In this document: positions 1 through 64,000 of the stretch, piece by piece
Layout: each line of letters begins with the position of its first letter
Numbering within the stretch: the first letter of the stretch is position 1
Assembly: GCA_964468755.1 (NCBI GenBank)
Contig: CAYXWH010000001.1
Span: 15,148-79,147, forward strand
Origin: an uncultured Dehalococcoidaceae bacterium
GTDB taxonomy: Bacteria; Chloroflexota; Dehalococcoidia; Dehalococcoidales; RBG-16-60-22
Length of the DNA stretch: 64,000 nucleotides
Direction of reading: 5' to 3'
Notes under the pieces: model-generated
Databases searched by the model: none
What the model was told of the DNA's origin: nothing
What the model saw: the letters and a program-made list of their open reading frames with translations, nothing else
Translations under genes and position numbers: made by a program

Positions 1-122
1 TCGGTGACGCTGACCAGAATAACCTCCCTGGTATCACAGCCAGCAGCGATAGCCTCCACATGGGGTAAAACACATTCCGCCAGCTTCGAGCCATCCAGTG
101 GAATCATAATCCTTTTATACAT
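1..122 (-). CDS. universal stress protein (UspA family), N-terminal fragment; gene continues past window start
   Basis: Reverse-strand translation from ATG (rc of 120-122) gives MYKRIMIPLDGSKLAECVLPHVEAIAAGCDTREVILVSVT, a UspA-like N-terminus. AGGAGG (rc of 130-135) lies 7 nt upstream. Confidence 0.55.
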   Translation of the reverse strand, partial: MYKRIMIPLDGSKLAECVLPHVEAIAAGCDTREVILVSVT

Positions 123-761
123 CTGCCTGCCTCCTTGTCCGGTGCTGTACCGGTAATCCCTCCACCCTGAATGCTTACCTGCCTATTTCCAGCTCAGCCG
201 GTGTGGGTATCCAGGAACGAAACGCAAAGTAAAAATGATACCTGTAAGTATAGCAGAAATACGGAGATTGACAAGTGACTTGTAACCGGCATATTTGGAA
301 TCTGAACATGTCGTTATCCGCTCTGCCATGATATTTCCCATATCATTCTATTCACGAGCCTGACAAGACAGGAGGTAGATTATTGATACCAGCATGGCAC
401 ATAAAATTAGTATTGTCAATTGTCAGTTCGAAACCAGAAACTATAATTAATGCCCGTTCTGACCATCACACAGGCAAAGGTTGTGCTTTTTGTGATATTC
501 TGTTATCATTGCAGTAATATTCTGATACTGCACATCAAGCACTTGCTACTGAGCACATAGTGCTAAAGAGAATTGTTTCTCTATCTCTCTAGTACTGTAC
601 TGGTCCAGACTCCAGCACCCAAATAGTAACCGGGGGCACCATATTCTTTGTCAGTATATCAACTGATACCGCTATTAGCCGAACCAATGATACCGGGGCA
701 TACTGTCCAAGGATGTGACTGGTAAAAACCAACTGCCACTGTTGGAGATTAACTATTCACC

Positions 762-2144
762 ATGCAAGAGACACCAATTACCGATGGAAGAACGGTATCT
801 TATGGTAGGGACTGGACAAAGGGCAGCATTACCAAAAATCTGCTCCAGCTCTCCTGGCCTATAGTAATAAGCCAGAGTCTCAACATGATTGGTCCCACCA
901 TTGACATGATATGGGTGGGGAAGCTTGGTGCCGCTCCCATTGCCGGAGTGGGCGTTGCCGGTACCGTTGTCATGTTTATGACCTCGGCGATAATGGGTCT
1001 TGCCATAGGCACCAGAGCCATGATTGCCCGCTTCATTGGAGCCGGTGATACCACAGGGGCGAACCATGTGGCCCGGCAGGCATTCGTCATCAGCGCCATG
1101 TTTGCCGCACTCATGATTACCATCGGCATCTCCCTCGCCGAACCTATATTAGCCCTGATGGGAGTGGAACCAGAGGTGGTCGCTGAGGGGGCGGTCTATA
1201 TGCGCATCATGTTCGTAGGGGCATCCACCATGACCTTCCGGATGATGGCGGAAGGTATTATGCAGGCTTCGGGAGATTCCATCACCCCAATGCGAATAGC
1301 CATCCTTTTCCGCGCCGTCCATGTCGCCCTTTGTCCCTTCATGGTCCTGGGCTGGTGGATATTCCCCAATCTGGGCGTTACCGGTGCCGCGCTGACCAAT
1401 GTCATTTCCCAGTCTCTGGGCTTGGCACTGGCATTCTGGGTACTTTTCAGCGGCAAAACCCATTTGCGACTAACCATGCAGAATTTTCGTGTCGACTTCA
1501 GAATGATATGGCGCATCATCAGGATAGGCCTGCCCGCTTCAGTTATGGCTACACAACGGGGCCTGGGCCATCTCGTCCTGACGATGTTCATGGTGCCCTT
1601 CGGTACGCTGGCAGTAGCGGCACATACCCTGTGGCAGAGGGTGGAGATGGTAGTGGTCATGCTCAATATGGGAATAGGTATCGGGGCTGGTGTGCTGGTG
1701 GGTCAAAATCTTGGCGCCAATAATCCGGGAAGGGCGGAGAGAAGTGGTTGGCTGGCACTGGCTATTACCCAGGCATTTGTCACGCTCTGCGCCATCGCAA
1801 TACTCGTGTGGCCGGAATACATCGTTCGTATCTTTAACACGGAACCAAATCTTATCGCCACCGCCAGCAGCTTCCTGAGAATAGCCGCCACCGGCTACTT
1901 CGTTCTCAGTTCGGTTGTTGTCCTGGAGAACTGTATATCCGGCGCCGGAGACACCGTGCCACCGATGCTTTTTGAGATTGTACAGCGCTGGGTAATAATA
2001 GTGCCCCTGGCCTTCTTCCTGCCCAACATAGCCGGACTGGGCATGTACGGAGTACGCTGGGCAATAGTCGCCGGTATGATCCTCGGCGCCTTTATCTACG
2101 CCGCCTATTTCCGGCTGGGAAGATGGAAACGGAAAAGGATATAA
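762..2144 (+). CDS. MATE family efflux transporter
   Basis: 460 aa, hydrophobic throughout (about 12 TM). The N-terminal LLQLSWPIVISQSLNMIGPTIDMIWVGKLG block is typical of the MATE/NorM family. Confidence 0.85.
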   Translation: MQETPITDGRTVSYGRDWTKGSITKNLLQLSWPIVISQSLNMIGPTIDMIWVGKLGAAPIAGVGVAGTVVMFMTSAIMGLAIGTRAMIARFIGAGDTTGANHVARQAFVISAMFAALMITIGISLAEPILALMGVEPEVVAEGAVYMRIMFVGASTMTFRMMAEGIMQASGDSITPMRIAILFRAVHVALCPFMVLGWWIFPNLGVTGAALTNVISQSLGLALAFWVLFSGKTHLRLTMQNFRVDFRMIWRIIRIGLPASVMATQRGLGHLVLTMFMVPFGTLAVAAHTLWQRVEMVVVMLNMGIGIGAGVLVGQNLGANNPGRAERSGWLALAITQAFVTLCAIAILVWPEYIVRIFNTEPNLIATASSFLRIAATGYFVLSSVVVLENCISGAGDTVPPMLFEIVQRWVIIVPLAFFLPNIAGLGMYGVRWAIVAGMILGAFIYAAYFRLGRWKRKRI

Positions 2145-2315
2145 ACCGGCAAGCCGCCAGGGGTTATACTGCCATATACCACGATTTCATGGTCTATATC
2201 GATGTTCGGCTTCAATCGGTAAAACCAAAATTATTTTTTACTCATTTTTTTATAAATTAATATTATCTTAACATTTTTGTATTATTATTAGGCATTCTTA
2301 TCATAGCCAGCCAAA

Positions 2316-2344
2316 TTGACAATTACCGGTGGATGATTTACTAT
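2316..2344 (+). promoter_or_regulatory. sigma70-type promoter TTGACA-17-TACTAT, preceded by a very AT-rich tract (2220-2300)
   Basis: The -35 is at 2316-2321 and the -10 at 2339-2344. The ATG at 2361 lies only 17 nt after the -10 and has no SD. Confidence 0.5.
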
Positions 2345-2360
2345 AGCTGACAAACTGCAT

Positions 2361-3656
2361 ATGGTAGACAACCTACTGGAACAATATACCAAAGCCCAGC
2401 AAAGCAGGCAAGTCTATTTTAAGCGCCGGAAGATAGTTATTGCCGCTGTCAGTAGCTTCATTATACTCACCGCCACATTCTTCGGTCTCTATGGCTACAC
2501 CGACAAAATACTGGGACCTGATGTATCGCTAGACTCCGTCTCCGCCGCCGGGGAATGGGCGATGTTCCATCATTCGCCTTCCCATGCCGGAAGTATCAAT
2601 CCCGGCAGTAGCCCACCCCAGGGCACAATAAAGTCCGTTTTTGCTACCGGCGGCGCTATTTACTCCTCACCGGCAGTAGCCGATGGTATCGTCTATTTCG
2701 GCTCCAGAGATAACAAACTGTATGCCCTGGACACAGCCAGCGGTACCAAACTCTGGGAATTCGAGACCGGTAGCTGGGTAGATTCGTCGCCGGTGGTAGC
2801 CAACGGCACTGTCTATTTCGGCTCAAATGATAGCCGGCTCTACGCCCTCGATGCACGTACCGGTGAAGAGCGGTGGTGCTTCAAGACAGACTATGCTATC
2901 AGGTCGGCCCCGGCGGTAGCCGACGGCATCGTGGTTTTAGGCTCCACTGATTTTTATATCTATGGACTGGATGCCAGCAACGGAACGGAACTCTGGAGAT
3001 TTGAAACCGGAAATAATGTTACCTCGTCACCGGTGATAGTCAATGGCATCGTCTACATTGGCTCAATGGATGGCTCGCTTTATGCCCTGAATGCCGACAG
3101 CGGCCGGCTCCGGCTTCGCTACGAAGCATACTCGCCGCTAGCCGTTTCCCCGGCAGCAGGTAACGGTATTGTCTATTTCGGCAGTCACGGCGGTTTTGTT
3201 TACGCCATTGATGCCATGGCTCGAAACTGGCCCTTTGAAAACAACCTGATACCATATTGGAGAACGCTGTTCATATACGGGGTCCTTCCCCAACCCCCAT
3301 TGCCCTCCGGCTTGTTATGGTCCCTCAATCTGAGAGAAACAATCAGTTCCTCACCGACACTGTCGGGGGATAACCTGTACATAAGCGCGGGACATGAGCT
3401 GTTTGCCATAGATATTCAGCAACAGGAAACGCGCTGGTCATTTGAGACCGGGGATATCATACTTTCCTCGCCGGCAGTAGTTAACAAAACGGTCTATGTG
3501 GGCAGTACTGACGGTCACCTCTATGCCCTGGAGGCGACTACCGGTAACAAGCTATGGGACATCCCTTGCGGAGGCTGGATTAGTTCATCCCCGGCCGTAG
3601 CTAACGGGGAAATCTTTCTCGGCTCGCATGACGGTAACCTTTATATCATCGAGTAG
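2361..3656 (+). CDS. membrane-anchored PQQ-like (BamB/YVTN-type) beta-propeller repeat protein
   Basis: 431 aa with an N-terminal TM helix (IVIAAVSSFIILTATFFGLYG). It carries about 8 repeats of the pattern SSPAVADGIVYFGSxDxxLYALDAxxGxxLW. Confidence 0.75.
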   Translation: MVDNLLEQYTKAQQSRQVYFKRRKIVIAAVSSFIILTATFFGLYGYTDKILGPDVSLDSVSAAGEWAMFHHSPSHAGSINPGSSPPQGTIKSVFATGGAIYSSPAVADGIVYFGSRDNKLYALDTASGTKLWEFETGSWVDSSPVVANGTVYFGSNDSRLYALDARTGEERWCFKTDYAIRSAPAVADGIVVLGSTDFYIYGLDASNGTELWRFETGNNVTSSPVIVNGIVYIGSMDGSLYALNADSGRLRLRYEAYSPLAVSPAAGNGIVYFGSHGGFVYAIDAMARNWPFENNLIPYWRTLFIYGVLPQPPLPSGLLWSLNLRETISSSPTLSGDNLYISAGHELFAIDIQQQETRWSFETGDIILSSPAVVNKTVYVGSTDGHLYALEATTGNKLWDIPCGGWISSSPAVANGEIFLGSHDGNLYIIE

Positions 3657-3977
3657 TACACCAAGACCGGGGGTGAATAGCCATCTTTTCAATAAGAAAC
3701 GCTGTCGGCAAAAGAGGCGTTGCCACTGGCGGTTACTATCGCTGACCGTATCCAATAACCGGAACAACTTGACCACTCCAGCACCGCCTGCCCTTTTCCC
3801 CGGGGCTTTTTCCTCAGGGTCAATTCAGCACGGTCGCTTTACAATGGCACTAGTCATCCCATATCTCCTGTGGAACCCTATTATTACACAGAAGCGAGTT
3901 CGCCATTACCCGTGAAAGGCACGGCATCACCGGCGACTGTACCAGGGCGAGTCCCGTGCCTGATTGGTTGGACAGCA

Positions 3978-5015
3978 CTAAATCTGGTGACAGGCTACCT
4001 CGTGACCACCACCGATATCATGCAGCGGTGGAATGATCTGGCTGCATTCCGGCTTCGCATAGGCGCAGCGGGGGTGAAAACTACAGCCGGGAGGTGGATT
4101 AAGCGGGCTGGGCACTTCACCTTTAAGGATAATTCGCTCGCGCTTCTCCTCCACAAAGGGGTCAGCTATGGGCACCGCCGACAGGAGCGCCTTGGTGTAA
4201 GGGTGCATCGGATTACTGTAGAGTTCCTCGGAACTGGTAATCTCGACGATACGCCCCAGATACATTACCGCCACTCTATTACTGATGTGCCGCACCACGG
4301 ACAGGTCATGAGCAATGAAGAGATAGGTCAGCCCTTTCAAACCTGCCTGAAGCTCCTCCAGAAGATTGATTATCTGGGCCTGAATGGAAACATCCAGCGC
4401 TGAAATAGGCTCATCACAGATTATTAATGAAGGTTCACAGGCAAGGGCACGGGCAACTCCGATACGCTGCCGCTGACCACCGCTGAATTCATGCGGGACC
4501 CGGTCGACCATGCTGGGGTCAAGCCCGACAATACGGAATAACTGCTCTATTCTCTCCTCATATTCACCCTTGGTAGTGACCATGTGGTGCACCAGTAACG
4601 GCTCACCAACAATACTTCCCGCACTCTGGCGCGGGTCAAGCGAACCGTAGGGGTCCTGAAAGATGAGTGCCATTTTACGGCGAAGCGGTCTTATTTTCCT
4701 CTCCGATACTCTGGAAATATCAAGCCCTTCAAAAAGTATCCGTCCCGCAGTGGGGTCATATAACCGTAAAATACAACGGCCGGTGGTCGTCTTACCACAG
4801 CCGCTCTCACCGACCAGTCCCAGCGTTTCGCCCCTTTTCACCTTGAAACTTACATCATCAACCGCCTTCACATCAGCAATCTTGTGTTTTAAAAGTCCCC
4901 TTGTCACCGGGAAATACATTTTCAGGTTGCTGACATCCAGGACTATATTATTTTGCGTTGAGTTCACCAACCTTTTCCTCCATATTGGCATAGCAAGCAA
5001 CATAATGCTGGTCAT
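3978..5015 (-). CDS. oligopeptide/dipeptide ABC transporter ATP-binding protein (OppF/DppF-like)
   Basis: Walker A GESGCGKTT, signature SGGQRQR, Walker B LIICDEP and the C-terminal oligopeptide-type extension are present. The start is uncertain because it overlaps the upstream gene (alternatives 4991 or 4967). Confidence 0.85.
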   Translation of the reverse strand: MTSIMLLAMPIWRKRLVNSTQNNIVLDVSNLKMYFPVTRGLLKHKIADVKAVDDVSFKVKRGETLGLVGESGCGKTTTGRCILRLYDPTAGRILFEGLDISRVSERKIRPLRRKMALIFQDPYGSLDPRQSAGSIVGEPLLVHHMVTTKGEYEERIEQLFRIVGLDPSMVDRVPHEFSGGQRQRIGVARALACEPSLIICDEPISALDVSIQAQIINLLEELQAGLKGLTYLFIAHDLSVVRHISNRVAVMYLGRIVEITSSEELYSNPMHPYTKALLSAVPIADPFVEEKRERIILKGEVPSPLNPPPGCSFHPRCAYAKPECSQIIPPLHDIGGGHEVACHQI

Positions 5016-5973
5016 GCAATTGTTTCAGTGGCGGCCAGGGTTCCTGTCGACACCGGTCAATGCTGTAGGGACACCTCGGGAGAAAAGCACAGGTGGTTGG
5101 CATATTAACCAGATTGGGTGGCAAGCCGACAATAGGGACCAGCTTCCGTCCCCGCTCTTCATCCAGCCGTGGCACGCACTTGAGCAGACCCATGGTATAG
5201 GGGTGCCGAGGCCTGGCAAAAATATCCTTGGTGGTACCCGCCTCAACAATGCGTCCGGCATACATCACATATATCCGCTGGGCATACCGGGCTACCACCC
5301 CCAGGTTGTGGGTCACCACCACCAGCGAGGCACGGAAATGGTCAACCATGTCCTTCATCAATTCCAGTAGCTGTGCCTGAGTGGTGACATCCAGAGCAGT
5401 AGTTGGCTCATCGGCTACCAGTATCCGGGGGTTGCAGGAAAGTGCCATAGCAATCATCACCCTCTGCCGCATACCTCCGCTAAACTGGTGGGGATAGTCA
5501 TCAATACGGCTTTCCGCGCTGGGGATACCCACCAGTTTGAGCAATTCAATAGACCGTTCTCTGGCAGTTTCCCGGTTCATGCCCAGGTGCAACTCCAGCG
5601 TTTCCGATATCTGCCGACAGATGGTCATGACCGGATTCAACGAGGTCATTGGTTCCTGGAAAACCATGGCGATTTTGGCGCCGCGGACGGAACGCATTTC
5701 CGGCCCGTGCGCCGGATACTTGAGCAAGTCCCGTCCCTCAAAGATGACCTCACCACCCACTATTTCACCCGGTGGTGTCGGTATCAATTGCATTGTTGAT
5801 AGCTGGCTCACCGATTTGCCGCAACCACTTTCCCCTACCAGGCCGATTATCTCAAGCTCATCTATATAATAGGAAATACCATCCACCGCTTTGACCAGAC
5901 CTGCTTCCGTGGAAAAATGGGTCTTCAGGTTGCTTACTTCCAGCAGATGTGACATTTCATCTCCCTCAACCAT
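4948..5973 (-). CDS. oligopeptide/dipeptide ABC transporter ATP-binding protein (OppD/DppD-like)
   Basis: Walker A GESGCGKS, signature SGGMRQR and Walker B ILVADEPTTALD are present. A likelier start is ATG at 5955 (MSHLLEVSNL), preceded by GAGGGAG. Confidence 0.85.
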   Translation of the reverse strand: MVEGDEMSHLLEVSNLKTHFSTEAGLVKAVDGISYYIDELEIIGLVGESGCGKSVSQLSTMQLIPTPPGEIVGGEVIFEGRDLLKYPAHGPEMRSVRGAKIAMVFQEPMTSLNPVMTICRQISETLELHLGMNRETARERSIELLKLVGIPSAESRIDDYPHQFSGGMRQRVMIAMALSCNPRILVADEPTTALDVTTQAQLLELMKDMVDHFRASLVVVTHNLGVVARYAQRIYVMYAGRIVEAGTTKDIFARPRHPYTMGLLKCVPRLDEERGRKLVPIVGLPPNLVNMPTTCAFLPRCPYSIDRCRQEPWPPLKQLHDQHYVACYANMEEKVGELNAK

Positions 5974-5976
5974 ACT

Positions 5977-6876
5977 CTAGAGTGTTCCTCTCAGCCTGGG
6001 GTCAAGAGCATCACGCAGACCGTCACCGACCATATTAAAGGCAAACACCACCAGCATGATAGCGATTCCAGGCGCAAAAGAGAGCACCGGGACAGTCAGC
6101 AAGTAGCGATAGCCCTCACTCACCATGGCTCCCCAGGCAGCACCCGGCGGGTCTATGCCAATGCCAAGGAAGCTGAGACCGGCTTCAGCAAGTATGGCAG
6201 CACCAATCATCATTGTCATCAGCACTATCAGCGGCGGGAAGGCATTGGGAGCGATATGCCGCAACATGACCCGCCAGTTACCGGCCCCGATAGCATGCGC
6301 CGCGACAACATAATCATTTTCCTTGATGTGGAGCGCCTGCCCACACATCAACCTCGCATAAGGCGGTATCATAGAGATGCCCAGGGCAATCACAATATTT
6401 CTCAACCCCCCACCCAGCAGGGCGGCGATGGTGAGCGCCAGCAGTATCATCGGGAATGCCATCAGGGCATCGATAACCCTCATGATAACACTATACGTCC
6501 AGCCACCGAAGTAGCCGGCAACAAGCCCCAGGGTCATACCGACAGTGGCGGCAAAAAAAATTGCCACGAAACCGACAATCAGTGACGTCCGTGACCCGTA
6601 AATAATCCGACTAAGCGTATCCCTGCCCAAGGTATCAGTACCCAACAAGTGCTCGGTACTGGGACTGGCTTTTACATTATCGAGATCCTGCAAATAAGGG
6701 TCATAGGGAGCCAGCCAGTTGGCAAAAATGGCGGTAATCATCAAGCCTATCAGTATAATCATGCCGAAGATAACTATTCTTCGTCCAAAGAATACAGTGA
6801 TAAAACGCTTCCACGCGCTTACTCGCGGTGGTGCTTCTATAAATTCCTGTATTACTGTTTCCCTACTTTCTGACAT
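5977..6876 (-). CDS. ABC transporter permease (OppC/DppC-like)
   Basis: 299 aa with about 6 TM and a BPD-transporter EAA-type loop (AAHAIGAGNWRVMLRHIAPNA). Confidence 0.85.
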   Translation of the reverse strand: MSESRETVIQEFIEAPPRVSAWKRFITVFFGRRIVIFGMIILIGLMITAIFANWLAPYDPYLQDLDNVKASPSTEHLLGTDTLGRDTLSRIIYGSRTSLIVGFVAIFFAATVGMTLGLVAGYFGGWTYSVIMRVIDALMAFPMILLALTIAALLGGGLRNIVIALGISMIPPYARLMCGQALHIKENDYVVAAHAIGAGNWRVMLRHIAPNAFPPLIVLMTMMIGAAILAEAGLSFLGIGIDPPGAAWGAMVSEGYRYLLTVPVLSFAPGIAIMLVVFAFNMVGDGLRDALDPRLRGTL

Positions 6877-6890
6877 GCTTGCCTTCCCCT

Positions 6891-7850
6891 CTATTGATAA
6901 CGGATCCTGGGATCAATCCAGCCATAGGAAATATCTACCAGCAAGTTCGACAATACTATTACGGCAGCCATCATTAACGTCACTCCCTGGACTATTGCGT
7001 AGTCCTGACTGAACAACGCGTCTACTGCCAGGCGGCCCATACCCGGGATATTGAAAACCACCTCAATCAGTACCGCACCGCCCAGCACACGCGGAACTGC
7101 CATGCCTCCCAGGGTAACTACCGGAATAATGCCGTTTCTTACCGCATGCCGCATCACCACGGTACGTTCTCGCAATCCCTTGGACCAGGCAGTGCGAATG
7201 TAGTCCTGACGAATCACTTCCAGCATGGCAGACCGGGTCTGACGAGTTGAACCGGCCATATGCGGCAAAGACAAACAGAAAGCCGGCATAACAAGTTGCT
7301 GGGTGCTCATCCAGAAATCCTTAAACGGGGAGGTATAACCCTGAATGGGCAGCCACCCGAGGTAAAGTCCGAACCCATATATCAGTAGAATACCTACCCA
7401 GAAAATGGGAGCACATATCCCGATATTTGCCAGGGTAGTCAGCGTCGTATCTGCCCATCTGCCCCGCCTCACCGCCGTGATTACGCCCGCCGGTATGCCT
7501 ATAATATGAGCCACAATGAAAGATATAACACCAAGGTGAAGTGTCACCGGCAATGCCCGACCAATTTCCTCGGCAACGGTAGTGCCCATGAATATGGACT
7601 CACCTAGGTCTCCCCGGAAGATGCCGCCAAACCAGTACACGTACTGAAGCAACAATGGCTGGTCCAACCCGAACTGAGCCCGTAAGGCGGCAATCTCCTC
7701 GGCAGAGGTCATACGGGTAAATTCATCCTGGCTGACGTAAAGCAAAATAGGGTCACCCGGCAGCAGCCGCATAATCAGGAACACCCCCAAGGTAGCCAGC
7801 ACCAGGACGAATATCGCCTGAATCAGTCTACGTACAATATAGGTTGTCAC
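6891..7850 (-). CDS. ABC transporter permease (OppB/DppB-like)
   Basis: 319 aa. The N-terminus MTTYIVRRLIQAIFVLVLATLGVFLIMRLLPGDP is the canonical OppB/DppB start, and the loop YIRTAWSKGLRERTVVMRHAVRNG is present. Confidence 0.85.
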   Translation of the reverse strand: MTTYIVRRLIQAIFVLVLATLGVFLIMRLLPGDPILLYVSQDEFTRMTSAEEIAALRAQFGLDQPLLLQYVYWFGGIFRGDLGESIFMGTTVAEEIGRALPVTLHLGVISFIVAHIIGIPAGVITAVRRGRWADTTLTTLANIGICAPIFWVGILLIYGFGLYLGWLPIQGYTSPFKDFWMSTQQLVMPAFCLSLPHMAGSTRQTRSAMLEVIRQDYIRTAWSKGLRERTVVMRHAVRNGIIPVVTLGGMAVPRVLGGAVLIEVVFNIPGMGRLAVDALFSQDYAIVQGVTLMMAAVIVLSNLLVDISYGWIDPRIRYQ

Positions 7851-7915
7851 CGCTCATCTCCATCAATATATGGTTGGTGTTAAACGACCCGGCTAAACCA
7901 TTCTTTGACTGGTAC

Positions 7916-7952
7916 AGGTGTGTGACCGGTGTTTAGCCCCGGTCACACACCT
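7916..7952 (-). promoter_or_regulatory. intercistronic 14-bp perfect stem-loop between the SBP gene and the first permease gene
   Basis: AGGTGTGTGACCGG (7916-7929) pairs with CCGGTCACACACCT (7939-7952) around a 9-nt loop. No T-tract follows on the coding strand. Confidence 0.5.
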
Positions 7953-7970
7953 CAGAGAACTAACGCTACC

Positions 7971-9626
7971 TCACTCGTTTAGCCAGGCATACTGCAGCTT
8001 GGGATGAGGCCCACCGCCGTACATCAATATCGCGTCCTCAACATACGGGTGAACGATATGAATGAACTGGGCACCCCACAGGGGTACGAACATGGCATTC
8101 TCATAAGCCAGCTTGTCCAGCTTTGCCGCAATTTCCAGTGCCTCAGCCGGGTCATCCTTGTGGAGAGCCTCCTGCAGCAATTCCTGGAAGCCTGCCGGCT
8201 TCTCCACCCCGGCGAAATACATGGACTTTTCGCTGAAGCTCTCCTTGGCACCCTGTAGCGGATTACCCGGTCCGCCGCGCTGGGCTTCACCCCGCAGGTC
8301 ATTGCCCGTCGGTGGCTCAAAGCCCAGCTTGACAAAGGTGGTCTCCGTGACCGGGTTCAGTTCTATTTCAATACCCACCTCGGCAAGCTGTGACTGAACA
8401 GCGATGTTGGGTTCCTGCGGACCCATGGCATTCACCGTGTATTCAACCTTTATCCCCTCGGCGTAGCCGGCTTCAGCTATGAGCTGCTTTGCCTTCTCCG
8501 GGTTATATGTGCGGGGTGTAGTGCCAGGCTCAACACCAGCGTCATGAATGCCCTTGATTATCTCATACGCTGGCGTTCCATAGCCATGCATCAGGGTTTC
8601 TACTATTTTTTCCTTGTCAATGGCATATTCCAGCGCCTCCCGCATCTTCTGGTTGGACCATACAGACTCGGGATCTGCCGAGTGGAATAATATCGCATTA
8701 CCCGGCCCATCGGATACCAAGACCGTGTATTTGCCGGTCTTTTCCAGCTCACCGGCGGTAATCGGATCCACTGAATAGAGGATGTCCACATCCCCTTTGA
8801 GGAACGCCGCCTGGTAGGTCATCGGGTCCTGAATGTGAAGTACTTCCAGCTCATCGAGGTAGGGTACCTGACCCCAGTAGTCCTCATTTTTCTCGTATTT
8901 CACATGCAGGTTACGCGCATAATCGGTCATTATCCAGGGTCCGGTCCCTACCGGGTGGGTGTTCGCCCAGTCCTCGCCGTTCTTTTCGTAGGCGGTTGGG
9001 GAGATGAGGAAACCCTTATCGGAGGCAAGTCCAGCTAGTACCTGGTTATCCCATTCTTTTAGGTTGAGAAGCAGGGTGTAATCATCAATGACTTCAATTG
9101 ATTCCCACAATGCGGAGACGGGGTTTGGGGTGGCGAGAACCTTGTCCAGATTCCACTTGACTGCCTGAGCATTGAAATCGCTACCGTCGTGGAACTTGAT
9201 CCCCTTTCTCAGGTAGAAGGTATAAGATGACTTGTCCGGAGACAGCTCCCACCTGGTCGCCAGCAGAGGTTCATTGGCGCCGGCTTGATCCTCAGACGGC
9301 TCAACAAGCTTCTCCAGGGCGTGCTCGGCATACCAGTGGTCAGCATGGCGGATATTGAGTGGAACGCCAAAGCGGCTGGCAGGTCTCATGAAGTTAACAG
9401 TTAACGTCCCACCTGTTTTGATTTCTTTCCCCGGCGTTGGTGCCGGGGCAGGACCTGGTGCTGGAGCCGGGGCTGGACCCGGCGCGGGACCTGGTGCTGG
9501 TGCTGGTGCTGGGGCTGGGGCTGTGGGTGGGGCGGGACTTGGAGCCGGTTCGGGAGTGGTACAACCACTCAGAATCAAGCCGCTCACTATCAAGGTAGTC
9601 AGGACAACAAAAAATAGCTTCTTCAC
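7971..9626 (-). CDS. ABC transporter substrate-binding lipoprotein, family 5 (peptide/nickel type)
   Basis: 551 aa. It has a lipobox LILSGC, a 40-residue Pro/Ala linker, and then an SBP_bac_5-like body (GGTLTVNF...FHDGSDFNAQAVKWN). Confidence 0.85.
   Translation of the reverse strand: MKKLFFVVLTTLIVSGLILSGCTTPEPAPSPAPPTAPAPAPAPAPGPAPGPAPAPAPGPAPAPTPGKEIKTGGTLTVNFMRPASRFGVPLNIRHADHWYAEHALEKLVEPSEDQAGANEPLLATRWELSPDKSSYTFYLRKGIKFHDGSDFNAQAVKWNLDKVLATPNPVSALWESIEVIDDYTLLLNLKEWDNQVLAGLASDKGFLISPTAYEKNGEDWANTHPVGTGPWIMTDYARNLHVKYEKNEDYWGQVPYLDELEVLHIQDPMTYQAAFLKGDVDILYSVDPITAGELEKTGKYTVLVSDGPGNAILFHSADPESVWSNQKMREALEYAIDKEKIVETLMHGYGTPAYEIIKGIHDAGVEPGTTPRTYNPEKAKQLIAEAGYAEGIKVEYTVNAMGPQEPNIAVQSQLAEVGIEIELNPVTETTFVKLGFEPPTGNDLRGEAQRGGPGNPLQGAKESFSEKSMYFAGVEKPAGFQELLQEALHKDDPAEALEIAAKLDKLAYENAMFVPLWGAQFIHIVHPYVEDAILMYGGGPHPKLQYAWLNE
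9429..9548 (-). repeat. low-complexity GC-rich tandem repeat encoding the (PA)n/(PG)n linker
   Basis: Repeated GCTGG(T/G)GC(T/C)GG units encode PAPSPAPPTAPAPAPAPAPGPAPGPAPAPAPGPAPAPTPG. Confidence 0.8.
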
Positions 9627-9941
9627 TATCCCTCCTTTTTTTGCCTATGGCTCAGCCATAGCATCATTTTCCCAACTAAATACTACGCCATTGGCAACCT
9701 CCTTTTATTTCAGCACATTGCTTAACAGCCATATTATCAGCATAACCTTATCACGTTAATAATTGCTAGATAACAGGCAATCTACGCAATTATATCAAAA
9801 CAATCTCGGGTTGCGGTGTCAGCAACTCGGCGGACATACTGGACAATCCGACAGTCTGATTACGACATACACAACCGCTTTGACCGAATACTACCACAGC
9901 GTTTTACAGGTGTCAACACCTTTTTATATGCCTGTATAACA

Positions 9942-9971
9942 TTGACATTTCACCATTAAATTAGGCATAAT
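9942..9971 (+). promoter_or_regulatory. sigma70-type promoter TTGACA-18-CATAAT upstream of AprA-like copy 1
   Basis: The -35 is at 9942-9947 and the -10 at 9966-9971, about 136 nt upstream of the TTG start at 10108. Confidence 0.45.
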
Positions 9972-10107
9972 ACCGTTAGGAAAAACGCGATGGTTTTTTC
10001 AACTAACCCCGCAGAATGCATATGGTAGCCAAATTGATTGCCGAAACAATGAGACCCCACACCAGAAGTCCCGTATTTCATTGGTTATAAGCTGAGGAGG
10101 TAAAACA

Positions 10108-12081
10108 TTGAGCGGTTATCAGGAGCTTATTGGAAACCATACCTTGAAATGGCCCTATCCCGTCAATTACGGTAAGGAGACCGAGGTCAGTACCGATGTC
10201 CTCATCATCGGCGGTGGTGTTGCCGGTTGCCATGCCGCCATCAATGCCGCTAAACAGGGAGTAAAGGTTGCCGTGGTTGACAAGGCTTCAATCTACCGGA
10301 GCGGCTCGGGGGGAGCCGGCGTTGACCACTGGGGCGGTGCTTTGACCAATCCACGCTCCAGAACCACCCCTGAAGAATCGATAGAACTAGCGGAAGGGCC
10401 GTTTATTCCAAGCGACTATTCTCTGGGACATATCCGTTACATTACTTCCAAGGAAAGCTATGATGCCCTCCTTGACATGGAACAGATGGGGATGAAAATC
10501 CGGGACGTGGACGACGAGTTTGTCGGCGCTCCATTCCGGGATGAAGAGACCAGGCTCATGTTTGCCTACGATTACGATAACCCGACCTGTATCCGCGTCA
10601 TGGGATCTAATGTTAAGCCCTGCCTGTATAACGAGCTCAAGCGACTGGGTGTAGAGCTCCGGGAGCATATCATGGTGACCGGACTGCTCAACGAGGGGGG
10701 CAAACAGGGGGGTAGGATAGTCGGCGCCACCGGGGTGAATATCAGGACCGGCGAGTTCTACATCTTCAAGGCGAAAGCTACCATCCTCGCCACCGCCCAG
10801 CCGTTGCGCATCTGGATATTCAACACCGAGCTGGTGGGGTCATATGTTGAGCACGATGACCCGAACCTCGCCGGCGACGGCGATGCCATGGGCTGGCTGG
10901 CCGGCGCCGAGCTGACCATGATGGAGCGGAGCCAGGATTCATCCGGCCCGTTCCGCTATCCGCCTTACGGCACCGGAAACGCGAGCAACACCTGGTTTGC
11001 CTGCAGCATGGTGGACGCTGACGGCAAAGAAATCCCCTGGGTCGACGGTAATGGTAACGTACTGAAAACGGTTGAAGAACGATACCATAACGGCGGAGAA
11101 GGGGGACGCCGGGGCAATGGCGCCCGGCTTATCCCTGACCTGGCCGAGCGCATCACGAAGGGGGAATACAAGCTCCCCCTGTATGCTGATCTGCCCGGCA
11201 TGCCGGAGCATGAGCGAAGGGCAATCTTCGGCTTAATGGTGGGGAACGAGGGCAAGACCCGCATGGCAGTATATGACATGTACACCAGGTATGGATTTGA
11301 CCCGGACAAGGATATGCTCCAGGCTAACGTTTTACCACCGGCACTTGCCGGAAGAATGGGCCCCTGGTGGGATATGAAATCAGCCCTGGCCTCGGCGCCG
11401 CAGTGGCGGGCGACTGCCTTTATCGGCGGCGGCGGACTGCTGGTCGACTGGGATATGAAGACGACGCTCGAAGGTTTATATGCCGCCGGTGCCCAGACCG
11501 CTGGCGGCGGTGGTCATGCCGGGGCGGCTGCCACCGGCAGGTATGCCGGCAGGAAAGCGGCTGCCTACATAAAGGAAGCCGGAGACCCCGTTATCGACCG
11601 CACGCAGGTGGATGAGGAAAAAACCCGGGTCTATTCTCCCGTCGGCCGCAAGGGCGATATCGGCTGGAAAGAGTTGCATGGAGGGATTGCCCGCATCATG
11701 CAAGACTACTGCGGTGAGTACAAGAGCGAGGAAGTCCTCAAGAGGGGGCTGTGGTGGCTGAACAGTATCCGGGAGAGCGAGGCGGAGCGGGTCTATGTCC
11801 GCAACCCGCATGAGCTGGCGCGCTTCCTGGAGACAATGGTACGACTCACCGTAGGTGAGCTAATCATGAACGCATCACTGGCGCGGCAGGCAAGCAGCGA
11901 GCCGCTGGACTTCTGGCGTCTGGACTACCCCGAGGTTGACCCGCCGGAATGGCAGAGGTTTGTCACCATCAGGCTGGAAAACGGCGAGGCTAAGGTGGGT
12001 GAGCGGCCGTTTAAATTCTGGCTGCTGCCGCCCAACGCCCCCACATATGAAGAAAACTACCGGCAGCACTGCGGACTTTAA
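10108..12081 (+). CDS. AprA-like FAD flavoprotein (adenylylsulfate-reductase-alpha / fumarate-reductase superfamily), copy 1, with no adjacent ferredoxin gene
   Basis: 657 aa with a TTG start 7 nt after GAGGAGG. AprA-like blocks include the FAD fold DVLIIGGGVAGCHAA, FYIFKAKATILATA and the C-terminal LDYPEVDPPEWQRFV. It is a close paralog of 18245-20218. Confidence 0.7.
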   Translation: MSGYQELIGNHTLKWPYPVNYGKETEVSTDVLIIGGGVAGCHAAINAAKQGVKVAVVDKASIYRSGSGGAGVDHWGGALTNPRSRTTPEESIELAEGPFIPSDYSLGHIRYITSKESYDALLDMEQMGMKIRDVDDEFVGAPFRDEETRLMFAYDYDNPTCIRVMGSNVKPCLYNELKRLGVELREHIMVTGLLNEGGKQGGRIVGATGVNIRTGEFYIFKAKATILATAQPLRIWIFNTELVGSYVEHDDPNLAGDGDAMGWLAGAELTMMERSQDSSGPFRYPPYGTGNASNTWFACSMVDADGKEIPWVDGNGNVLKTVEERYHNGGEGGRRGNGARLIPDLAERITKGEYKLPLYADLPGMPEHERRAIFGLMVGNEGKTRMAVYDMYTRYGFDPDKDMLQANVLPPALAGRMGPWWDMKSALASAPQWRATAFIGGGGLLVDWDMKTTLEGLYAAGAQTAGGGGHAGAAATGRYAGRKAAAYIKEAGDPVIDRTQVDEEKTRVYSPVGRKGDIGWKELHGGIARIMQDYCGEYKSEEVLKRGLWWLNSIRESEAERVYVRNPHELARFLETMVRLTVGELIMNASLARQASSEPLDFWRLDYPEVDPPEWQRFVTIRLENGEAKVGERPFKFWLLPPNAPTYEENYRQHCGL

Positions 12082-12155
12082 ACCCGGCATGTTGCTATCG
12101 CATAAAATAATTAAATAAAAACTATTTAAATAGAGAAAGGGGATACATCATCGCT

Positions 12156-14117
12156 ATGAGCAAATTACTGTGGGAACCTACCGAGGAAACAATAAAACAG
12201 GCTAACATGACCAGATTTATCAACTTTGTCAATGAAAAACAAGGCATGAAACTAAACTCGTATGATGACCTCTATCAGTGGTCAATCGAGAATATACCTG
12301 AGCTCTGGGGAGCCGTCTGGGAATTCACCGATGTCAAAGCTTCGCGCGGCTATGACCGGGTGGTCGACGACCTCAATAAGTTCCCCGGTGCCACGTGGTT
12401 TGAAGGCGCCCGGCTGAACTTCGCCGAGAACCTGCTCCGCTACCGCGATAACCACACGGCATTCATCTTCAGGGGCGAGGATAAGAAATATACCCGCATG
12501 ACCTACGCCGAACTCTACTATACAGTAGCTCGCCTCGCCAAATCATTGCGTGAAATGGGGGTGAAGCCCGGGGACCGGGTAGCCGCCTATATGCCCAACT
12601 TGATAGAGACCGCTGTTGCCATGCTGGCGGCTACCAGTATCGGGGCGGTCTGGGCATCCTGCGCCACTGACCTTGGCCCGGGAGCTGTAATCGACCGTCT
12701 CGGGCAAATCGAACCGAAGGTCCTTTTCACCGTTGACGGCTATTTCTACAAAGCCAAGACCTTCAGCTCACTGGCCAACGCCGCCGAAATCGCCAACGGG
12801 ATACCGTCTCTGGAAAAGGTCATCGTGGTCCGTTATACCGAAGCGGACTCGGATATCAGCCAGATTCCCAACTCCGTCTACTATGACGTCTTTACCTCCC
12901 AGGAAGAAAAACCCGAGATTGAATTTGAACAACTCCCATTTATGCACCCGTTACTCATCATGTTCTCTTCCGGAACCACCGGAAAGCCAAAGTGTCTCGT
13001 CCAGAGTGCCGGAGGTATCCTGCTTAACCACGCGAAAGAGCTCATGATTCAGTCCGACGTCAAACGCGAGGACAAAATCTTCTACATCACCACCTGTAGC
13101 TGGATGATGTGGAACTGGCTGATCAGTTCTCTGGGAATCGGGGCGACAGTCATCCTCTACGACGGCAACCCCATGTACCCGGACGCCGGTGCCATGTGGA
13201 AGCTCATCCAGGATGAAAAGATAACCATTTTCGGCACCAGTGCCAGCTTCATTAACTACTGCAAGAGCGAAGGACTACAACCGGGCAAGGACTATAACCT
13301 TTCATCGATGCGGGAGATGTGTCAGACCGGCTCGGTGCTTTCCAGCGATGGTTTTGAATACATCTATGAGGCGATCAAGAAAGACCTGCACTTCAATTCC
13401 ATCGCCGGTGGTACCGACATTAACGGTTGCTTCGCCATCGGAAGCCCCACTGTCCCCGTTTACGCCGGTGAGCTACAGAGGTGGGGATTGGGCTTCAAGA
13501 TGAAATGCTACAACGAGAACGGCAAACCGGTAGTCGACCAGCTGGGTGAACTCGTCTGTGAAGCGCCCGCTCCGCCCATGCCACTCTACTTCTGGAATGA
13601 CCCGAACAATGAACGGTACATGGATGCATACTTCAACGTATATCCGGGAATCTGGCGCCACGGCGATTATGTCATGGCCCACAGTGATACCAACGGGGTA
13701 ACCTTCTTCGGTCGCTCCGATGCCCTCCTCAAACCTTCGGGAGTACGTATCGGCACGGCGGAAATCTATAATCAGGTAGAACTGCTGGATGAAATCGCCG
13801 ATAGCCTGGCGATAGGTCAGGACTGGAAGGGCGACCAGCGGGTGATACTTTTTGTGAAACTCGCCGAGGGATACGAACTGACCGAGGAACTGGAGAAGAA
13901 GATTAAAACGACCCTCCGGGTGAAAGCCTCGCCCCGGCATGTTCCGGCACGAATTCTCACCGCTCCCGACATTCCTTACACCCTTAATGGCAAGAAGGTG
14001 GAGACTGCGGTTACCAATATCATTCAGGGCAAGCCCGTATTGAACCGGGATGCCTTGAGCAACCCCGAATCGCTGGACTTCTACGAAAATATTGTCCCCG
14101 AACTGGAGAGGGCCTAA
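12156..14117 (+). CDS. aacS: acetoacetate--CoA ligase (acetoacetyl-CoA synthetase)
   Basis: 653 aa. The N-terminus MSKLLWEPTEETIKQANMTRF, the AMP-binding motif MFSSGTTGKPKC and the overall length fit the AacS subfamily of acyl-CoA synthetases. Confidence 0.75.
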   Translation: MSKLLWEPTEETIKQANMTRFINFVNEKQGMKLNSYDDLYQWSIENIPELWGAVWEFTDVKASRGYDRVVDDLNKFPGATWFEGARLNFAENLLRYRDNHTAFIFRGEDKKYTRMTYAELYYTVARLAKSLREMGVKPGDRVAAYMPNLIETAVAMLAATSIGAVWASCATDLGPGAVIDRLGQIEPKVLFTVDGYFYKAKTFSSLANAAEIANGIPSLEKVIVVRYTEADSDISQIPNSVYYDVFTSQEEKPEIEFEQLPFMHPLLIMFSSGTTGKPKCLVQSAGGILLNHAKELMIQSDVKREDKIFYITTCSWMMWNWLISSLGIGATVILYDGNPMYPDAGAMWKLIQDEKITIFGTSASFINYCKSEGLQPGKDYNLSSMREMCQTGSVLSSDGFEYIYEAIKKDLHFNSIAGGTDINGCFAIGSPTVPVYAGELQRWGLGFKMKCYNENGKPVVDQLGELVCEAPAPPMPLYFWNDPNNERYMDAYFNVYPGIWRHGDYVMAHSDTNGVTFFGRSDALLKPSGVRIGTAEIYNQVELLDEIADSLAIGQDWKGDQRVILFVKLAEGYELTEELEKKIKTTLRVKASPRHVPARILTAPDIPYTLNGKKVETAVTNIIQGKPVLNRDALSNPESLDFYENIVPELERA

Positions 14118-14160
14118 CCACAGCGCAAAGCCGGATAGTGCTGTCTACAATTTAATACAT

Positions 14161-15351
14161 TTAATAACCCAGCCTGGAGAGTCGGTCGGCTAATTTCTTA
14201 TCCCGGTCTGCCACCCGGTCTATCCGAACCACTGCCGACTTACCCGTTTCTTCCGGTATCCACTCAAATTTGCCCGGGTCAAGCTTATGGCCACTCAGCC
14301 CGGGATAATCAGGGGCATAGCGATAGGCCCGGAAAACCTGGTTGTTCAAGCCAAACACGGGGTGTTCATAGTAAAAGGGGCTGATGAACTCCCAGACGGT
14401 CTCCCCGTCGGGGGTTACCTCAAATATTCGGCCCTTATGTCCCTCACAAACCAGGGTATTCCCGTTGGGCAACCTCTGGCAGCCGGATACTATGGACGAC
14501 TGGAAATTGTGCCTGGTTTTATCCATGTATTCCCACTCGATTTGACCGGTTTTGGGATTCATTTCAACCACACGGGAATAGCTGATATGGGCTGTCCTCC
14601 GGTGGTGACCATTGTCGAAGACCAGGATGTTCCCGTTTTCCAGCAGCGTCGGGTCATGCGGATGAGCCAGCTCCCCGGCTCCCCAGCGCCACTTAATATC
14701 GCCGGTGGTACGGTCAATAATGACCATCCAATCAGTATGGCGGAACGTGGTTAAAATATCTCCATCAGGCATCACAAAACAGGCATTGCCGTGAGTCCAT
14801 TCGGCACGGCCACAGAGGGGGCAGATAATATCAACTTCCGGGTCAAGGTGTTCATAACTCAGCCACTCCCATACAACCTCACCATCCCGGGAAATCTCAC
14901 GGAAGGAATCCGCCCACATCACCCCGTTATGCTCAGTGCCCGGAACACCACCCTTAACCCCGGCGGTAATATCATCCGGCACCTGCACCCATCTCAGATA
15001 CATGGTATTGCCATTGTCCAGTCGGCAAAAGTCATGGTGGTGGTACGTGTCTTCATACTTCCAGATAATGTTGCTATCCCAATCCGCTTCGAGCAGTACA
15101 CCACCGGCCCCACCCATATCCGTCAGGGGGCCATCGAGAACCCTCCCTGCATAGAGCAGGTTACCATTGGGTAGCAGCTTCCCGTATTCTCCGGGGATGT
15201 AGGGTAATTTCCAGCGGTGGACAAAGCGGCCCTGCATGTCCACCAGCCACACCATTCCAGTACCCCACGGAGCGAAAAGCGTATACCCGTGAAATGATTT
15301 CGACGAGTCAAATCTGGTTACCAGCTCCGGTTTTCCTTCTTTAAACTGCAT
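14161..15351 (-). CDS. aryl-sulfotransferase (ASST)-like beta-propeller protein, cytoplasmic (no signal peptide)
   Basis: 396 aa. Repeated W-rich propeller blades (LLPNGNLLY, RLDNGNTMY, LENGNILVFDNG, RLPNGNTLV) are typical of the arylsulfotransferase family. Confidence 0.55.
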   Translation of the reverse strand: MQFKEGKPELVTRFDSSKSFHGYTLFAPWGTGMVWLVDMQGRFVHRWKLPYIPGEYGKLLPNGNLLYAGRVLDGPLTDMGGAGGVLLEADWDSNIIWKYEDTYHHHDFCRLDNGNTMYLRWVQVPDDITAGVKGGVPGTEHNGVMWADSFREISRDGEVVWEWLSYEHLDPEVDIICPLCGRAEWTHGNACFVMPDGDILTTFRHTDWMVIIDRTTGDIKWRWGAGELAHPHDPTLLENGNILVFDNGHHRRTAHISYSRVVEMNPKTGQIEWEYMDKTRHNFQSSIVSGCQRLPNGNTLVCEGHKGRIFEVTPDGETVWEFISPFYYEHPVFGLNNQVFRAYRYAPDYPGLSGHKLDPGKFEWIPEETGKSAVVRIDRVADRDKKLADRLSRLGY

Positions 15352-15408
15352 AATAACTCCCCCTTTTTCATTACAGTCTTGAGATAGCCCCGATATTTAT
15401 CCGTATCC

Positions 15409-16743
15409 TTACCGGTAAACACCATACTCTCTAGCCGCTTCGGTTATGGCATGGAGATTATCCGGACTTGCCTCATCAATTACCACGCCGGCATCCAGGA
15501 TAAAACCGCCACCTTTACCGGCAGTCTCTATGAGGTTCCGGCAATACTCCCTGGTCTTTTCCGGTGTACCGGAGACCAGCAGCGACGAAGGAATATTCCC
15601 CATGATACACGCGGTTTGCCCAAGCACTTCCCTGGCTCTGGCCATATCGGTCTGGTCGAAGTGCCACACTACCTTACCCCGGGGCAGGTCTTTGATAATG
15701 TCCAGTCGCGAATTGTAGCCACCCTCAGCAAATAAAGAGGGTATCAGTCCTTCATCAATCAAGCCCAGGATTACCTTCTTGAGGGTAGGCCAGTAAAATG
15801 TCCGGTACTGCCCGGCCGACATAAAGCCGTCAGCGCCTTTATGCAACGGTATAAATATTACCGGAACTCCCGAAGTGTCGGCTGCGGAGACGCCGCGCTT
15901 GATTTCCATGGCAACCAGACCCTCCATAGCTTCCAGAAGCTTGTCCGGCTGCCGGTACATATCCATTATTATCCCCTGAGTACCCCGCAGGGTATCACCG
16001 ATGGTGTCAAATGGCGCCTTGGCCATGCCGCCATTGAACAGCGGCAGTCCCGATGCCATCGCCGCTTCATCACATTTATTAATGATATCCATCCATTTAC
16101 GTGATTCGCTGCCCGCTTCCAGTAGCGCCTGGAACGCAGCCTGGACTTCCGGCCGCCCCAACGGCGCCAGGCTGGGCGCAGTAGCCGGCATTTCGATGAT
16201 ATCGGTAAAGGGCACTAACTTCGCCAAAGGCTCCAGGGTACCGAAGATGCGGGGCATATAGACCCTCAGCCAGAAATCGGACGGGTCTTGAATGAGGATA
16301 TCGTATTCATCGGCTTTCATGTATTCCGCCTCGACACACTGATATGACGTCATCGGCGAGGTGCCATGGCCGGGCCATCGGTATAATCTATAATCAATGA
16401 TTTCCAACGCTTTTCCGGGGCCAATCGCCCCGGGACTGAAAAATACATCCGGGTCAAAGTCACGGGCAAACTGCAACCAGGCATGGCTCAGTTTTTTATA
16501 GTCGTACATGACGGCTTCCGGCGTTAGTCCGGCGTAAAAAGCCGGGTAAAAGCCCATAGACAGGTGGACCGGGACCCGGTCCGGCTGGCGCAAATTGATG
16601 GCATCAACCAGCCTGGTCACCCGTTCCCGGTAGCGTTTCTCAGCCTCCGGACTGGTAAACACCAGTCCTTCCGGGGAAAGCCACTGCTTAAACCGCTCTT
16701 GCCACTTTTCTTCGGCAGATAGTCCCGCCCATTGCTTTTCCAT
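15409..16743 (-). CDS. uroporphyrinogen decarboxylase (URO-D) family protein (methyltransferase/decarboxylase-like)
   Basis: 444 aa. The N-terminal helical extension followed by a TIM-barrel-like body (DRVPVHLSMGFYPAFYAG...IPLHKGADGFMS...GGGFILDAG) resembles non-HemE URO-D family members. Confidence 0.55.
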   Translation of the reverse strand: MEKQWAGLSAEEKWQERFKQWLSPEGLVFTSPEAEKRYRERVTRLVDAINLRQPDRVPVHLSMGFYPAFYAGLTPEAVMYDYKKLSHAWLQFARDFDPDVFFSPGAIGPGKALEIIDYRLYRWPGHGTSPMTSYQCVEAEYMKADEYDILIQDPSDFWLRVYMPRIFGTLEPLAKLVPFTDIIEMPATAPSLAPLGRPEVQAAFQALLEAGSESRKWMDIINKCDEAAMASGLPLFNGGMAKAPFDTIGDTLRGTQGIIMDMYRQPDKLLEAMEGLVAMEIKRGVSAADTSGVPVIFIPLHKGADGFMSAGQYRTFYWPTLKKVILGLIDEGLIPSLFAEGGYNSRLDIIKDLPRGKVVWHFDQTDMARAREVLGQTACIMGNIPSSLLVSGTPEKTREYCRNLIETAGKGGGFILDAGVVIDEASPDNLHAITEAAREYGVYR

Positions 16744-16934
16744 AGCTACTTCACGCCTGCCCGTCCTTTTTAACAGCTCCGCTATGGCATCGCGCCCGGG
16801 CCACTCACCGGGTCTTCAGCCATATAACTATATATTATTACGTTATCACGATACCCAAAATACAACTCGCGCTACTGTCACCTAGAGCTAAAGGGATTGC
16901 CAAGCCCGACCATCCGAATTTTCTGTATAAATAA

Positions 16935-17705
16935 CTATATACGACTGGTCAACCCACCATCCACATAGAGTATTTGTCCGGTAATGAAATTAGATGCCGG
17001 CGAAGCCAGAAACAGGGTAGGTCCAACAATATCCTCAGGCATCGCCCAGCGGCCAATCGGGATGCTCTCCCTTAGCTGCCGGGCTCCCTCAGGACTTTCC
17101 AGAACGGAACGGGTAAATTCAGTCTCGACCACGGTGGGAGCAAGGGCATTGACCAGGATATTGTGTTTTGCCCAGGCACAGGCGAGCGCCTTGGTAATAA
17201 GATTGACCGCAGCCTTGCTGTCGCAGTAGCCAAGACCGCCATCCGGTGGCGCGTAGGAGCCTCTCACCGAAGAAATATTGATGATTCTACCGCCACCCTG
17301 CTTAATCATCATTCTGCCCACTGCCTGGCAACAGAGCAGGGTGCCGCGGGTATTAACATCAATAACCTTCTGCCATTCTTCAATCGGAAAATCGGTGGCG
17401 TCATAACCCCTGATATTTATTCCGGCGGCATTCACCAGAATATCAATGCGGCCAAAGGTATCTATGGCTTTTGTTACCATGCCCGTTACCGACTTCTCAT
17501 CGGTAACGTCTACCTTTACGGCAAGCGCCTTTCTTGCCAGCGCCCTCACCTTCTCGGCTGCCGTCTCAGCCACTTCCAGCCTGCTATCGGCAGTAACTAT
17601 GTCAGCGCCATGCCCGGCAAACCCCAGAGCTTGGGCACTGCCAATACCACCAGCGCCGACTATCATGGCGACCTTCCCGGCAAAGTCAAAAACATCACTC
17701 ATCAT
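16935..17705 (-). CDS. SDR family oxidoreductase (FabG-like), paralog of 21175-21939
   Basis: 256 aa with a glycine-rich GAGGIG motif, NAAG, and catalytic S...YCDSK. Confidence 0.85.
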   Translation of the reverse strand: MMSDVFDFAGKVAMIVGAGGIGSAQALGFAGHGADIVTADSRLEVAETAAEKVRALARKALAVKVDVTDEKSVTGMVTKAIDTFGRIDILVNAAGINIRGYDATDFPIEEWQKVIDVNTRGTLLCCQAVGRMMIKQGGGRIINISSVRGSYAPPDGGLGYCDSKAAVNLITKALACAWAKHNILVNALAPTVVETEFTRSVLESPEGARQLRESIPIGRWAMPEDIVGPTLFLASPASNFITGQILYVDGGLTSRI

Positions 17706-17853
17706 TTTTCCCCTGGATTCATACTATTTTACTATACGGCGTTGTTATCCCCTCCGAAACACACTATCACACCCAACCGCACTATTGTTCAGGTTAGCCA
17801 TCTTGAAGTTAACCCTGAATAACACACTATCTATACAGGCACTGTCCAACCCC

Positions 17854-18204
17854 TTAGCCCACCGGCGGTCTGGTGTTGGGTGGCGGGGGGTTCTTCATGC
17901 CGATGCGGAAGTACTCGCCGGTCGCCTTGCGCTTCCAGCCAACCCGCTGGTTCAACGGGTGCTCCATCCGTATCGCCCCCGGTACCGGACACGGCTCAAC
18001 ACAGCAACCACCAAACCAGCACTCATCAGGATAGAGCACTATAGGCGGTTTGCCCTTCTCCAGATTGGGCACCAGCACATCCGTCCGGCATACCTCCACG
18101 CAATTATTACACCCGGTACAGAGCTCCGGGTCGATGATTATTGCCTGGCATGGGGTCATCGGATTGGGGACCATGTAGGCCTCATTGTAGACTTCGCTCA
18201 CCAT
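17854..18204 (-). CDS. AprB-like 2x[4Fe-4S] ferredoxin subunit, copy 1
   Basis: 116 aa (MVSEVYNEAY...). It has CTGCNNCVEVC and CWFGGCCVEPCP cluster motifs, then a basic beta-hairpin tail WKRKATGEYFRIG as in APS reductase beta. AGGAGG precedes the ATG at 18204. The longer 157-aa ORF in the track is rejected. Confidence 0.65.
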   Translation of the reverse strand: MVSEVYNEAYMVPNPMTPCQAIIIDPELCTGCNNCVEVCRTDVLVPNLEKGKPPIVLYPDECWFGGCCVEPCPVPGAIRMEHPLNQRVGWKRKATGEYFRIGMKNPPPPNTRPPVG

Positions 18205-18244
18205 TAGACAAGACCTCCTTATTTTTAAAGTAACCCGGTAAGAG

Positions 18245-20218
18245 TTAGAGACCGCTATGCAATTTGTAATTCTCTTCATAAGTAGTCGCATAGGGCGGAC
18301 GCAGCCAGAAATCAAGGGGTCGCTCACCTACCCTTACCTTGCCGTTTTCCAGCTTGATGGTGACAAACTTCTGCCATTCCGGCGGGTCAACCTCGGGGTA
18401 GTCCAGACGCCAGAAGTCCAGCGGCTCGCTGCTTGCCTGCCGCGCCAGTGATGCGTTCATGATTAGCTCACCTACGGTGAGTCGTACCATTGTCTCCAGG
18501 AAGCGCGCCAGCTCATGCGGGTTGCGGACATAGACCCGCTCCGTCTCGCTCCCCCGGATACTGTTCAGCCACCACAGCCCCATCTTGAGGATTTCCTCGC
18601 TCTTGTACTTACCACAGTAGTCCTGCATGATGCGGGCAATCCCCCCGTGCAACTCCTTCCAGCCGATATCGCCCTTGCGGCCGACGGGAGCATAGACCCG
18701 GGTTTTTTCATTATCCACCTGCGTGCGGTCGATAACGGGGTCTCCGGCTTCCTTTGCGTAGGCAGCCGCCTTTCTGCCAGTATACCTGCCGGTGGCAGCC
18801 CCCCCGGCATGACCACCACCACCGGCGGTCTGGGCTCCGGCGGCATATAAACCTTCGAGCGTCGTCCTCATATCCCAGTCGACCAGCAGTCCGCCGCCGC
18901 CGATAAAGGCGGTCGCCCGCCACTGCGGCGCCGAGGCGAGACTACTTTTGTGGTCCCACCAGGGTATGAACTCTCCGGCTAATTGCGGGGGCAGGACATT
19001 TGCCTGGAGCATATCCTTGTCCGGGTCAAATCCCGCCCGGGTATATGTCTCATATATGCCAATGCGGGTCTTGCCCTCGTTGCCCACCATTAAACCGAAC
19101 AGTGCCCTCCGTTCATGCTCCGGCATACTGGGCAAATCAGCATACAGGGGGAGCTTGTATTCCCCCTTCGCGATGCGCTCGGCAAGGTCAGGTATAAGCC
19201 GGGCTCCGTCACCAAAGGGACCACCTTGCCCCAAACGGGTCCGTTCTTCAACCGTCTTCAGCACATTACCATTACCATCGACCCAGGGGACTTCTTTGCC
19301 GTCGGCGTCAACTATGTTGCAGGCGAACCAGGTGTTGTGCGCATTGCCGGTGCCGTAGGCCGGATAGCGGAACGGGCCGGCTGACTCCTGGCTCCGCTCC
19401 ATCATGGTCAGCTCGGCGCCGGCCAGCCACCCCATGGCGTCACCGTCGCCGGCGAGGTTCGGGTCATCATGCTCAACATTTGACCCCACCAGCTCGGTGT
19501 TGAATATCCAGATGCGCAGCGGCTGGGCGGTGGCGAGGATGGTAGCTTTCGCCTTGAAGATATAGAACTCGCCGGTCCTGATATTCACCCCGGTGGCGCC
19601 GACTATCCTGCCCCCCTGTTTACCCCCCTCGTTGAGCAGTCCGGTCACCATGATATGCTCCCGGAGTTCTACGCCCAGTCGTTTCAGCTCGTTATACATG
19701 ATGGGCTTGACATCGGCTCCCATGACACGGATAACCGAGCGGTCATTCACATAGTCATAGGCAAACATGAGCCTGGTCTCTTCATCCCGGAATGGGGCGC
19801 CAACAAATACATCATCGACATCTCTAATTTTCATCCCCATCTGTTCCAGGTCAAGGAGGGCATCATAACTTTCCTTGTGCACGATGTAGGTAAGATGCCC
19901 CATGGAATATCTACCGGTAAAAGGTCCCTCTCCACGCTGCTTCATCACGTCTTCCGGGGTTATCTTCGAGCACGGGTTGGTAACCGCTCCATGCCAGTGG
20001 TCAACGCCGGCTCCCCCCGAGCCGCTCCGGTAGATTGAAGCCTTGTCGACTACCGCAACCTTTACCCCTCTTTTCGCGGCATTGATAGCGGCATGGCACC
20101 CAGCAACACCACCACCGATGATGAGGACATCAGCGCTGACCTCGGTCTCCTTACCGTAATTGACTGGATAGGGCCATTTCAAGGTATGTCTTCCTACTGG
20201 TTCCTGATAGCTCGACAA
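18245..20218 (-). CDS. AprA-like FAD flavoprotein, copy 2 (paired with AprB-like 17854-18204)
   Basis: 657 aa when started at the TTG at 20218, which is homologous to the copy-1 start and preceded by AAGGAGG. Nucleotide identity to copy 1 is roughly 90-95% (estimated by eye). Confidence 0.7.
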   Translation of the reverse strand: MSSYQEPVGRHTLKWPYPVNYGKETEVSADVLIIGGGVAGCHAAINAAKRGVKVAVVDKASIYRSGSGGAGVDHWHGAVTNPCSKITPEDVMKQRGEGPFTGRYSMGHLTYIVHKESYDALLDLEQMGMKIRDVDDVFVGAPFRDEETRLMFAYDYVNDRSVIRVMGADVKPIMYNELKRLGVELREHIMVTGLLNEGGKQGGRIVGATGVNIRTGEFYIFKAKATILATAQPLRIWIFNTELVGSNVEHDDPNLAGDGDAMGWLAGAELTMMERSQESAGPFRYPAYGTGNAHNTWFACNIVDADGKEVPWVDGNGNVLKTVEERTRLGQGGPFGDGARLIPDLAERIAKGEYKLPLYADLPSMPEHERRALFGLMVGNEGKTRIGIYETYTRAGFDPDKDMLQANVLPPQLAGEFIPWWDHKSSLASAPQWRATAFIGGGGLLVDWDMRTTLEGLYAAGAQTAGGGGHAGGAATGRYTGRKAAAYAKEAGDPVIDRTQVDNEKTRVYAPVGRKGDIGWKELHGGIARIMQDYCGKYKSEEILKMGLWWLNSIRGSETERVYVRNPHELARFLETMVRLTVGELIMNASLARQASSEPLDFWRLDYPEVDPPEWQKFVTIKLENGKVRVGERPLDFWLRPPYATTYEENYKLHSGL

Positions 20219-20407
20219 TTCCTTCCTCCTTGAACACATTAAGATTAGTATCCTGAACGGCTATACACCGGCAGCCGTTGTCTACCAATTTTCTTAAATG
20301 TTTAATATATTTATGTGGAGGATTGTCTCATTACTTTAGCTAGAAATGATTTCTGTACGGATTATCTATAATACCACCGGCGAATGTCAACAGTCCAGTA
20401 GTGAACA

Positions 20408-20436
20408 TTGACAAATCGTGCACGACATGATAATAT
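20408..20436 (+). promoter_or_regulatory. sigma70-type promoter TTGACA-17-TAATAT abutting the Lrp start codon
   Basis: The -35 is at 20408-20413 and the -10 at 20431-20436. The ATG at 20446 lies 10 nt after the -10 with no SD. Confidence 0.5.
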
Positions 20437-20445
20437 TCAGTCGAA

Positions 20446-20877
20446 ATGACCGTTGATGAACTGGACAAAATATTAATAAAACTCCTCTCGGAAAACGCAA
20501 GACAGAGCAGCTATCAACTCGCCAAACAAGTGAACGTAAGCCCCAGCACTATAAGGAGAAGGATAAGGGAGCTTATTAAAAACGGCATCATCCGCACCAC
20601 CCTCACCATTGATTATGCGTCACTTGGTCTCCCCCTGGCAGCCCATATTGCATTGAATGTAAACCACGAGCAACTGGAGTCCGTCTGGGAAGCACTGCGG
20701 AAACTTCCCAATATAAAGCACGTTTCAATTACTGCCGGCAGATTTGATGTAATGGGAATGGTCCGGGTTTCATCCACGGAAGAGCTCTTAAAATTTGTCC
20801 AAAAGCAGATTACCCAGATACCCGGCGTGGAGAAGTGTGAAACGTTCATTTGCTTGCGTATGGAAAGGGCAACCTGA
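20446..20877 (+). CDS. Lrp/AsnC family transcriptional regulator
   Basis: 143 aa with an N-terminal HTH (LDKILIKLLSENARQSSYQLAKQVNVSPSTIRRRIRELI) and a C-terminal AsnC-type ligand domain. Confidence 0.85.
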   Translation: MTVDELDKILIKLLSENARQSSYQLAKQVNVSPSTIRRRIRELIKNGIIRTTLTIDYASLGLPLAAHIALNVNHEQLESVWEALRKLPNIKHVSITAGRFDVMGMVRVSSTEELLKFVQKQITQIPGVEKCETFICLRMERAT

Positions 20878-21174
20878 TATTATATAGATAATAATCCCGG
20901 TAAAAATCATCATGAATGCTTGTGTCCTAGCAATGGGCCATAAATAAACAATCTGGATAAAGCCAGGATCAGTGACAATCACCAGTAGAAAACGAGAGTG
21001 ACTATCAGCTACCCAAAACGAGCCTAATACACCTAATACGAGGTCAAGTGGAGGGAGTCTGTTGGGGTTTACCTCACCGGAGCGGTTGTTCGCACTACCA
21101 CCGGAGCAGAAGGGGGTGATGCCAGCAACACGTTGACTTAAATTGGCGCGATAATTTTATGTAAGGAGGGTACT

Positions 21175-21939
21175 ATGGCTGATTTATTTGATTTGACAGG
21201 AAAGGTTGCTGTCGTCACCGGTGGTGCGGGTGGCATCGGGTATGCTATCACGCTCGGGCTTGCTGATGCCGGTGCCGATGTGGTTGTCGCCAGTCGTAAG
21301 CTGGAGCACCTGAAGCCAGTGACCGAGGAGATTCGCAAAAAGGGCAGAAAATCACTGGCAGTCAGTGTCGACGTCGTTGATGAGAAGTCGACAAGCGATA
21401 TGGTAAAGAAGGTGATTGACGAGTTCAAGCGCATTGACATTCTGGTAACAGCCCACGGCCTCGCCATCCGGAACCCGGCTGATACTTTCTCGGTTGAAGA
21501 CTGGCAAAAAGTAATGGATATCAATGCACGCGGTGTTTTCATGACCAACCAGGCAGTGGGCCGGGAGATGATCAAGCAGAAAAGCGGCAAGATTATCAAC
21601 CTGTCTTCGGTGAGGGGCAGATATGGGCTCCCCAATGGCTATGTGGCTTATTGCCCCAGCAAAGGTGCTGTCGATATGCTAACGAGAACGCTTGCGTGTG
21701 AGTGGGCCAAATATAATGTTCTGGTAAATGCAGTCGCTCCAACTTTTGTAGAAACCGAGCTTACCCGGACTGCTCTTGCTAATCCCGAGTTTGCCGCTCA
21801 GGTTAAGGCTCGTATTCCGCTGGGCCGCTGGGCGTTGCCTGAGGATATTGTTGGCCCCACCCTGTTTTTCGCCTCGCCAGCATCGGATTTTGTTACCGGG
21901 CAAGTTCTCTACATTGATGGTGGTGTGACCACCTGGTAG
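21175..21939 (+). CDS. SDR family oxidoreductase (candidate phloroglucinol-reductase-type enzyme)
   Basis: 254 aa with TGGAGGIG, catalytic S...YCPSK and an AGGAGG RBS. It is the first gene of a 4-gene string. Confidence 0.8.
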   Translation: MADLFDLTGKVAVVTGGAGGIGYAITLGLADAGADVVVASRKLEHLKPVTEEIRKKGRKSLAVSVDVVDEKSTSDMVKKVIDEFKRIDILVTAHGLAIRNPADTFSVEDWQKVMDINARGVFMTNQAVGREMIKQKSGKIINLSSVRGRYGLPNGYVAYCPSKGAVDMLTRTLACEWAKYNVLVNAVAPTFVETELTRTALANPEFAAQVKARIPLGRWALPEDIVGPTLFFASPASDFVTGQVLYIDGGVTTW

Positions 21940-22000
21940 TAGCATAGTTAAAAAAGCAATAATTTTGCGGAACCTTTTACCACAAAAGGAGTAAGCGCAT

Positions 22001-22339
22001 ATGAAAAAGATAGCACTGGACCAGGTTAAGCCCTACGAGGCACCCGGACACTTTAAAATGGTTGCGCTCAGGTTAGCCGGAAAGGATGAGACCGGTTCCG
22101 AGAAATTCTGGATGGGCATGTCTCATTTCCTCCCCGGAGGCGGTGCCGAATGGGCTTATGAGGACTCACCCGCGGAGAAAGTGTACTTCGTCATTGACGG
22201 TGAAATCACGGTCAAGACCAAAGAGCAGGAAGTTACCGTCGGTCCCATGGAAGGGGTTTTTCTTCCGCCCAATGAGGGAAGAGAAATTCTTAATAAGACC
22301 AACAAGACGGTCAGTATGCTGGTAATAGTTAATTATTAG
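22001..22339 (+). CDS. small cupin domain protein
   Basis: 112 aa with single beta-barrel signatures (GHFKMVALRL...HFLPGGGAEWAYEDSPAEKVYFVIDGEITV). Confidence 0.6.
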   Translation: MKKIALDQVKPYEAPGHFKMVALRLAGKDETGSEKFWMGMSHFLPGGGAEWAYEDSPAEKVYFVIDGEITVKTKEQEVTVGPMEGVFLPPNEGREILNKTNKTVSMLVIVNY

Positions 22340-22659
22340 GATACTATCTTCGGTAGTCTGAGTGATTCGTTTGCCCATGGCTATGGGTAAAATCACTCGG
22401 ACTGCCGTAGGTGGGTTACAGGATGGTTACCCGGTCTTGTATGAGGGGCGGAGGAGCTGTTGTTTGGAGCCAACGGGATAGTGGACACCAAAATAGGCAG
22501 GGTTAGCATAGTGGGGTACCTGTTTCACCGGGGATGGGCCCGGTGCTTGTCAGATGCCAAGTAATCTGCTACCAGTGGAGAGAAAGGCATACAGTTTCCT
22601 TACACCTCATTGACACAGTAACTACTGAGACCAAAAAGGTATGGAAAGAGGGAGATAAC

Positions 22660-23610
22660 ATGCAAGCAAAGGACGTTACCAATATCTCGTTAATTGGTGC
22701 GGGCATGATAGCGCCTGGCGTTGCTCAGATATTCGCCACCGGCAACTACAATGTATGTATCTATGCCCGAAGACAGGAAGCACTGCCCACCGCTCTTGAC
22801 CGTATCAGGTCAAATCTCTCGACCATGGCCAAAAGTGGACTAGTCTCAGAAAATGACATTGAGCCAACGGTGAGCCGGATAAAAACGACCACCAATCTGG
22901 CTGAAGCGGCGACTGATGCTCATCTGGTTATCGAATGTATTGCCGAAAATCTGGAGGTAAAGCAGAATATCTTCCAACAGCTGGACCAACTTAGCCCGGC
23001 AGACGCCATTCTGGCAACCAACACCTCGGTAATCAGCATAACCCAGATTGCCGCCACGTCTAAAAACAGGCAGAGAATCCTGGGGACCCATTTCTGGAAC
23101 CCGCCTTACATGATTCCCCTGGTAGAAGTCGTCAAGGGAGATGAAACCTCTGACGAAGCCATGGAGATAACCTATCAGGTTATGAAGGCAGCGGGTAAAC
23201 ACCCGGTGAAGTGCCTGAAGGATGTCCCCGGATTTATCGCCAACCGAATGCAGCATGCCCTGTGGCGGGAAGCAATTTCCATCGTGGAAAACGGTATTTG
23301 TGACGCCGCCACTGTCGATGAAGCCCTCAAGAATAGCTTTGCTATCCGTCTCCCGGTCCTGGGACCAATTGAGACCGCGGATATGGTGGGGCTTGACCTG
23401 ACCCTATCCATCCACGATTACATTTTCAAGCACCTTGAATCCTCACGTGAAGCGTCCCCCCTTATCAAAGAGAAGGTGAAGAAGGGAGACCTGGGGTTCA
23501 AAACGGGTCAGGGTCTTCAGAAGTGGTCGCCTGAGGAGGCTCAGCAGTCACGCGACAGATTGCTGGAATACCTTATCGAATGGAGCAAGAGGACACAGGG
23601 TAAAGCCTAG
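22660..23610 (+). CDS. 3-hydroxyacyl-CoA dehydrogenase family protein (L-carnitine-dehydrogenase-like NAD-dependent 3-hydroxy acid dehydrogenase)
   Basis: The start is moved to ATG 22660, which follows GGGAGA. It has a Rossmann motif ISLIGAGMIAPGVA, the core NTSVISITQ...HFWNPPYMIPLVEVV, and GFIANRMQ. Confidence 0.8.
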   Translation: MQAKDVTNISLIGAGMIAPGVAQIFATGNYNVCIYARRQEALPTALDRIRSNLSTMAKSGLVSENDIEPTVSRIKTTTNLAEAATDAHLVIECIAENLEVKQNIFQQLDQLSPADAILATNTSVISITQIAATSKNRQRILGTHFWNPPYMIPLVEVVKGDETSDEAMEITYQVMKAAGKHPVKCLKDVPGFIANRMQHALWREAISIVENGICDAATVDEALKNSFAIRLPVLGPIETADMVGLDLTLSIHDYIFKHLESSREASPLIKEKVKKGDLGFKTGQGLQKWSPEEAQQSRDRLLEYLIEWSKRTQGKA

Positions 23611-23683
23611 CGCAGCTCTGGACAGCAATCCGGGCAACTCTTCGTTTAATTTAATAAAATCTAGGGTACTGGAGGAATAAATA

Positions 23684-24619
23684 ATGGATAAACTTATCAT
23701 CACGGCGGCATTAACGGGTAACATCACACTCCCCACCCAGACGCCCTATCTACCGCTGACACCCCAGCAAATTGCCGAGGAGGCGAAAAGGGCGGCTGAT
23801 GCCGGGGCGGCTTCGATACATGTTCATGGCAGAGACCCCAATACCGGAAGGCCGACCACCGACCCCGAAGTATACCGGGAAATCGCCACTCTGATCAAAG
23901 AAAAAACGGACGCCATTGTCTGCATCACCACCGGCGGCACCATGTACATGACCGCCGAGGAACGGGTGCGCGTTGTCCCCGCCCTCAAACCGGAGCTAGC
24001 CACGTTCAACATGGGTTCTATCAACTTCTCCATCCACCCCATTGCGGAACGGTACAAGGACGAGGATTACGTTTATCCCTGGGAGAAAGAATTCGCGGAG
24101 AGCACCAAGGAATTTATCTTCCGCAACACCTTCGCTGATATTGAGCACTTCTGCAAGACAATGCAGGAAAATGACACCAAGCCGGAGCACGAGTGCTATG
24201 ATGTCGGCCACCTCTACAATATGTACTACTTTGTCCGCAAGGGCTTAATCAAACCGCCTCTGTGGATGCAGTTTGTCACCGGCATTCTGGGAGGAATCGG
24301 CTCTAACCCGGAAACTGTCATGTTCCTGAAACAAACGGCTGACCGTTTGTTCGGCGTCGGCACCTATAACTGGTCGGTCATCGGCGCTGGCTACCCGGCA
24401 GAATTTAATGCATGTGCCCTATCAACAATGATGGGAGGACACGCTCGCGTCGGTCTGGAGGATAACATCTTCATTGAGAAAGGCGTCCTCGCCAAGAGCA
24501 ATGGCGAACTGGTCGAGAAGGCGGTGAGAATTGCCAGAGAACTCGGCCGTGAGATTGCCTCCCCTGACGAAGCCAGGCAAATCCTTGGCTTAAAAGGCAG
24601 GGACAAGGTCGGCTACTAG
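23684..24619 (+). CDS. beta-keto acid cleavage enzyme (BKACE / 3-keto-5-aminohexanoate cleavage enzyme family, DUF849)
   Basis: 311 aa. MDKLIITAALTGNITLPTQTPYLPLTPQQIAEEAKRAADAGAASIHVHGRDP is the canonical BKACE N-terminus. Confidence 0.8.
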   Translation: MDKLIITAALTGNITLPTQTPYLPLTPQQIAEEAKRAADAGAASIHVHGRDPNTGRPTTDPEVYREIATLIKEKTDAIVCITTGGTMYMTAEERVRVVPALKPELATFNMGSINFSIHPIAERYKDEDYVYPWEKEFAESTKEFIFRNTFADIEHFCKTMQENDTKPEHECYDVGHLYNMYYFVRKGLIKPPLWMQFVTGILGGIGSNPETVMFLKQTADRLFGVGTYNWSVIGAGYPAEFNACALSTMMGGHARVGLEDNIFIEKGVLAKSNGELVEKAVRIARELGREIASPDEARQILGLKGRDKVGY

Positions 24620-24647
24620 GCGAATAAGCCGGGCAACGTGGTGAACC

Positions 24648-25238
24648 TTATTCAGAATCCCGGCTTGGTGGGCTATCGTCCTTAGCAAATGACTTAAAAA
24701 AAGGCACTTCGCGGTATCTCCAATCCGCTGGCGGGGTTATCTGTGGCGGTGATTGCGTAAAATCAGCAATAACCTCAAAGTCATAAGCGGAGAAATATCG
24801 CAGAAGTGCCTTTTGTAATATACTTCTGACAATTATAAGTACGCTGGCCTCGGCTTCCAGAGCAAGTTTGACAGCCGGCATGAGCCCCCCGCCGGACAGT
24901 TCCACCGGACCAACTTCATCAATCACCACCAGATCACATTTATTGCCTGCCGCCTGCTCGATAGCCCGGCGGGCGAATTGAATTCCGTCGCGGCTAAAAG
25001 TATAGCGCCCGGCTATTTCCTCTTCACCGGATGGGCTGTCACCTGACTTCCGGGCAAAAGGCACCTCTTCGCCGGTTAACACATCAAGTACAGTATAGCC
25101 AGTCCGTACACCGTGCTCGCGTATCTCCGGAGAAATTACGCCGCCGACACTGAGCCCACAGCTCCGTAACCGGCTGATGTACTGCTGACACCAGGTGGTC
25201 TTGCCCGAACCCGGTTTACCGATAACAAGCATATTCAT
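24648..25238 (-). CDS. P-loop NTPase (THEP1/DUF2478-like)
   Basis: 196 aa with Walker A GKPGSGKTT and Walker B DLVVIDEVG. Confidence 0.6.
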   Translation of the reverse strand: MNMLVIGKPGSGKTTWCQQYISRLRSCGLSVGGVISPEIREHGVRTGYTVLDVLTGEEVPFARKSGDSPSGEEEIAGRYTFSRDGIQFARRAIEQAAGNKCDLVVIDEVGPVELSGGGLMPAVKLALEAEASVLIIVRSILQKALLRYFSAYDFEVIADFTQSPPQITPPADWRYREVPFFKSFAKDDSPPSRDSE

Positions 25239-25299
25239 GGCGATAAAATGTAACAGTTAATATTTACTCAAAGCTTTCTGTTTTGTCAACCATCCACTC

Positions 25300-25327
25300 T
25301 TGACAACTAACAATTGTGGTGTATAAT
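25300..25327 (+). promoter_or_regulatory. consensus sigma70 promoter TTGACA-16-TATAAT
   Basis: The -35 is at 25300-25305 and the -10 at 25322-25327. It implies a leader of about 220 nt before the SBP gene. Confidence 0.55.
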
Positions 25328-25546
25328 TCAGACAAAATCATGTGTTACTTTTCCCGGACTAAAGTCAAACCACCATTTACCATACACGACATCACCTATA
25401 GTATCACTGTAATCTGCGATATTAGATAGTCTACTATGCCAGATAGCTATCAACGAAGAGGCGTTCTCACCCTTGAAAGGAGGTGATATTCTGGCGAAGC
25501 AGTATACATGAAACTTTTCGTACAGCAATAACTATTAAAGGAAGGA

Positions 25547-27016
25547 TTGAAGCAAGTGAAAAGGTTAGTTATCATTCCGGTACTAATAATACTTGTCAGT
25601 GCCTCGCTCCTTATCAGTTGTGCTGAACCAGCTCCAGCTCCGGCACCAAGTCCAGCTCCAAGTCCAGCTCCAAGTCCAGCCCCAACCCCAGCACCAAGTC
25701 CAGCACCAAGTCCAGCACCAAGTCCAGCTCCAAGTCCAGCACCAAGCCCAGCACCAACACCGGCGCCAGCGGGACCAGAAGAGATTCTGATTGGTGCTGA
25801 CGCCTGCTTAACCGGCATGTATGCCGGTTTCGGTGAAGGTGCCGTATTTGGGATGGAAGCTGCTGTCGAGGATATTAACAAGCAAGGTGGCATATATATA
25901 GAAGAGTATGGCCGCAAAATCCCTGTCAAACTCGTAGTTGCCGACAATGAAAGCGATCTATCCAAGGCAGGGACTCTGGCTGAAGACCTGATACTCCGCG
26001 ACAAGGTAAAGTTCCTCATGACAACTGGAGCACTGGAGGTTAATTTCCCGATAGCGAGGGTAGCTGAGCGGTACAAAGTCCCATTTATGATCGGACCCGG
26101 TCCCTATGAATCCTGGCAAGCTATGCGTATGGAAGCCGATCCGCCCTGGAAATACACCTGGGGTGTCAGTTTTGCTATAGCCACTCCATCTCCAGAGGGA
26201 GATTTTCGCCATGATACACCGGGATATTCTATGTTTGATGCCTGGTTGGGTGCGCTTCAATTCTTCGGTGATGAGACCAATAAGAAGATAGCTCTCCTGG
26301 CCTCGGATGACCAGGACGGCAGAGGTTGGTATTTGGCGTTTGCACCAACGGCTGAATCAATAGGCATGGAGACTTATCATTCGGATGAACAATTTGGCCT
26401 GGTGCCTATGGATACCACGGACTTTAGCGCCCTGATAGGGAAATGGAAGGCCGACAATTGTGAGCTACTCTGGTCCAATTGTCCGGCGCCCTTTTTCGGG
26501 ACATTTTGGAGACAAGCTCGCACGCTGGGCTATCAACCCAAGCAGGTTTTTGCTACCAGGGCGGGGCTTTTCTACACCGATGTAACAGCGTGGGGAGGTG
26601 ACCTGCCACAGGGTATCTGCAATGAGATGTTCTGGAATCCGTCGATTGAGGGTACTCACGGTATTGGCGACACCACTGCCGTGAGCCTCCATGAAAGATG
26701 GTTTGAAGCGACAGGTCAACCAATGCACCAGATTATGGGCTGGATCTATGCTGATGCGCAAGTCCTGTTCGATGCTATTGAAAGAGCCGGCAGCCTTGAC
26801 GGAGAAAAAGTTAATGCAGCTCTGGCGCAAACCGATATGATGACAATTTATCATCGTGTCGTGTTTGACAAAGATCAGTATAGCCGGATTCCGGTTACTT
26901 TTGGCCAATGGCAGAAGACGGACAAGCCCTGGGTATGGGACAACCCGATAGTCTACTCGGATCATGATTTCATGCCGACCACGGCTGAGATGATATTCCC
27001 TATCCCCTATGACTAG
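25547..27016 (+). CDS. orphan LivK-type (PBP type 1) ABC substrate-binding lipoprotein
   Basis: It has a lipobox LLISC, a 50-residue PAPS linker, then [37 protein letters not shown], which is typical of Leu/Ile/Val-type binding proteins. A likelier start is GTG 25556, 9 nt after AAGGAAGGA. Confidence 0.8.
25628..25777 (+). repeat. 12-nt tandem repeat (CCAAGTCCAGC[T/A]C-type) encoding the (PSPA)n linker
   Basis: About 10 imperfect 12-nt units encode [50 protein letters not shown]. Confidence 0.8.
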
Positions 27017-27091
27017 ACCGGGAAATACCGGAAAGCGTGCTTTCCCACTGACGTCACCTCAGGTTTGACACGATAAAGTACGAAAAGACAA

Positions 27092-27137
27092 GCGGGGAAA
27101 CCAGCCAAGTAAGATTCTCATAGGCTGGTTTCCCCGC
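27092..27137. terminator. 15-bp perfect stem-loop 3' of the SBP gene (terminator or mRNA stabiliser; no T-tract)
   Basis: GCGGGGAAACCAGCC (27092-27106) pairs with GGCTGGTTTCCCCGC (27123-27137) around a 16-nt loop. Confidence 0.45.
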
Positions 27138-27182
27138 AGTAATGCCGAATACCAGCCCTTGCCGGTCAGGTGTGGAAACAAG

Positions 27183-27211
27183 TTGACTAATCCATCTCGG
27201 AATGCAATAAT
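27183..27211 (+). promoter_or_regulatory. sigma70-type promoter TTGACT-17-AATAAT upstream of the athL-like gene
   Basis: The -35 is at 27183-27188 and the -10 at 27206-27211. AGGAGGG RBS and the ATG at 27244 follow. Confidence 0.45.
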
Positions 27212-27243
27212 TGAGTAAATACTAATAGCGCAGGAGGGAAAAC

Positions 27244-29838
27244 ATGGCTTATTCCGCAAATGGTGAACAAGTTTTTACCAACTGCACCGTGGGCGGGCCC
27301 GTCAATGTCTACGTTAAAGACGGAAGAATAACCCGAATGGAACCTCTGCAACTTGATGAGGACGATGCCAAATCCTGGGTAATCGAAGCACGGGGTAAGA
27401 AGTTCTCCCCCCCCAGGAAAGCACTGCTTTCCCCGTATACGTTGACCGAGAGGGCAAAAATATACTCGGCAAACCGCCTTCTTTACCCGATGAAGCGGGT
27501 AGACTTCGACCCTAAAGGCAATCGAAATCCACAGAACAGAGGCAAATCAGGATACCAGCCAATCAGCTGGAAGGAAGCCCTGGATATCCTCTGTCCGGAA
27601 ATAGAGCGCATCCATGCTAAATACGGTCCGGGGGTTGTCGCCAGTACCGCATCTTCTCACCACAGCTGGGGCAATATCGGGTACCGGCACAGTACCTATT
27701 TCCGGTTCATGGGCATCCTCGGCTATACCTACTGCGACCATAACCCGGATAGCTGGGAAGGCTGGCACTGGGGGGCCATGCACACCTGGGGCTTTGCCTG
27801 GAGGCTGGGGGCTCCGGAACAATACGACCTTTTACAGGACGCCCTGAAGAACACTGAGATGATGATTTTCTGGTCGGCTGACCCTGAGTCCACCAGTGGA
27901 ATTTACGCCGGGCAGGAATCAACCCCGAGGCGCTTCTGGCTGAAAGACCTGGGGGTAAAGATGGTCTTTATTGACCCCTACTATAATTTCACGGCGCCCA
28001 ACTTCTGCGACAAATGGTTTGCGCCACGTCCAGGCACCGATACCGCCCTCGCTGCGGCTATCGCCTACGTCTGGATGACCGAAAACATATATGACAAAGA
28101 ATATGTTGCCAAGCGAACCTACGGCTTTGAAAAATGGCGTGACTACATACTCGGCGACGACGGCAGCTTCCCCAAGACACCGGAGTGGGCGGAGAAGGAG
28201 ACCGGAATACCCGCCCGGGAGATTAAAGCCCTCGCCCGGGAATGGTCGAAGAAGAAGACCATGCTGGCGGCTGGGGGTCTTGGCGGCTGGGGAGGAGCCT
28301 GCCGAAGCGCCTACGGGACCGAGTGGGCGCGGATGATGGTGCTCCTTCAGGCAATGCAGGGCCTGGGCAAACCCGGCATCAATATCTGGGCAACCACCGG
28401 CGGCGCCCCCTATAACTCCGATTTTGTCTTTCCCGGATACGCTGAAGGCGGAATATCCGGCGACCCGCTAAATTCCGCCGCGACCTATCAAATGGTAAGC
28501 CGTGGAAGCACCATGAGCCCGGTTAACTCGGCAATAAACAATCCCGGCGGACAGCACATACCGCGGATTCTGGTTCCGGAGTGTATCATGGACGCGCCCC
28601 AGGAATGGCGGGGCAAGGGATTTTGCGGTTCCTCCACCGAATTCCAGTTCAAGAAGTACAAGTACCCCGAAGACGGATTTTCCCGGGTGAAAATGTTTTG
28701 GCGGTATGGCGGTGCCTATATCGGCACCATGAACAATACCAACCGCTGGGTCAAGATGTACCAGAGCCCGAACCTGGAAATGGTGGTCAACCAGTCCATC
28801 TGGCTGGAAGGCGAAGCCCAGTTTGCTGACCTGATACTCCCTGCCTGCACCAACTTCGAAAGGTGGGACATCGGTGAGTGGTCCCATTGCTCGGGTTACA
28901 TACCCCATAACTCCTACCAGACCAACCACCGCATAATCGTCTTTGAAAAGAAATGCATTGAACCACTCGGAGAATCGAAGTCAGACTACGATATATTTGC
29001 CATGATTGCCGACCGGCTCGGCTTCCACGACAAGTTCACCGAGGGAGGCATGACTGACTTAGACCGGGTCAAGAGGATGTATGAGGTAACCGACCTGTCG
29101 AAGTACATTTCCTGGGAGGATTTCGAGAAGAAAGGCTACTTCGTGGTTCCCATGCCTGACGATTATAAACCAACACCAGCGCTGAGGTGGTTTGCCGAGA
29201 ACCGGCACCGGGATACACCCGATTGGGGTCCTGTTGGCGCCGCTGTGGAAGGCCTGCCCGACCGTGAAGGAAACCTGAGCACCCAGACCGGTAAAATTGA
29301 ATTTGAGTCGCAGAGCCTCAAGCGCTTCGACCCTGATGACCCGGAGCGGCCGCTGGTCCCCAAGTACATACCATCGTGGGAGGGCCACCATACCACGGAG
29401 CTTCTTGAAAATTATCCGCTGCAGCTTATTTCACCGCATCCCAGGTTCAGCTTCCATACCCAGTACGATGGCAAAGAAAGCTGGATGAACGAGATACCGG
29501 AGCACCGTGTCAAGGCAAAAGACGGTCACTACTACTGGGTAATCAGGCTAAACAAAGTGGATGCTGACAAGAGAGGTATCAAGAGCAATGACATCGTCAG
29601 GGTCTTTAACGACCGGGGCGTTGTTTTATGTGCCGCCCAGGTTACCGGGCGCGTCCCGACCGGTGTGGTCCATTCTTATGAGTCCAGTGCTGAATACCAG
29701 CCCATCGGCGAGCCCGGTGAATCACCGGACAAAGGCGGCAGCATTAACCTGCTGACCAATCACCGCTTCATGTCAAAGAATGCCTGCGGCATGGCACCTA
29801 ATTCATGCCTCGTGGAAATAGCCAAGGAAGGAGCTTAA
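27244..29838 (+). CDS. athL: pyrogallol hydroxytransferase (transhydroxylase) large-subunit-like molybdopterin enzyme (DMSO reductase family)
   Basis: 864 aa. Recalled from memory, it is full-length colinear with Pelobacter acidigallici AthL (GGPVNVYVKDGRITRMEP, SSHHSWGNIGYRHSTYFRFMGILGYTYCDHNPDSWEGWHWGAMHTWGF, LPACTNFERWDI, GMAPNSCLVEI). Like AthL it has no Tat signal and no N-terminal Cys cluster. Confidence 0.8.
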   Translation: MAYSANGEQVFTNCTVGGPVNVYVKDGRITRMEPLQLDEDDAKSWVIEARGKKFSPPRKALLSPYTLTERAKIYSANRLLYPMKRVDFDPKGNRNPQNRGKSGYQPISWKEALDILCPEIERIHAKYGPGVVASTASSHHSWGNIGYRHSTYFRFMGILGYTYCDHNPDSWEGWHWGAMHTWGFAWRLGAPEQYDLLQDALKNTEMMIFWSADPESTSGIYAGQESTPRRFWLKDLGVKMVFIDPYYNFTAPNFCDKWFAPRPGTDTALAAAIAYVWMTENIYDKEYVAKRTYGFEKWRDYILGDDGSFPKTPEWAEKETGIPAREIKALAREWSKKKTMLAAGGLGGWGGACRSAYGTEWARMMVLLQAMQGLGKPGINIWATTGGAPYNSDFVFPGYAEGGISGDPLNSAATYQMVSRGSTMSPVNSAINNPGGQHIPRILVPECIMDAPQEWRGKGFCGSSTEFQFKKYKYPEDGFSRVKMFWRYGGAYIGTMNNTNRWVKMYQSPNLEMVVNQSIWLEGEAQFADLILPACTNFERWDIGEWSHCSGYIPHNSYQTNHRIIVFEKKCIEPLGESKSDYDIFAMIADRLGFHDKFTEGGMTDLDRVKRMYEVTDLSKYISWEDFEKKGYFVVPMPDDYKPTPALRWFAENRHRDTPDWGPVGAAVEGLPDREGNLSTQTGKIEFESQSLKRFDPDDPERPLVPKYIPSWEGHHTTELLENYPLQLISPHPRFSFHTQYDGKESWMNEIPEHRVKAKDGHYYWVIRLNKVDADKRGIKSNDIVRVFNDRGVVLCAAQVTGRVPTGVVHSYESSAEYQPIGEPGESPDKGGSINLLTNHRFMSKNACGMAPNSCLVEIAKEGA

Positions 29839-29841
29839 ACG

Positions 29842-30672
29842 ATGACTAACTGGGGTATGATAATCGATGTATCAAAGTGCACCGGCTGCTACAACTGTTT
29901 CACCGCTTGTAAAGACGAATACTGGGATAATGATTATCCCCCCTATTCCTCAGGTCAGCCAAAGCACGGGCAATTCTGGATGAATATCGATACCAGAGAA
30001 CGTGGCGCCCACCCCTTCGTAAAAGTCGCTCACATACCTCTGCCCTGCATGCACTGTGACGACGCCCCCTGCATTAAGGCAGCCAAGGATGGTGCCGTCT
30101 ACAAGAGACCTGACGGCGTAGTTATCATAGACCCGAAGAAGGCGGTGGGACAAAAGCAAATAGTTGATGCCTGTCCCTATAATGTAATTTACTGGAATGA
30201 GGAAAAACAGCTTCCCCAGAAGTGTACCTTCTGTGTCCACCGGCTTGAAGCCGGAGAGGTTCCGCGCTGTGTACAGGCATGTCCCAGCGGGGCCCTGATA
30301 TTCGGTGACATGGATGACCCTAAAAGTGAGATTTCCCAGGTTATGGCCTCCGGGAAGACCGAAGTCCTCAATCCGGAACTAAAGACCAAGCCAAGGGTAT
30401 ACTACATCGGGATACCCAGAATGTTTATCGCGGGCAGTGCCGTATTTGAAGACACAGACGAATGTGCCGAGGGAGTGACGGTCACCCTGACCGAACAGTC
30501 TTCCGGCAAATCAATGAAGACCGCTACCAACAACTATGGAGAATTTGAATTTGACGGTCTTGTGTCCGGAAAGTACGTGGTGCAACTGGGATACAACGGT
30601 TATGCGGGAAAGAAGATTGATATAGAACTGAAAACAGACAACTACCTGGGAGCAATTTCCCTGTCTCGATAA
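29842..30672 (+). CDS. bthL: pyrogallol hydroxytransferase small-subunit-like 4Fe-4S protein with C-terminal Ig-like domain
   Basis: 276 aa with CTGCYNCFTAC, CMHCDDAPC and CTFCVHRLEAGEVPRCVQACP. The C-terminal NNYGEFEFDGLVSGKYVV beta-sandwich matches that of BthL. Confidence 0.8.
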   Translation: MTNWGMIIDVSKCTGCYNCFTACKDEYWDNDYPPYSSGQPKHGQFWMNIDTRERGAHPFVKVAHIPLPCMHCDDAPCIKAAKDGAVYKRPDGVVIIDPKKAVGQKQIVDACPYNVIYWNEEKQLPQKCTFCVHRLEAGEVPRCVQACPSGALIFGDMDDPKSEISQVMASGKTEVLNPELKTKPRVYYIGIPRMFIAGSAVFEDTDECAEGVTVTLTEQSSGKSMKTATNNYGEFEFDGLVSGKYVVQLGYNGYAGKKIDIELKTDNYLGAISLSR

Positions 30673-30733
30673 CCATTACGACAGTTCTTGATACGCTATA
30701 AACATGATCTAAGCACAAAAGGAGGTATAAGAA

Positions 30734-31438
30734 GTGCAACGTCTCAGCAATATTAAGAGTCCCATGACGTCAGAGAGTTTGGTAGGTGCTCTGATTGCGG
30801 TGGTGGTCTTCGGTTCTATCTGGGGGCTGGTAGAAGCCACGCTGGGTGGCTTCCTGCACCTCATCCACGTACCCCCATTGTATAAAGGAGCTATTACCGG
30901 TGGCATCGGTATGGCACTCATGGCAATCTTTGTCACCACCTACAAACGGCCCACCCTTGTCTTCGCGATAGGAGTGATTGCCGCACTTTTCAAGCCATTG
31001 AGCGCTATTATATATGCCCAGCCGGTTTTCGCTCCGTTTGTGGTCAACCCGGCCACGGCAATCGTTCTCGAGGCGCTGGGGTTCTGCCTGGTAGCCAGCC
31101 TGCTGCACAAAGGCTTCGAAAGCAGCGTTAAATCACGCGTAGCCATTGGCGTCTCCGCCGGTTACCTGGGCTTTATTCTATTCGCCATTGTCGCCTCGGC
31201 ACTGGGCTTTGGCAAATGGCCCATGATGGGGATTACTGATAAATTAGTTACCACACTGTCCAATGGCACAGCCCTGGCTATTGTCGGTACGTTGCTGCTG
31301 CTGCCGGGGCATCTCGCTGGCAGGCAACTGAGACCCATACTCAGTGCCATGAAACCCAGGACATTCTATGCCGGCGCTGCGGTCAGTATCGTGTTTTGCT
31401 GGGCTATCGCGTCACTTGCCTTTGCCGTCGGTTTGTAG
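30734..31438 (+). CDS. integral membrane protein of unknown family (about 6 TM), co-transcribed with the athL/bthL-like genes
   Basis: 234 aa with a GTG start 7 nt after AAGGAGG. It is hydrophobic throughout. I recognise no motif. Confidence 0.55.
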   Translation: MQRLSNIKSPMTSESLVGALIAVVVFGSIWGLVEATLGGFLHLIHVPPLYKGAITGGIGMALMAIFVTTYKRPTLVFAIGVIAALFKPLSAIIYAQPVFAPFVVNPATAIVLEALGFCLVASLLHKGFESSVKSRVAIGVSAGYLGFILFAIVASALGFGKWPMMGITDKLVTTLSNGTALAIVGTLLLLPGHLAGRQLRPILSAMKPRTFYAGAAVSIVFCWAIASLAFAVGL

Positions 31439-31475
31439 TGAACCTGCTGGCATAAATTAAATTAACCATTGTCAG

Positions 31476-31510
31476 AACCAGCCAGTGCTGTCAATACACT
31501 GGCTGGTTTT
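31476..31510 (+). terminator. rho-independent terminator after the membrane-protein gene
   Basis: The 12-bp stem AACCAGCCAGTG / CACTGGCTGGTT has a 9-nt loop and runs into TTTT. Confidence 0.6.
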
Positions 31511-31603
31511 AGCCATTGGGATTAAGCCAGGTTCGGCAAGTTTCCGAGGTTATGTTGGTTTCCGCAGCTATCAGGCAGTAATAAAGAGCATGAGAGTATT
31601 GGA

Positions 31604-32326
31604 ATGGTAAACACCACCACAAAGGGACATGACGAAGTAGCCGAGGCACGCAGCCAGATATACAACCTCTTTGGTGCTCTTTATCTTGAACTGCCCGGTT
31701 TACCGCTGCTGGAAAGCGTATTTGGCGATGAGTTTGAGCGCCAGCTCTCCATGGCTGCCACCAAACTCGATTTGACCAAGATGAAGCGGGGGTTAAAGCT
31801 GGTTACCCGGTTTGTTAACGACTTTAAAGACCAGCCCAGGGATGAAGTCCTCACCCTCGTTTCCGTTGACCGGACACGGCTCCTGCGGGGAGTCAACGCA
31901 CAACTCAGCCCATTACCACCCTACGAGTCAGTTTACCGGGAAGGTCGCCTCTGGGGAGAATCCACTGTAGACGTCGCTCATACTTTTCCCAAACTGGGAG
32001 CCAAACTTCCCGAGCAATGGACTGAGCCACCGGACTACATTGGTATTGAGTTTGACCTCATGCGCCTCATCTGCCAGAGCGAACATGACGCGTGGCATTC
32101 CGGCGATGCCGCCAAAGCTCTGGAATATCTGGAAGCAGGACGAGACTTCTTGAAGAAACATATCCTGCTGTGGGTCCCCGGTTTCTGCGATCAAATGTAC
32201 CGGAGGGCGGAGATCACCTTTTACCAGGGAATCGCCCGGATGACCGATGGCTTCGTAAAGTATGACGGTCATCTCGTGGATTATCAGATTAACGTGGTTA
32301 GAAAGAATCTCGCCGAGCAAGCTTAG
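31604..32326 (+). CDS. TorD/DmsD/NarJ-family molybdoenzyme maturation chaperone
   Basis: 240 aa, all-helical. The conserved PPDYIGIEFDLMRLI block matches the (E/P)PxDHIxxELxFM motif of the TorD family. Confidence 0.7.
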   Translation: MVNTTTKGHDEVAEARSQIYNLFGALYLELPGLPLLESVFGDEFERQLSMAATKLDLTKMKRGLKLVTRFVNDFKDQPRDEVLTLVSVDRTRLLRGVNAQLSPLPPYESVYREGRLWGESTVDVAHTFPKLGAKLPEQWTEPPDYIGIEFDLMRLICQSEHDAWHSGDAAKALEYLEAGRDFLKKHILLWVPGFCDQMYRRAEITFYQGIARMTDGFVKYDGHLVDYQINVVRKNLAEQA

Positions 32327-33279
32327 TAGGTGATATAGGTATCCGATACCGGAAGTAGTACCCCGTCAATATTAAGCGTGGTTCTTGTTCCCCCGGCGAC
32401 AATGATGTGTCTCAACATGAGCCCGCCAAAGAGCCCTATCACACTCACAATTGCAGTGGGAATCAGCATTGTTACCGTTGCCGCCGACGATAGGTAGCCA
32501 ACGTACAGCTCAAATACAAAAGGCACCAGCAGGCCGGAGACCACTACCCCACCCCAGAAACGCGCCGACAGGTTGCCAGTGACCACCATGTTCGCCGAAA
32601 GCCGGGCTTCAGCAAGCTGATACATCCGGTACAGATAGACAACAAGTATAATTGCCTCTACTATTACTATGAAGACATCATACCGGGCGAGGCGAACCAA
32701 CGCAGGTTCGACAGCGGTTCCCGCCGATAAGCCAAATATGGTGAGTATGAACGCTGTCCCCATGATACCGGTGGATATCCCCGACACCAGAAAGAGTACC
32801 GGAAGTACCGTCTGGCTCCAGAATGGAATGGGCTTGGCGGCTCCCAGGAGCAGACCGGTATAAATCATGGTGAGCACGGCAAATATGGAGCCGATAATTC
32901 CAAGAGCGAGAAACGCACCCGCATTATCAGCCAGAATGTTAAACGGCCATATCCACAATCCGATATGTATTATGTCAAGTATTAAAAATATGGTTATGAT
33001 GATACTCCCCCGCGCCATCCATGATGACAGAGGCCGTAAAAACACCATAGCGAATATTTGCTTCTGACCGAGGTCCAGTACCAGCAAAAAGAGCCCGATA
33101 ACCATCAGGGGCGCCGCCAGAATGATGGCTATTTTCGAGAAAAGTGCGAATTCAGAATTGACCAGTCCGAGGATAAAACCCATCAGGTATGCCCCGGCAC
33201 CCATACCCGCCAGGAAAAGATAGGTAGCTACACTCCAGCCCCACACTTTCTGCTTGCGTAGAGTATCAGTCATCTCCAT
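32323..33279 (-). CDS. NrfD/PsrC/DmsC-type polytopic membrane (quinone-interacting) subunit
   Basis: 318 aa with 8 TM. The WGWSVATYLFLAGMGAGAY motif is typical of the NrfD family. Confidence 0.8.
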   Translation of the reverse strand: MEMTDTLRKQKVWGWSVATYLFLAGMGAGAYLMGFILGLVNSEFALFSKIAIILAAPLMVIGLFLLVLDLGQKQIFAMVFLRPLSSWMARGSIIITIFLILDIIHIGLWIWPFNILADNAGAFLALGIIGSIFAVLTMIYTGLLLGAAKPIPFWSQTVLPVLFLVSGISTGIMGTAFILTIFGLSAGTAVEPALVRLARYDVFIVIVEAIILVVYLYRMYQLAEARLSANMVVTGNLSARFWGGVVVSGLLVPFVFELYVGYLSSAATVTMLIPTAIVSVIGLFGGLMLRHIIVAGGTRTTLNIDGVLLPVSDTYITY

Positions 33280-33280
33280 G

Positions 33281-33910
33281 TCACTTCTTTACCTCATCCT
33301 TCGGTAAGTAATACACTGATGGTTTGGTGCCAAATTCCGGGTTAAGCACAAAGCCTTCCCTTTCCCGGATAAGCCTGGATACCTCGCTATCCGGGTCATC
33401 CAGGTCGCCGAAGAAACGGGCCTCGGCCGGGCAGACCTCCACACATGCCGGCTGTAGACCCCGCTCAACTCGTGATTGGCACATATCGCATTTCTGCACC
33501 GTACCCAGTTTATGCTTCTGGTAACCTTCTTTCTCATATGGGGTCATGTGTTCCGGGTAGTAGCTACGCAGCTCATCAAAGAAGTACCGGGTGGCGTAAG
33601 GGCAAGCTATCATGCAGTACCGGCAGCCCACGCACTTATCACTATCAATAACCACAATGCCGTCCTCTCGCTTGGTGCTCGCGCCGGTAGGACACACCTT
33701 CACACATTCCGGGTCCTCACAATGCATGCAGGTTATCGGCAAAAAGTTCAGCCGGCTATCCGGATATTTCCCCGTCTCGTACTTGAGGACTCGGTTCCAC
33801 ATTATTCCCCGTGAGGTGGCATTTTCCGCCTTACATGCAATGGAGCAAGCATCACAGCCTATGCACCGCTTGAGGTCGATTACCAATCCGTACCTGGGCA
33901 TTTGGTTCAA
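33281..33910 (-). CDS. 4x[4Fe-4S] electron-transfer subunit (DmsB/PsrB-type)
   Basis: 209 aa with CIGCDACSIAC, CMHCEDPECVKVCP, CVGCRYCMIACP and CDMC...CVEVCP. Confidence 0.85.
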   Translation of the reverse strand: MNQMPRYGLVIDLKRCIGCDACSIACKAENATSRGIMWNRVLKYETGKYPDSRLNFLPITCMHCEDPECVKVCPTGASTKREDGIVVIDSDKCVGCRYCMIACPYATRYFFDELRSYYPEHMTPYEKEGYQKHKLGTVQKCDMCQSRVERGLQPACVEVCPAEARFFGDLDDPDSEVSRLIREREGFVLNPEFGTKPSVYYLPKDEVKK

Positions 33911-33916
33911 TGCTCC

Positions 33917-36664
33917 TTATATTTTAGATATCTTTACCCTGGGACTGATGCAGATAGACCCGCTCACCGGGTCGATACTGGTCTCTTCATTCCCGGTAAG
34001 TAAGATGTTATAGTACGTACCCTTCCTGGCATCGGGACTCATCAGTACCGTACCGCTGCCGTAGCACGCCGGGATACCGACTACCTCCGGATGAATGAGT
34101 TCAGTTAGTTTCAGTTTGCCTCCGGTCTTGCCATGCTGCGACTCAATCCGGATTTCGTCCCCGTTCTTGAGCCCTTTCTTCCTGGCGGTCTCGGGATTTA
34201 TCCATACATACAATTCATAGGGGTCCGCTTCACGCAGCTCAGCCAGCCAGGCATTCTCCTGCGTATCACCGGCACCAAAGGGCATAAAGTGAGTCTTCCA
34301 GTTGCACACCCACATATCGTACTCCGGCGGCGCTGACAGCTCCGGATTGGGTATCCAGTAAGGGATAGGCTCATAGTACCTGAAGTAGTCTTCCTGGTCT
34401 TTCCAGTTGGGAAGTTTGGCATTATACTTCTTGAGATTCTCCTTCATCCTGTCGCCAGCCGCCTTCAAAAGGTCGAAGTAAATGGGAAATCTCGTCTGGT
34501 TATCCGGCCAGTAATAATAATTGTAGCCGCGTTTGCCGGTGGCGTCATACTTGTAGATAACACCGTGTTTCAACAGGTCGTCGAAGCTGTACTCGTCACC
34601 AAAGACCTGCTTGACCCGCCGGTCTATCATCTCATCGATAGTATACTTCTTATCCAGGTCCAGCTTGTTTTTGCCCTGGAGCTGGAAGGCCACATTGATA
34701 CAGTCGTTAATGCCACCGGGTCCGGTGCGAAAGCCTGCCCGGTCCGCCAGCTCCATCAAGATGTCATCCATACGTTTGGCATCAAACAGTGGCTGTACCG
34801 GGTTGCGTCCGAGAGCCATAATCAAACCACGGGCGCTATCGTCGATATTTTGATGGACAACCAGGTAGAACCTGGCATACTGCCGCTCAAGGAAGTGGTG
34901 CTCAGGTAGCACGATATCGGCCATCATGGTCGGCTCATCAAAGTTAATTGAAACGGTGACAACAAACGGGACTTTCTGGAAAGCCTTGACAAACAGCTCA
35001 CGGTCGCTGGTGCTGCGGATGGAATTTGCACCGCAGACAAGCATGGTATCCAGCTCATAGTCAAGGTAATATTTCTTCGGGTCCAGCACCGACCGGACTA
35101 AAAGATAGGGGGTAGCATGGGAGTGCGGATAAAACTCGTTCATCCCTACATGGTCCGGCGGGAACTTGAAGGGGACTCCCACCGCCTCCATGATCGGCGT
35201 CACCACGCCATCTTCATTGGGCTGAAGCGTCTCGGCGCACGCCCCGGGATTCCGGTTTCCGGTTATACCGCCGGGTACCTCTACCGAGCCTACCAGCATA
35301 TTGATAATCTTACCGGCAAGGTCGAAATAGGTACCGCCTTTTTGTGACATCGTGCCGCGTCCTGAACCAGCAAACTGGGCGGGACGCAATGGGAACTCAA
35401 AGCCATCTATGGTTATAGTGCTACCAATCTGGGCATGCTCTACGAATTCCTGGGTTACCTCACGGATAGTTGACGCCGGTATGGTGGTGATTTCTTCCGC
35501 CCACTCCGGCGTGTAGTCCTTCATCTGCTCTTTTATCAGCTGCAGTGCCGGTTTCACTTTAACGCCGGCTACCGTGTATTCACCATCAAGGGCATAGTCC
35601 TTGATAGAGGTATCATCAAATGTCTTGGCCTTATTGTCCACCGGGTCCCATACCAGCGGCTTCCCGGTGGCGCTATCCCTGAAGTAATAGCCGTCAGGAC
35701 CAATGAGGTAGGGGCCGTTGGTGCGGTTTTTAACCGACCACTCGTCAAGCTTCTTAATTTCGTAGAAGATGACGTGTATCATGGCCAGGGCAAACGCCAA
35801 CTCGGTACCCGGCCTTACCGGTATCCAGCGATATGCCTTGGACGCCTCAGGAGAAAAGCGGGGGTCAAGGGTAACCAGCTTCATACCGCGGTCGATAGCG
35901 TCCAGGAACCGCTTGGTGGCGTGCGGCGAACCGGCGTTGGGGCCCACCGTTCTGCCGGGAGCAATGAGGTATTTACAGTGTTGCAGGTCGGTAATGTATT
36001 CCGGATGCTGCCCGTGGACGAGGTTGGCTGCATAGTGAATGGCACAGAGCGGGCCGTGAGAAAAGACTTCATTCGGTGTCCCGAAGGCTCTGGAGAAGAT
36101 AAGGCTGCCATGGGTGTAGTTAACACTCTTTTCCCACTCTTTACAGGTAACGAGAAAGTCCTCAGCGGCACCCCAGCCTTCCCATACCGCCAGCTTACGA
36201 GGGTCTTCCTCCCTGATTTTCTTCAGCCGCTGGCCTACCGTGTCCAGGGCTTCCTCCCAGCTAATCTCCACCCAGCCCGGGTCGACATCAGGACCCTTCT
36301 CCGGGTTGGTACGCTTCATGGGAGCTTTTACCCGATACGGATTATACAATCCCTGAACGGCAGCAACGCCCCGGATACAGAGCCTGCCCTGACTCAGCGG
36401 GCTGTCCGGATTGCCTTCGATATTGACTACCACGCCATCTTTGAGGTGGACCCTGGTGCTACAGTCAGCCTGCATGCAGCCCATGCAGTAGCTATATATC
36501 CACTCCTCTTGCGATGAATTCTTCTCGGGCATGGGAGTACCCAGTGTGACCGTGGTCTTGCGTTCGATATCAAGGGATTTACTGAGTGAGGCTAATTCCT
36601 TGGCTGCTGAGGATGTGTGCTGAATTGCTGATTCGTTGTTTTCACCCGCTTTTTTTCTCGGCAT
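33917..36664 (-). CDS. molybdopterin (bis-MGD) oxidoreductase catalytic subunit, DMSO reductase family, without a twin-arginine signal
   Basis: 915 aa. An FS0-type Cys motif CMGCMQADC...C follows a roughly 55-aa polar N-terminal extension with no RR or hydrophobic core. The C-terminal beta-barrel domain reads GDEIRIESQHGKTGGKLKLTELIHPEVVG. Confidence 0.85.
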   Translation of the reverse strand: MPRKKAGENNESAIQHTSSAAKELASLSKSLDIERKTTVTLGTPMPEKNSSQEEWIYSYCMGCMQADCSTRVHLKDGVVVNIEGNPDSPLSQGRLCIRGVAAVQGLYNPYRVKAPMKRTNPEKGPDVDPGWVEISWEEALDTVGQRLKKIREEDPRKLAVWEGWGAAEDFLVTCKEWEKSVNYTHGSLIFSRAFGTPNEVFSHGPLCAIHYAANLVHGQHPEYITDLQHCKYLIAPGRTVGPNAGSPHATKRFLDAIDRGMKLVTLDPRFSPEASKAYRWIPVRPGTELAFALAMIHVIFYEIKKLDEWSVKNRTNGPYLIGPDGYYFRDSATGKPLVWDPVDNKAKTFDDTSIKDYALDGEYTVAGVKVKPALQLIKEQMKDYTPEWAEEITTIPASTIREVTQEFVEHAQIGSTITIDGFEFPLRPAQFAGSGRGTMSQKGGTYFDLAGKIINMLVGSVEVPGGITGNRNPGACAETLQPNEDGVVTPIMEAVGVPFKFPPDHVGMNEFYPHSHATPYLLVRSVLDPKKYYLDYELDTMLVCGANSIRSTSDRELFVKAFQKVPFVVTVSINFDEPTMMADIVLPEHHFLERQYARFYLVVHQNIDDSARGLIMALGRNPVQPLFDAKRMDDILMELADRAGFRTGPGGINDCINVAFQLQGKNKLDLDKKYTIDEMIDRRVKQVFGDEYSFDDLLKHGVIYKYDATGKRGYNYYYWPDNQTRFPIYFDLLKAAGDRMKENLKKYNAKLPNWKDQEDYFRYYEPIPYWIPNPELSAPPEYDMWVCNWKTHFMPFGAGDTQENAWLAELREADPYELYVWINPETARKKGLKNGDEIRIESQHGKTGGKLKLTELIHPEVVGIPACYGSGTVLMSPDARKGTYYNILLTGNEETSIDPVSGSICISPRVKISKI

Positions 36665-37033
36665 CGCTTGTTAGCTCCAGAAATCCGGTTTTCACTATAT
36701 ATGCTGGTTATTAATTACATCAACCAGCATCAGAGCATCACCACTCGCACTCGCATGCTTATTCGGTTCAACATCGAATTCAGCTCGCAGTGGCTGATTT
36801 TATCCAGCAACACCACTTCGCTAGTGAAAGAAGAATGAAGCTCTTCTCTTATTATTATACGTATAGAGTTACGGGAAAGTCAACGAACCAATACCAGTGC
36901 TCAGTCTTCCATTCTGTTTCCAGGTTGGTTCAGGTACGCGCTGTCTTAAAGCAATCCCCGCACCGGAACAATAGCAAGGATGAAGACTACCATGATGATT
37001 GGCCTTCATCCATCGCTCATTAGTAAGCTGTCG

Positions 37034-37384
37034 TTAGCCTACTGGCGGTCTGGTGTTGGGTGGCGGGGGGTTCTTCATGCCGATGCGGAAGTACTCGCCG
37101 GTCGCCTTGCGCTTCCAGCCAACCCGCTGGTTCAACGGGTGCTCCATCCGTATCGCCCCCGGTACCGGACACGGCTCAACACAGCAACCACCAAACCAGC
37201 ACTCATCAGGATAGAGCACTATAGGCGGTTTGCCCTTCTCCAGATTGGGCACCAGCACATCCGTCCGGCATACCTCCACGCAATTATTACACCCGGTACA
37301 GAGCTCCGGGTCGATGATTATTGCCTGGCATGGGGTCATCGGATTGGGGACCATGTAGGCCTCATTGTAGACTTCGCTCACCAT
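37034..37384 (-). CDS. AprB-like 2x[4Fe-4S] ferredoxin subunit, copy 2 (protein identical to 17854-18204)
   Basis: The 351-nt CDS differs from copy 1 only by two synonymous changes, in the third- and fourth-from-last sense codons. Confidence 0.65.
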   Translation of the reverse strand: MVSEVYNEAYMVPNPMTPCQAIIIDPELCTGCNNCVEVCRTDVLVPNLEKGKPPIVLYPDECWFGGCCVEPCPVPGAIRMEHPLNQRVGWKRKATGEYFRIGMKNPPPPNTRPPVG

Positions 37385-37497
37385 TAGACAAGACCTCCTT
37401 AGCTATGCGACTGGCAGCCTTCTGCAAAAATTTATCCATTAATAACGATTATCCAAATATCGCTCAATTTTCGGCAAATACTCTTAATCGTTCTTAT

Positions 37498-37719
37498 CTA
37501 TCCCCAGCTCACTAGCAGCGGCGAACTCTTTTCCGGGGTAACCGTTATCGCATTCGTCGGGCAGTCAAGCACGCAGAATTCGCACAACATGCAGTCTTCA
37601 GGATAGGTAATGACCGCTTTCTTGCTTTTCCTGTCCATCCGAAACACGTCCATGGGACATATTTTAACACATATCCCGCAGCCGTTGCATAGTTCCGGGT
37701 CAATCCTCTCTATCGCCAT
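37498..37719 (-). CDS. 2x[4Fe-4S] ferredoxin (short homolog of the AprB-like N-terminal domain)
   Basis: 73 aa with CNGCGICVKICP and CMLCEFCVLDCP. AGGAGG lies upstream. Confidence 0.8.
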   Translation of the reverse strand: MAIERIDPELCNGCGICVKICPMDVFRMDRKSKKAVITYPEDCMLCEFCVLDCPTNAITVTPEKSSPLLVSWG

Positions 37720-37795
37720 TATACTACCTCCTGCCCATAGAGTTCAAGAATCTCAAGTTAGTCCATGCTACCACCAGTTCAAAAAACAGTGACCA

Positions 37796-39403
37796 CTACT
37801 CTCCGGGAAGCCGCCAGGGATACCTCTGTTCATAGGGCTGGGACAGGTCAGGCCGCCATTCCTGGGGTACCGGCTGCTTAAATACCTTCATCTCACTGTT
37901 TTCCTCCTGCAGCAGTACCCATGCCAGCCAGTTCGCGTCATCCCGGCGGGGATAGTCTTCACGGTAATGGCAGCCACGGCTTTCTGTCCGGAATAGCGAA
38001 GCCCTCAGCCTCATCTCGGCATTCAGAATCATGTTCTTCGTTTCAAGTGCCAAACGCAACTCGTGCGGGTCCCGGGCAAATATTTTTGGAGCCATGTGGT
38101 CTCTCAGGAACTCGGTTATGGTCAATGCCGCTCTCATGCGGTCTTCTTTCTTGATATACAAAATGAAATACGGCATCATGGTGTTCTGTAATACCTGGGT
38201 CACCCACCTCGGACTGAAGCCACCTTTACGCTCCGCCGGCGCCTGGACTATCTTCTTTATCCGGGACACCTCCTGGTCGTCGATTTCCGGCTTCTCTGCC
38301 TGTTTGGCATACCCGGCAGCCGCCACACCGGCAATAGTCCCGGTAACCGAGGAACCGCCGAGCGCACAACCAATGGCACCGTACACAGCACCCATCTGCA
38401 TGGTGCCCAGAGCATCGCCAGCGGCGTAAAGCCCGGAGAGACTGGTGGCACAGCTGGTATCAACCGGCCAGATACCTTCGGCTTTATGGACCGACATGCC
38501 AGAGGAAGCTCCGCCTATCCGTACCGACTTCTCGCCATCAGGCATTTGCGAATATACTGGTGCCCGTCCCGCATGGGCTTCAAACTCCATATCCAGAAAC
38601 AAGGTACCGCGACCGGTTATCTCATTACCCTCGGCATTTAACTGCTTGCCCCGGCGGGGTCCGCCACTCATCCTCTTGGCGAAGCCGAGATATGCCGGGT
38701 GCTCGGCACCGGTGGGGTGCGTATCGGCAAATTCCTTGCCGGTTATCTCAGCACCGGCCCGGTACGCCATGGCATCACCATCCGCCGTCAACGCCGAAAT
38801 GGGCCAGCCCCAGGGCTTGAAACCCCCGGCTCCCGAGCACAGCACCGTCGCCTTTACCCGGAAAACATAAATATCATAACTCTCCATGGGAATGCCGATG
38901 ACACCCACAATCCGGCCGTCCTGCTTCAAAAGGTCGGTGACCATGATTCTGTCCATGAGCTTGACGCCCCGCTTCACCGCCTGCTTCCTCATAAGCTCGG
39001 CAAATACCTTGGCCCCCATATGGGCTGCCCGGCAGGGTCCCAGCATCGATTCGGACCGGAATAGCGTCCCATCTTCATTCTTGCGGAACTCCACTCCCCA
39101 GGAAACGAGGTCCTGGTACCGGGCGTAGGACTCCTTAAAGGCGATTTCCGTCCATTCCCGGTTATTGACATACTGACCCACCCGGCTGACCTGTTCCACC
39201 CAGGCAGCTAAATCATCACCCCACTCCGGGTTAAAGACCGAGTAACTGCCGGCAAACGGGGTTTGCCCTGATTTACCAGCATACCCCTTGTCCACCAGGG
39301 TCACCACTACCCCCTGCTCCTTTGCCTTTATCGCCGCAAAGAGACCGGCTATGCCTCCACCGACTATCAGTACATCCGTCTCTACCACCTTTGCCGCTGG
39401 CAT
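37796..39403 (-). CDS. FAD-dependent oxidoreductase, fumarate reductase/succinate dehydrogenase/L-aspartate oxidase flavoprotein family
   Basis: 535 aa with DVLIVGGGIAGLFAA and the canonical C-terminal RTESRGCHYREDYP motif. Confidence 0.8.
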   Translation of the reverse strand: MPAAKVVETDVLIVGGGIAGLFAAIKAKEQGVVVTLVDKGYAGKSGQTPFAGSYSVFNPEWGDDLAAWVEQVSRVGQYVNNREWTEIAFKESYARYQDLVSWGVEFRKNEDGTLFRSESMLGPCRAAHMGAKVFAELMRKQAVKRGVKLMDRIMVTDLLKQDGRIVGVIGIPMESYDIYVFRVKATVLCSGAGGFKPWGWPISALTADGDAMAYRAGAEITGKEFADTHPTGAEHPAYLGFAKRMSGGPRRGKQLNAEGNEITGRGTLFLDMEFEAHAGRAPVYSQMPDGEKSVRIGGASSGMSVHKAEGIWPVDTSCATSLSGLYAAGDALGTMQMGAVYGAIGCALGGSSVTGTIAGVAAAGYAKQAEKPEIDDQEVSRIKKIVQAPAERKGGFSPRWVTQVLQNTMMPYFILYIKKEDRMRAALTITEFLRDHMAPKIFARDPHELRLALETKNMILNAEMRLRASLFRTESRGCHYREDYPRRDDANWLAWVLLQEENSEMKVFKQPVPQEWRPDLSQPYEQRYPWRLPGE

Positions 39404-39640
39404 TTATGATTCTCCTTTCCCACGCTTTTCAGCAAACAGGCACGGATATAACATCATTCCAAGCCTGCCGAAAGTATGACCGCGCAGCACGGTTTCTCAT
39501 TTTCGATGACGGGAAAAACACCAAGGACAACCCTGCGGACAGCAGAGCCCTCACACCAGGGATGACGCTATCCAGCACATTGTCATATCGACCAACATCC
39601 ATTGTTTTATGCTCGATATGGTAATTTTTTATCCATTTTG

Positions 39641-39669
39641 TTGACATTCTATAACTCAAAAGTGATAAT
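39641..39669 (+). promoter_or_regulatory. sigma70-type promoter TTGACA-17-GATAAT abutting the MFS start codon
   Basis: The -35 is at 39641-39646 and the -10 at 39664-39669. The ATG at 39685 lies 16 nt after the -10 with no SD. Confidence 0.5.
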
Positions 39670-39684
39670 AATACATAACGACTT

Positions 39685-40908
39685 ATGAAGTCAAGCCATT
39701 ACTGCTGGTATATTCTGTCTCTGGCTACGGCAACCCATATATTTGCGGTTGCCATGCCTATGATGTGCATGCCCGTGCTTTTCAGCGAGATAGCCGGTGA
39801 CCTTAATTTGAATCTTGTACAGATAGGCACGGTCTGGGGCGCCGGTTACCTGGCAGGAGCAATCAGCGGTCTTGGTGGCGGCTTGATTGGCGACCGGTAC
39901 GGGACCAAACGCACCCTCATAACTACCTGCCTGCTCGGCGGAATCACCGGAGCACTGCGGGGTATAGCCACCAGTTTCATCGGGCTATCGACAACCGTGT
40001 TCTTCTTTGGCTTCATGACCACCACGATATCATTAAACGCGCACAAAGTTGCCGGCGAACAGTTTTCCAGGCACCGCCTGGGAATTGCCAACGGCATCCT
40101 CTCCGCCGGTATGGGCATCGGCTTTATGCTGGGGTCAATGATCAGCGCCACGGTACTTTCCCCGCTACTCGGCGGCTGGCGAAATGTCCTCTTCCTCTAC
40201 GGAAGTATTTCCATATTATTTGGTTTTCTCTGGTTTCTTCCCGGGCGTGAGCCCGACCAGCTTGAAACCACGCCCTCCCCCACTGTAATCCCGTTTCGCC
40301 AGGCACTAGTGAAAGTGCTCCCCATGAAAAATGTGTGGCTCATTGCCCTGGTTAGAATGTTTTTTACCGCCGCTACTGTGGGATACGCCGGTTACCTGCC
40401 CCTTTTCCTTCGAGGAGTGGGCTGGACGGCAGTCAGTGCCGACGGTGCCCTGGCTGCCGCCACCGGGGTAAGTACGATAGGGGTAATAGCCCTGACCTTG
40501 CTCTCAGATAAGCTGGGGTTGAGAAAAGTGGTCCTCATCGCCACGGCGCTGGTAGTGACTACCGGCATCGGTCTACTCTCAGTACTGCATAATATGATGG
40601 TCTGGCTGATAGTGGTACTGGTGGGCTTTGTCCGTGAAGGATTTGTCGCCACCACCATCACCACAACCATGGAGACCAGGGGTGTTGGCAGCCAGTACGC
40701 CGGAACAGCCCTCGGAATCACCGTAGCCTTTATGAACCTGGGCGGGTTTTTCGGTCCGCCCCTCGGCAATAGTCTGGCAACTATTAATGCCGGCCTGCCC
40801 TTTGCCTTCTGGGCTGCCATGGGAATCATTACTCTATTGGTAATCCTGTTCGTGGAGGAGACGGGGCAAAGGAAAGGCGGTTTGACAAGCACAAATCAGG
40901 TAACATAG
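39685..40908 (+). CDS. MFS transporter (paralog of 42485-43735)
   Basis: 407 aa with 12 TM and an MFS loop motif GLIGDRYGTKRTL. Confidence 0.8.
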   Translation: MKSSHYCWYILSLATATHIFAVAMPMMCMPVLFSEIAGDLNLNLVQIGTVWGAGYLAGAISGLGGGLIGDRYGTKRTLITTCLLGGITGALRGIATSFIGLSTTVFFFGFMTTTISLNAHKVAGEQFSRHRLGIANGILSAGMGIGFMLGSMISATVLSPLLGGWRNVLFLYGSISILFGFLWFLPGREPDQLETTPSPTVIPFRQALVKVLPMKNVWLIALVRMFFTAATVGYAGYLPLFLRGVGWTAVSADGALAAATGVSTIGVIALTLLSDKLGLRKVVLIATALVVTTGIGLLSVLHNMMVWLIVVLVGFVREGFVATTITTTMETRGVGSQYAGTALGITVAFMNLGGFFGPPLGNSLATINAGLPFAFWAAMGIITLLVILFVEETGQRKGGLTSTNQVT

Positions 40909-41076
40909 AATTGAAGACTGCACCTGCGGAAAAGGTTAAAATACTCAATCCGAATTTCACCCCGCTTGTTGAGCGATGTCTTACCCACCCAACGGCAAAA
41001 TACTGCTAACCCGGCAGTTTCCAAAAAAGAAGACGCTGGTCTGTCTTTGAGCTGGAGAGCAAGGAATAAGCCCGGC

Positions 41077-41328
41077 ATGAGTGAAAAGATAAAGGTCCTG
41101 GTTCAAGCGACAATTTTGTTTATTATTACCGTGTTGCTGATATGGCATGCCGTCAACTGGCATGTCACCGGAATGCACCTTCAGATGTTCGACTGGATTG
41201 GGACCGATAAGACCTATATCGCCGTGCTTTACAATTTGGGTTTGATGCTGGTAACCGGCATGGCACTGGGATTCCTTACAGATAGAATTGCTACCCTGCT
41301 AAGGCACGGGAAAAGAGGGGACAAATAA
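41077..41328 (+). CDS. small 2-TM membrane protein preceding the TauE/SafE gene
   Basis: 83 aa from ATG 41077 (MSEKIKVLVQATILFIITVLLIW...). It ends 25 nt before the TauE start. The function is unknown and the call is weak. Confidence 0.35.
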   Translation: MSEKIKVLVQATILFIITVLLIWHAVNWHVTGMHLQMFDWIGTDKTYIAVLYNLGLMLVTGMALGFLTDRIATLLRHGKRGDK

Positions 41329-41353
41329 CCATTAATACTAGTGGTTAAACAAA

Positions 41354-42442
41354 ATGATAACATTCCCAGCATTATCCGGAGTTGAGATCAACGTATTTTT
41401 ACTCGTCTTCATCGGACTTGGCGCCGGGATTCTCAGCGGTTTTTCCGGCGTCGGCGGCTCATTTGTGGTGACACCGGCCCTGATTATTATTGGCTTCCCG
41501 GCCAATTACGCCGTAGGCACCAGCCTTGCCTGGGTTATGGGCAATGCCATCGTCGGCACCTTCCGGCACAGAAAACTGGGTAACGTTGATATGAAGCTGG
41601 GGCTGGTCATTATCGTGGCAGTCATGGGAGGCGTGGAAATCGGGGTGAGAATTATCAACCGGGCTACCGCCGCCGGGATGGCTAACGAGGTAGTACTCTC
41701 CATTTCCACATGTGTTCTGCTTATCGTAGGCACCTATACCCTGCTGGAAAGCATCCGCAGGAAGCGATACCTTGACCGGGCACTGGCTCAAGGGGCCAAA
41801 TCAGCGCCGGAGACAAATGGCACCTCTCTTTCCCGGAAGCTACAGAGCATTTACCTGCCGCCGAGAATACATTTTGCAAGGTCGGGGATTACCATATCCC
41901 TGTGGATTATACTCGCCGCAGGTTTCATCACCGGCATGATAGTGGGTATTATCGGGGTTGGCGGCGGTTTTATTATGGTGCCGTCACTGGTATACCTCAT
42001 CGGCCTGCCATCGTTCATGGCCGTCGGCACTGATCTGTTCCAGATTATCTTCTCCGCCGCTTTCGGTTCTATCCGCCACACCATGAGCGGCAATGTGATT
42101 ATCTTTGCTTCCCTGATTATGCTTATTGCCTCCAGCGTCGGGGTACAGTTCGGGGCACTGGTCACCCGCTATGTACGCGGTGTCTCGGTGCGATTTGTCC
42201 TCGGCCTTACCATAGTAATCGCCGCTGTGGGCGCCATCCTCAAGCTGGCAAATACCCTGGTTACAACCACCACTGTAGGACTTGAGATAGGGTCAATCGT
42301 GGTTATTTTTAGCGGTATGGGAATAGCCATAGTGATAATTGCCTTACTTTTTATTATGGCTCTTCGCTCCCGCTCCGGTCATTCCATTCCACCCTTTATA
42401 AAGGCTTTTCTGGCTACCGGCGGTTCCCCTGCGGAAAAGTAG
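41354..42442 (+). CDS. TauE/SafE family anion (sulfite-exporter family) permease
   Basis: 362 aa with a duplicated 4-TM architecture. GILSGFSGVGGSFVVTP and GIIGVGGGFIMVPSLVYL are the family's G-rich motifs. Confidence 0.8.
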   Translation: MITFPALSGVEINVFLLVFIGLGAGILSGFSGVGGSFVVTPALIIIGFPANYAVGTSLAWVMGNAIVGTFRHRKLGNVDMKLGLVIIVAVMGGVEIGVRIINRATAAGMANEVVLSISTCVLLIVGTYTLLESIRRKRYLDRALAQGAKSAPETNGTSLSRKLQSIYLPPRIHFARSGITISLWIILAAGFITGMIVGIIGVGGGFIMVPSLVYLIGLPSFMAVGTDLFQIIFSAAFGSIRHTMSGNVIIFASLIMLIASSVGVQFGALVTRYVRGVSVRFVLGLTIVIAAVGAILKLANTLVTTTTVGLEIGSIVVIFSGMGIAIVIIALLFIMALRSRSGHSIPPFIKAFLATGGSPAEK

Positions 42443-42484
42443 TCATTCTCTATACCGGCGACTTTATCACACTTTCCGCAAATT

Positions 42485-43735
42485 CTATAAGCGGTCGGAC
42501 GGTATCTCCGCGGTCGCCGACATTCTCACGCCCTTGCCCACCCCGGACTCCCTTATGAAATAGAAGCTAATCAGGGCAACTGCCGCCCACACCGCCCAGA
42601 ACATGAAGGGGACATTCAGTCCGAAGCTGGCAAAGCTGTTGCCCAGCGGCGGAGAGAACACATTGCCAAGCTTGCCAAGGGTATAAATCAACCCCAGTGC
42701 CGTACCGGTATAGGCTGCCCCAACCCCTTCCGTCTCGATAACCATGGTAATATAGAGCGCCATAAAACCATCGCGAGCCATGCCGGCTATCAATACCGCC
42801 ACCCATACCAGCGGGCCGGACACTACCGACAGTAGACCGACGCCGATTACCGCCATCAGGGCAGCAATAAAAAGGAGCGGTTTTCTTATGCCAAGCCGGT
42901 CGGATAACAGGGTGAGCGGGATAGCCGTCGCCATGCTGATTCCGTGGAATGAGGCCAGGGCACCATCGGCACTGGCTGCTGTCCAGCCAATCTCACGCAA
43001 ATACAGTGGCAGATAACCAAGCATCCCCTGATAACAGCCGCCTACACCGAGCACAACGAGAGCGATAACCCACACCTGCTTGATTCGGACCACTCTGGAA
43101 ACCGCCCGGCGGAACGGAACGGTACCGCTATCACCGGAGGCTTGCCCCACCTCAGCGGGCTTCGTTCTAGTCAGAAACCAGAGGAAACTGATAACCAGGG
43201 AAACAGCCCCGTAGAGAAAGAGGACATTTCGCCAGCCACCGAGTAGCGGGGAAAGTACCGTGGCGCTGAACATCGACCCCAGTAAAAAACCCAGCGCCAT
43301 TCCCACGGCAACAACGCCATTGGCCAGCCCCAGACGCTTTCCGGTGAACCACACGCCACAGGTTTTGTGCACTCCCATCGGCACCATTATCGTAGCCAGA
43401 CCGAAGAGCACCACTGTTGCCGCCAGACTGGTAAATCCAACGGCTAACCCTCGTAGTCCACCCGCCAGGCCAGCCAGCAGGCAACCGAAAGCGAGCATGC
43501 GCTTCGTGCCAATCCGGTCACCAATCAGTCCGCCAAATAGACTTACAAAAATACCGGCCACGCCGAACATGCCCCATATCGTGCCTACCTCAACCAGGCT
43601 CAAACCCAGCTCATCAGATATCTCGCTGAAGAGCACCGGCATGCACATCTGGGGCATGGCAACCGAAAAGGTATGGGTAAGCGCTGCCAGAGACAGGATA
43701 TACCATTTGTAGTTTGAGTGATGACTGTTTTTCAT
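42485..43735 (-). CDS. MFS transporter (paralog of 39685-40908)
   Basis: 416 aa. KWYILSLAALTHTFSVAMPQMCMPVLFSEI here matches CWYILSLATATHIFAVAMPMMCMPVLFSEI in the paralog. Confidence 0.8.
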   Translation of the reverse strand: MKNSHHSNYKWYILSLAALTHTFSVAMPQMCMPVLFSEISDELGLSLVEVGTIWGMFGVAGIFVSLFGGLIGDRIGTKRMLAFGCLLAGLAGGLRGLAVGFTSLAATVVLFGLATIMVPMGVHKTCGVWFTGKRLGLANGVVAVGMALGFLLGSMFSATVLSPLLGGWRNVLFLYGAVSLVISFLWFLTRTKPAEVGQASGDSGTVPFRRAVSRVVRIKQVWVIALVVLGVGGCYQGMLGYLPLYLREIGWTAASADGALASFHGISMATAIPLTLLSDRLGIRKPLLFIAALMAVIGVGLLSVVSGPLVWVAVLIAGMARDGFMALYITMVIETEGVGAAYTGTALGLIYTLGKLGNVFSPPLGNSFASFGLNVPFMFWAVWAAVALISFYFIRESGVGKGVRMSATAEIPSDRL

Positions 43736-44388
43736 AAGCGAGTACTGGCCGTCTAGTTGACTTTCAGACTGGAGGAAGCCAATATGATAGAGGGATACTA
43801 TCCAGCATAACCCGTGTAATTTTAATCATATCCGGCGGTTATTCATTCCCCGGATGTCGCTGGCTGGCGTCTGCCTGACGGAACGCTCAACTCACCGTCA
43901 CTATCAGTGTAGTGCAGGTCAAACCACCACTTCTCTTCCTCATTGGACCTGCCATAGCCAAGCAGCCAGCTTGACTTTGTAGCGAGCCTCATGGTTAACG
44001 CCGAGCGTTCCACGAAACTCCTCGAGTAATCCAGACTGCGATTGCAATTCAGTGAGGTCAATGCTCGTTCTCAGCCAGTTTCGGTAGCGATAGCCAGCAG
44101 GAATGATGCGAATAATCCCTCTAACATTACCAGCATTACTTGATAAATGTCAATGTTTCAAAAATGTAAAATCGTCAGATTGCCTATTATTATAATGTAA
44201 ATTGCCATTATGACTATGGACACAGCCTGCATGCCGGTCAATTCTATCAGTAGCCAGTGGCTTGCCGGCGCAGTTTACCGGTCAGAAGCCAAAGATAAGT
44301 TTGAAAAATTTACCTAAAGGTGCAATACTGAAATTAGTACAGAAAAACCAGATTTGCCAGCATATTTCCACCAAGTGAATGGTGCACC

Positions 44389-46488
44389 ATGCATGATTTC
44401 TTCTTTAACCCGGAAAGCATAGCGGTTATCGGGGCATCTCGCCAGCCGGGCAAGGTTGGCTATGACGCCCTGAAAAATTTAATAGACGCCAACTACGGGG
44501 GTAAAATATACCCGGTAAACCCGAGCGTTGATAACATCCTCGGACTGAAAACGTACCATAACGTACTGGATATCGAGGATGAGGTTGACCTGGCACTGGT
44601 AATCGTTCCGGCCCCTCTGGTCATCAATACCTTTAAGGCTTTGATAGACAAAGGGGTGAAGGGAGCGGTAGTCATTACGGCCGGTTTCAAGGAGATAGGC
44701 GGCAAAGGGGCGGAAATGGAGCGGGAACTGGTCGAGCTTTGCCGGGGTAAAATCCGGGTTATTGGCCCCAACTGCCTGGGTATCATTGATACCTATGCCA
44801 ACCTTAACGCCTCATTCGCTCCGACCATGCCACGCCAGGGCAAGATAGGGTTCATTTCCCAGTCGGGCGCCATGGTTAGCTCTATCCTTGATTTTGCCGC
44901 CGGTAGAGACATGGGGTTCTCCAAGTTTATCAGCATGGGCAATAAAATGGACCTTGACGAGACACACTTCCTGGAGATTCTCGGCGAGGATAAAAACACC
45001 AGGGTCATCATCGGCTATATTGAGAGTGTCACCGACGGCAAAAAATTCATCGATGTGGCCGAGAAGATATCCAGGAAAAAACCGGTTATTCTCTTTAAAT
45101 CAGGCGTATCCGCGGAAGGAACCAGAGCCGCCTCTTCCCATACCGGGGCGTTGTCCGGTCTCGACAGGGCTTACGAATGTGCCTTCAATAAGTCGGGCGT
45201 AATCAGAGCCAGGTCAATAGAGGACCTGTTTGACTGGGCTGAGGTATTCGCTTCGCAGCCACTCCCAACCGGGAAACGAATCGCCATTGTCACCAATGCC
45301 GGTGGTCCGGGGATAATCGCCACTGACAAAGCCTCCGAGGAACAGCTACTGCTGGCCTCGCTCAGTACCACCACGGTGAAAAGTCTGCAGGAGTTACTGC
45401 CGCCAGCGGCATCTGCCTATAACCCCATTGATGTCCTCGGCGATGCTGACAGTACCCGCTACGAGGGCGTTATCGAGGCAGTGGTTCAGGCTAATGAAGT
45501 GGACGGACTCGTCGTTATCCTGTCACCGCAGGCAAATACTCAAATTGAAGAGACAGCAAAAATCGTATCCAATTTCGCATACACTTCCCCCAAGCCGATA
45601 ATCACCTCCTTCATGGGGCAAGACCGGGTGGCTACCGCGTCCAGTATCTTCAAGAAGGGCAGAGTCGCCAACATCGCCTTCCCTGACCGCGCCGTGCGGG
45701 CTATGTCAGTCATGGCTAGCTACAGCCAGTGGAAGCGGCAGGAAAAGAGTGAAGCCCTTATCAAGAATATCAATAGCAGAAAAGTTGAAGAGTTTCTGAG
45801 AGCGAAGCTGAGCCAGGACAAGATAAAACTGGCCGACTTCGAGGCAAGGGAACTGCTCGAGCTTTGTGATATCCCGACATTACCCACCGCCCTGGCCAAT
45901 ACCGCCGATGAGGCGGTGAGCCATGCCCGTGAAATGGGGTTCCCGGTGGTTATGAAGGTCTATTCCCCCGAGATTTTACACAAGACAGACGTCGGTGGGG
46001 TTAAAGTGGGACTGAGAACCCCGGAGGAAGTGGTCGGAGCCTTTGAAGAAATCATGGTGAACGTCAACAGATATCTCCCCCAGGCGCCGGTAGTGGGCAT
46101 TACCGTGCAGAAGATGGTAGATGGAGGCAAGGAGGTTATTGCCGGCTTCTCCCGCGATCCACAGTTTGGCCCGCTCATGATGTTCGGACTGGGTGGTGTC
46201 TACGTTGAAGTCCTGAAAGATGTCAACTTTGCCCTCACCCCGCTTAGTAAGAGGGAGATAGTAGAGCTGGTATCCGGGATAAAATCCTTCCCGCTGCTGA
46301 GCGGGATAAGGGGCGAAAAAGAAAAAGACCTCGACGCGCTCTACGAAGTTATCGCCACTCTGTCCACTTTGGGAGAGCAGTATCCGGAAATTGTAGAGAT
46401 GGAAATAAATCCGCTGGTGATAAAAGATAAGGGCGAAGGACTGTGTGCAATTGACGGCAGACTAATCTTAAAGGGGGCACCACAATGA
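44389..46488 (+). CDS. ADP-forming acetyl-CoA synthetase (acetate--CoA ligase, fused alpha/beta; NDP-forming acyl-CoA synthetase family)
   Basis: 699 aa. It has a CoA-binding N-terminus PESIAVIGASRQPGKVG, succinyl-CoA-synthetase-like ligase domains and a C-terminal ATP-grasp. Confidence 0.85.
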   Translation: MHDFFFNPESIAVIGASRQPGKVGYDALKNLIDANYGGKIYPVNPSVDNILGLKTYHNVLDIEDEVDLALVIVPAPLVINTFKALIDKGVKGAVVITAGFKEIGGKGAEMERELVELCRGKIRVIGPNCLGIIDTYANLNASFAPTMPRQGKIGFISQSGAMVSSILDFAAGRDMGFSKFISMGNKMDLDETHFLEILGEDKNTRVIIGYIESVTDGKKFIDVAEKISRKKPVILFKSGVSAEGTRAASSHTGALSGLDRAYECAFNKSGVIRARSIEDLFDWAEVFASQPLPTGKRIAIVTNAGGPGIIATDKASEEQLLLASLSTTTVKSLQELLPPAASAYNPIDVLGDADSTRYEGVIEAVVQANEVDGLVVILSPQANTQIEETAKIVSNFAYTSPKPIITSFMGQDRVATASSIFKKGRVANIAFPDRAVRAMSVMASYSQWKRQEKSEALIKNINSRKVEEFLRAKLSQDKIKLADFEARELLELCDIPTLPTALANTADEAVSHAREMGFPVVMKVYSPEILHKTDVGGVKVGLRTPEEVVGAFEEIMVNVNRYLPQAPVVGITVQKMVDGGKEVIAGFSRDPQFGPLMMFGLGGVYVEVLKDVNFALTPLSKREIVELVSGIKSFPLLSGIRGEKEKDLDALYEVIATLSTLGEQYPEIVEMEINPLVIKDKGEGLCAIDGRLILKGAPQ

Positions 46489-47543
46489 TTGAGCTACTCA
46501 TCGGTTCGACAACCAAGTATGCCGGAAAAACGATGGCAGCACTGGCGATTCTCGATTTCTTGAAAAGCAAAGGCCTCAAAATAGGCTATTTTAAACCCAT
46601 CGGCAAGAACTTTGTCCTCAAGGAAAAGGAAAAGGTCGAAGAGGATGTGCTGCTGATCAAAGAGTACTTTGCCCTGGAGGATGACCTGTCCCTCATGTGT
46701 CCCTTTTACCTTGACCGGGCTGACTATATTAACCTCGCTTTGGGCAAGCTGGATAATGCCGGCAGCCGGATATACCAGGCATACCAGGAGCTTAAAAAAG
46801 GGAAGGATGCGGTACTGGTTGGCGGCGGTCAGGACCTGTATGAAGGGTATTCTATCGGTGTTTCCAACACACACTTTTTGGAACGACTTAATATGCCGGT
46901 TGTCATGCTTGATTTACCTGTTTTCGGAGAGGTGAACCTGGATAGAATAGTGGCAGCGCAGGAAAGGGTCGGGGATAAGCTCCGCGGCGTTATTCTCAAT
47001 CACCTGCCGCCCTCGATGGTTGACTTCGTTAACAAGTACTTTGTTCCCTTCCTGGAAGGGAAAGGCATAAAGGTCTGGGGACTGATACCAAGCAATCCGA
47101 AATTAAGTTCACTCACCATTGAAGAAATTAGGGGTGTGCTTGGCGGTGAGGTTATATGCTGTGAAGATAAAAAGGAAGAAAGCGTGGAGACTTTTATGCT
47201 TGGTGCCATGAGTGTTGAGAGTGCCCTTAAATACTTTCGCTCCCAGGCAAACAAAGCAGTCATTACCGGCGGTGACCGGACGGATATCCAGCTCGCCGCC
47301 CTGGAAACACCAACCAAAGTACTGATACTCACCGGTGGGATGTACCCGAACAGCTCCATCATCACCGCCGCCCAGGAAAAGAACGTCCCGATAATGGTGG
47401 CCGGAAATGATACCATGACCACCGTCGAGAAACTGGAGTCGGTAATCCGCAAGGTTAGCATCAGCGGTAAAAGAATCAAGGAAAGTATCGATACTTTTTA
47501 CCAATATGTTGATACCAGCTACCTTGAAGGACTCTTGGAGTAA
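46485..47543 (+). CDS. phosphotransacetylase N-terminal-domain-like protein (BioD/CobQ-like + DRTGG domains, no PTA catalytic domain)
   Basis: 352 aa. It has a GGDRTDIQLAALE (DRTGG-type) block, and its ATG overlaps the ACD stop codon (ATGA at 46485-46488). Confidence 0.6.
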   Translation: MIELLIGSTTKYAGKTMAALAILDFLKSKGLKIGYFKPIGKNFVLKEKEKVEEDVLLIKEYFALEDDLSLMCPFYLDRADYINLALGKLDNAGSRIYQAYQELKKGKDAVLVGGGQDLYEGYSIGVSNTHFLERLNMPVVMLDLPVFGEVNLDRIVAAQERVGDKLRGVILNHLPPSMVDFVNKYFVPFLEGKGIKVWGLIPSNPKLSSLTIEEIRGVLGGEVICCEDKKEESVETFMLGAMSVESALKYFRSQANKAVITGGDRTDIQLAALETPTKVLILTGGMYPNSSIITAAQEKNVPIMVAGNDTMTTVEKLESVIRKVSISGKRIKESIDTFYQYVDTSYLEGLLE

Positions 47544-47691
47544 CCAGCAGCAAGTCAATAGTCTTTATCTGTCCAGAGTAGGGTCTTGTGTCCCCTGCAC
47601 CGATTCAAGGAATAGTGAGTCATGACCATTCGGAAGCGTTTTTTAGCTTTATTTTTACCATTTGTACCCCTTACGCCATTACCAAAGGGGC

Positions 47692-47720
47692 TTGACATTT
47701 GGTAATGATTGTGTTAAAGT
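47692..47720 (+). promoter_or_regulatory. sigma70-type promoter TTGACA-17-TAAAGT of an orphan transcription unit
   Basis: The -35 is at 47692-47697 and the -10 at 47715-47720. Confidence 0.5.
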
Positions 47721-47771
47721 AAATTAAGAAGCTAGGTGGTACACCCTGAATACTGCTTCTGGAGGTGGACT

Positions 47772-47873
47772 ATGAGGCTTCACGGATTATTGGGAGTCTG
47801 GCAAGTAGACAGTGAGGGCCCTGTCGAAAGGCAGGGCGGGCAGAACTCAAGCCCAGCTCAACGAGATAGTTGA
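47772..47873 (+). CDS. hypothetical 33-aa small ORF inside the candidate RNA
   Basis: The ATG lies 5 nt after GGAGGTGG. The peptide is MRLHGLLGVWQVDSEGPVERQGGQNSSPAQRDS. There is no homology evidence. Confidence 0.2.
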   Translation: MRLHGLLGVWQVDSEGPVERQGGQNSSPAQRDS

Positions 47874-47952
47874 GTGGTCAGTCTCGAAAGAGAGATCATC
47901 TTTGGTGGTAATCACCAGAAGTGAGTTGGGTGAGAGCAAAAGGGTGAAATGA

Positions 47953-47992
47953 GTGGAGGTTGCTATAAACAAGCAGCCTCCACTTTTTATTT
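47953..47992 (+). terminator. rho-independent terminator
   Basis: The 11-bp stem GTGGAGGTTGC / GCAGCCTCCAC is followed by TTTTTATTT. Confidence 0.75.
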
Positions 47993-48065
47993 GGGGAATC
48001 CCCCACCATCGCAACGGATTGGGGAAATGAAACGGTTGTTTTACCCGTAGTGCCGGTTACTCAGT

Positions 48066-48344
48066 TTATGGCTCAACCCTGTCCAGCTCGGCGCGTTCCA
48101 GTAACCGGTCATAGTACCGGGCTATGTCATCGTCATATATCTTATCCTTGGCGTCATTCAAAGGTGAGAGGAGCGCCTCACTATATATCTTTTCAATATC
48201 AGGCAGTAACTCCATCAGGCTGAAATTGTCCGACGTATTATCCGAACCATCAGTCTGCGCACGTATCGGTAATGCCGATATCAATATCAGCAAGATTATT
48301 CCACAGACAATTACACCAGAGACGAAGCCGATTATCGTTTTCAC
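48066..48344 (-). CDS. hypothetical membrane-anchored protein
   Basis: 92 aa with an N-terminal TM (IIGFVSGVIVCGIILLILISALPI). No motif is recognisable. Confidence 0.4.
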   Translation of the reverse strand: MKTIIGFVSGVIVCGIILLILISALPIRAQTDGSDNTSDNFSLMELLPDIEKIYSEALLSPLNDAKDKIYDDDIARYYDRLLERAELDRVEP

Positions 48345-48635
48345 ACAGCGCCCCCACCCTATGTATCTAGCTACAGTTTCATTGTGCCACGCAAGTATAA
48401 AGGAACAGATAAAGACTATAAATATCCCATAAAGGTATGATTAATTTTCTATAAAGAAGCCTATACTTACCGGAAATATGGCTGTCCTTGACATTACCGG
48501 CAACCCACGCTTAAAATCTAGAATAGCCGGGTCGTGGTAACTGTTCAGCCCAGACATAATGTGTCAGCCGCGAACCGCCCTACCGTACCGGCAGGACCAG
48601 GTTGTCCCGGTGCCAAAATTCCTCCAGGAGGTAGT

Positions 48636-49328
48636 ATGAGTAAAGTCCGTCTGGTACCAGCTATCCTCACCAATGAACCGGAAGCACTGGAACGGATGGT
48701 GCGCCAGGTAGAAACGTTCACCACTCATGTCCAGTTTGATATCATGGACGGTGAGTTCGTTCCTTCCCGCAGCGTAACCTGGGAACATCTGGCGGCGCTA
48801 TCGACCGCACTAACCTGGGAAGCCCATCTCATGGTACGGGAACCGCAGCGTTATCTTGAAGATTTCGTTCGTTTGGGAGCCAAAAAGATTGTCTTTCACT
48901 ATGAAGCTACCGGCGCGCCAGGGGAGGTCATCTCGCTCGTCAGAAAGCTCGGCCGGCAAACCGGGCTTGCCGTCAACCCCGACACCCCGATATCGACCAT
49001 TGCCCCCCTGGTCGGCGAGGTGGACAGCATTCTATTCATGTCGGTCCAGCCGGGCTACTACGGCAGCCCGTTCATTCCCGAAGTGCTGGATAAAATAAAG
49101 AAATTTCGCAGCAGCTACCCTGATATGGAGATTGGTATTGACGGCGGCGCCAAAGAGAGCAATATCACCCAGATTGCCCGCAGCGGGGTTGATGTTATCT
49201 ACGTGGGCAGCGCCATACTACTCCAACCAAATCCTGGTAAAAGCTACCAACACCTGCTGTCACTTATTAATGATGACATCACTCATACACATCGCCAGGG
49301 GAAAAATAAACCGCCCGGTGGCTGGTAA
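48636..49328 (+). CDS. rpe: ribulose-phosphate 3-epimerase family protein
   Basis: The start is set at ATG 48636, after GGAGG. Family blocks include LVPAILT...FDIMDGEFVP...HLMV...FHYEA...MSVQPGYYGSPF...GIDGG. A TTGACA-18-TAAAAT promoter lies at 48488-48517. Confidence 0.7.
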   Translation: MSKVRLVPAILTNEPEALERMVRQVETFTTHVQFDIMDGEFVPSRSVTWEHLAALSTALTWEAHLMVREPQRYLEDFVRLGAKKIVFHYEATGAPGEVISLVRKLGRQTGLAVNPDTPISTIAPLVGEVDSILFMSVQPGYYGSPFIPEVLDKIKKFRSSYPDMEIGIDGGAKESNITQIARSGVDVIYVGSAILLQPNPGKSYQHLLSLINDDITHTHRQGKNKPPGGW

Positions 49329-49596
49329 TTAACCTTCCCTAAGCCTTAACTTAGCCAGGCGGACTACGCTGAACACAAAGACACCATCCATGGCGATGCC
49401 CCCACTTTATCCCCTTCTTCTTGTATTGAACCTGAGAAAATTCGCCATCCTGGCCCTGATTGCTGCCTTCACCAACAAAGAATAGTTCAGCCAATAAACG
49501 CTCAATTTTAATAAATTATCTATTACCAGCTTAATAAAACCGGGGACAAAACCGCTGCCTTGGCTCAATTTAATCAACAAATTGCTTGAAAAACGG

Positions 49597-49643
49597 TTGC
49601 AATTCACATTAATGTTTGCTACTATCTTGATACATAGAGTATC
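49597..49643 (+). promoter_or_regulatory. promoter TTGCAA-17-TACTAT with an adjacent inverted repeat GATAC-N5-GTATC (candidate PadR operator)
   Basis: The -35 is at 49597-49602 and the -10 at 49620-49625. The inverted repeat at 49629-49643 lies directly downstream of the -10. Confidence 0.4.
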
Positions 49644-49672
49644 TAAGTAAATTGACCGCAGAGGTGACTCCG

Positions 49673-50017
49673 ATGGAAGCAAAAGAAACGAGGCGCGACT
49701 TAATAAAAGGTGGCTCTGATTCTTTGCTTCTTTGCTTGTTAGAGCAACAGCCTATGTACGGTTATCAGATTATCAAGGAACTGGAAGCTAGAAGCCAGGG
49801 CTATTTCAAGCTCAAGGAAGGAACTCTCTACCCGGCCCTTCACCGCCTGGAAAGGTCCGGATTAATCATTAGCAAGTGGCAGTTGCTGCCCAACGGGCGG
49901 CAACGGCGGTATTACTATATCACTGCCAAAGGTCTCTCTAATCTGGTGGTGGAAAGGTCCCAGTGGCAGGAATTCTTAGCCGCTATGAACCTGATTATAC
50001 AACCCGGGCGTGCCTAG
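49673..50017 (+). CDS. PadR family transcriptional regulator
   Basis: The winged-helix block is MYGYQIIKELEARSQGYFKLKEGTLYPALHRLERSGLI. The ATG at 49673 lies 6 nt after GAGGTG. Confidence 0.85.
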   Translation: MEAKETRRDLIKGGSDSLLLCLLEQQPMYGYQIIKELEARSQGYFKLKEGTLYPALHRLERSGLIISKWQLLPNGRQRRYYYITAKGLSNLVVERSQWQEFLAAMNLIIQPGRA

Positions 50018-51008
50018 ACGAGGGTTAGGAACAATGACCACATCGCTGAGTCATTACCTTGACACTATCAGAGCCAGAATTAAGCTGGACTCCACCGAAG
50101 AGACAGAAGTTATCCACGAGCTGGAAACCCATATTGAGGACCGTCTTCAGGAACTTACCGAGTCTGGCCTTTCCGAAGAAGAAGCCGCAGAGAAGTGCGC
50201 GGGGTTGCTCGGCTCCGCCAAGCTGGTAGCCCGCCAGATATACGAAGCCCACAGCCAAGGTACCTGGAAACAATCTCTATTAGCGGCAATGCCCCACCTG
50301 CTTTTCGGTCTTATGTTTGCCCTTAACTGGTGGCAGCACCTCAGCGGGTTGTTAATCATGCTGGCAGTGGTTATTCTGGCTACAATATACGGGTGCTGGC
50401 GCGGCAAACCAACCTGGGTCTTTCCCTGGCTTGGGTATTCCCTGCTGCCGGTAATGGTGATTGGCGTTCTCTTCCTCTATCTACCCAAGGAGTGGTCATT
50501 TATTTTACTACCCCTCTACTTCCCGCTGGCATTATGGTGGCTGTACTACATTATCGTCCAGAGCACCAGACGAGACTGGTTGTGCAGCTCGTTGGCACTG
50601 CTACCCATACCAATCGTCATTGGCTGGTTTTTAACGATAGCTCCTGAGGGCAGGTTCACCGGTTATGCTATCCAGCGCCTGTATTACTTTGCCCCCTGGA
50701 TCGGGCTCAGTTTTATGGCGCTGGCGCTTACCATCGCGGTGTTCATCCGGGTCAGGCAGCGCTGGTTAAGGATAGGCCTGCTTATTTTTTCGGGCTTATC
50801 CACGTTTGCCTTGCTGGCTTACTACGCCAAGGAGCGGCTCAGTATTTCAACATTACTGGGCCTTATTCTGGTACTGTGGGGCGTTTTCTTAATCCCGCCC
50901 CTGCTGGAACGATGGGTTAAAAGCAAGAAAATACCCGGGAGTCACCTGAGGACTATCAATCACCATGCCGAAGAGGTATCGGACGCAACAGGTAGCCATA
51001 GTCACTGA
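50010..51008 (+). CDS. PadR-associated polytopic membrane protein
   Basis: 332 aa. An N-terminal soluble helical segment (HELETHIEDRLQELTESGLSEEEAAEK) is followed by about 7 TM. The gene overlaps the PadR stop. Confidence 0.55.
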   Translation: MPRRGLGTMTTSLSHYLDTIRARIKLDSTEETEVIHELETHIEDRLQELTESGLSEEEAAEKCAGLLGSAKLVARQIYEAHSQGTWKQSLLAAMPHLLFGLMFALNWWQHLSGLLIMLAVVILATIYGCWRGKPTWVFPWLGYSLLPVMVIGVLFLYLPKEWSFILLPLYFPLALWWLYYIIVQSTRRDWLCSSLALLPIPIVIGWFLTIAPEGRFTGYAIQRLYYFAPWIGLSFMALALTIAVFIRVRQRWLRIGLLIFSGLSTFALLAYYAKERLSISTLLGLILVLWGVFLIPPLLERWVKSKKIPGSHLRTINHHAEEVSDATGSHSH

Positions 51009-51840
51009 CAGTTTAGCCTGTCTGACCAGGGAACTCGCCGAACAGTACGGAATTGAGATTATTCCTATCTACTTTCACGTCGGCGACAACGTATATAAGG
51101 ACTGGGTAAATATAACGCCGTCTGAGGCATATGAGTTGTTTTTACAGGACCCCGAGTCATTTAAGACATCGGCGGCTCCTCCCGAAGAATGTCTTCAGGC
51201 CTACCGCAAGGCTATGCAACGAGCCAGTAATATCCTCTGTATCACCGTCTCAGCCAAGCTCAGTACCGTATTTAATATGGCCCAAATAGCCAAAGAGCAG
51301 GCTTACCGGGAACACCCCGAGGTGACTATAGAAGTGCTTGACTCGCGAACCGCCACGGCGTGTGAAGGGTTAATAGCGCTGGCCGCCGCCCGGTCAGCCG
51401 CCCTGGGCAAAGACCTTACCGAAGTGATGAGGGCGGCCCATGACATGATGGAGAAGGCGAATTGTGTTATCCTGCTGGACACCATCCGCCATGTCTACCG
51501 CTCCGGGCGCATTCCCAAGGTAGCATCCAGGATTGGCTCGGCTCTGAATATCAAGCCCATCTTTACCATTTCCGCCGGAGCGGTGCGCTTTGTTAGCGCC
51601 GTGAGAAACCGCCAACAGGGAATCAACCGTATCATCCAGAAGATGAGAAACAAAGTGGGACAAAGACCCGTGCATGTTGCCGTGATGCATGCCTATGCTC
51701 GCGACGAAGCGGAACAGCTGAAGCAACGGATAGCCACCGAGTTTAACTGTACCGAGTTGTGGCTGACCGAATTCAGCCCCCTTATGGGCTATGCCTGCGG
51801 CACCGGGACCCTGGGTCTTGCCTTCTACCGCGAAGATTAA
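50965..51840 (+). CDS. DegV family (fatty-acid-binding, FakB-like) protein
   Basis: 291 aa with VAIVTDSLACL, a DegV-type start, and the family length. Confidence 0.8.
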   Translation: MPKRYRTQQVAIVTDSLACLTRELAEQYGIEIIPIYFHVGDNVYKDWVNITPSEAYELFLQDPESFKTSAAPPEECLQAYRKAMQRASNILCITVSAKLSTVFNMAQIAKEQAYREHPEVTIEVLDSRTATACEGLIALAAARSAALGKDLTEVMRAAHDMMEKANCVILLDTIRHVYRSGRIPKVASRIGSALNIKPIFTISAGAVRFVSAVRNRQQGINRIIQKMRNKVGQRPVHVAVMHAYARDEAEQLKQRIATEFNCTELWLTEFSPLMGYACGTGTLGLAFYRED

Positions 51841-51865
51841 AACCGGTTAACCGGGGCAATTATCG

Positions 51866-52507
51866 ATGGCATTTTACATAGTTGCTGCAATCATTATCGG
51901 TTATTTGCTGGGAGCCATTCCTTTCGCTTACCTGGCCGGGCGTTTTATCAAAGGCATTGACATCCGTCAGGCAGGCGGCGGCAATGTGGGTACCCTTAAT
52001 ACCCTGCGTGAAATCGGACTGGTTCCCGGAATACTGGTCATGGTCGCTGACATTGCCAAGGGTACTCTCGCCGTCTTTTGCGCCCGGTGGCTGGATGTTG
52101 CCTTGCCCTGGGTACTGGTAACCGGCTTTGCCGCTATCGCCGGTCATATCTGGCCCGTTTTCCTGAGGTTCCGGGGCGGCAGAGGAGCGGCTACTACCCT
52201 TGGCGTCTTTTTCGCCGTCCTTCCCGCTGAAACGGGCATCAGCTTTGCTATTATCACCACAATTGCCATCGTGACCAGCAATATCCGACTGGCCATCACC
52301 ATCGGGTTGTTCCTGTTACCCATCATCGTCTGGCAACTCAATGGCTCGATTACATTCATCATTTACACGGTAGCGCTGGCCCTGTTTCTCCTCGCCATAT
52401 CATTTACCGGCATGAAGCAAGCTGTTACCGATAGCCGCCTGAAAAAGAATCTCATTATTGACCGGAACTATCATTTCTGGCAGGCACGTAAAAAGCCGAA
52501 AAGCTGA
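51866..52507 (+). CDS. plsY: glycerol-3-phosphate acyltransferase PlsY (acyl-phosphate dependent)
   Basis: 213 aa. The IGYLLGAIPFAYL and GGGNVGTLN motifs and 5-6 TM fit PlsY. Confidence 0.85.
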   Translation: MAFYIVAAIIIGYLLGAIPFAYLAGRFIKGIDIRQAGGGNVGTLNTLREIGLVPGILVMVADIAKGTLAVFCARWLDVALPWVLVTGFAAIAGHIWPVFLRFRGGRGAATTLGVFFAVLPAETGISFAIITTIAIVTSNIRLAITIGLFLLPIIVWQLNGSITFIIYTVALALFLLAISFTGMKQAVTDSRLKKNLIIDRNYHFWQARKKPKS

Positions 52508-52542
52508 ACCCGGCATCAAACCACTTTCAAAAAAGGAACCCA

Positions 52543-53406
52543 ATGAAGAAGGTAGCCATTGTTACCGACACCACCGCGTGTATCCCACAAGCGAAAGTGG
52601 CCAGGTATGGCATTGAACTGGTGCCGGTACTGCTTATCTGCGAAAATAAGAGTTACCGTGATGGAATAGATATCAGCGCCAGCCGGTTTTATAACCTCCT
52701 GCGGCAGTCGCAAAGTCCCATCACCACCGCCAGCTCCTCGCCGGAGTACTACCTTGACTCCTTCGGTAAAGCCAGTGAACAGGCAGAGAGTGTGCTCTGC
52801 CTCACCGAGCCCTCCCGATTCAGCGCCATGTTTGAATCGGCAACCATCGCCCGGGAAATGGCACAAACCTCCCTGCCCGGTGTAGCCATCGAGGTAGTCG
52901 ACGCTACCACGGCGGCGGCCGGACTGGGGCTGGTTGTCCTCGAAGCCGCCCGTACCGCCGCGGAAGGAAGAGACCTGAACGAGGTGGTGGCAACCACGCG
53001 GAGCGTGATGTCACGGGTAAATCTATTTGCCACACTGGATACCCTGCACTATCTGGCGAAAAGCGGGCGGGTGCCCCAGGCGGCGGCGCTGGTCAATTCC
53101 CTGCTCAAAATCAAACCCGTTTTCACCCTCAACCATAGCGATGCCCACACCGTTGCCCTGCCGAGAAGCTCACTCAGTGCCACCAAACACATGCTTAAAT
53201 GTATGGAAAGGAATATAGCCGATACCCAACAACCGCTTCATGCCGCTGTCATGCATGCCGATGTCCCCGATAAAGCTTTGGCTCTCCGGAACCTGATTGC
53301 TTCCCGGTTTCACTGTGCCGAAATCTTCATCACCGAGTTTACGCCGGTAATGGGCGTCCATACCGGACCCGGTTTGCTCGGAGTAGCTTTCTACACCAAT
53401 AAGTAG
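52543..53406 (+). CDS. DegV family (fatty-acid-binding, FakB-like) protein
   Basis: 287 aa with the start MKKVAIVTDTTACIP. It is a paralog of 50965-51840. Confidence 0.85.
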   Translation: MKKVAIVTDTTACIPQAKVARYGIELVPVLLICENKSYRDGIDISASRFYNLLRQSQSPITTASSSPEYYLDSFGKASEQAESVLCLTEPSRFSAMFESATIAREMAQTSLPGVAIEVVDATTAAAGLGLVVLEAARTAAEGRDLNEVVATTRSVMSRVNLFATLDTLHYLAKSGRVPQAAALVNSLLKIKPVFTLNHSDAHTVALPRSSLSATKHMLKCMERNIADTQQPLHAAVMHADVPDKALALRNLIASRFHCAEIFITEFTPVMGVHTGPGLLGVAFYTNK

Positions 53407-53464
53407 GACCCTCCACTGCTACCTCCTAGCGAAATCGCTGAAAACATCTTATAATCATTATGAT

Positions 53465-54034
53465 ATGGATGATGCCGAGCAACTAGCTGCCCATTTAGGT
53501 CCGCTGCCGGAGCCGGAACTGAAGCCGTCTTTTATCGTGGTGAGTGGTCTGCCCGGTACCGGGAAAACCCATTTCTGCAAAAAACTCTCGGAACGGCTAC
53601 CGCTGCTTATTCTGGAAAGTGATGCCCTGCGCAAGTCCCTTTTCCCCTCGCCAAGCTATGCACCCGGGGAGAGTGCCCGCCTCTTCCGGGCAATCCACCG
53701 GCTCATCGAAGGGCTACTAAACAAAGGCATTTCCCTCGTCCTGGATGCCACCAATCTTTCCGAACGGTACCGGGAACAGCTTTACAGTATCGCCGAGCGT
53801 CTTGGCGTCAGGCTCATCCTGGTACGCGTAGAGGCGCCACCGGCTCTGGTGCAGGCAAGGCTCAAACAACGTTCAGCCGCCAATAACGCGGCGGATAAAT
53901 CAGAGGCCGACTGGACCGTTTATCAGAAGATGATACCCTCGGTACAAATAATCCGCCGTCACCACTACGCAGTGGATACCTCCCGGGATATAACGCCGGT
54001 GCTGGATAAAATTTTGAGAGAAGTACGTCGTTGA
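53465..54034 (+). CDS. P-loop kinase-like ATPase (AAA_33 / zeta-toxin-like fold)
   Basis: 189 aa with Walker A GLPGTGKTH. The DATN block is typical of small-molecule or polynucleotide kinases. Confidence 0.55.
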   Translation: MDDAEQLAAHLGPLPEPELKPSFIVVSGLPGTGKTHFCKKLSERLPLLILESDALRKSLFPSPSYAPGESARLFRAIHRLIEGLLNKGISLVLDATNLSERYREQLYSIAERLGVRLILVRVEAPPALVQARLKQRSAANNAADKSEADWTVYQKMIPSVQIIRRHHYAVDTSRDITPVLDKILREVRR

Positions 54035-54044
54035 AAGGAGACCA

Positions 54045-55547
54045 ATGGAGATTACGGTCATTGCTAAAGAAATAGCCAAAGTGAAAGCTGCGGCGATAAT
54101 GGTTACTCACTTTGAAGGCAAGAAACACCCGGAGGGCGACCTCGCCACCGTTGACCGGATGCTGGACGGTGCCATTTCCCGGCTCATCCGGCAGGGTGAC
54201 ATCAAGGGCAAGCTCAACGAAATCACCCTTATCCACAGCCTGGGCAAACTACCGGCAGCCCGCGTGGTAATTACCGGTCTGGGCAAGAAGCGGCAACTAT
54301 CCGCCAATAAGGTACGCGGTGCCGTTGCCGAGACCTGTCGCTGGCTGCGACAGAGGGGGGTGGACACTATCGCCACGGTCGCCCAGGGAGCCGGGATTAA
54401 CGGCATTACCCCGGAGAATGCTGCCCAGGCGGTAACCGAGGGGGCACTACTCGGCCTCTATACTTTCCGCCGGTACCTGAGCAAAAAAGACAAGGACTAC
54501 CGCGAGGTCAAGAAGCTGGTGATAACGGGCAGCAGCAAAATTAAACCGCTCCTGGACAAGGGTCATATCCGCGGCAAGATACTGGCGGAAGCCAGCAACC
54601 TGGCCCGCGACATGGTCAACGAGCCAGCCAACTACATGACCCCTACCCGGATGGCGGAAGCTGCGGTAAAGCTGGCCCGGGATTATGGCCTGGAGGTAAC
54701 CGTGCTGGAACGGGAGCAAATGGCGGAAATGGGCATGGAGGCGCTCCTTGGGGTTGCGCAGGGAAGCCAGCAGCCACCGAAATTCATCGTGCTCAAATAC
54801 CGGGGCAGCGACACTGCCGACGTCGACCTGGCCCTGGTGGGCAAAGGGATCACCTTTGATTCCGGGGGTATTTCCATCAAACCATCGGAGCACATGGCTG
54901 ACATGAAAGGAGACATGGCCGGCGGTGCCACCGTCATGGCGGTGATGACCGCCGTTGCCCGGCTTAAACCCGGTATTAATGTGACCGCCATTATTCCCGC
55001 CACGGAAAACTTGCCCGGCGGCAACGCCCTGAAACCGGGTGACGTTCTCAAGGCAATGAACGGCAAGACCATCGAGGTTATCAATACCGATGCGGAGGGG
55101 AGACTCATCCTGGCGGATGCCCTGAGCTACGCCCAGAAACTGGGGAGCAAACAGATCATTGACGTGGCTACCCTCACCGGAGCCTGCATGGTAGCACTGG
55201 GGACTATATGCAGCGGTGCGTTCAGCAATAACCAGCAGCTTGCCAACAGAGTAATCGCCGCCGGCAACGAATCGGGAGAACTCGTCTGGCAGATGCCAAT
55301 GTATGATGACTATCGTGAGGCAATCAAGAGTGACGTGGCTGATATGAAAAATGTCGGTAACCGCTACGGTGGCGCCATCACCGCCGCCAAGTTTCTCGCT
55401 GAGTTTATCGATAATACCCCCTGGGTTCACCTGGATATTGCCGGCACCAGCCAGAGCGATAAGGAGCGCGGCTACCTGGTAAAAGGGGCCAGCGGTATAC
55501 CGGTGCGCACCCTGATAAACTTTATCCTTGCCACCGTTCAACAGTAA
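54045..55547 (+). CDS. pepA: leucyl aminopeptidase (M17)
   Basis: 500 aa with the M17 signature NTDAEGRLILADAL and metal ligands in VGKGITFDSGG. Confidence 0.9.
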   Translation: MEITVIAKEIAKVKAAAIMVTHFEGKKHPEGDLATVDRMLDGAISRLIRQGDIKGKLNEITLIHSLGKLPAARVVITGLGKKRQLSANKVRGAVAETCRWLRQRGVDTIATVAQGAGINGITPENAAQAVTEGALLGLYTFRRYLSKKDKDYREVKKLVITGSSKIKPLLDKGHIRGKILAEASNLARDMVNEPANYMTPTRMAEAAVKLARDYGLEVTVLEREQMAEMGMEALLGVAQGSQQPPKFIVLKYRGSDTADVDLALVGKGITFDSGGISIKPSEHMADMKGDMAGGATVMAVMTAVARLKPGINVTAIIPATENLPGGNALKPGDVLKAMNGKTIEVINTDAEGRLILADALSYAQKLGSKQIIDVATLTGACMVALGTICSGAFSNNQQLANRVIAAGNESGELVWQMPMYDDYREAIKSDVADMKNVGNRYGGAITAAKFLAEFIDNTPWVHLDIAGTSQSDKERGYLVKGASGIPVRTLINFILATVQQ

Positions 55548-55564
55548 CCCAAGGAGGTAGTACC

Positions 55565-56206
55565 ATGAAAATAAAATGGCTGGGGCACGCTGCCTTTCTG
55601 ATTACCTCGAAGACGGGGACCAGAATAATTACCGACCCTTACGCTCCCGGCGATGATTTATGCTACGGCGAAATAAACCAATCAGCCGATATCGTTACCG
55701 TGAGCCATCTTCATCACGACCACAACAACACGGCTACCGTTGGTGGCAGCCCCGCGGTTGTCCGCAGTACCTCAATAGTGAAGGACATACAGTTTACGGG
55801 CGTGGCTACCTACCACGATGACGCTCTCGGTCAGGACCGGGGCGATAACACCGTTTTCTGCTTTACGATTGACGGGGTACGCATCTGCCACCTGGGCGAC
55901 CTGGGTCACCCCCTTGATGAGCGACAGCGAGCTGAAATAGGCAATATCGATGTGTTACTCATTCCGGTGGGGGGCCGTTTTACCATAGACCCCGGCACCG
56001 CTACCCGGGTCGTCAACCAGCTCCAGCCCAGAGTGGTGATACCCATGCACTTTGCAAACAATAAATGTAAATTCCTCACCAGCGGGGTCGACGATTTCCT
56101 CCGCGGTAAAAAGAACGTAAAACAACTTAATAGCAGTGAAGTCAAATTCGGGGCGTATGAATTGCCGGCAGAGACACAATTCGTCAAGCTACAGCCAGAA
56201 CTATAG
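55565..56206 (+). CDS. MBL-fold metallo-hydrolase
   Basis: 213 aa with the start MKIKWLGHAAFLI and the SHLHHDH motif. Confidence 0.75.
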   Translation: MKIKWLGHAAFLITSKTGTRIITDPYAPGDDLCYGEINQSADIVTVSHLHHDHNNTATVGGSPAVVRSTSIVKDIQFTGVATYHDDALGQDRGDNTVFCFTIDGVRICHLGDLGHPLDERQRAEIGNIDVLLIPVGGRFTIDPGTATRVVNQLQPRVVIPMHFANNKCKFLTSGVDDFLRGKKNVKQLNSSEVKFGAYELPAETQFVKLQPEL

Positions 56207-56314
56207 CCGCAACAGAACATCCATCGTTTCCACTTCACCAGCCCACCCCCTCACTTATATTGACTATTTATGGTAAAATAGTATGTAGGGGATAATGTCA
56301 AGCATTTACGTGAT

Positions 56315-56935
56315 TTGGATATAAGCAGTATTATTCTCGCGGGTGGGAAAAGTTTAAGGTTCGGATACAACAAGATTGTAGAAACCGTTGGTCAGGGAAA
56401 TCTGCTCTCCCAGGTTATATCCTGTGTTAGTACTCTCTGTCGGGAAATAATTATCGTTACCAGGCAAGAACAGGTTCTGCCTGATTTGACTGATTTCCCC
56501 GAAGTAAAAATAGTAACTGATATTATTCCTGACAAGGGTCCTCTGGGGGGAATTTATACTGGACTGGTAAAATCACCAACGTTCTATAATCTGGTTGTTG
56601 CCGCTGATATGCCATTTCTGAACCGTTCTTTACTGAACTATATGCTGAGCGTTTCCGCCGGCTCTGACATAGTCATGCCAACAATGAATAACCAGTTTGA
56701 ACCACTTCATGCCATCTATAGCCGAAACTGCATGGCTCCGGCAGCAGACTTAATCCGGCAAAACAGGCTCTTCGTGTTGGAGCTTTTCGATTTGGTTAAG
56801 ACAAGGTACGTTTCAGCTGAGGAGATTGACCGGTTTGACCCCAAGCACCTCAGTTTTTTCAACATCAATACTACGAATGACCTGAAACAGGCAAGAAAAC
56901 TAGCCAGAGGCGAGATAGATAATGATAAGCGTTGA
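56315..56935 (+). CDS. mobA: molybdenum cofactor guanylyltransferase
   Basis: 206 aa with a TTG start. The IILAGGKSLRFG motif is of the LAGGxSxRxG type. Confidence 0.8.
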   Translation: MDISSIILAGGKSLRFGYNKIVETVGQGNLLSQVISCVSTLCREIIIVTRQEQVLPDLTDFPEVKIVTDIIPDKGPLGGIYTGLVKSPTFYNLVVAADMPFLNRSLLNYMLSVSAGSDIVMPTMNNQFEPLHAIYSRNCMAPAADLIRQNRLFVLELFDLVKTRYVSAEEIDRFDPKHLSFFNINTTNDLKQARKLARGEIDNDKR

Positions 56936-58202
56936 ACAGGCACTGGAAAAGGTACTCAGTTTTGTCGATGAGCTGGACGCGGAGACCGTACCAGTTTTAA
57001 GCTCGATGGGTCAGGTGCTGGCTGAAGATATCAACTCTGACATTGACATACCACCGCTGGATAATGCCGCTATGGACGGCTATGCGGTGCGAGCCAGCGA
57101 CACCGCCGGAGCCAGCCCTGAGTCACCCAAACCGCTTAAGGTCATTGATACGGTTATGGCGGGCTCCATTTCCCGACAGGAAGTAACCCCCGGCACTGCT
57201 ATCCGCATCATGACCGGCGCCCCGGTACCCGGAGGCGCCGACAGTGTGGTTCAATTTGAGAATACCGACGAAGAGTCAAGAGGAACATCTACCCCGGGCT
57301 ATCCCCCCGGTGAAGTAAATATATTATGTCAAGTTGGCCACGGGCTGAATATACGGCGGGCCGGTGAGGATATCCAACGGGGCGCCACGGTCCTCAAGAA
57401 AGGGACCGTCATCAGACCGGCGGAAATCGGTGTCATTGCTTCACTGGGGCGGACTGAGGTCAGGGTCACCCGCCGCCCGGTGGTAGCGATTTTAGCTACC
57501 GGGAATGAACTTACGCCAGTGGGCCAGCCGCTCCCTTCCGGCAAGATATACAACAGCAATTCCTACAGCGTGGCTGCCCTGGTCCAGCGCTGCGGCGCCC
57601 TACCCCGCATTCTGGGCATAGCCGCCGACCAGGAAGATTCACTGGTCACCAGTATCCGCCAGGGACTGGACGCAGATATGCTGATAACCAGTGGCGGCGT
57701 CTCCATGGGAGATTATGATATCGTCAAGGACGTTCTGGCCAAGGAAGGGGAGATTACCTTCTGGTCAGTCCGGATGAAACCCGGAAAACCGCTGGCTTTT
57801 GGCAGTTTCAGGACGACCAGCCCGGGAGGGCAAAGTAGAAGCATTCCTCATCTGGGACTCCCCGGTAACCCGGTGAGCTCGATGGTAACCTTTGAGCTAT
57901 TTGCCCGCGCGGCTATTCTCAAAATGATGGGGAAAAAGAACCTGAATAAGCCGGTAGTAGCGGCAACATTGGAAGATGCCATTGTCAATAAGGCCGGACG
58001 CCGTCTCTACAACCGGGTCATTGTGGCTAAACGTCGCGGCCAGTACTTTGCCCGGCTCACCGGCGAGCAGGGTTCCGGCATCCTGACCTCAATGAGTATG
58101 GCTAACGGTCTGGCCATTATTCCCGAGGACAAGGTCGAAACGAAAAAAGGAGAAACCGTCCAGGTAGTGATGCTGGACTGGAACGAGGAAGTAAACATTT
58201 GA
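56922..58202 (+). CDS. moeA: molybdopterin molybdotransferase
   Basis: 426 aa with the ISVEQALEKVL start and the TSGGVSMGDYD motif. It overlaps the mobA stop by 14 nt. Confidence 0.9.
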   Translation: MISVEQALEKVLSFVDELDAETVPVLSSMGQVLAEDINSDIDIPPLDNAAMDGYAVRASDTAGASPESPKPLKVIDTVMAGSISRQEVTPGTAIRIMTGAPVPGGADSVVQFENTDEESRGTSTPGYPPGEVNILCQVGHGLNIRRAGEDIQRGATVLKKGTVIRPAEIGVIASLGRTEVRVTRRPVVAILATGNELTPVGQPLPSGKIYNSNSYSVAALVQRCGALPRILGIAADQEDSLVTSIRQGLDADMLITSGGVSMGDYDIVKDVLAKEGEITFWSVRMKPGKPLAFGSFRTTSPGGQSRSIPHLGLPGNPVSSMVTFELFARAAILKMMGKKNLNKPVVAATLEDAIVNKAGRRLYNRVIVAKRRGQYFARLTGEQGSGILTSMSMANGLAIIPEDKVETKKGETVQVVMLDWNEEVNI

Positions 58203-58873
58203 CCAGACAACAGTATCCCGGCATGTATCCCATTATCTCTATTGTCGGCAAGTCCGATTCCGGCAAGACAACCCTGCTGGAAAAGCTGATTGGCGAGCTC
58301 AAGCGACGGGGCTATCGAGTGGTGGCGATGAAGCATTCTGATAAAGACCTGGAACCGGACACAGTAAACAAGGATAGCTGGCGGCTGAGTCAGGCCGGGA
58401 GCGAGATTACAGTGCTGAGCTCGGTACAGAAGCTGGCTGTTTTTACCACCCTGTCAACTGATGTGAGTCCGGAAGAACTATCGGCGCTCATTAGCTGGGA
58501 CTATGACCTGCTGCTGACCGAAGGATTCAAGAAAAACCACTATCCCAAAATCGAGGTCCACCGCAAGGAACAGGGTACGGGACTGTTAAGCCAGCCCGGG
58601 CAGCTACTGGCGCTGGTTACCGATGAGCCGGTGGATGTAGATGTGCCCCAGTTTTCCCAGGATGATATTAGCCGGATCGCTGACCTGATTGAGAGCAGCT
58701 TACTGGACCGCAGGGGAGAAGACCGGATTGACCTGCTCATCAATGGCCGCCATATACCGGTCAGTCGGTTCCTCCAGAACCTGCTGGCCAGGACACTCAT
58801 AGCTATGATACCTGCCCTCAGGAAATGCCAGGAGTTGAGAAGCATGCGCATCTGGCTAAGGAGGCAAGGTTGA
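58199..58873 (+). CDS. mobB: molybdopterin-guanine dinucleotide biosynthesis adapter protein MobB with about 55-aa C-terminal extension
   Basis: Walker A GKSDSGKTT is present. The TTG start overlaps the moeA stop (TTGA). An alternative start is ATG 58223. Confidence 0.75.
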   Translation: MTRQQYPGMYPIISIVGKSDSGKTTLLEKLIGELKRRGYRVVAMKHSDKDLEPDTVNKDSWRLSQAGSEITVLSSVQKLAVFTTLSTDVSPEELSALISWDYDLLLTEGFKKNHYPKIEVHRKEQGTGLLSQPGQLLALVTDEPVDVDVPQFSQDDISRIADLIESSLLDRRGEDRIDLLINGRHIPVSRFLQNLLARTLIAMIPALRKCQELRSMRIWLRRQG

Positions 58874-59601
58874 TATTCGAGGCTTCTGATTTCTCTTTTA
58901 AAGCCCCGGCAGTGCTTTCACGGGCACGGCGTGTCCTGATTAAACCCAGTGCCGCCTATCCGATGCCTTTCCCGATTGCCACCAGTCAAAACCTGCTGGC
59001 GGCGATAATATCGGGTATCCGACAGGTAAGCGACGCCGATATTGTACTACTTGAAGGTACTCCCGGTGGTGAGCCAATCCGCCCCATCTATAAGACTCTG
59101 GGATACAACTTCCCCCGGGTTCTCGAAATGGACGTTAAGGACTGTGTGCTGGTCGAGGTGGACAATCCCCTGCCCAAACCGTTCGCCGTACCCACTTTCT
59201 GGGTGCCCAATGTTATCCTTTCCAGCGACTACCTGATAACCGTGGCGCCGATGAATGCCCTGGACGGAAGGGTAGGTCTCAGCATAATGAACCTGCTCAC
59301 CCTGCTCCCGACCAGTAAATATCACGGTGAGGCACCGGGTGGCTGGCAGAGCCTGTATAGTCTCGGTATCGACCGGGTACTGGCTGACCTTTACTTTACC
59401 CTCCCCTTTGACCTGGGTATTGTTGAAGTCAGGCAAAAATTTGCTATCAGTGACACTACTACCCCGGATGAATTCCAGGACTTCAATAAAATATTTGTCG
59501 GCGAGCCTTATGATGTCGACCGCACCGTTACCGAGACTCTGGGGCTTAAAACAGAATACCTTGACCTGATTAGAATGGCCAAAGTGGAATTGGAGACATA
59601 A
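58870..59601 (+). CDS. DUF362-like protein
   Basis: The RVLIKPSAAYPMPFPIATSQNLLAAIISGIR...IVLLEG pattern resembles DUF362. The likely TTG start at 58870 lies 5 nt after AAGGAGG and overlaps the mobB stop (TTGA). The ORF-track start is 58825. Confidence 0.45.
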   Translation: MIFEASDFSFKAPAVLSRARRVLIKPSAAYPMPFPIATSQNLLAAIISGIRQVSDADIVLLEGTPGGEPIRPIYKTLGYNFPRVLEMDVKDCVLVEVDNPLPKPFAVPTFWVPNVILSSDYLITVAPMNALDGRVGLSIMNLLTLLPTSKYHGEAPGGWQSLYSLGIDRVLADLYFTLPFDLGIVEVRQKFAISDTTTPDEFQDFNKIFVGEPYDVDRTVTETLGLKTEYLDLIRMAKVELET

Positions 59602-59623
59602 TACTCATACTTTAGGTGGATTT

Positions 59624-60043
59624 ATGGATACCGAAGATACAGGCACTGACCAATTGAAGACGCGCTGGTTTATTGACCTTGACTGGTACCAGCAGCATAG
59701 CCGTTCCTTCGTTACTTTGGCCAGGGAATATCTCTGCCCCAATTGTGCCCAGCGGTGGGCTACCGAAAAGAAGCAACTTTCAGCAGAGGTCCTCCTAGCC
59801 AACATCAGGGACTGTTGCTCCCATGTCCCGGGATTTATCAATGACCGGTTGCCTGTACTGGAGAGTGCCTTCCGCCTGTTACTAGCCAATAACAACCAGC
59901 CCATTGAGTTGGAGGAACTGGGCAGACAGTTAAGCGAACTCCGCGGCGGGGATACCTATCGCACTTCAGCCGATATTTTATTCCGCCTGCTCAGTAAGGA
60001 TACATACTACGGATTCCGGCAAATTGAGGGAAAATCAACTTAA
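59624..60043 (+). CDS. hypothetical protein
   Basis: 139-aa ORF in a tight gene string. It has a CPNC...CC motif, and I recognise no family. Confidence 0.4.
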   Translation: MDTEDTGTDQLKTRWFIDLDWYQQHSRSFVTLAREYLCPNCAQRWATEKKQLSAEVLLANIRDCCSHVPGFINDRLPVLESAFRLLLANNNQPIELEELGRQLSELRGGDTYRTSADILFRLLSKDTYYGFRQIEGKST

Positions 60044-60044
60044 G

Positions 60045-60326
60045 TCAGTACCGTATCTGAAAGTCATGGTATTTCCCGGTAAATTCCAACCAGTTGGTGG
60101 TGACCTTCTCCACTCGCGACACCGGCGGCCCTTCTTCTAGATGTCTGACCAGCTCGGCTAACCGCTCCTTTTCACCTTCAGCCCTCACCTCCACGTCACC
60201 ACCGGGTAAATTGCGCACGTAACCACCCAAGCCCAGTTCAATAGCCCACCGGCTAACAAAGGCACGAAAGAAAACGCCCTGGACACGACCGCGAACAATT
60301 GCCTCCAGCGAGATAAGGTCAGCCAT
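60045..60326 (-). CDS. acyP: acylphosphatase
   Basis: It has the RVQGVFFRAF signature and GYVRNLPGGDVEV. The start is set at ATG 60326; the ORF track extends it to a GTG at 60398. Confidence 0.8.
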   Translation of the reverse strand: MADLISLEAIVRGRVQGVFFRAFVSRWAIELGLGGYVRNLPGGDVEVRAEGEKERLAELVRHLEEGPPVSRVEKVTTNWLEFTGKYHDFQIRY

Positions 60327-60401
60327 ACTTCCCTTCTCAGCCAAAACATGAGGCATTGCTGACTGCCAAAGACCTGGCAAGCATCCGTGGGTTACCACCC
60401 C

Positions 60402-60548
60402 CTACTCCCCCTCTTCCCGCTTCTTTCTTTCCTTCCTGATTACTTCCGATTCTACCGTGTGCATTGGTTGGATGGCAGCCAGGGATGGTTTTTTGGCGTC
60501 TTTCTTCGGTTTCTTTGGTTCATGATGCCGATAGTCCCGTTTACCCAT
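60402..60548 (-). CDS. hypothetical small, highly basic protein (48 aa)
   Basis: The ATG (rc of 60546-60548) lies 6 nt after AGAGGTG. The peptide is MGKRDYRHHEPKKPKKDAKKPSLAAIQPMHTVESEVIRKERKKREEGE. It falls below the ORF-track cutoff. Confidence 0.3.
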   Translation of the reverse strand: MGKRDYRHHEPKKPKKDAKKPSLAAIQPMHTVESEVIRKERKKREEGE

Positions 60549-60623
60549 GACAGCACCTCTGATTGAATTTCGCAGTAAAGGATGGACAATTGAAGTTTAG
60601 CAGAGAGCCATGACAGTGTAAAG

Positions 60624-61313
60624 TCACCGGTAAAGTTGTTCCAGGGCAACACGGGCCGCATCAGTCTCCGCCAGCTTTTTACTCTTGCCGGAACCCTTGC
60701 CCAGCACTGCGCCGCTGGCGAGTACCTCGACAGTGAATGTCTGGTCATGGTCCGGGCCGATAACTCTTATCGTCCGGTAGGTAGGCGCCAGCTGCTGACG
60801 AGACTGAATTAATTCCTGCAACTGTGATTTATAATCGATTCCGAGGTTTCGAATGGATACCGTTGAAAATGCATCACTGAGTAATTGCAAAATACAGTCC
60901 CGGGCGACTTCCAGGCCACGGTCAAGGTAAACGGCGGCAATTACCGCTTCCAGAGCGCACGACAGATTAGCCAGCTTGTTTCGGCCGCCAGTCGCCTCTT
61001 CACCTTTACCCAGATAGAGGTAATCGCCGAGTTTTATCATTTTGGCTACGCGGGCAAGTGTGTCCCGGCGCACCAGCGCCGAGCGAATTTTGGTCATTTC
61101 ACCCTCGGCAAGCTCCGGGAAATCCTGGTATAACTTTTCCGCGACCACACAGCCCAAAACAGCATCACCCAGAAACTCGAGCCTTTCATTGGAATCCCGG
61201 GCAATTATCGGATTTTCATTCACGTAGGAAGTATGCAATAATGCCGTCTCAAGTAGAGAGATATCCCTGAAGGAAACACCGATGGTCTTCTGAAAAATCG
61301 CTAAATCGCTCAA
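60624..61313 (-). CDS. rnc: ribonuclease III
   Basis: 229 aa with the RNase III signature NERLEFLGDAVLG and a C-terminal dsRBD (GPDHDQTFTVEV...GSGKSKKLAETDAA). Confidence 0.9.
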   Translation of the reverse strand: MSDLAIFQKTIGVSFRDISLLETALLHTSYVNENPIIARDSNERLEFLGDAVLGCVVAEKLYQDFPELAEGEMTKIRSALVRRDTLARVAKMIKLGDYLYLGKGEEATGGRNKLANLSCALEAVIAAVYLDRGLEVARDCILQLLSDAFSTVSIRNLGIDYKSQLQELIQSRQQLAPTYRTIRVIGPDHDQTFTVEVLASGAVLGKGSGKSKKLAETDAARVALEQLYR

Positions 61314-61524
61314 TAAATTTTCCTTCTACTCAAGGTCTATGGGCTACCGTAGAGCCAGATATAACGGTAGCCGGCGGGGCACCATTACCATCTCGGGCAA
61401 AGATTATCTTTGTTATCAAAATATAGTGTACCATATCGACCGTAAATAGTTAACCGGCGTCAATTGCCGGCTCCGATTACAACCCCACTGACAGCCCGAT
61501 GGACAAGCTACTCTTTTCCGGTTA

Positions 61525-61553
61525 TTGACAACCGTCAAGGAAAAGGTTACACT
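61525..61553 (+). promoter_or_regulatory. sigma70-type promoter TTGACA-17-TACACT
   Basis: The -35 is at 61525-61530 and the -10 at 61548-61553, upstream of ORF 61627. Confidence 0.4.
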
Positions 61554-61626
61554 CTACTCCCGACCGGCAACATTCCGACCCAATAACCGGCACGCATGCC
61601 GGGGAAAACCGGGGAATGAGTGATAT

Positions 61627-61938
61627 ATGGTAAGTGAGACCTGTGAACTGTGCCGGCATAAGAGTCCTCCGGGGACAGTGGCAACACATTATATCGTTCC
61701 CCAGGATGTCGCCATGCTGGCCGGTTTACCATGCCCGAGAACCGTCGCCCTGTGCACCCGATGCCAGAACGAGTTACGCAGCTGGTATTCCCGAAAAGTG
61801 CTCGATGTGACCTATGACCCCGGGACCAAGCGGTTTACCCCCCGGTCGCCAGAAGATATGGTGATTGAATATGAGGCTGCCTATAAAGCCTTCGCCAGTT
61901 ATAAGGAACGGACCCGCCAGACGAGCACCACTACCTGA
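61627..61938 (+). CDS. hypothetical zinc-ribbon-like protein
   Basis: 103 aa. The CELC...CTRC spacing suggests a Cys4 ribbon. I recognise no family. Confidence 0.4.
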   Translation: MVSETCELCRHKSPPGTVATHYIVPQDVAMLAGLPCPRTVALCTRCQNELRSWYSRKVLDVTYDPGTKRFTPRSPEDMVIEYEAAYKAFASYKERTRQTSTTT

Positions 61939-62038
61939 GCAGTCACCGGATTGACCGCCAGCCTGAACGCTGCCAACTAATACTCTCCGCACTACGCAGT
62001 GTCAGCTACCGGAATATAATCACACCGTTTACCCCGCT

Positions 62039-62067
62039 TTGACACATTCAGTCTCAGGGTTTATAAT
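62039..62067 (+). promoter_or_regulatory. consensus sigma70 promoter TTGACA-17-TATAAT driving the tRNA pair
   Basis: The -35 is at 62039-62044 and the -10 at 62062-62067. The first tRNA starts at 62079. Confidence 0.7.
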
Positions 62068-62078
62068 TTTGAGTGTGT

Positions 62079-62152
62079 TGGGGAGTAGTCTAGCGGTAGG
62101 ACAGCGGACTCTGGATCCGTCAGCGAAGGTTCGAATCCTTCCTCCCCAGCCA
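62079..62152 (+). tRNA. tRNA-Gln (anticodon CUG), CCA encoded
   Basis: Manual cloverleaf: acceptor TGGGGAG/CTCCCCA, D arm GTCT/GGAC, anticodon stem GCGGA/TCCGT with loop CTCTGGA, T arm GAAGG-TTCGAAT-CCTTC. Confidence 0.9.
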
Positions 62153-62163
62153 GAAAATCAGAT

Positions 62164-62239
62164 GGCGCATTCGTCTAGCGGTTAGGACACCTCCCTCTCA
62201 AGGAGGAGATCACCGGTTCGAATCCGGTATGCGCTACCA
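62164..62239 (+). tRNA. tRNA-Glu (anticodon CUC), CCA encoded
   Basis: Manual cloverleaf: acceptor GGCGCAT/ATGCGCT (G1-U72 wobble), anticodon stem CCTCC/GGAGG with loop CTCTCAA, T arm ACCGG-TTCGAAT-CCGGT. Confidence 0.9.
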
Positions 62240-62253
62240 ACTGGATTTGAAGG

Positions 62254-62287
62254 AAGCACGGCGGAGAGACCGTGCTTATTGGTTTTT
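62254..62287 (+). terminator. rho-independent terminator after the tRNA pair
   Basis: The 8-bp stem AAGCACGG / CCGTGCTT has an 8-nt loop, followed by ATTGGTTTTT. Confidence 0.65.
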
Positions 62288-62445
62288 AGTAGTCAGATGC
62301 TTAAAACACCGGCCCGGAATGCTTCCGGTGCAGACTATCAGTGAGATTTAAAATCCCTGACAGGCTTGGGCAGTCACCTGCGCGGACTTGCCCCCAAACC
62401 CGTACTATACTACACTATCAGCGACCACATAAGTGAGCTACGGCA

Positions 62446-62781
62446 ATGTCCCAGATAACCTATGATGATTTCGAAAAGGTTGCCATCCACGTGGGCAGGA
62501 TTATCCGGGTCGAAGACTTCCCCAAAACGAGGAATCCCGCCTACAAGCTCTGGATAGACTTCGGCAACCTCGGAGTAAAAAAGTCGAGTGCTCAGATTAC
62601 CCGCCTCTACAACCGGGACGAACTGGTGGGCAGGCTTGTTCTGGCAGTTACCAACTTCCCGCCGCGACAGATTGCCGATTTTATGTCCGAAGTACTCATA
62701 CTTGGTGTCGTCCTTGATGACGGTGCCGTGGTCCTGGTGCAGCCCGACCGCGATGTCCCCCCCGGCACGCGAGTGCTTTGA
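62446..62781 (+). CDS. csaA: tRNA-binding (EMAP/CsaA-type OB-fold) protein
   Basis: 111 aa. ITYDDFEKVAIHVGRIIRVEDFPKTRNPAYKLWIDFG matches the CsaA family pattern. Confidence 0.8.
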   Translation: MSQITYDDFEKVAIHVGRIIRVEDFPKTRNPAYKLWIDFGNLGVKKSSAQITRLYNRDELVGRLVLAVTNFPPRQIADFMSEVLILGVVLDDGAVVLVQPDRDVPPGTRVL

Positions 62782-62912
62782 CCGCAAACACAATTTTTTT
62801 CATGTAATTGGGCGAACCGGGGGCATATTTATTCTTGACAAATAGCCAACTGTATACTAATATTTATCCGTTATACCTAGATTATCTATGTAATAAGGAA
62901 GTCTAGGCGTAA

Positions 62913-63350
62913 ATGGGAATTGGCAGTAGTGCTTATTTATTTGGAATGGAAAGAATAGAGTATTCTCAACTGAACCAGGGCTACGAATTTCCCCGTACCG
63001 TTTACCGGATAGACTCCACAATGGTTGCTGATTACCTCGGGGTGATTGGCGAGACCAATACGGTATATCGGGATACCGGCTTAGTTCCGCCGATGGCGGT
63101 GGCTGCCCTAGCTATGGCGCAATTATCCGGGAACCTTTCCTTCCCCGCCGGGGCGATTCACGTCTCCCAGACATTTCAATTTCACCGGCTCGCCAGCATT
63201 CAAGACAGTTTCACCAGTTGCGCCAGAGTGAGCCGGAAACACGGTCGTGGCAAGCTGCGGCTGATGACCATCGCTATTGATGTGTATAACCAAAAAAAGG
63301 GCCGGGTAGTATCCGGAGAAACCACCTTTTTACTTCCCGCTTCGGACTAA
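62913..63350 (+). CDS. hotdog-fold MaoC-like dehydratase, N-terminal-type subunit
   Basis: 145 aa, adjacent to and the same size as the canonical MaoC gene. This two-subunit (R)-hydratase arrangement is known from other bacteria. Confidence 0.55.
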   Translation: MGIGSSAYLFGMERIEYSQLNQGYEFPRTVYRIDSTMVADYLGVIGETNTVYRDTGLVPPMAVAALAMAQLSGNLSFPAGAIHVSQTFQFHRLASIQDSFTSCARVSRKHGRGKLRLMTIAIDVYNQKKGRVVSGETTFLLPASD

Positions 63351-63359
63351 GAGGACTGG

Positions 63360-63797
63360 ATGATGTTTGCCGTTTCTGAATTAAAGGAAGGACTGGAATT
63401 ACCCCGGCTGACCAAGCCCGTCAGCCAGGAGAACATCAACCGCTATGCTGAGGTGAGCCGGGATTTTAACCCCATCCACATTGACGCCGAGTACGCCGGC
63501 AAGACGCCCCTCGGCGGTACCATTGCCCACGGCATGTTAGTTCTGGCTTATGTCTCGCAGATGATGACCGATGCCTTCGGTCGGCACTGGGTTACCGGCG
63601 GTGAGCTTACGGTCCGTTTTAAAGCCCCGGCCCGTCCCGGCGATACACTAACCGTCGGCGGTCAGATATGCCGGGTTCACAGCAGCGATGACCGGGAACA
63701 GGTCACCTGTGAGGTATTCTGTATCAACCAGAACGGTGAAACGGTACTTACCGGAGATACATCAGTGAGGTTCAGGAAAAATGAAAATAGCCGTTGA
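63360..63797 (+). CDS. MaoC family (R)-specific enoyl-CoA hydratase/dehydratase
   Basis: The hydratase motif is DFNPIHIDAEYAGKTPLGGTIAHGML. Confidence 0.8.
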   Translation: MMFAVSELKEGLELPRLTKPVSQENINRYAEVSRDFNPIHIDAEYAGKTPLGGTIAHGMLVLAYVSQMMTDAFGRHWVTGGELTVRFKAPARPGDTLTVGGQICRVHSSDDREQVTCEVFCINQNGETVLTGDTSVRFRKNENSR

Positions 63798-64000
63798 TGG
63801 TATGGGCGGTGATTACGCCCCTGAAGAGATTGTAAAAGGAGCGATTGCCGGCTCCAGGGAATACGGTGTCCAGGTCGCGCTGGTTGGCCCTTCCGAGACG
63901 ATGGAAAGGGAACTGGCCAAGCACGACCGTTCCGGCGCCGACATTGAGGTAGTCCATGCCTCTGAATATCTGGTTGAGGGCGAACCCCCGGCCTACGCCC
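63781..64000 (+). CDS. plsX: phosphate acyltransferase PlsX, N-terminal part (runs off window end)
   Basis: Translation from ATG 63781 gives MKIAVDGMGGDYAPEEIVKGAIAGSREYGVQVALVGP..., the canonical PlsX N-terminus. It overlaps the MaoC stop. Confidence 0.85.
   Translation, partial: MKIAVDGMGGDYAPEEIVKGAIAGSREYGVQVALVGPSETMERELAKHDRSGADIEVVHASEYLVEGEPPAYA

Follow-up and report, generated by a model that had tools for sequence, protein, structure and literature searches.

The tufA and tufB genes (EF-Tu) of Salmonella and E. coli reportedly evolve in concert through RecA-dependent gene conversion (Abdulkarim & Hughes 1996; Hughes 2000), a subject said to be reviewed by Santoyo & Romero (2005). 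Selected sites that escape gene conversion have been described in CEACAM paralogs (PMC7042247) and in long-lasting converted pairs of mammals (PMC2720389). Here, gene conversion, a known evolutionary process, is clearly documented in enzymes of an uncharacterised family with links to polyphenol catabolism. We analyzed a stretch of 64,000 nucleotides (the window) from contig CAYXWH010000001.1 of an uncultured sediment bacterium of the Dehalococcoidaceae, in which two facing flavoprotein genes, copy 1 (c1) and copy 2 (c2), are surrounded by phloroglucinol/pyrogallol catabolic genes. The features of the locus are as follows.

9942-9971, + strand: sigma-70-like promoter match TTGACA-18-CATAAT (11/12), about 135 nt upstream of c1; a consensus match only
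10108-12081, + strand: c1, a 657-aa FAD-dependent flavoprotein of the fumarate-reductase/AprA superfamily, 'Gly-76 type', without a ferredoxin gene downstream
12156-14117, + strand: acetoacetate-CoA ligase (aacS), co-directional with c1 (NCBIfam TIGR01217, 851 bits vs a cutoff of 521)
14161-15351, - strand: ASST-like (arylsulfotransferase-family) beta-propeller protein (Pfam PF05935, PF14269)
15409-16743, - strand: URO-D/MtaA-like protein (Pfam PF01208; MtaA/CmuA matches weak)
16935-17705, - strand: short-chain dehydrogenase (SDR1)
17854-18204, - strand: ferredoxin A, 116 aa, 2x[4Fe-4S], directly downstream of c2
18245-20218, - strand: c2, the 657-aa paralog, 'His-76 type', heading the series c2-fdx-SDR-UROD-ASST
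20361-20390, - strand: sigma-70-like promoter match TTGACA-18-GATAAT (11/12) upstream of c2, conserved in the sister-lineage contig L084
20446-20877, + strand: AsnC/Lrp-type regulator, transcribed divergently from c2
37034-37384, - strand: ferredoxin B, a protein identical to ferredoxin A
37498-39403, - strand: third, distant flavoprotein paralog (535 aa, 37796-39403) and a ferredoxin (73 aa, 37498-37719), upstream of ferredoxin B

The first-pass annotation had described two inverted paralogs of equal length, and both open reading frames (10108-12081 on the + strand and 18245-20218 on the - strand) indeed encode 657 aa; all peptide strings that it quoted were found in the two proteins. Identity between c1 and c2 is 86% at the protein and 85.6% at the DNA level; the genes lie tail-to-tail, convergent and in frame. 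By repeat search, the inverted arms are 83-92% complementary and the inner arms are separated by 6,163 nt. Both genes open with TTG; because this start is shared with the relatives L084 and L092, a longer reading of c2 from ATG-20239 is unlikely. The copies are homologous within their coding sequences but not beyond them: their 5' leaders have nothing in common except the promoter consensus. Both genes are intact and under purifying selection (dN/dS about 0.21). The sister-lineage ortholog of c2 on L084 lies in the same gene order, flavoprotein-fdx-SDR-UROD-ASST. Most related loci have a flavoprotein-ferredoxin pair as their canonical unit, and the nearest relatives of c1 also have no ferredoxin gene downstream. 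The earlier remark that copy 1 lacks its own ferredoxin gene is true locally, but incomplete, as ferredoxin B has an identical product; the two ferredoxin genes sit in a direct repeat, 17854-18221 and 37034-37401, whose arms agree at 366 of 368 nt.

The label 'AprA-like' given to the copies holds at the level of the fold: the AF2 model of c1 (pLDDT 86.6) had 8a8o_A and 2fja_A as its best Foldseek matches. It does not hold at the level of the family, since the NCBIfam aprA score was about 100 bits against a cutoff of 642. c1 and c2 are AprA/PAPS-reductase-like by fold alone and are not APS reductases; no sat, qmo, or dsr genes were found in the annotated parts of the window. We take their FAD to be bound non-covalently, as in AprAB and the related PAPS reductase, since a His at the position of SdhA His45 is absent.

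Along c1 and c2, the synonymous proportion of differences in 40-codon windows ranged from 0 to 0.84. Third positions were identical over as many as 92 consecutive codons, while 10,000 permutations gave at most 49; the windowed variance was 36.7 against a permutation maximum of 21.3 (P < 1e-4 in these permutation tests). The alternation of identical blocks and divergent patches noticed at first reading is therefore not one of amino acids alone, and divergence along the genes is strongly heterogeneous rather than uniform. The homogenised blocks are themselves uneven (0 to ~0.4) and vary among populations, which points to several events of different ages. Perfect identity extends furthest at 11783-11956 (174 nt), but only in the window's assembly; three other assemblies have no identical run beyond 54-58 nt. 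Comparison with the L084 ortholog divided c1 into the following segments, the counts being informative sites.

10288-10640, + strand: apparently unconverted ancient island (aa ~61-178) that takes in the loops 76-114 and 157-161, the latter with an indel; copies 52-87% identical, synonymous sites saturated; 74 sites group c2+L084 and 11 c1+c2
10641-10960, + strand: probably converted (concerted) block A; c1-c2 identity 94-98%, above that of c2 to its ortholog; 23 sites group the paralogs and 10 follow orthology
10961-11400, + strand: mostly unconverted capping-domain region by the same comparison (aa ~286-430), including islands 325-339 and 385-426, with low-pLDDT loops at 384-387 and 425-428 in the AF2 model; 66 sites follow orthology and 26 group the paralogs
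11401-11949, + strand: probable concerted block B, the second part of the FAD domain and the helical domain, within which the 174-nt run of the window falls; copies 89-100% identical; 58 sites group the paralogs and 10 follow orthology
11950-12081, + strand: divergent C-terminal segment, in which the L084 gene resembles c1, not c2

c2 and L084 were thus sisters at 10288-10640 and 10961-11400, and c1 and c2 at 10641-10960 and 11401-11949, i.e. over about 40% and about 44% of the gene, respectively. Site patterns in the triplet formed 169 runs (permutation mean 245, minimum 213). Neighbor-joining bootstrap gave 100% to (c2, L084) in the unconverted and 100% to (c1, c2) in the converted partition; the sliding-window result was already known when these partitions were chosen, while the runs test is independent of them. 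Against 118 outside homologs, each copy was nearer to outsiders than to its partner within the islands, and c1 and c2 were mutual nearest relatives in aa blocks 181-225, 481-525, and 571-615. Gene conversion may also have acted within the L084 lineage, whose c1 paralog is not among the recovered sequences.

Contigs from at least five samples carry tracts in which one copy bears the bases of the other. One of them is confined to the window's assembly.

18426-18640, - strand: c2 tract with c1 bases, homologous to c1 11686-11900

At 7 sites within this tract the four other c2 alleles are distinct from c1, whereas c2 of the window has the c1 bases at all 7, over at least 215 nt. The tract represents either a recent c1-to-c2 conversion or an assembly/polishing artefact: all sequences are consensus metagenome assemblies, in which cross-talk between paralogs could mimic short conversion tracts, and this tract is the most exposed to it. 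Paralog-matching tracts also occur at 10212-10227 in c2 of L088 and at 11635-11682 in c1 of L083 and L087, and c2 of L086 retains L084-like bases at 11511 and 11541, where the remaining c2 alleles have those of c1. With the synonymous mosaic, the phylogenetic switch along the gene and these polymorphic tracts, the earlier proposal of gene conversion gains firm ground, and partial homogenisation of c1 and c2 by this process appears well supported from sequence comparison.

The FAD domain keeps divergent islands at aa 76-114 and 157-173 and the capping domain at aa 325-339 and 385-426; the C-terminus is a further one. Because the c2 islands are shared with L084 at 89-98% DNA identity, they predate the c2/L084 split; the islands are old, not fast-evolving. 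The island columns of c1 are 78-81% identical to the ferredoxin-less relatives L092, L093, L094, and L003, and 78% to c2. Residue 76, Gly in c1 and His in c2, starts the first island and, once four residues are added to the HMMER block, is matched to AprA Asn-A74; Asn-A74 lies at the re-face of FAD (residue roles in PMC2211403 and PMC10322725). Residues 159-161 align with Lys120-Ser122 of the APS-reductase-like PAPS reductase of M. thermolithotrophicus (MtPAPSR), whose specificity loop is the counterpart of the 157-161 island (PMC10322725). On this mapping, built on alignments of 21-23% identity, the first two islands plausibly sit at the FAD re-face and the substrate channel; no alignment was achieved between the capping domain and AprA. 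Multi-copy loci usually combine both residue-76 types. The idea that the patches are substrate-specificity loops gained plausibility insofar as they include channel elements by homology and a second pair (L110, below) repeats the pattern. It was weakened by the concentration of c1/c2 amino-acid differences at family-variable columns (entropy 1.82 vs 0.86; Mann-Whitney p=1e-19), so that relaxed constraint explains part of the protein pattern without selection for specificity.

The sequences show the paralogy, the mosaic, the phylogenetic switch and the polymorphic tracts; the mechanism of recombination, a role of selection in keeping the islands, the sharing of a ferredoxin, and any substrate are what we infer from them. 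c1 and c2 are old paralogs and probably the catalytic subunits of a flavoprotein:ferredoxin oxidoreductase family with the APS/PAPS reductase alpha-subunit fold. Through repeated short, non-reciprocal exchanges by homologous recombination (interlocus gene conversion), running in both directions, each gene would have taken about half of its sequence from the other, above all in the FAD-domain core and the helical domain. The islands may persist because conversion there would erase a functional difference between Gly-76 and His-76 type enzymes, and also because high divergence itself would block recombination. One 116-aa ferredoxin, encoded twice with an identical product, could serve both enzymes. 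We regard this explanation as a whole, old paralogs under recurrent partial conversion with islands kept divergent, as quite probable.

Crossovers between the inverted copies might instead flip the 6.1-kb cassette again and again, each event creating hybrid genes and swapping promoter and 5' half between the aacS and ferredoxin-SDR-UROD-ASST sides. The geometry permits this, as any crossover between convergent, in-frame copies gives two intact hybrids; the window offers a 174-nt identical stretch, and tufA/tufB conversion in Salmonella has been linked to inversions. However, all ten contigs, nine from this population and one from the sister lineage, have the orientation of the window: L001, L083, L087, L089, and L090 link the c1 5' flank, c1, and aacS, and L002, L085, L086, L088, and L084 link AsnC, c2, and the ferredoxin. 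Crossover hybrids were absent among the 11 members of two 90% protein clusters; the internal c1-like C-terminal tract of P0127 stops six codons before the stop codon and therefore indicates conversion rather than crossover. Outside the window's assembly the identical runs are short (54-58 nt), and no recombinase or invertase gene was found among the ORFs annotated around the locus. Orientation was read from consensus assemblies, which rare inverted subpopulations could escape. The suggested inversion thus finds no backing and is very unlikely; the inverted layout is a by-product of gene order, not a DNA switch.

A young duplication whose islands arose later, by rapid positive selection or import of foreign segments, would suit the sharp island boundaries, the indels inside islands, and codons 537-559, where c1 and c2 of the window show five nonsynonymous and no synonymous differences. 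Yet the saturated synonymous sites of the islands are not a product of positive selection, the c2 islands shared with L084 are older than the split, the homogenised blocks differ in divergence and by population, homology is absent outside the coding sequences, unlike in a fresh duplication, and no near-identical external donor was found for the c1 islands (best 81%); we find this reading improbable. That the mosaic is an assembly artefact of chimeric paths or collapsed paralogs is more doubtful still. Short-read assemblers were used, repeats do disturb the assemblies, as all contigs break in the ferredoxin repeat, and the extra-identical tract is confined to one assembly; against this, the same mosaic and islands recur in independent assemblies of at least five samples from three sources (ENA MEGAHIT x2, JGI, NCBI), identical stretches of at most 58 nt fall below the final k-mer of 141 named in ENA contig identifiers, and both genes are intact under purifying selection. 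Unequal functional constraint without recombination would agree with the family-variable columns and with the coincidence of islands and low-confidence AF2 loops, but it cannot yield identical third positions over 92 consecutive codons, nor make the paralogs sisters in one part and c2 and its ortholog in another; moreover, aa 421-500 are family-variable yet nearly identical in c1 and c2, and aa 381-400 are family-conserved yet differ at 6 sites. The synonymous heterogeneity, the third-position run and the triplet runs test refute it, and its probability is negligible.

The pattern of c1 and c2 has a counterpart in the same enzyme family. On L110 (JGI contig Ga0209979_1001479), an independent pair reaches 92% identity over 2.4 kb, falling to 65-70% in its islands; residue 76 again switches between His and Gly, and loops diverge at ~93-114 and ~404-440. 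The L110 pair differs from c1 and c2 in that it is in direct orientation, each copy has its own ferredoxin gene inside the repeat, and regions 157-161 and 325-339 are identical between its copies.

Among solved structures, AprAB (PDB 1JNR, 2FJA) and MtPAPSR (PDB 8A8O; PMC10322725) have the folds closest to c1 and c2 (TM 0.65-0.76), with FAD-binding, capping, and helical domains in common and a small 2x[4Fe-4S] partner encoded directly downstream, and a conserved Arg of c1 and c2 aligns with AprAB Arg-A265. Sequence identity is 21-23%, however; Asn-A74 of AprA is replaced by Gly (c1) or His (c2), Trp-A234 lies within an AprA-specific insertion, and Lys120, Arg121, and Ser122 of MtPAPSR are not conserved.

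As a recombining pair, c1 and c2 resemble tufA/tufB in being inverted protein-coding paralogs on one chromosome with non-reciprocal exchange, in being closer as paralogs than as orthologs, and in offering substrates from which inversions are possible in principle. The tuf genes are functionally equivalent, almost fully homogenised and hundreds of kb apart, whereas c1 and c2, known from sequence alone, are about half homogenised, lie 6 kb apart and keep ancient islands at probably functional loops. With the CEACAM and mammalian pairs they share divergent islands that interrupt homogeneity and converted parts closer between paralogs than between orthologs. Those pairs are eukaryotic and recombine in meiosis, whereas c1 and c2 lie on a bacterial chromosome, where we infer selection on the islands and where the tracts are polymorphic among environmental populations.

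The inverted gene pair and the cassette between its members, which consists of five genes, are laid out as follows.

10108-12081, plus strand: c1, a 657-aa flavoprotein with a TTG start
12156-14117, plus strand: acetoacetate-CoA ligase (aacS), cassette gene
14161-15351, minus strand: ASST-like protein, cassette gene
15409-16743, minus strand: URO-D/MtaA-like protein, cassette gene
16935-17705, minus strand: SDR, cassette gene
17854-18204, minus strand: ferredoxin A, a 116-aa 2x[4Fe-4S] protein, cassette gene
18245-20218, minus strand: c2, a 657-aa flavoprotein with a TTG start

Both flavoprotein reading frames lie where the first-pass annotation had placed them, each encodes 657 amino acids, and the identical block and divergent patches quoted there are all present. 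The two copies are 86% identical as proteins and 85.6% identical as DNA, and they form inverted arms whose inner ends are 6,163 nt apart. In all flavoprotein genes of this clade the TTG start follows a strong AGGAGG ribosome-binding site (at 10108 and 20218 here, at about 397 in L084, a c2 ortholog from a sister lineage, and at about 1037 in the related locus L092). An alternative c2 start at the ATG at 20239 seems unlikely, because the TTG start is common to the relatives L084 and L092. The homology between c1 and c2 is confined to the coding sequences, and the leaders have only promoter-like hexamers in common. We rejected a regulatory RNA common to both 5' leaders, since the leaders align only in the promoter consensus and an Rfam scan of the window for a shared leader RNA returned no match except two tRNAs, whose adjoining genes at 62079-62236 are the sole Rfam matches in the window.

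Several other repeats occur in the window. A GC-rich 12-nt tandem repeat of at least eight copies (9431-9550) lies in the 5' part of a family-5 solute-binding protein ORF (7971-9626, minus strand); contig L001 ends within it, and in related contigs the gene is called from downstream of the repeat, giving 472 aa instead of 551. The cassette SDR gene and the SDR gene to the right of c2 are mutually inverted (16946-17328 versus 21549-21931) and 70% identical over 383 nt and, judging from this alignment, are old paralogs without any sign of homogenisation. A second inverted paralog pair consists of MFS transporter genes (39685-40908, plus strand, and 42485-43735, minus strand) with blocks of 79-86% DNA identity (39706-39840 with 43571-43705, and 40129-40238 with 43173-43282), which bracket a TauE/SafE sulfite-exporter gene (41354-42442).

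The similarity of c1 and c2 is a non-uniform mosaic, as had been claimed: DNA identity in sliding 90-nt windows ranged from 53% to 100%. The synonymous proportion of differences ranged from 0 to 0.84 in 40-codon windows, around overall values of 0.41 for dS, 0.089 for dN and 0.21 for dN/dS. Third codon positions are identical over as many as 92 consecutive codons, whereas the longest runs in 10,000 permutations averaged 20 and never exceeded 49, and the variance of windowed counts was 36.7 against a permutation maximum of 21.3, so the synonymous mosaic is non-random (P<1e-4). Unequal protein constraint alone cannot give rise to the mosaic, because the pattern is seen at synonymous sites and third positions and thus not only at the protein level. 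Relaxed constraint explains part of the protein-level pattern, since the c1/c2 differences fall at columns that are variable throughout the family (entropy 1.82 versus 0.86, p=1e-19). Within an otherwise homogenised block of the window, codons 537-559 (11716-11784) hold five nonsynonymous and zero synonymous c1/c2 differences; compared with L084 and the family consensus, c2 is derived at Lys537, Ile543, Gly556 and Thr559, which may reflect adaptive or relaxed change in c2 after conversion.

Four independent lines (outside homologs, the L084 ortholog, NJ bootstraps and population tracts) agree with the earlier proposal that the pair was partially homogenised by gene conversion. When we compared the pair with 118 outside homologs, each copy was nearer to outsiders than to the other copy within the divergent regions, and the two were mutually nearest relatives at amino acids 181-225, 481-525 and 571-615, the last block being 100% identical between them versus 83-87% to the best outsider. 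L084 (JGI sample 3300033149) retains the order flavoprotein-ferredoxin-SDR-URO-D-ASST of the window, followed by a convergent gene. At 10288-10640 and 10961-11400, c2 and L084 are sisters (86-98% identical in most windows) and c1 is distant (52-87%), with 74:11 and 66:26 informative sites, respectively, for grouping by orthology versus by paralogs. At 10641-10960 and 11401-11949, c1 and c2 are sisters (89-98%), L084 is 80-91% identical to both, and the corresponding counts are 10:23 and 10:58. At both gene ends L084 resembles c1. In part of the gene the paralogs are therefore nearer to each other than to the ortholog and elsewhere the reverse holds, as is characteristic of interlocus gene conversion. 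In a runs test independent of any partition, the site patterns fell into 169 runs, fewer than in any permutation (mean 245, minimum 213). NJ bootstrap support was 100% for (c2,L084) and 0% for (c1,c2) in unconverted columns and reversed in converted columns; because these partitions were drawn after the sliding-window view, this result illustrates rather than proves conversion. In P0127, a protein of the sister lineage, the C-terminal region contains a tract resembling c1 that breaks off six codons short of the stop, and this tract reads as a conversion footprint, not a crossover. Outgroup comparisons were ambiguous on the direction of the older conversions.

Within the population, we compared the two protein clusters defined at 90% identity (11 sequences) and the contigs from ENA and JGI samples that cover the c1 side (n=5; L001, L083, L087, L089 and L090) or the c2 side (n=4; L002, L085, L086 and L088). 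At many polymorphic sites one copy has the base of the other, and these sites are clustered in runs. In c1 coordinates, c2 of the window has c1 bases at 11686, 11841, 11844, 11856, 11860, 11899 and 11900, where the four other c2 alleles differ, and c2 of L088 has them at 10212-10227. In L083 and L087 it is c1 that has c2 bases, at 11635-11682, and in c2 of L086 positions 11511 and 11541 are still like L084, whereas the remaining c2 alleles match c1 there. Since runs matching the paralog occur in both copies, conversion appears to be recurrent, bidirectional and still segregating. These are consensus assemblies, and any single short tract that matches the paralog could be an assembly product; the overall pattern is not, because assemblies made independently from three sources and no fewer than five samples show the same mosaic with the same islands. 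A perfectly identical stretch of 174 nt (11783-11956) is confined to the assembly of the window, the longest identical run elsewhere being 54-58 nt, and the tract at 18426-18640 could have arisen in two ways, by a recent conversion of c2 by c1 over at least 215 nt or by paralog cross-talk in assembly or polishing. As a practical lesson, short-read assemblies break at such repeats, and paralogs in MAGs can become blurred.

The possibility that the 6.1-kb segment inverts, also raised in the first-pass annotation, gained no support: all ten contigs examined, nine from this population and one from the sister lineage, have the orientation of the window in their consensus assemblies. Every contig links either the left flank, c1, aacS and the ASST, URO-D, SDR and ferredoxin genes, or the AsnC regulator, c2 and ferredoxin, and the order of the c2 gene series is unchanged in the sister lineage. 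No crossover hybrid occurred among the 11 members of the two protein clusters, and no recombinase domain was found in the ORFs scanned at 7971-9626 and 10108-30672. The repeat unit is the whole 2-kb coding sequence and not short crossover sites, which sets the pair apart from an invertible switch. In the roughly 165 related loci that we drew from genome and metagenome collections, direct pairs in tandem occur often; the sole other convergent pair, in L138, is about 70% identical and without sign of conversion. Rare inverted cells would be compatible with the consensus assemblies. Every short-read contig of this population ends within the ferredoxin gene, because that gene is duplicated as a near-identical repeat and not because of inversion.

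The second ferredoxin gene lies 19.2 kb away in the following group, whose order is flavo3-orf73-ferredoxin B (37034-39403).

37034-37384, minus strand: ferredoxin B
37498-37719, minus strand: orf73, a 73-aa ferredoxin, between flavo3 and ferredoxin B
37796-39403, minus strand: flavo3, a distant 535-aa flavoprotein, upstream of ferredoxin B

The segment 17854-18221 is repeated directly at 37034-37401 with 366 of 368 nt identical, from the ribosome-binding site to 11 nt short of the stop codon. Both differences between ferredoxins A and B are synonymous, and the proteins are therefore identical. The statement that copy 1 has no ferredoxin gene of its own thus holds locally but is incomplete, as the genome encodes the same ferredoxin twice. 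In unconverted columns the nearest relatives of c1 (L092, L093, L094 and L003) also have no downstream ferredoxin gene, so its absence looks like a trait of the c1 lineage rather than a recent loss. Seven relatives (L005, L007, L040, L099, L103, L121 and L168) have at the position of ferredoxin B the order flavo3-orf73-657-aa flavoprotein, with or without a ferredoxin gene after it, and a 657-aa flavoprotein gene seems to be missing from the 37-kb locus. The gene order in these relatives is suggestive of a relocation of c1 from the flavo3-orf73 locus. We did not adopt this idea, because inspection by eye revealed no flavoprotein remnant between orf73 and ferredoxin B and no ferredoxin remnant after c1. 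Recombination between the ferredoxin copies would delete c2 and the whole phloroglucinol/molybdoenzyme region.

The label AprA-like proved apt for the fold of c1 and c2, and structure matches bear it out, but not for membership in AprA, for which the score, the residues and the gene neighbours all fail. Both copies match PF00890 (FAD_binding_2; 81-86 bits, cutoff 20.4) and PF02910 (Succ_DH_flav_C; 30-32 bits, cutoff 20.8), the two domains of the fumarate reductase/succinate dehydrogenase/AprA flavoprotein superfamily, and their fold matches AprA, PAPSR, SdhA and FrdA. They scored only 101.2 and 98.5 bits with TIGR02061 (aprA), against an equivalog threshold of 641.75, and missed all curated equivalogs by far, the best being PRK08275 (198, cutoff 587). 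An AlphaFold2 model of c1 (pLDDT 86.6, pTM 0.91) was most similar to the APS-reductase-like PAPS reductase of M. thermolithotrophicus (MtPAPSR; 8A8O, TM 0.65/0.76, 23% identity) and matched A. fulgidus AprA (2FJA, 1JNR) with a TM of 0.67 and 21% identity, both slightly ahead of SdhA and FrdA. Among the AprA residues placed by the alignment, whose roles are described in PMC2211403, only Arg-A265 is kept, as Arg283. Asn-A74 aligns with Gly in c1 and His in c2 when the HMMER alignment is extended by four residues, Trp-A234 lies in an AprA-specific insertion absent from the c1/c2 family, and His-A398 falls in a region without alignment; the AprA capping domain is not alignable by HMMER. MtPAPSR differs as well: where its loop 104-123 has Lys120, Arg121 and Ser122, c1 has Pro159-Thr160-Cys161 and c2 a one-residue insertion (D-R-S-V). 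Neither sat, aprB with a C-terminal tail nor qmoABC/dsr was found among the 37 window ORFs scanned against Pfam. The ferredoxin reached 20 bits with aprB TIGR02060 (cutoff 135.65) and in a PDB comparison matched the PAPSR beta chain (E=6e-6) ahead of the AprB chain (E=0.13). By these scores it is a generic 2x[4Fe-4S] protein, whose nearest relative among partner subunits is the PAPSR beta chain, not AprB.

The family is large, with at least 3,657 matches at E<=1e-20 among 8,000 candidates scored, and occurs in MAGs of Dehalococcoidia, Desulfatiglandales, Acidobacteriota, Actinomycetes and others; the best match among species representatives, a Dehalococcoidales MAG, was 79%. P0083 from Moorella sulfitireducens is a homolog with 65% identity. 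Typically in this family, a flavoprotein gene is directly followed by one for a 116-aa ferredoxin; this canonical unit often occurs in several copies per locus and often adjoins URO-D-like and family-5 solute-binding protein genes. In the literature searched, no paper ties an AprA-like flavoprotein to Dehalococcoidia, and the papers on Dehalococcoidia mention pyrogallol hydroxytransferases and not the c1/c2 family.

We placed the islands by AprA domain limits (PMC2211403) and alignments at 21-23% identity, in which HMMER aligns only residues 25-72, 163-309 and 446-624 with 1JNR. Homogenisation affects the FAD-domain core and the helical domain; the latter forms the dimer interface in AprA and is its most conserved part (PMC2211403). 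Island 76-114 starts exactly at the position of Asn-A74, which in AprA is on the FAD re-face and contacts sulfate, and spans the equivalents of Arg-A85 at the channel entrance and Tyr-A95 in the channel wall (PMC2211403). Island 157-161, with an indel (D-N-P-T-C in c1, V-N-D-R-S-V in c2), aligns with Lys120-Arg121-Ser122 of MtPAPSR, in the loop that determines APS versus PAPS specificity (PMC10322725), and by ungapped block extension with about Glu-A141-Gln-A145 of AprA. The capping domain, which forms the other channel wall in AprA (PMC2211403), contributes loops 325-339 and 385-426 as further islands, both with low model confidence and no AprA alignment. A direct-repeat pair in another organism (L110, 2522-4901 and 9985-12364), 92% identical over 2.4 kb including the ferredoxin gene, diverges at the same loops, where identity falls to 65-70%, and shares the His/Gly switch at residue 76, a parallel that counts in favor of the specificity idea. 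Among 186 family members, residue 76 is mostly His (126), followed by Gly (32), Cys (10), Gln (8) and Leu (5), and multi-copy loci usually have mixed types. The relaxed constraint noted above, and the fact that strong divergence is itself a barrier to recombination, speak against reading too much into this idea. The conversion-resistant islands and the His/Gly/Cys/Gln variation at residue 76, which would face the flavin, likely mark the site of specificity and, because they indicate where specificity is likely encoded, offer concrete experimental targets for anaerobic polyphenol degradation in sediments.

The neighbourhood to the right of c2 comprises the following.

21175-24619 and 27244-30672: phloroglucinol-pathway-like genes and a pyrogallol-hydroxytransferase-like molybdoenzyme with its Fe-S subunit

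Counting from c2, the genes on this side are those for an AsnC-type regulator, SDR, cupin, 3-hydroxyacyl-CoA dehydrogenase, beta-keto-acid cleavage enzyme (BKACE), pyrogallol-hydroxytransferase-like molybdoenzyme and Fe-S subunit. Another molybdoenzyme complex, with a PhsA-like subunit and NrfD, lies at 32323-36664. With 414.5 bits, the BKACE fell short of the cutoff (430) of NF053538, the 3,5-dioxohexanoate:acetyl-CoA acetone transferase model. By gene content, this set corresponds to the anaerobic phloroglucinol pathway of PMC10470551, whose acetoacetate product fits the cassette aacS. In the related locus L097 a flavoprotein-ferredoxin-aacS series adjoins the same pathway genes, and in L094 a c1-like gene is followed by three AhtL-like molybdoenzymes. 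Multiple pyrogallol hydroxytransferase genes were noted earlier in marine Dehalococcoidia (PMC4959651).

The most likely account of these observations starts from two anciently diverged catalytic subunits, of Gly-76 and His-76 type, lying tail-to-tail. Homologous recombination, presumably RecA-dependent, would repeatedly copy short stretches between the copies where identity suffices, and each copying would raise local identity and favor more exchange. The islands would persist because they are too divergent for heteroduplexes to start or extend and, probably, because converted variants lose the functional difference and are removed by selection; such selection is suggested by the position of the islands and the L110 parallel. 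Likewise, homogenisation of the ferredoxin genes would allow both enzymes to dock the same partner. The inverted geometry would matter mainly since crossovers give inversions, none of which was seen, and not deletions.

A joint reading, which we offer tentatively and consider rather improbable, is that c1 and c2 are Gly-76/His-76 specificity variants of a new AprAB-like flavoprotein:ferredoxin reductase class, acting on phenolics that feed the adjacent phloroglucinol pathway. These substrates might be sulfated or methylated, as suggested by the ASST-like, URO-D-like and TauE neighbours. Selection would filter conversion: the scaffold for ferredoxin docking and for dimerisation would stay identical, as would the two ferredoxin genes, with one ferredoxin for both enzymes, while the channel loops are protected. 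The same modular layout would hold family-wide, given the L110 pair and the mixed residue-76 types in multi-copy loci. The more useful lead lies in the genes themselves, which belong to a very large and uncharacterised family of enzymes linked to the anaerobic breakdown of polyphenols. For an uncultured bacterium the case is unusually well resolved, as tracts segregate in natural populations and can be polarised by means of a syntenic ortholog. The process is not a new mechanism; it is the well-known interlocus gene conversion with escaping islands. The tufA/tufB genes of enterobacteria are a known instance of interlocus gene conversion. Conversion of this kind with escaping islands has also been described in mammals (PMC2720389, PMC7042247).

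Follow-up and report, generated by a model that had tools for sequence, protein, structure and literature searches.

Among the closest described systems, the phloroglucinol pathway of Clostridium scatologenes has been biochemically reconstituted, and its ring-opening enzyme was characterised as a cyclase-family Mn hydrolase, dihydrophloroglucinol hydrolase (DPGC); homologues of DPGC from Chloroflexi and Dehalococcoidia are listed in Data set S3 of the same work (Zhou 2023, PMC10470551). The preceding isomerisation is represented by the transhydroxylase AthL/BthL of Pelobacter acidigallici (PDB 4V4C, 4V4D and 4V4E). Within the Chloroflexi, conversion of pyrogallol via phloroglucinol to acetate was predicted by Hug et al. 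2013, using AthLS and an ADP-forming ACS (PMC3971608), and AthL copies were later reported in Dehalococcoidia (DEH-C11; Wasmund 2016, PMC4959651). An initial annotation of the locus studied here had held such a fermentation to be new for the Chloroflexota, a claim that fails because it was predicted for this phylum in 2013.

We analysed a 64-kb stretch of DNA (the window), whose gene set matches that of the C. scatologenes pathway. The host belongs to the Dehalococcoidia (Chloroflexota), as cluster members at ≥90% identity came from MAGs named as Chloroflexota and the loci closest to this one were those of Dehalococcoidia, which bears out the earlier guess at the phylum. Every open reading frame named in the initial annotation was recovered where it had been placed and with the domain content assigned to it, and its description of the region as paralog-rich was correct, with a flavoprotein pair 86%, an MFS pair 52% and two SDRs (starting at 21175 and 16935) 59% identical. 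We consider it probable (roughly 80%) that the segment at 20.4–32.3 kb, together with an acetoacetate-CoA ligase at 12.2–14.1 kb, constitutes a Dehalococcoidia catabolic cluster for trihydroxybenzenes, and that the other modules once joined with it into one island are neighbours. The features on which this reading draws are as follows.

12156–14117, plus strand: acetoacetate-CoA ligase (AacS, AMP-forming)
20446–20877, plus strand: Lrp/AsnC-family regulator at the head of the cluster (Pfam AsnC_trans_reg and HTH_24)
21175–21939, plus strand: phloroglucinol-reductase-like SDR, the PGR candidate (adh_short_C2, 206 bits)
21940–22000: 61-bp spacer from SDR to cupin, where relatives have the cyclase-family DPGC
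22001–22339, plus strand: 112-aa cupin (Cupin_2), conserved companion of phloroglucinol clusters
22660–23610, plus strand: 3HCDH-family enzyme (3HCDH_N and 3HCDH), candidate (S)-3-hydroxy-5-oxohexanoate dehydrogenase (TfD)
23684–24619, plus strand: BKACE (362 bits), candidate triacetate (3,5-dioxohexanoate):acetyl-CoA acetoacetate-lyase (TAL)
24648–25238, minus strand: NTPase_1/DUF2478 P-loop protein (Pfam), conserved neighbour of the transhydroxylase
25547–27016, plus strand: Peripla_BP_6 solute-binding lipoprotein (Pfam; signal/lipobox-like N-terminus, Pro-Ala/Ser linker)
27244–29838, plus strand: large (Mo-bisMGD) transhydroxylase subunit, AthL orthologue (PDB 4v4c_A, 1140 bits, full length)
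29842–30672, plus strand: small (Fe-S) transhydroxylase subunit, BthL orthologue (4v4c_B, 225 bits, residues 3–255)
30734–31438, plus strand: 234-aa polytopic membrane protein (hydrophobic sequence, no family match), conserved alongside AthL/BthL
31604–32326, plus strand: TorD/NarJ-family molybdoenzyme chaperone (PF02613, 88 bits)
44389–47543, plus strand: ADP-forming acyl-CoA synthetase (fused alpha-beta; TIGR02717) and an overlapping Pta-N-terminal-like (AAA_26 and DRTGG) gene
56315–58873, plus strand: mobA-moeA-mobB, molybdopterin guanine dinucleotide cofactor synthesis

The transhydroxylase and AacS are the enzymes whose identity is shown. Its large subunit was 58.6% identical to the Pelobacter acidigallici alpha subunit over 845 aligned positions, all nine active-site residues checked (H144, Y152, R153, D174, S175, W176, W354, Y404 and Y560) were identical, and Pfam PF21423 (AhtL-like_1st) was found, while Pfam and inspection of the sequence revealed neither an Fe4S4 domain nor a twin-arginine motif; the small subunit combined Fer4_11 with a C-terminal CarboxypepD_reg-like domain. 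The AthL/BthL-like enzyme proposed earlier thus stands as an orthologue-grade match, and the second molybdoenzyme placed at the same step does not, being below cut-off and unlinked elsewhere. For linkage, we surveyed cupin relatives in 348 species genomes and counted neighbours in the best 80 loci (numbered with the prefix L); because the cupin served as the seed, what was seen is biased. AthL occurred in 28 and BthL in 30 of these 80 loci, and the NTPase_1/DUF2478 gene in 13, always near AthL/BthL; this protein may have a role in cofactor or enzyme maturation. Homologues of the 234-aa membrane protein (52–62% identity) lay beside AthL/BthL in at least 11 loci; it had no match in Pfam or NCBIfam, its dN/dS was 0.10, and it is probably a permease. 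The position of the chaperone, for which TIGR03482 and the TorD models scored under cut-off, was kept in L001–L003 and L094, and the domains NTP_transf_3, MoeA_N/MoCF_biosynth/MoeA_C and MobB bore out the assignment of the cofactor genes.

Downstream of the regulator, which held a matching position in L001–L005, L010 and L095, the SDR, cupin, 3HCDH and BKACE genes form an operon (21175–24619, plus strand). In 67 of the 80 loci, homologues of the PGR candidate (67–80% identity) had the cupin and a DPGC homologue of the cyclase family as neighbours, and homologues of the TfD and TAL candidates were found near the cluster in 46 and 42, respectively. The reductase, dehydrogenase and BKACE that had been proposed for ring reduction and cleavage are thus kept together across dozens of genomes. 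Their families and synteny are clear, and their substrates are predicted. The SDR carries SRK in place of the PGR NADPH motif TR(S/N) (PMC10470551) and is moderately similar to CsPGR peptides, so that its assignment leans mainly on synteny; its top curated matches, gluconate/KduD-type models, count against a PGR identity. Gene callers gave the TfD candidate 316 aa (the longest ORF begins at 22534), and its best PDB match was the free-acid dehydrogenase 4om8. The TAL candidate scored 414.5 bits, just under the cut-off of 430, with NF053538 (3,5-dioxohexanoate:acetyl-CoA acetone transferase), followed by the next NCBIfam family at 276 bits, and best matched 3lot (384 bits) in the PDB; counting against a TAL identity, it belongs to a 311-aa subtype and reads TGNI at the position of TGAW (Trp16) in CsTAL.

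AacS, proposed earlier for acetoacetate activation, passed two curated cut-offs (TIGR01217, 851 vs 521; NF002937, 893 vs 639), and homologues lay near the cluster in 10 of the 80 loci. An AMP-forming ligase costs two ATP equivalents, a poor economy for a fermenter that counts against the model. The synthetase earlier assigned to ATP conservation (44389–46488) held at the family level only (TIGR02717, 568.6 vs 567.15; ATP-grasp_5, Succ_CoA_lig and CoA_binding domains); it was not a conserved neighbour in the 80 loci, and we tie it to the pathway tentatively, also by way of Hug 2013 (PMC3971608). The 64-kb window contained no thiolase gene, which counts against a complete route in the locus. Homologues of the Peripla_BP_6 lipoprotein lay near the cluster in 11 of the 80 loci; no permease or ATPase gene adjoins it here, and in L050 its homologues sit with a five-gene ABC-transporter-like block. 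Taken as a route, AthL/BthL would isomerise pyrogallol, and perhaps further tri- or tetrahydroxybenzenes, yielding phloroglucinol, which the SDR would reduce with NADPH to dihydrophloroglucinol; after ring opening, the 3HCDH-family enzyme would oxidise 3-hydroxy-5-oxohexanoate to triacetate, and the BKACE would convert triacetate and acetyl-CoA to acetoacetate and acetoacetyl-CoA. Acetoacetate would then be activated by AacS, a thiolase encoded outside the window would yield acetyl-CoA, and the ADP-forming synthetase could turn this into acetate and ATP.

At the ring-opening step the locus differs from most of its relatives. A cyclase gene of 254 or 312 aa lay directly upstream of the cupin in 60 of 71 informative loci, and tblastn with both cyclase types found nothing at E below 0.1 in the window, nor was a DPGC found within 10 kb past either end (about 84 kb examined in all). 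The cyclase-family DPGC is thus deleted from its usual place between SDR and cupin, which leaves ring opening without a known enzyme in the locus. The same cyclase-less order occurred in two further relatives (L094/L095 and L010), and in at least four other MAG loci the cupin was intact while the cyclase next to it had decayed (a deletion scar at the cyclase position in L010, then L041, L047 and L065; the trace in L050 was weaker), giving five or six losses, probably independent of one another, with the window clade, which keeps no remnant showing the mode of loss. The cyclase-less order in these relatives and dN/dS values of 0.05–0.20 in its genes, indicative of purifying selection, are evidence that the operon is likely functional. 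Most likely, the gap is filled by a DPGC encoded at another place in the genome: Dehalococcoidia MAGs often have several PGR-DPGC-cupin loci (two each in CAYFSE01 and CAZCZJ01), which makes supply in trans the simpler explanation.

As an alternative, the conserved cupin itself might supply ring opening, or make the cyclase dispensable, and the operon would then be complete. The cupin, an uncharacterised protein, accompanies such clusters widely: it had 1173 homologues, of which the top 120 reached ≥70% identity, and it is part of the cluster in Dehalococcoidia, Desulfobacterota and Bacillota as well as in the characterised C. scatologenes cluster, where its homologue CSCA_1081 adjoins CsPGR and was present in gel bands from phloroglucinol-grown cells. 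The cyclase decay beside intact cupins, the selection on cyclase-less operons (cupin dN/dS 0.05 vs L094), the slowness of CsDPGC (1 per second, the lowest in vitro rate among the enzymes) and clusters with a cyclase and no cupin (L131, L155 and L148), expected if either protein suffices, all speak for this role. We nevertheless regard it as unlikely, since the four-enzyme C. scatologenes reconstitution works without the cupin, the canonical metal-binding His motif is absent, such an activity is without precedent, and the cupin-seeded survey biases the view. The AF2 model (pLDDT 81.5) had generic small cupins as structural neighbours, and NF050094/Rv1717 matched weakly, end to end (72 bits, E 3e-20; cut-off 175). 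The gene neighbourhood of Rv1717 presumably includes SDR, fadB3, cyclase and DUF849 genes. The initial annotation had assigned ring cleavage to the operon that includes the cupin; the cupin is not the known ring-cleaving enzyme, a role that belongs to the Mn hydrolase missing here (PMC10470551).

The remaining modules of the region are as follows.

10108–12081, plus strand: second AprA/PAPS-reductase-like flavoprotein (TIGR02061 aprA, 101 bits vs cut-off 642)
14161–20239, minus strand: five-gene operon divergent from the cluster (Pfam, NCBIfam), also encoding a 2x[4Fe-4S] ferredoxin and the PGR-paralogous SDR
14161–15351, minus strand: its ASST-like beta-propeller protein (best PDB match 35 bits)
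15409–16743, minus strand: its MT1-type methyltransferase-like URO-D family protein (best PDB match CdmB 9rui, 131 bits)
18245–20239, minus strand: its AprA/PAPS-reductase-like flavoprotein (best PDB match 8a8o, 118 bits)
32323–36664, minus strand: Psr/Phs/Arr-like molybdoenzyme, 4Fe-4S subunit and NrfD anchor (PhsA model, 247 bits vs cut-off 694)
37796–43735: Sdh/Frd-like flavoprotein (535 aa), two MFS transporters and a TauE/SafE-family permease (family searches)
39685–40908 and 42485–43735: the MFS transporters
41354–42442: the TauE/SafE-family permease

The island model joined all modules at 10.1–47.5 kb into one route, from uptake through desulfation, demethylation or decarboxylation and two molybdoenzymes to cleavage and acetate. 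Its core holds, and as a whole it is improbable. Physical proximity speaks for it, as do the divergence of the five-gene operon (14.2–20.2 kb) from the cluster regulator and its PGR-candidate paralogue, the resemblance of the URO-D-like protein to CdmB, described as closely related to O-demethylases (PMC13222342), a second pair of ASST-like and flavoprotein genes just left of the window, and linkage in the survey: URO-D-like genes lay near 6 of the 80 clusters under a 60%-coverage filter, and in 15 of the 80 loci relatives of the Sdh/Frd-like flavoprotein (~30% identity) lay no more than 10 kb from a PGR-DPGC-cupin triad. Against it, the same filter left one ASST-like neighbour and no AprA-like flavoprotein or ferredoxin (unfiltered, one partial AprA-like match in L026 at 45–48% identity and two at 30–32%), and the synthetase, TauE, MFS, PsrA, AprA-like and ferredoxin genes were essentially never cluster neighbours. 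The flavoproteins reached 98–101 bits against the aprA cut-off of 642, the ferredoxin matched other NCBIfam ferredoxin families only, the ASST-like protein had no NCBIfam match, and no corrinoid protein for the methyltransferase was found in the window; the proposed trimming of phenolic substituents by these proteins is therefore unsupported, as is a place in the route for the two MFS transporters and TauE. The Psr-like enzyme (best PDB matches ArrA, 164 bits, and thiosulfate/polysulfide reductase, 155 bits; no RR motif seen) was far below every family cut-off. The presence of this membrane-bound complex suggests that the host might live by respiration instead of fermentation, a point against the proposed acetate route.

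It is very improbable that the operon serves another beta-keto acid (dehydrocarnitine- or lysine-type BKACE) and that the molybdoenzyme is another phenol hydroxylase or transhydroxylase, e.g., for resorcinol or hydroxyhydroquinone: 3HCDH and BKACE pairs do serve several pathways (carnitine dehydrogenase models gave 127–141 bits), the SDR and Clostridium PGR are not closely similar, and transhydroxylase homologues include resorcinol hydroxylase, but the BKACE favours the 3,5-dioxohexanoate model over lysine Kce (414 vs 276 bits), most relatives' orthologous operons carry a clear CsDPGC orthologue matching CsDPGC peptides, and the listed active-site residues are those of the Pelobacter enzyme.

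Overall, the trihydroxybenzene cluster resembles several known systems in part. With C. scatologenes (PMC10470551) it shares an adjoining SDR reductase, 3HCDH dehydrogenase, BKACE and ~113-aa cupin and the product logic of acetoacetate plus acetoacetyl-CoA; it differs in lacking DPGC, in having AacS in place of the CtfAB CoA-transferase, in the absence of thiolase, Pta, Ack and butyrate genes from the locus, in a 311-aa BKACE (CsTAL, 281 aa), in an SDR from a different PGR-like lineage and in incorporating a transhydroxylase. The sole named relative of the cupin, Rv1717 of Mycobacterium tuberculosis, is likewise a small stand-alone cupin (~113–116 aa), but the score is well under cut-off and its reported beta-galactosidase activity (PMC7873859) is unrelated to phenols. 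The Pelobacter transhydroxylase has the same two-subunit architecture, with an alpha subunit that has an AhtL-like first domain, no N-terminal Fe-S domain and no Tat motif, and a beta subunit that carries Fe-S clusters and ends in a beta-sandwich domain; here the host is a member of the Dehalococcoidia, and the transhydroxylase genes share one cluster with those for phloroglucinol breakdown, for a conserved membrane protein and for an NTPase and a TorD-like chaperone. Chloroflexi RBG-2/RBG-1351 (PMC3971608) share the phylum-level idea of AthLS and an ADP-forming acetyl-CoA synthetase leading from pyrogallol to acetate. Both that prediction and the Dehalococcoidia report (PMC4959651) are older than the identification of the downstream enzymes, which in our window are physically linked to the transhydroxylase.

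The trihydroxybenzene genes of the window (20.4-32.3 kb, together with the acetoacetate-CoA ligase AacS) form a catabolic cluster of a known kind, and they match the phloroglucinol pathway with one hole, the ring-opening dihydrophloroglucinol cyclohydrolase (DPGC). The pathway of Clostridium scatologenes was reconstituted by Zhou et al. 2023 from four enzymes, namely a phloroglucinol reductase (PGR) of the SDR family, DPGC itself, a Mn2+-dependent ring-opening hydrolase of the 'cyclase' family, an (S)-3-hydroxy-5-oxohexanoate dehydrogenase (TfD) of the 3HCDH family, and a triacetate acetoacetate-lyase (TAL) that is a BKACE (PMC10470551). The core features of the window are as follows.

12156-14117: AacS
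21175-24619 (+): operon of an SDR (PGR candidate), a 112-aa cupin, a 3HCDH-family enzyme (TfD candidate) and a BKACE (TAL candidate)
24648-25238: NTPase_1/DUF2478 protein
25547-27016: solute-binding protein
27244-29838: AthL, 864 aa, putative large subunit of pyrogallol-phloroglucinol transhydroxylase (1140 bits, residues 11-861 against 7-866 of 4v4c_A)
30734-31438: 234-aa multi-pass membrane protein

For the SDR, the nearest curated models were of the gluconate/KduD type, the likeness to peptides of the C. scatologenes enzyme (CsPGR) was only moderate, and the motif SRK stands where PGRs have TR(S/N); the protein is a candidate NADPH-dependent PGR, an assignment that rests on context, with strong synteny (67 of 80 loci). 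The best PDB match of the 3HCDH-family enzyme was a free-acid enzyme, and its family and synteny fit TfD. The BKACE scored 414.5 bits on the 3,5-dioxohexanoate:acetyl-CoA transferase model (NF053538, cut-off 430) and 276 bits on the lysine-pathway Kce model. It is of a 311-aa subtype (best PDB match 3lot, 384 bits), whereas CsTAL has 281 aa, and it reads TGNI where CsTAL has TGAW, such that Trp16 of the latter is not conserved. AacS scored above two curated cut-offs, and no thiolase was seen among the window ORFs scanned. Because AacS is AMP-forming, the acetate route would be lean, with about 1 net ATP per phloroglucinol by arithmetic from the pathway stoichiometry if three acetyl-CoA pass through an ADP-forming synthetase.

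Over its whole length, AthL aligned with the large subunit of the pyrogallol hydroxytransferase of Pelobacter acidigallici (58.6% identity across 845 positions); it had an AhtL-like first domain (PF21423, 85 bits) and lacked an Fe4S4 domain. Nine of nine residues (H144, Y152, R153, D174, S175, W176, W354, Y404, and Y560) were identical in the alignment with 4v4c_A; S175 is the Mo ligand and the other eight are residues of the substrate/cosubstrate pocket, as reportedly established in the 2004 structure study of the transhydroxylase by Messerschmidt. The small subunit BthL (276 aa; 225 bits against 4v4c_B; Fer4_11 and CarboxypepD_reg) shares with its P. acidigallici counterpart the layout of Fe-S clusters and a C-terminal beta-barrel/beta-sandwich domain, and a gene for a TorD/NarJ-type chaperone lies 3' of the pair. 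Judged by these alignments, the window AthL is an orthologue-grade match to the P. acidigallici transhydroxylase, and the predicted activity of AthL/BthL is hydroxyl transfer from 1,2,3,5-tetrahydroxybenzene to pyrogallol.

Several observations concern the companions of this enzyme. The 234-aa membrane protein, which had no family match, and the NTPase_1/DUF2478 protein recur as AthL/BthL neighbours in 11-13 other genomes; the former is a candidate substrate permease and the latter a candidate maturation factor. Beyond its signal/lipobox region, the solute-binding protein has a long linker made of Pro-Ala/Pro-Ser repeats, and gene callers in other assemblies place its start about 90 codons later (399 aa). 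In a Black Sea Dehalococcoidia MAG (JADHXB010000001.1, comparison locus L091), AthL/BthL genes with 90% identity or more to the window pair have neighbours quite unlike those in the window (genes for a 2-oxoacid dehydrogenase complex, a malic enzyme, and a 118-aa cupin) and lie about 14-27 kb from the PGR-DPGC-cupin-TfD-TAL cluster of the same genome (L008). This suggests that the transhydroxylase genes have been rearranged or transferred. The 118-aa cupin was rejected as a relative of the window cupin, since it is only 25% identical and of a different family.

To place the operon among related clusters, we used the window cupin, whose alignment (A1) found relatives in 348 species genomes. The best 80 loci, from Dehalococcoidia, Desulfobacterota, and one Bacillota, were examined, with neighbours identified by tblastn with the window proteins.

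Neighbours of the cupin in the best 80 loci (number of loci)
PGR-like SDR: 67
TfD: 46
TAL: 42
BthL: 30
AthL: 28
NTPase: 13
234-aa membrane protein: 11
AacS: 10

Of the 71 loci whose upstream sequence was long enough, 60 had a gene for a cyclase-family protein of 254 or 312 aa immediately 5' of the cupin, and the usual order is therefore PGR-DPGC-cupin-TfD-TAL. These proteins carry the motif HxGTHxDxPxH and match arylformamidase weakly, and the 312-aa type matches the CsDPGC proteomics peptides VYVDLTHPFSADIPR and FGDLEEIGCWGTWEPCHK (PMC10470551). Many Dehalococcoidia loci (L016, L026, L040, and similar ones) have the PGR-DPGC-cupin triad without TfD and TAL, followed by a family-III CoA-transferase and an SDR or by an OYE/BaiCD-like flavoenzyme and an AacS-like ligase, which may be alternative downstream routes for 3-hydroxy-5-oxohexanoate.

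DPGC of either cyclase type was absent from the window and from the 10 kb beyond each end, and a 61-bp spacer occupies the place where its gene would sit. The same cyclase-less order was found in six metagenome contigs with a cupin identical to that of the window (L001-L006), in a relative at 93% identity (L094/L095), and in one at 79% identity (L010, Dehalococcoidaceae MAG CAZAYK010000083.1). In the last of these, the PGR-cupin spacer (L010:1384-1610) reads MGKVTLVDLSHPPGGKCPLW followed by DPCHNIL; cyclase residues 1-20 run, at a repeated 'PLW', straight into the part that begins at about residue 197, and a frameshift follows. Read in this way, the spacer is the deletion scar of a cyclase-family DPGC gene. 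Truncated or internally deleted cyclase genes also lie directly 5' of intact cupins at L041:2866-2937, L047:9487-9783, and L065:2263-2762, and a decayed cyclase with a weak remnant is probable in L050 (4879-4965), a compact Desulfatiglandaceae cluster with the order binding protein-cupin-TAL-SDR-TfD-AthL-BthL. Together these loci span Desulfobacterota and Dehalococcoidia MAGs, and the loss of DPGC is real and recurrent. In another locus (L043), the 'split' of the cyclase looks like a frameshift, perhaps from an assembly error. Purifying selection acts on the genes that remain, with dN/dS between the window and L094 of 0.16 (SDR), 0.05 (cupin), 0.08 (TfD), 0.10 (TAL), 0.06 (AthL), and 0.20 (BthL), and of about 0.08-0.10 between the window and L010; the operon is therefore used without a DPGC of its own.

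What the retained cupin does is the question that the cluster raises. This stand-alone protein is very conserved, with 47 positions invariant in a set of 23 sequences that are 70-93% identical to the window cupin; the canonical HxH...E...H metal motif is missing, with the Glu alone kept. In a library of 50%-identity representatives, 226 relatives were found at E<=1e-10, nearly all of 100-120 aa. Fusions of cupin and cyclase, sought as a sign of coupling, numbered 0 among 150 representatives, the longer matches being tandem bicupins or N-terminal extensions. A fold search with the AlphaFold model (pLDDT 81.5) returned generic small cupins only (TM1459, RemF, DddK) and no functional lead. The sole named relative was Mycobacterium tuberculosis Rv1717 (NF050094, 72 bits), which has been reported as a cell-wall beta-galactosidase (PMC7873859). 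The genomic company of the cupin family suggests that this annotation deserves a second look. Rv1717 lies in the Rv1714-Rv1718 gene context.

The cupin is also present in the organism in which the pathway was established. In C. scatologenes, CSCA_1081 (A0A0E3GQA0), a 113-aa Cupin_2 protein, adjoins PGR (CSCA_1082) and DPGC (CSCA_1083); the window cupin (...PPNEGREILNKTNKTVSMLVIVNY) can be aligned to its peptides NDSIFIGPNEGR and EMINETNTVATVLVIISYK. CSCA_1081 was found by mass spectrometry in gel bands of phloroglucinol-grown cells (PMC10470551, Supplementary Data set S1), and it is never mentioned in the text of that paper. A literature search found no paper linking a cupin with dihydrophloroglucinol, phloroglucinol reductase, or the phloroglucinol pathway.

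Most simply, the cupin would be an accessory protein and DPGC would come from another locus, given that several Dehalococcoidia MAGs carry at least two loci of the PGR-DPGC-cupin type. A survey of metagenome contigs in the opposite direction, starting from the cyclase (A2), gave 69 informative loci, in which the cupin lay directly downstream of the cyclase in 33, lay elsewhere in the locus in 17, and was not seen in the available sequence in 19, including the clear cupin-less complete clusters L131, L155, and L148. Clusters lacking the cyclase and clusters lacking the cupin were thus both found, and therefore both single-loss forms exist. That the cupin is a simple stand-in for DPGC had been our first idea, as no cyclase is encoded in the window; in the 80 loci, however, the two proteins normally occur together, and the idea is kept only as a minority rival, in which either protein could open the ring: a Rv1717-family cupin would open dihydrophloroglucinol where the cyclase has been deleted, or would make the cyclase dispensable. 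We consider this unlikely, at perhaps one chance in five; if true, the cupin would be an overlooked fifth pathway component and a non-homologous replacement at the key C-C cleavage step.

Beyond the core, the initial annotation had joined all modules from 10.1 to 47.5 kb into one polyphenol-to-acetate route. The observations behind that model hold, and its interpretation finds support in part; its peripheral modules showed little or no conserved linkage. The two AprA-like flavoproteins (10108-12081 and 18245-20239; 86% identical to each other) reached 98-101 bits on the aprA model TIGR02061 (cut-off 642), their best solved relative was the alpha subunit of a methanogen PAPS reductase (118 bits), and the ferredoxin matched other ferredoxin families only; an identity as AprAB is accordingly not upheld at the equivalog level. 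A five-gene operon running from 20239 down to 14161 starts with one of these flavoproteins and continues with the ferredoxin, a paralogue of the PGR candidate (59%), a URO-D-family protein, and an ASST-like beta-propeller; this divergent operon with its PGR paralogue is the most plausible addition to the core. The best solved relative of the URO-D-family protein (15409-16743, -) was CdmB (9rui, 131 bits), the substrate-activating methyltransferase of a corrinoid-dependent chloromethane system that has been described as closely related to O-demethylases (PMC13222342), and no corrinoid-binding protein is encoded near its gene. The ASST-like protein scored 80.8 bits on PF05935, above the gathering cut-off, with a best PDB match of 35 bits and no NCBIfam match. 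A pair of an ASST-like (402 aa) and an Sdh-like flavoprotein (528 aa) gene lies just left of the window (L089:4288-7139), and this pairing recurs.

The second molybdoenzyme (33917-36664, -) is Psr/Phs/Arr-like and shares the three-subunit layout (Mo subunit, 4Fe-4S subunit, NrfD) common to Psr/Phs, with 247 bits on the PhsA model (cut-off 694) falling short of an equivalog-level match. No twin-arginine motif was visible in its N-terminal 70 residues, an unusual feature in this clade which suggests that the enzyme faces the cytoplasm or that its start has been set wrongly. The candidate ADP-forming acetyl-CoA synthetase passed TIGR02717 marginally (568.6, cut-off 567.15) and has a fused ATP-grasp_5 beta domain (256 bits). 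Of the best 80 loci, 6 had URO-D-like genes near the cluster, 1 had an ASST-like gene there, and 15 had Sdh-like flavoproteins at about 30% identity to the 535-aa protein of the window; relatives of the AprA-like, ferredoxin, Psr-like, TauE, MFS, and ADP-forming synthetase genes were near the cluster in essentially none. Given this scant linkage, the inclusion of the peripheral modules in one route is conjecture.

All gene calls made earlier were confirmed by ORF listing and Pfam/NCBIfam scans, with about 29 genes in 10.1-47.5 kb. The region is flanked on the left by an Opp-type ABC transporter and on the right by housekeeping genes (DegV, PlsY, leucyl aminopeptidase, mobA-moeA-mobB, RNase III, two tRNAs, and fatty-acid synthesis). 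Base composition had no sharp boundary in the window, and no integrase was seen among the ORFs scanned; the region is a neighbourhood, and a mobile island is not demonstrable. Rfam and tRNA scans gave nothing relevant, including no Moco riboswitch. Proteins at least 90% identical to the window molybdoenzyme carry Chloroflexi/Chloroflexota MAG names, and in a collection with one genome per species nearly all of the closest loci belong to Dehalococcoidia/Dehalococcoidales MAGs, such that the guessed Chloroflexota lineage was right and can be narrowed to the class Dehalococcoidia.

The accompanying statement that such a pathway had not been described for the lineage was incorrect. For Chloroflexi RBG-2 and RBG-1351, Hug et al. 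2013 predicted a fermentation in which AthLS and an ADP-forming acetyl-CoA synthetase take pyrogallol through phloroglucinol to acetate (PMC3971608); in a marine Dehalococcoidia cell, Wasmund et al. 2016 found AthL in three copies (PMC4959651); and Zhou et al. 2023 include DPGC homologues from Chloroflexi RBG bins and Dehalococcoidia in their Data set S3 (PMC10470551). The window adds a transhydroxylase physically linked to the downstream genes and AacS, as well as the DPGC-less architecture. This linkage in Dehalococcoidia, which are abundant in anoxic sediments, firms up the 2013 genome-based prediction, and anaerobic breakdown of tannin- and flavonoid-derived trihydroxybenzenes affects the persistence of phenolic carbon in anoxic sediments and peat. 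The points of interest left are the missing ring-opening enzyme and the unexplained cupin, and they raise a modest question: what is the role of a small conserved cupin that is kept where the only known ring opener is repeatedly lost, and that is likewise found, and was ignored, in the cluster of the model organism?

Follow-up and report, generated by a model that had tools for sequence, protein, structure and literature searches.

The canonical APS reductase operon has the gene order aprBA. The enzyme, AprAB, as known from A. fulgidus (1jnr) and D. gigas (3gyx), combines an FAD-containing flavoprotein from the Sdh/Frd superfamily with an adjacently encoded 2x[4Fe-4S] ferredoxin. In Methanothermococcus thermolithotrophicus, the beta subunit of the PAPS reductase (8a8o) is short and lacks the long AprB tail. 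Phloroglucinol reductase (PGR) is an NADPH-dependent SDR, unrelated in fold to the flavoprotein described below. Purified resorcinol reductase from Clostridium has subunits of ∼50 kDa and contains FAD, and we know of no gene for it. The enzyme of fermenting Clostridium has been described as ferredoxin-dependent (PMC10470551). In E. lenta, the fumarate-reductase homologue Ber reduces the benzyl ethers of lignans; a corrinoid O-demethylase and a Mo dehydroxylase act in the same pathway (bioRxiv 10.1101/357640). Lastly, the authors of DiSCo located "AprAB-like" paralogues among sulfur-assimilation genes (PMC8477390).

We analyzed a window of 64 kb (64,000 nucleotides from an uncultured Dehalococcoidaceae bacterium) in which five co-directional minus-strand ORFs lie where the initial annotation had placed them, and Pfam bore out the family given for each (Table 1). 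The first two encode a flavoprotein and a ferredoxin, referred to as FlavA and Fd1 herein; as in AprAB, an FAD protein from the Sdh/Frd superfamily is paired with an adjacently encoded 2x[4Fe-4S] ferredoxin, but the order is alpha then beta. FlavA starts at the TTG at 20218, with the Shine-Dalgarno sequence AAGGAGGA six bases upstream, and not at the ATG further upstream with which the mechanical ORF begins, which upholds its annotated length. Fd1 starts at the ATG at 18204, preceded by AGGAGG, and the spacing of 40 nt from the FlavA stop to the ferredoxin gene was likewise correct. The sigma-70-like site upstream of FlavA (TTGACA-18-GATAAT, 11 of 12 matches) is a consensus match only; the search for terminators inside the five-gene unit gave none that was convincing. 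The arrangement with the regulator recurs at locus L057 of the same organism. In the ASST-like protein, a signal peptide was not apparent from the N-terminal sequence.

Table 1. Features of the 64-kb window
Feature	Coordinates	Strand	Evidence
FlavA, FAD flavoprotein, large subunit of AprAB-like pair, 657 aa	18245..20218	-	PF00890 + PF02910
Fd1, 2x[4Fe-4S] ferredoxin-type small subunit, 116 aa, 36-aa C-terminal extension	17854..18204	-	Fer4 families
SDR1, short-chain dehydrogenase	16935..17705	-	adh_short; adh_short_C2 207 bits
URO-D-superfamily protein	15409..16743	-	PF01208, 74 bits
ASST-like beta-propeller, 396 aa	14161..15351	-	PF05935 81 bits + PF14269 60 bits, both above cut-off
Promoter-like site 5′ of FlavA, divergent from AsnC-family regulator gene	20361..20390	-	sigma-70-like consensus
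Lrp/AsnC-family regulator, divergent transcription	20446..20877	+	PF01037 + PF13412
FlavB, second 657-aa paralogue, without its own ferredoxin gene	10108..12081	+	86% aa, 87% nt identity to FlavA
Acetoacetate-CoA ligase, co-directional with FlavB, 75 nt after it	12156..14117	+	NF002937 893 bits, cut-off 639
FlavC, third, shorter relative	37796-39403	-	
Fd2, second small-subunit gene, protein identical to Fd1	37034..37384	-	identical translation
Phloroglucinol-pathway-like cluster: SDR2, cupin, 3-hydroxyacyl-CoA-dehydrogenase family, BKACE	21175..24619	+	
Pyrogallol-hydroxytransferase-like Mo enzyme, large + small subunits	27244..30672	+	PF21423 AhtL-like_1st, PF00384, Fer4_11
TauE	41354-42442		178 bits

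The proposed setting of phenolic and trihydroxybenzene catabolism was supported. The FlavA/Fd1 pair lies inside a phloroglucinol/pyrogallol island. SDR1 is 57% identical to the phloroglucinol-reductase-like SDR2 (21175-21939), the first member of a cluster that we compared with the C. scatologenes pathway (PMC10470551). The ligase following FlavB has a counterpart in the syntenic relative L059, where the order is Flav-Fd-ligase.

To judge by sequence, profile and fold searches, FlavA/Fd1 is a genuine, distant relative of APS reductase, and the kinship with AprA and AprB suggested in the initial annotation was borne out. The best PDB matches of FlavA were the PAPS reductase alpha subunit (8a8o_A, 2.4e-33) and then AprA (1jnr_A, 2.9e-25), both ahead of SdhA, FrdA and NadB; the fold search gave the same ranking, and the profile match to 8a8o reached 3e-47. 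The FAD-binding blocks of AprA and its C-terminal DYPE..EW..FV segment are present in FlavA, and the AprA blocks cited in the initial annotation proved real: FYIFKAKATILAT aligns with FYVFKAKAVILAT of 1jnr, and RLDYPEVDPPEWQKFV aligns with RTDYPELNDEEWKCFV. However, FlavA is only ∼20% identical to AprA, scores ∼15% of the curated cut-off, and fell below every AprA membership threshold (98.5 bits against 641.75 for TIGR02061, 136 against 557 for NF005331), and for NF006131, where the cut-off is 587, it reached 198 bits. Relative to the PAPS reductase, it is longer (657 vs 571 aa), carries large insertions around residues 280-430 and is ∼22% identical.

The substrate site differs from both enzymes. 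As the initial annotation had it, SSEPLDFWRL of FlavA stands opposite ETRWPGYYYR of AprA, so that ETRW becomes SSEP. Across 246 aligned family members, Asn74, Trp234 and His398 of AprA are replaced and Arg265 is not conserved, being retained in 116 (47%). In place of the Asn74 loop stands an invariant D73-H74-W75 loop; E242, E274, R434, D447-W448, R604 and D606 are invariant as well. Compared with 8a8o, the NAIN loop has become DHW(H/G) and the GGH histidine is missing. The predicted structure has pLDDT <50 at residues 232-297, 418-468 and 593-657, around the putative active site, and our pocket arguments therefore come from the alignment. The annotated ORFs of the 64-kb window include neither sat, qmo nor dsr, as had been noted, and a search for these and aprM that also took in the related loci described below found none. 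The loss of the APS site, the scores far under the cut-offs and the lack of sat and qmo nearby imply that APS is not the substrate, in agreement with the earlier judgement that it was unlikely.

The small subunit had been credited with an AprB layout, which held in part. Its ferredoxin core matched 8a8o_C, 3gyx_B and 1jnr_B weakly (2.5e-9 to 1e-5), with 8a8o again the best PDB match by sequence search (6.4e-6), and like the PAPS reductase beta subunit it is short. The C-terminal tail, however, had no detectable match among all solved chains and is unrelated to that of AprB at the sequence level, leaving the layout a generic one; the score against the aprB model TIGR02060 was 21, with a cut-off of 135.65. 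Invariant in the Fd1 family are C29, C32, C35, C39, E61-C62-W63, C68, C72, W90 and R92.

Our neighborhood survey covered 136 related flavoprotein loci. A ferredoxin homologue lies immediately 3′ of the flavoprotein in 105, and a URO-D homologue is near it in 31; in a second flavoprotein clade, URO-D adjoins 14 of 17 members. Beyond these two partners the neighborhoods are heterogeneous, and many loci have no informative neighbor, which implies that the family may have several substrates. Amidohydrolase_2 was found at 24 loci, followed by MFS (19), IclR (18), SBP5 ABC (16), SDR (14), pyrogallol-transhydroxylase (AhtL)-type Mo enzymes (13), aldehyde:ferredoxin oxidoreductase (10) and ASST (4). 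For instance, loci L062 and L063 read Flav-Flav-AhtL-AhtL-AhtL-AhtS-Flav, and Moorella sulfitireducens reads AhtL-AhtS-Fd-DctP-amidohydrolase_2-x-ASST-x-Flav. Seeds for TauE, sulfatase, ATP sulfurylase and PAPS_reduct gave 0 hits at the 136 loci, and the 25 Pfam families seen most often in 275 further neighbors included no sulfur family. Across about 140 related loci, the flavoprotein family thus travels with genes for plant-phenolic breakdown and not with sulfur genes, unlike the "AprAB-like" genes of DiSCo (PMC8477390).

By homology, the URO-D protein is most likely the substrate:corrinoid methyltransferase (MT-I) of an aryl methyl ether O-demethylase. Its best PDB match was CdmB (9rui, 4.5e-37), and homologues of 58-60% identity adjoin a corrinoid protein, RACo and a pterin-binding MT-II in canonical O-demethylase clusters. 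A complete O-demethylase set adjoins Flav-Fd in L036, and a corrinoid protein is present in L059 and L079. Since neither a corrinoid protein nor MT-II was found in the 64-kb window, the O-demethylase reading of this gene rests on its orthologues elsewhere.

We consider it moderately likely that FlavA and Fd1 constitute a flavoprotein reductase, linked to ferredoxin, whose substrate in anaerobic polyphenol degradation is of the (methoxy)polyhydroxybenzene type, and the enzyme may be a ring reductase. Reductases of this type are widespread and previously uncharacterized; a literature search found no biochemical characterization of any family member. The analyses above establish homology, the pairing of the two subunits, loss of the APS site and the genomic associations; the direction of electron flow, substrate class and reaction given next are what we infer. 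In the cytoplasm, FlavA and Fd1 would associate into a two-subunit oxidoreductase with the architecture of APS reductase. An external donor, probably reduced ferredoxin, would supply low-potential electrons to Fd1, which would hand them on to the FAD of FlavA. The reduced flavin would then reduce an organic and not a sulfur substrate, presumably a (methoxy)polyhydroxybenzene derived from plant phenolics or a close derivative. Products of neighboring genes would unmask or trim this substrate: the URO-D methyltransferase would strip O-methyl groups and the ASST-like protein would deal with O-sulfate groups, and amidohydrolase_2 decarboxylases and AhtL-type transhydroxylases could fill similar trimming roles in other loci. 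After the reductive step by FlavA, the adjoining PGR-like SDR1 would reduce a carbonyl of the product, and carbon would enter the pyrogallol/phloroglucinol route encoded next door. In the chemistry we favor, flavin N5 would donate a hydride to a di- or trihydroxybenzene in its enone tautomer, a dearomatizing ring reduction for which the invariant Asp73-His74 could serve as acid/base while Trp75 stacks on the ring.

This role would resemble that of resorcinol reductase, namely two-electron reduction of a meta-hydroxylated benzene ring with a low-potential donor, and proximity to decarboxylases, transhydroxylases and PGR-like SDRs is a further point in common with resorcinol reductase and PGR. 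The subunit sizes do not match, being ∼50 kDa in resorcinol reductase and 72 + 13 kDa here, and this counts against our reading, as does the cleavage of sulfate anhydrides by both of the closest characterized relatives.

The same architecture might act on phenolic substrates by reducing a bond outside the ring, which we regard as unlikely yet the strongest of the alternatives. The target might be the C=C bond of a hydroxy- or methoxycinnamate, with a fumarate-reductase-type enoate reduction serving as electron sink during O-demethylation. It might instead be a benzyl or aryl ether, as for E. lenta Ber, or a hydroxybenzoquinone, and reductive dehydroxylation is a further candidate. The superfamily most commonly transfers hydride to alpha,beta-unsaturated carboxylates, as is established for Frd, UrdA and cinnamate reductases, but the canonical carboxylate-binding set (HPT, ESRG-H-R) is gone from FlavA and FlavB and retained in FlavC. 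Ber, a fumarate-reductase homologue working beside a corrinoid O-demethylase, offers a precedent, and Flav-Fd is tightly linked with O-demethylase MT-I genes. By description, the family resembles Ber and other substrate-specialized Frd-superfamily reductases of gut Actinobacteria in that a flavoprotein from a paralogue-rich family would have been recruited for a plant polyphenol, alongside a corrinoid O-demethylase and a Mo enzyme; it differs from Ber, for which a single gene and a LuxR regulator are reported, in its obligate ferredoxin partner and its place on the AprA side. Several paralogues per genome suggest diversified substrates, and the aldehyde:ferredoxin oxidoreductase of 10 loci could provide reduced ferredoxin. 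On the other hand, neighbors for CoA ligation or beta-oxidation are few, and the association with AhtL transhydroxylases and ortho-hydroxybenzoate-type decarboxylases indicates chemistry at the ring.

It is improbable that FlavA/Fd1 serves as a redox helper instead of reducing the carbon skeleton in catabolism. In such a role it might exchange electrons with the Fe-S subunit of an AhtL-type enzyme, for example in making or regenerating the tetrahydroxybenzene co-substrate, supply low-potential electrons to corrinoid O-demethylases, or act as an oxidative dehydrogenase. The pair physically adjoins AhtLS genes in 13 loci and O-demethylase components in >30, but most loci lack both a Mo enzyme and a corrinoid protein, and RACo-type activators already accompany the complete O-demethylase sets (L036, L143). 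To our knowledge, the small-subunit Fe-S clusters of the Pelobacter transhydroxylase have no assigned role in its net non-redox reaction, which would leave room for such an exchange; the remodeled, strictly conserved DHW pocket loop argues instead for a small-molecule substrate.

The initial annotation had proposed an organosulfate reductase, whose reduced FAD would attack aryl sulfate esters at sulfur in the way that AprA attacks APS; sulfite and free phenol would be released, ASST would shuttle sulfuryl groups and TauE would export the sulfite. A sulfate-ester theme for the ASST-like and TauE genes of the window is real, since the two proteins have counterparts, at 59% and 63% identity respectively, in a sulfate-ester operon (TRAP-ASST-ATP sulfurylase-sulfatase-PAPS_reduct-TauE); ASST-like orthologues of 59-60% identity adjoin sulfatase, ATP sulfurylase, PAPS_reduct and TauE. 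Moreover, the nearest characterized relatives, the APS and PAPS reductases, both reductively cleave a sulfate anhydride, ASST shares the FlavA/Fd1 operon here, and it lies beside the flavoprotein in M. sulfitireducens and L095/L096 and near it in L059. These adjacencies represent three or four independent lineages, which by our informal estimate exceeds chance for so rare a gene. We nevertheless find reductive sulfite release from aryl sulfates quite doubtful and not supported. The conserved linkage that it predicts was not seen in other genomes (ASST at 4 and TauE at 0 of 136 loci, the latter like sulfatase, ATP sulfurylase and PAPS_reduct), sulfur families are absent from the top Pfam families of the other neighbors, and the AprA substrate residues are replaced. 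TauE, although correctly identified, lies 21 kb from FlavA/Fd1 in a divergent unit adjoining FlavC, which is of an unrelated type, and the dominant partners (O-demethylase, decarboxylases, transhydroxylases) require no sulfur chemistry.

Finally, a bona fide but divergent APS/PAPS reductase of sulfate assimilation or dissimilation is extremely unlikely: some family entries are named "adenylylsulfate reductase subunit alpha" (P0080), and fold and subunit pairing are in common, but the TIGR02061, NF005331 and TIGR02060 scores are far too low, the catalytic residues are lost, and sat, qmo, aprM and dsr were not found in the window or related loci.

Both subunits of the pair have close copies in the window, which, like FlavC, the initial annotation does not mention. 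The differences between FlavB and FlavA concentrate at residues 81-120 and include H76G, adjoining the invariant DHW loop. The 368 nt of the Fd2 region (37034-37401) are 99.5% identical to 17854-18221.

The ORF calls and Pfam searches bore out the run of five co-directional genes described in the initial annotation, each gene carrying a domain of its assigned family above the Pfam thresholds (see table). For the first two genes, the shorter reading frames proposed there are the better models, as judged from the start sites: the flavoprotein FlavA begins at a TTG preceded by AAGGAGGA, and the ferredoxin Fd1, 40 nt downstream, begins at an ATG preceded by AGGAGG. A sigma-70-like site with an 11/12 match lies divergent from the gene of an AsnC-family regulator. 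Between the five genes no convincing terminator was found, and it is plausible that they form one transcription unit. An Rfam search of the window returned two tRNAs and no riboswitch or further element.

Coordinates of the features in the window and in related loci (L labels)
Sequence	Feature	Coordinates	Strand	Annotation
Window	FlavA, ORF	18245-20239	-	FAD_binding_2, Succ_DH_flav_C
Window	FlavA, gene model	18245-20218	-	657 aa; TTG at 20218
Window	Fd1, ORF	17854-18327	-	4Fe-4S ferredoxin
Window	Fd1, gene model	17854-18204	-	116 aa; ATG at 18204
Window	Fd1 second cluster motif	17989-18021		residues 62-72
Window	SDR1	16935-17705	-	SDR domain
Window	URO-D gene	15409-16743	-	PF01208
Window	ASST-like gene	14161-15351	-	ASST domains
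Window	sigma-70-like site	20390-20361
Window	FlavB	10108-12081	+	657 aa
Window	ferredoxin direct repeat, copy with Fd1	17854-18221
Window	ferredoxin direct repeat, second copy	37034-37401
Window	FlavC	37796-39403	-	535 aa
Window	FlavC's own ferredoxin	37498-37719	-	73 aa; 2x[4Fe-4S]
Window	FlavC unit	37498-39403	-
Window	SDR2	21175-21939		PGR-like
Window	SDR, 3HCDH-family and BKACE genes	21175-24619		phloroglucinol-pathway-like
Window	cupin	22001-22339	+	112 aa
Window	Mo enzyme with two further subunits	32323-36664	-
Window	small membrane ORF and TauE	41077-42442	+
Window	PQQ/BamB-like propeller	2361-3656	+
L146	ASST operon	7001-12761		metagenomic
L059	PQQ/BamB-like propeller and ASST-like genes	3104-5696
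L036	O-demethylase set	2-10736		Acidobacteriota
L062	flavoprotein and AhtL tandem	1761-12291
L063	flavoprotein and AhtL tandem	262-12176
L005	glycyl-radical enzyme and activase	13277-16650
L008	glycyl-radical enzyme and activase	3-2944

We ranked the relatives of FlavA by single sequence, by family profile and by predicted fold, and all three gave the same order: the PAPS reductase alpha chain 8a8o, then AprA of A. fulgidus and D. gigas, then SdhA, FrdA and NadB. The structure model used for this (AlphaFold2, 24-sequence alignment, pLDDT 65) served for fold ranking only, being weak at the putative active site, where pLDDT fell below 50. The AprA blocks named in the initial annotation aligned as it had proposed, including SSEPLDFWRL opposite ETRWPGYYYR. 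The profile-HMM comparison it had called for placed FlavA far below the curated AprA cut-offs, at 98.5 bits against TIGR02061 (AprA equivalog, cut-off 641.75) and 136.4 bits against NF005331 (AprA, cut-off 557). The best NCBIfam model, NF006131 for 8a8o-type PAPS reductases and AprAB-like proteins, scored 197.6 bits against a cut-off of 587.

The substrate site was then read from an alignment of 246 family members together with pairwise and profile alignments. In AprA we take Asn-A74, Trp-A234, Arg-A265 and His-A398 to be the APS/sulfite-binding residues, following the A. fulgidus structures. The loop that carries Asn74 (SAIN; NAIN in 8a8o) is replaced in all 246 relatives by an invariant Asp73-His74-Trp75, a new loop that occupies AprA's flavin-facing position, and the residue following it, which takes the place of Asn74, is H, G or C. 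The equivalent of Trp234 falls within a variable stretch, that of Arg265 is Arg in only 116 of the 246 sequences, and the His398 segment (VGGH in 8a8o) reads GGGG, with no histidine. The APS/sulfite site has thus been lost from the family, which has an invariant set of its own (E242, E274, R434, D447-W448, R604 and D606). Since its scores lie below the cut-offs, its site residues are replaced and its invariant residues are its own, sequence comparison makes the FlavA family a clade of its own, which lies on the AprA side of the superfamily and whose substrate site has been rebuilt. Sdh, Frd and L-aspartate oxidase have the motifs H-P-T and E-S-R-G-x-H-x-R-x-D-(Y/F)-P; these are likewise absent from FlavA and its paralogue FlavB, both of which read SSEPLDFWRLDYP and have no HPT.

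FlavA and Fd1 share the AprAB-type two-subunit flavo-iron-sulfur architecture, a flavoprotein with an adjacent 2x[4Fe-4S] ferredoxin, and probably the electron path of AprAB as well. A homologous ferredoxin gene follows the flavoprotein gene in 105 of 136 related loci, making this architecture the most conserved feature of the family. The ferredoxins have the consensus cluster motifs CxxCxxCxxxC and ECWFCGxCVExCP. Fd1 resembles AprB and PAPS-reductase beta weakly and only in its core: the protein scored 21 bits against TIGR02060 (AprB, cut-off 135.65), and the core alone matched 3gyx_B at 3e-6 and 1jnr_B at 1e-5. The C-terminal tail of AprB wraps AprA; when the C-terminal 67 residues of Fd1 (50-116) were used as the query, no match to AprB or another solved chain was obtained, and its tail of 36 residues has no counterpart among solved chains. 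Because the match is weak and limited to the core while the tail is unmatched, the description of the small subunit as AprB-like holds for the architecture but could not be demonstrated for the tail. In Fd1 itself the second cluster motif is C-x4-C-C-x3-C, against a family consensus of C-x2-C-x2-C-x3-C-P, so that the second cysteine is displaced by two positions.

Of the 136 loci, 52 come from species-representative genomes, 4 from exact-protein look-ups and 80 from metagenomes; their ORFs, from a crude caller, were labelled by phmmer, the seeds being taken from annotated loci and from the window itself. After ferredoxin, the labels found were URO-D (31 loci), Amidohydrolase_2 (24), MFS (19), IclR (18), SBP5-type ABC (16), SDR (14), the large subunit (AhtL) of pyrogallol-hydroxytransferase-type Mo enzymes (13) and aldehyde:ferredoxin oxidoreductase (10). 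A second clade shares 46% identity with FlavA, and URO-D adjoins the flavoprotein in 14 of its 17 members. Many Acidobacteriota have the arrangement IclR/Flav-Fd-MFS-URO-D-Flav-Fd, and other loci read Flav-Fd-URO-D-ABC transporter-Flav (L145), AhtL-AhtS-amidohydrolase-AhtL-AhtS-SBP5-Flav (L094; AhtS is the small subunit), Flav-Flav-AhtL-AhtL-AhtL-AhtS-Flav (L062, L063) and, in Moorella sulfitireducens, AhtL-AhtS-Fd-DctP-amidohydrolase_2-x-ASST-x-Flav. The family is thus associated systematically with enzymes for unmasking phenolics, decarboxylating them or re-hydroxylating them. In L062 and L063, three tandem AhtL paralogues and one small-subunit gene have flavoprotein genes of the FlavA family on both sides, an arrangement that recalls the sequential transhydroxylations reportedly carried out by Pelobacter massiliensis. 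NCBIfam models gave no specific names to the amidohydrolase_2 and ASST neighbours. A glycyl-radical enzyme and its activase adjoin the pair in L005 and L008; since these are the only two such loci and its best NCBIfam model, sulfopropanediol dehydratase, scored 461 bits against a cut-off of 1000, we built no role on this enzyme.

Sulfur genes were scarce in the same survey. ATP sulfurylase, sulfatase, PAPS_reduct and TauE seeds found nothing in any of the 136 loci, ASST was labelled in 4, and a Pfam scan of 275 further neighbours placed no sulfur family among the commonest 25. The linkage to ASST and TauE that the initial annotation wished to see in other genomes is thus not a family trait. 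In the window, as that annotation had observed, the annotated ORFs include no sat, qmo or dsr gene, and we found no aprM either. The published AprAB-like group sits in sulfur-assimilation gene neighbourhoods (PMC8477390) and is a different clade, whereas sat, cysH-type, sulfatase and TauE genes are missing from the surroundings of FlavA-type genes. With the defining features of each group looked for and absent, the FlavA family lies outside AprA, outside the PAPS-reductase/AprAB-like assimilation clade and outside Sdh/Frd/NadB; a bona fide APS reductase is ruled out by score, residues and context.

The URO-D protein of the operon had its best PDB match to CdmB, the substrate:corrinoid methyltransferase of a chloromethane system (4.5e-37, with the N- and C-terminal parts covered), which places it in the MT-I clade of O-demethylases, MtvB/OdmB/VdmB/MtoB/CdmB (PMC13222342). 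Homologues with 58-60% identity adjoin a corrinoid protein in Moorella (L137) and L144; in L143, one such homologue belongs to a complete cluster in which three URO-D-family genes accompany RACo, a corrinoid protein and a pterin-binding MT-II. Corrinoid proteins also occur within the flavoprotein loci L036, L079 and L059, the last a syntenic relative of the window. From these two lines, we conclude that the flavoprotein-ferredoxin pair often accompanies aryl methyl ether O-demethylases. The 64-kb window has no corrinoid protein, MT-II or activating enzyme of its own; the lack of a local corrinoid protein and an H-x-C zinc motif had raised the idea of a corrinoid-independent URO-D decarboxylase, which was dropped because the orthologues sit in canonical O-demethylase clusters. 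L036 holds a complete O-demethylase set, Flav-Fd-URO-D with MT-II, RACo activator and corrinoid protein.

The ASST-like protein scored 80.8 bits against PF05935 (threshold 24.2) and 59.7 against PF14269 (threshold 27), and its only PDB match was 9kf4 (6.7e-8, residues 155-320). ASST beside the flavoprotein is rare but not confined to one lineage: it occurs in the window and L059, in Moorella, and in L095/L096, where it comes immediately after the flavoprotein gene. An orthologue with 59% identity lies in the L146 operon TRAP-ASST-ATP sulfurylase-sulfatase-PAPS_reduct-small membrane protein-TauE, whose TauE and small membrane protein are 63% and 51% identical to those of the window; another ASST-like orthologue adjoins a sulfatase, and a third a corrinoid protein and URO-D. 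Given orthologues in a sulfatase-type operon, the ASST-like and TauE genes of the window very probably serve in handling sulfate esters or sulfur anions, and cytoplasmic propellers of this type may take part in anaerobes' use of sulfated aromatics. We found nothing that links such sulfur chemistry to the flavoprotein family as a whole. A PQQ/BamB-like beta-propeller gene adjoins the ASST-like gene in L059, and another lies in the window beside an oligopeptide-type ABC transporter.

We propose that electrons would enter through the ferredoxin subunit, pass to FAD and be used by the flavin to reduce a (methoxy)polyhydroxybenzene-type compound. The favoured step is ring reduction, in which a hydride would pass to a hub di- or trihydroxybenzene in its enone tautomer. 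We favour it because the pair is the common denominator of differing funnelling genes and because it is followed here by SDR1, a paralogue (57% identity) of a ring-ketone reductase, the PGR-like SDR2 (PGR, phloroglucinol reductase). Reduction of a side chain, ether or quinone by the pair has a precedent in Ber of E. lenta, and we regard it as doubtful. That the pair is a redox helper for the Mo or corrinoid enzymes of its neighbourhoods seems improbable. Less probable still, and quite unlikely, is the initial annotation's proposal that the pair is a sulfite-releasing aryl-sulfate reductase; by analogy with AprA and APS, reduced FAD in at least the ASST-linked members, FlavA included, would cleave the S-O bond of an aryl sulfate to sulfite and phenol, and sulfated phenolics would then be an electron acceptor or sulfite source as well as a carbon source for anaerobes.

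Our literature search on AprA-like proteins, hydroxyhydroquinone/resorcinol reductase, tetrahydroxybenzene, transhydroxylase clusters and Moorella sulfitireducens turned up no study that characterises a FlavA-family protein. The family is a large uncharacterised clade in a non-sulfur context (>3,600 database clusters at E <= 1e-10), and it seems that the AprAB architecture has been taken up for uses other than sulfur metabolism. Members come mainly from uncultured Dehalococcoidia, Acidobacteriota and Desulfobacterota of peat, fen, aquifer and marine sediments. Anaerobic polyphenol turnover in such habitats is debated under the 'enzyme latch' idea, and to our knowledge no gene has yet been assigned to the reduction of resorcinol or hydroxyhydroquinone. 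Its recurrence next to O-demethylases, decarboxylases and transhydroxylases makes this ferredoxin-driven flavoenzyme a concrete candidate for one of the reductive steps still missing from anaerobic phenolic degradation. Members are sometimes labelled 'adenylylsulfate reductase alpha' in databases, a label that would falsely inflate the sulfate-reducing or sulfur-oxidising potential inferred from metagenomes.

FlavB is 86% identical to FlavA at the amino acid level, and has no adjacent ferredoxin. The next gene downstream, in the same direction, encodes a bona fide acetoacetate-CoA ligase; L059 has the arrangement Flav-Fd-ligase. The differences between FlavA and FlavB are concentrated at residues 81-120, and H76G adjoins the invariant DHW loop, which suggests that the two may act on different substrates. 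The Fd1 gene occurs twice, as a 368-nt direct repeat with 99.5% nucleotide identity and identical proteins, which points to a recent duplication event or to gene conversion. Downstream of FlavC and FlavC's own ferredoxin lies the second copy, which may serve FlavB. FlavC is canonical and Sdh/Tfr-like: it keeps the HPT and ESRG-H-R-DYP motifs, its best PDB match is SdhA 7d6v, and the TfrA model gave 202 bits. Its unit is divergent from MFS-small ORF-TauE.

The genes surrounding the operon are those for the PGR-like SDR, a cupin, a 3-hydroxyacyl-CoA-dehydrogenase-family (3HCDH) protein, a BKACE protein, a pyrogallol-hydroxytransferase-like Mo enzyme, molybdenum cofactor and a second Mo enzyme, the last of which has Fe-S and NrfD subunits. 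The phloroglucinol pathway of C. scatologenes comprises PGR, DPGC, TfD and TAL (PMC10470551). SDR, 3HCDH-family and BKACE genes of this type are present, and no 'cyclase'-family DPGC gene was seen in the window. The cupin stands at the position of the C. scatologenes cyclase-family dihydrophloroglucinol cyclohydrolase, which it may replace non-homologously, and the order SDR-cupin-3HCDH-BKACE recurs in L057 and L059. The second Mo enzyme is 915 aa long, contains an Fe4S4 domain and is encoded with two partners, one a 4Fe-4S subunit and one an NrfD membrane subunit. It may be either a reductase of sulfur anions or an enzyme of the catechol-dehydroxylase type; its nearest NCBIfam model is thiosulfate reductase PhsA, far short of the cut-off at 247 bits against 694.
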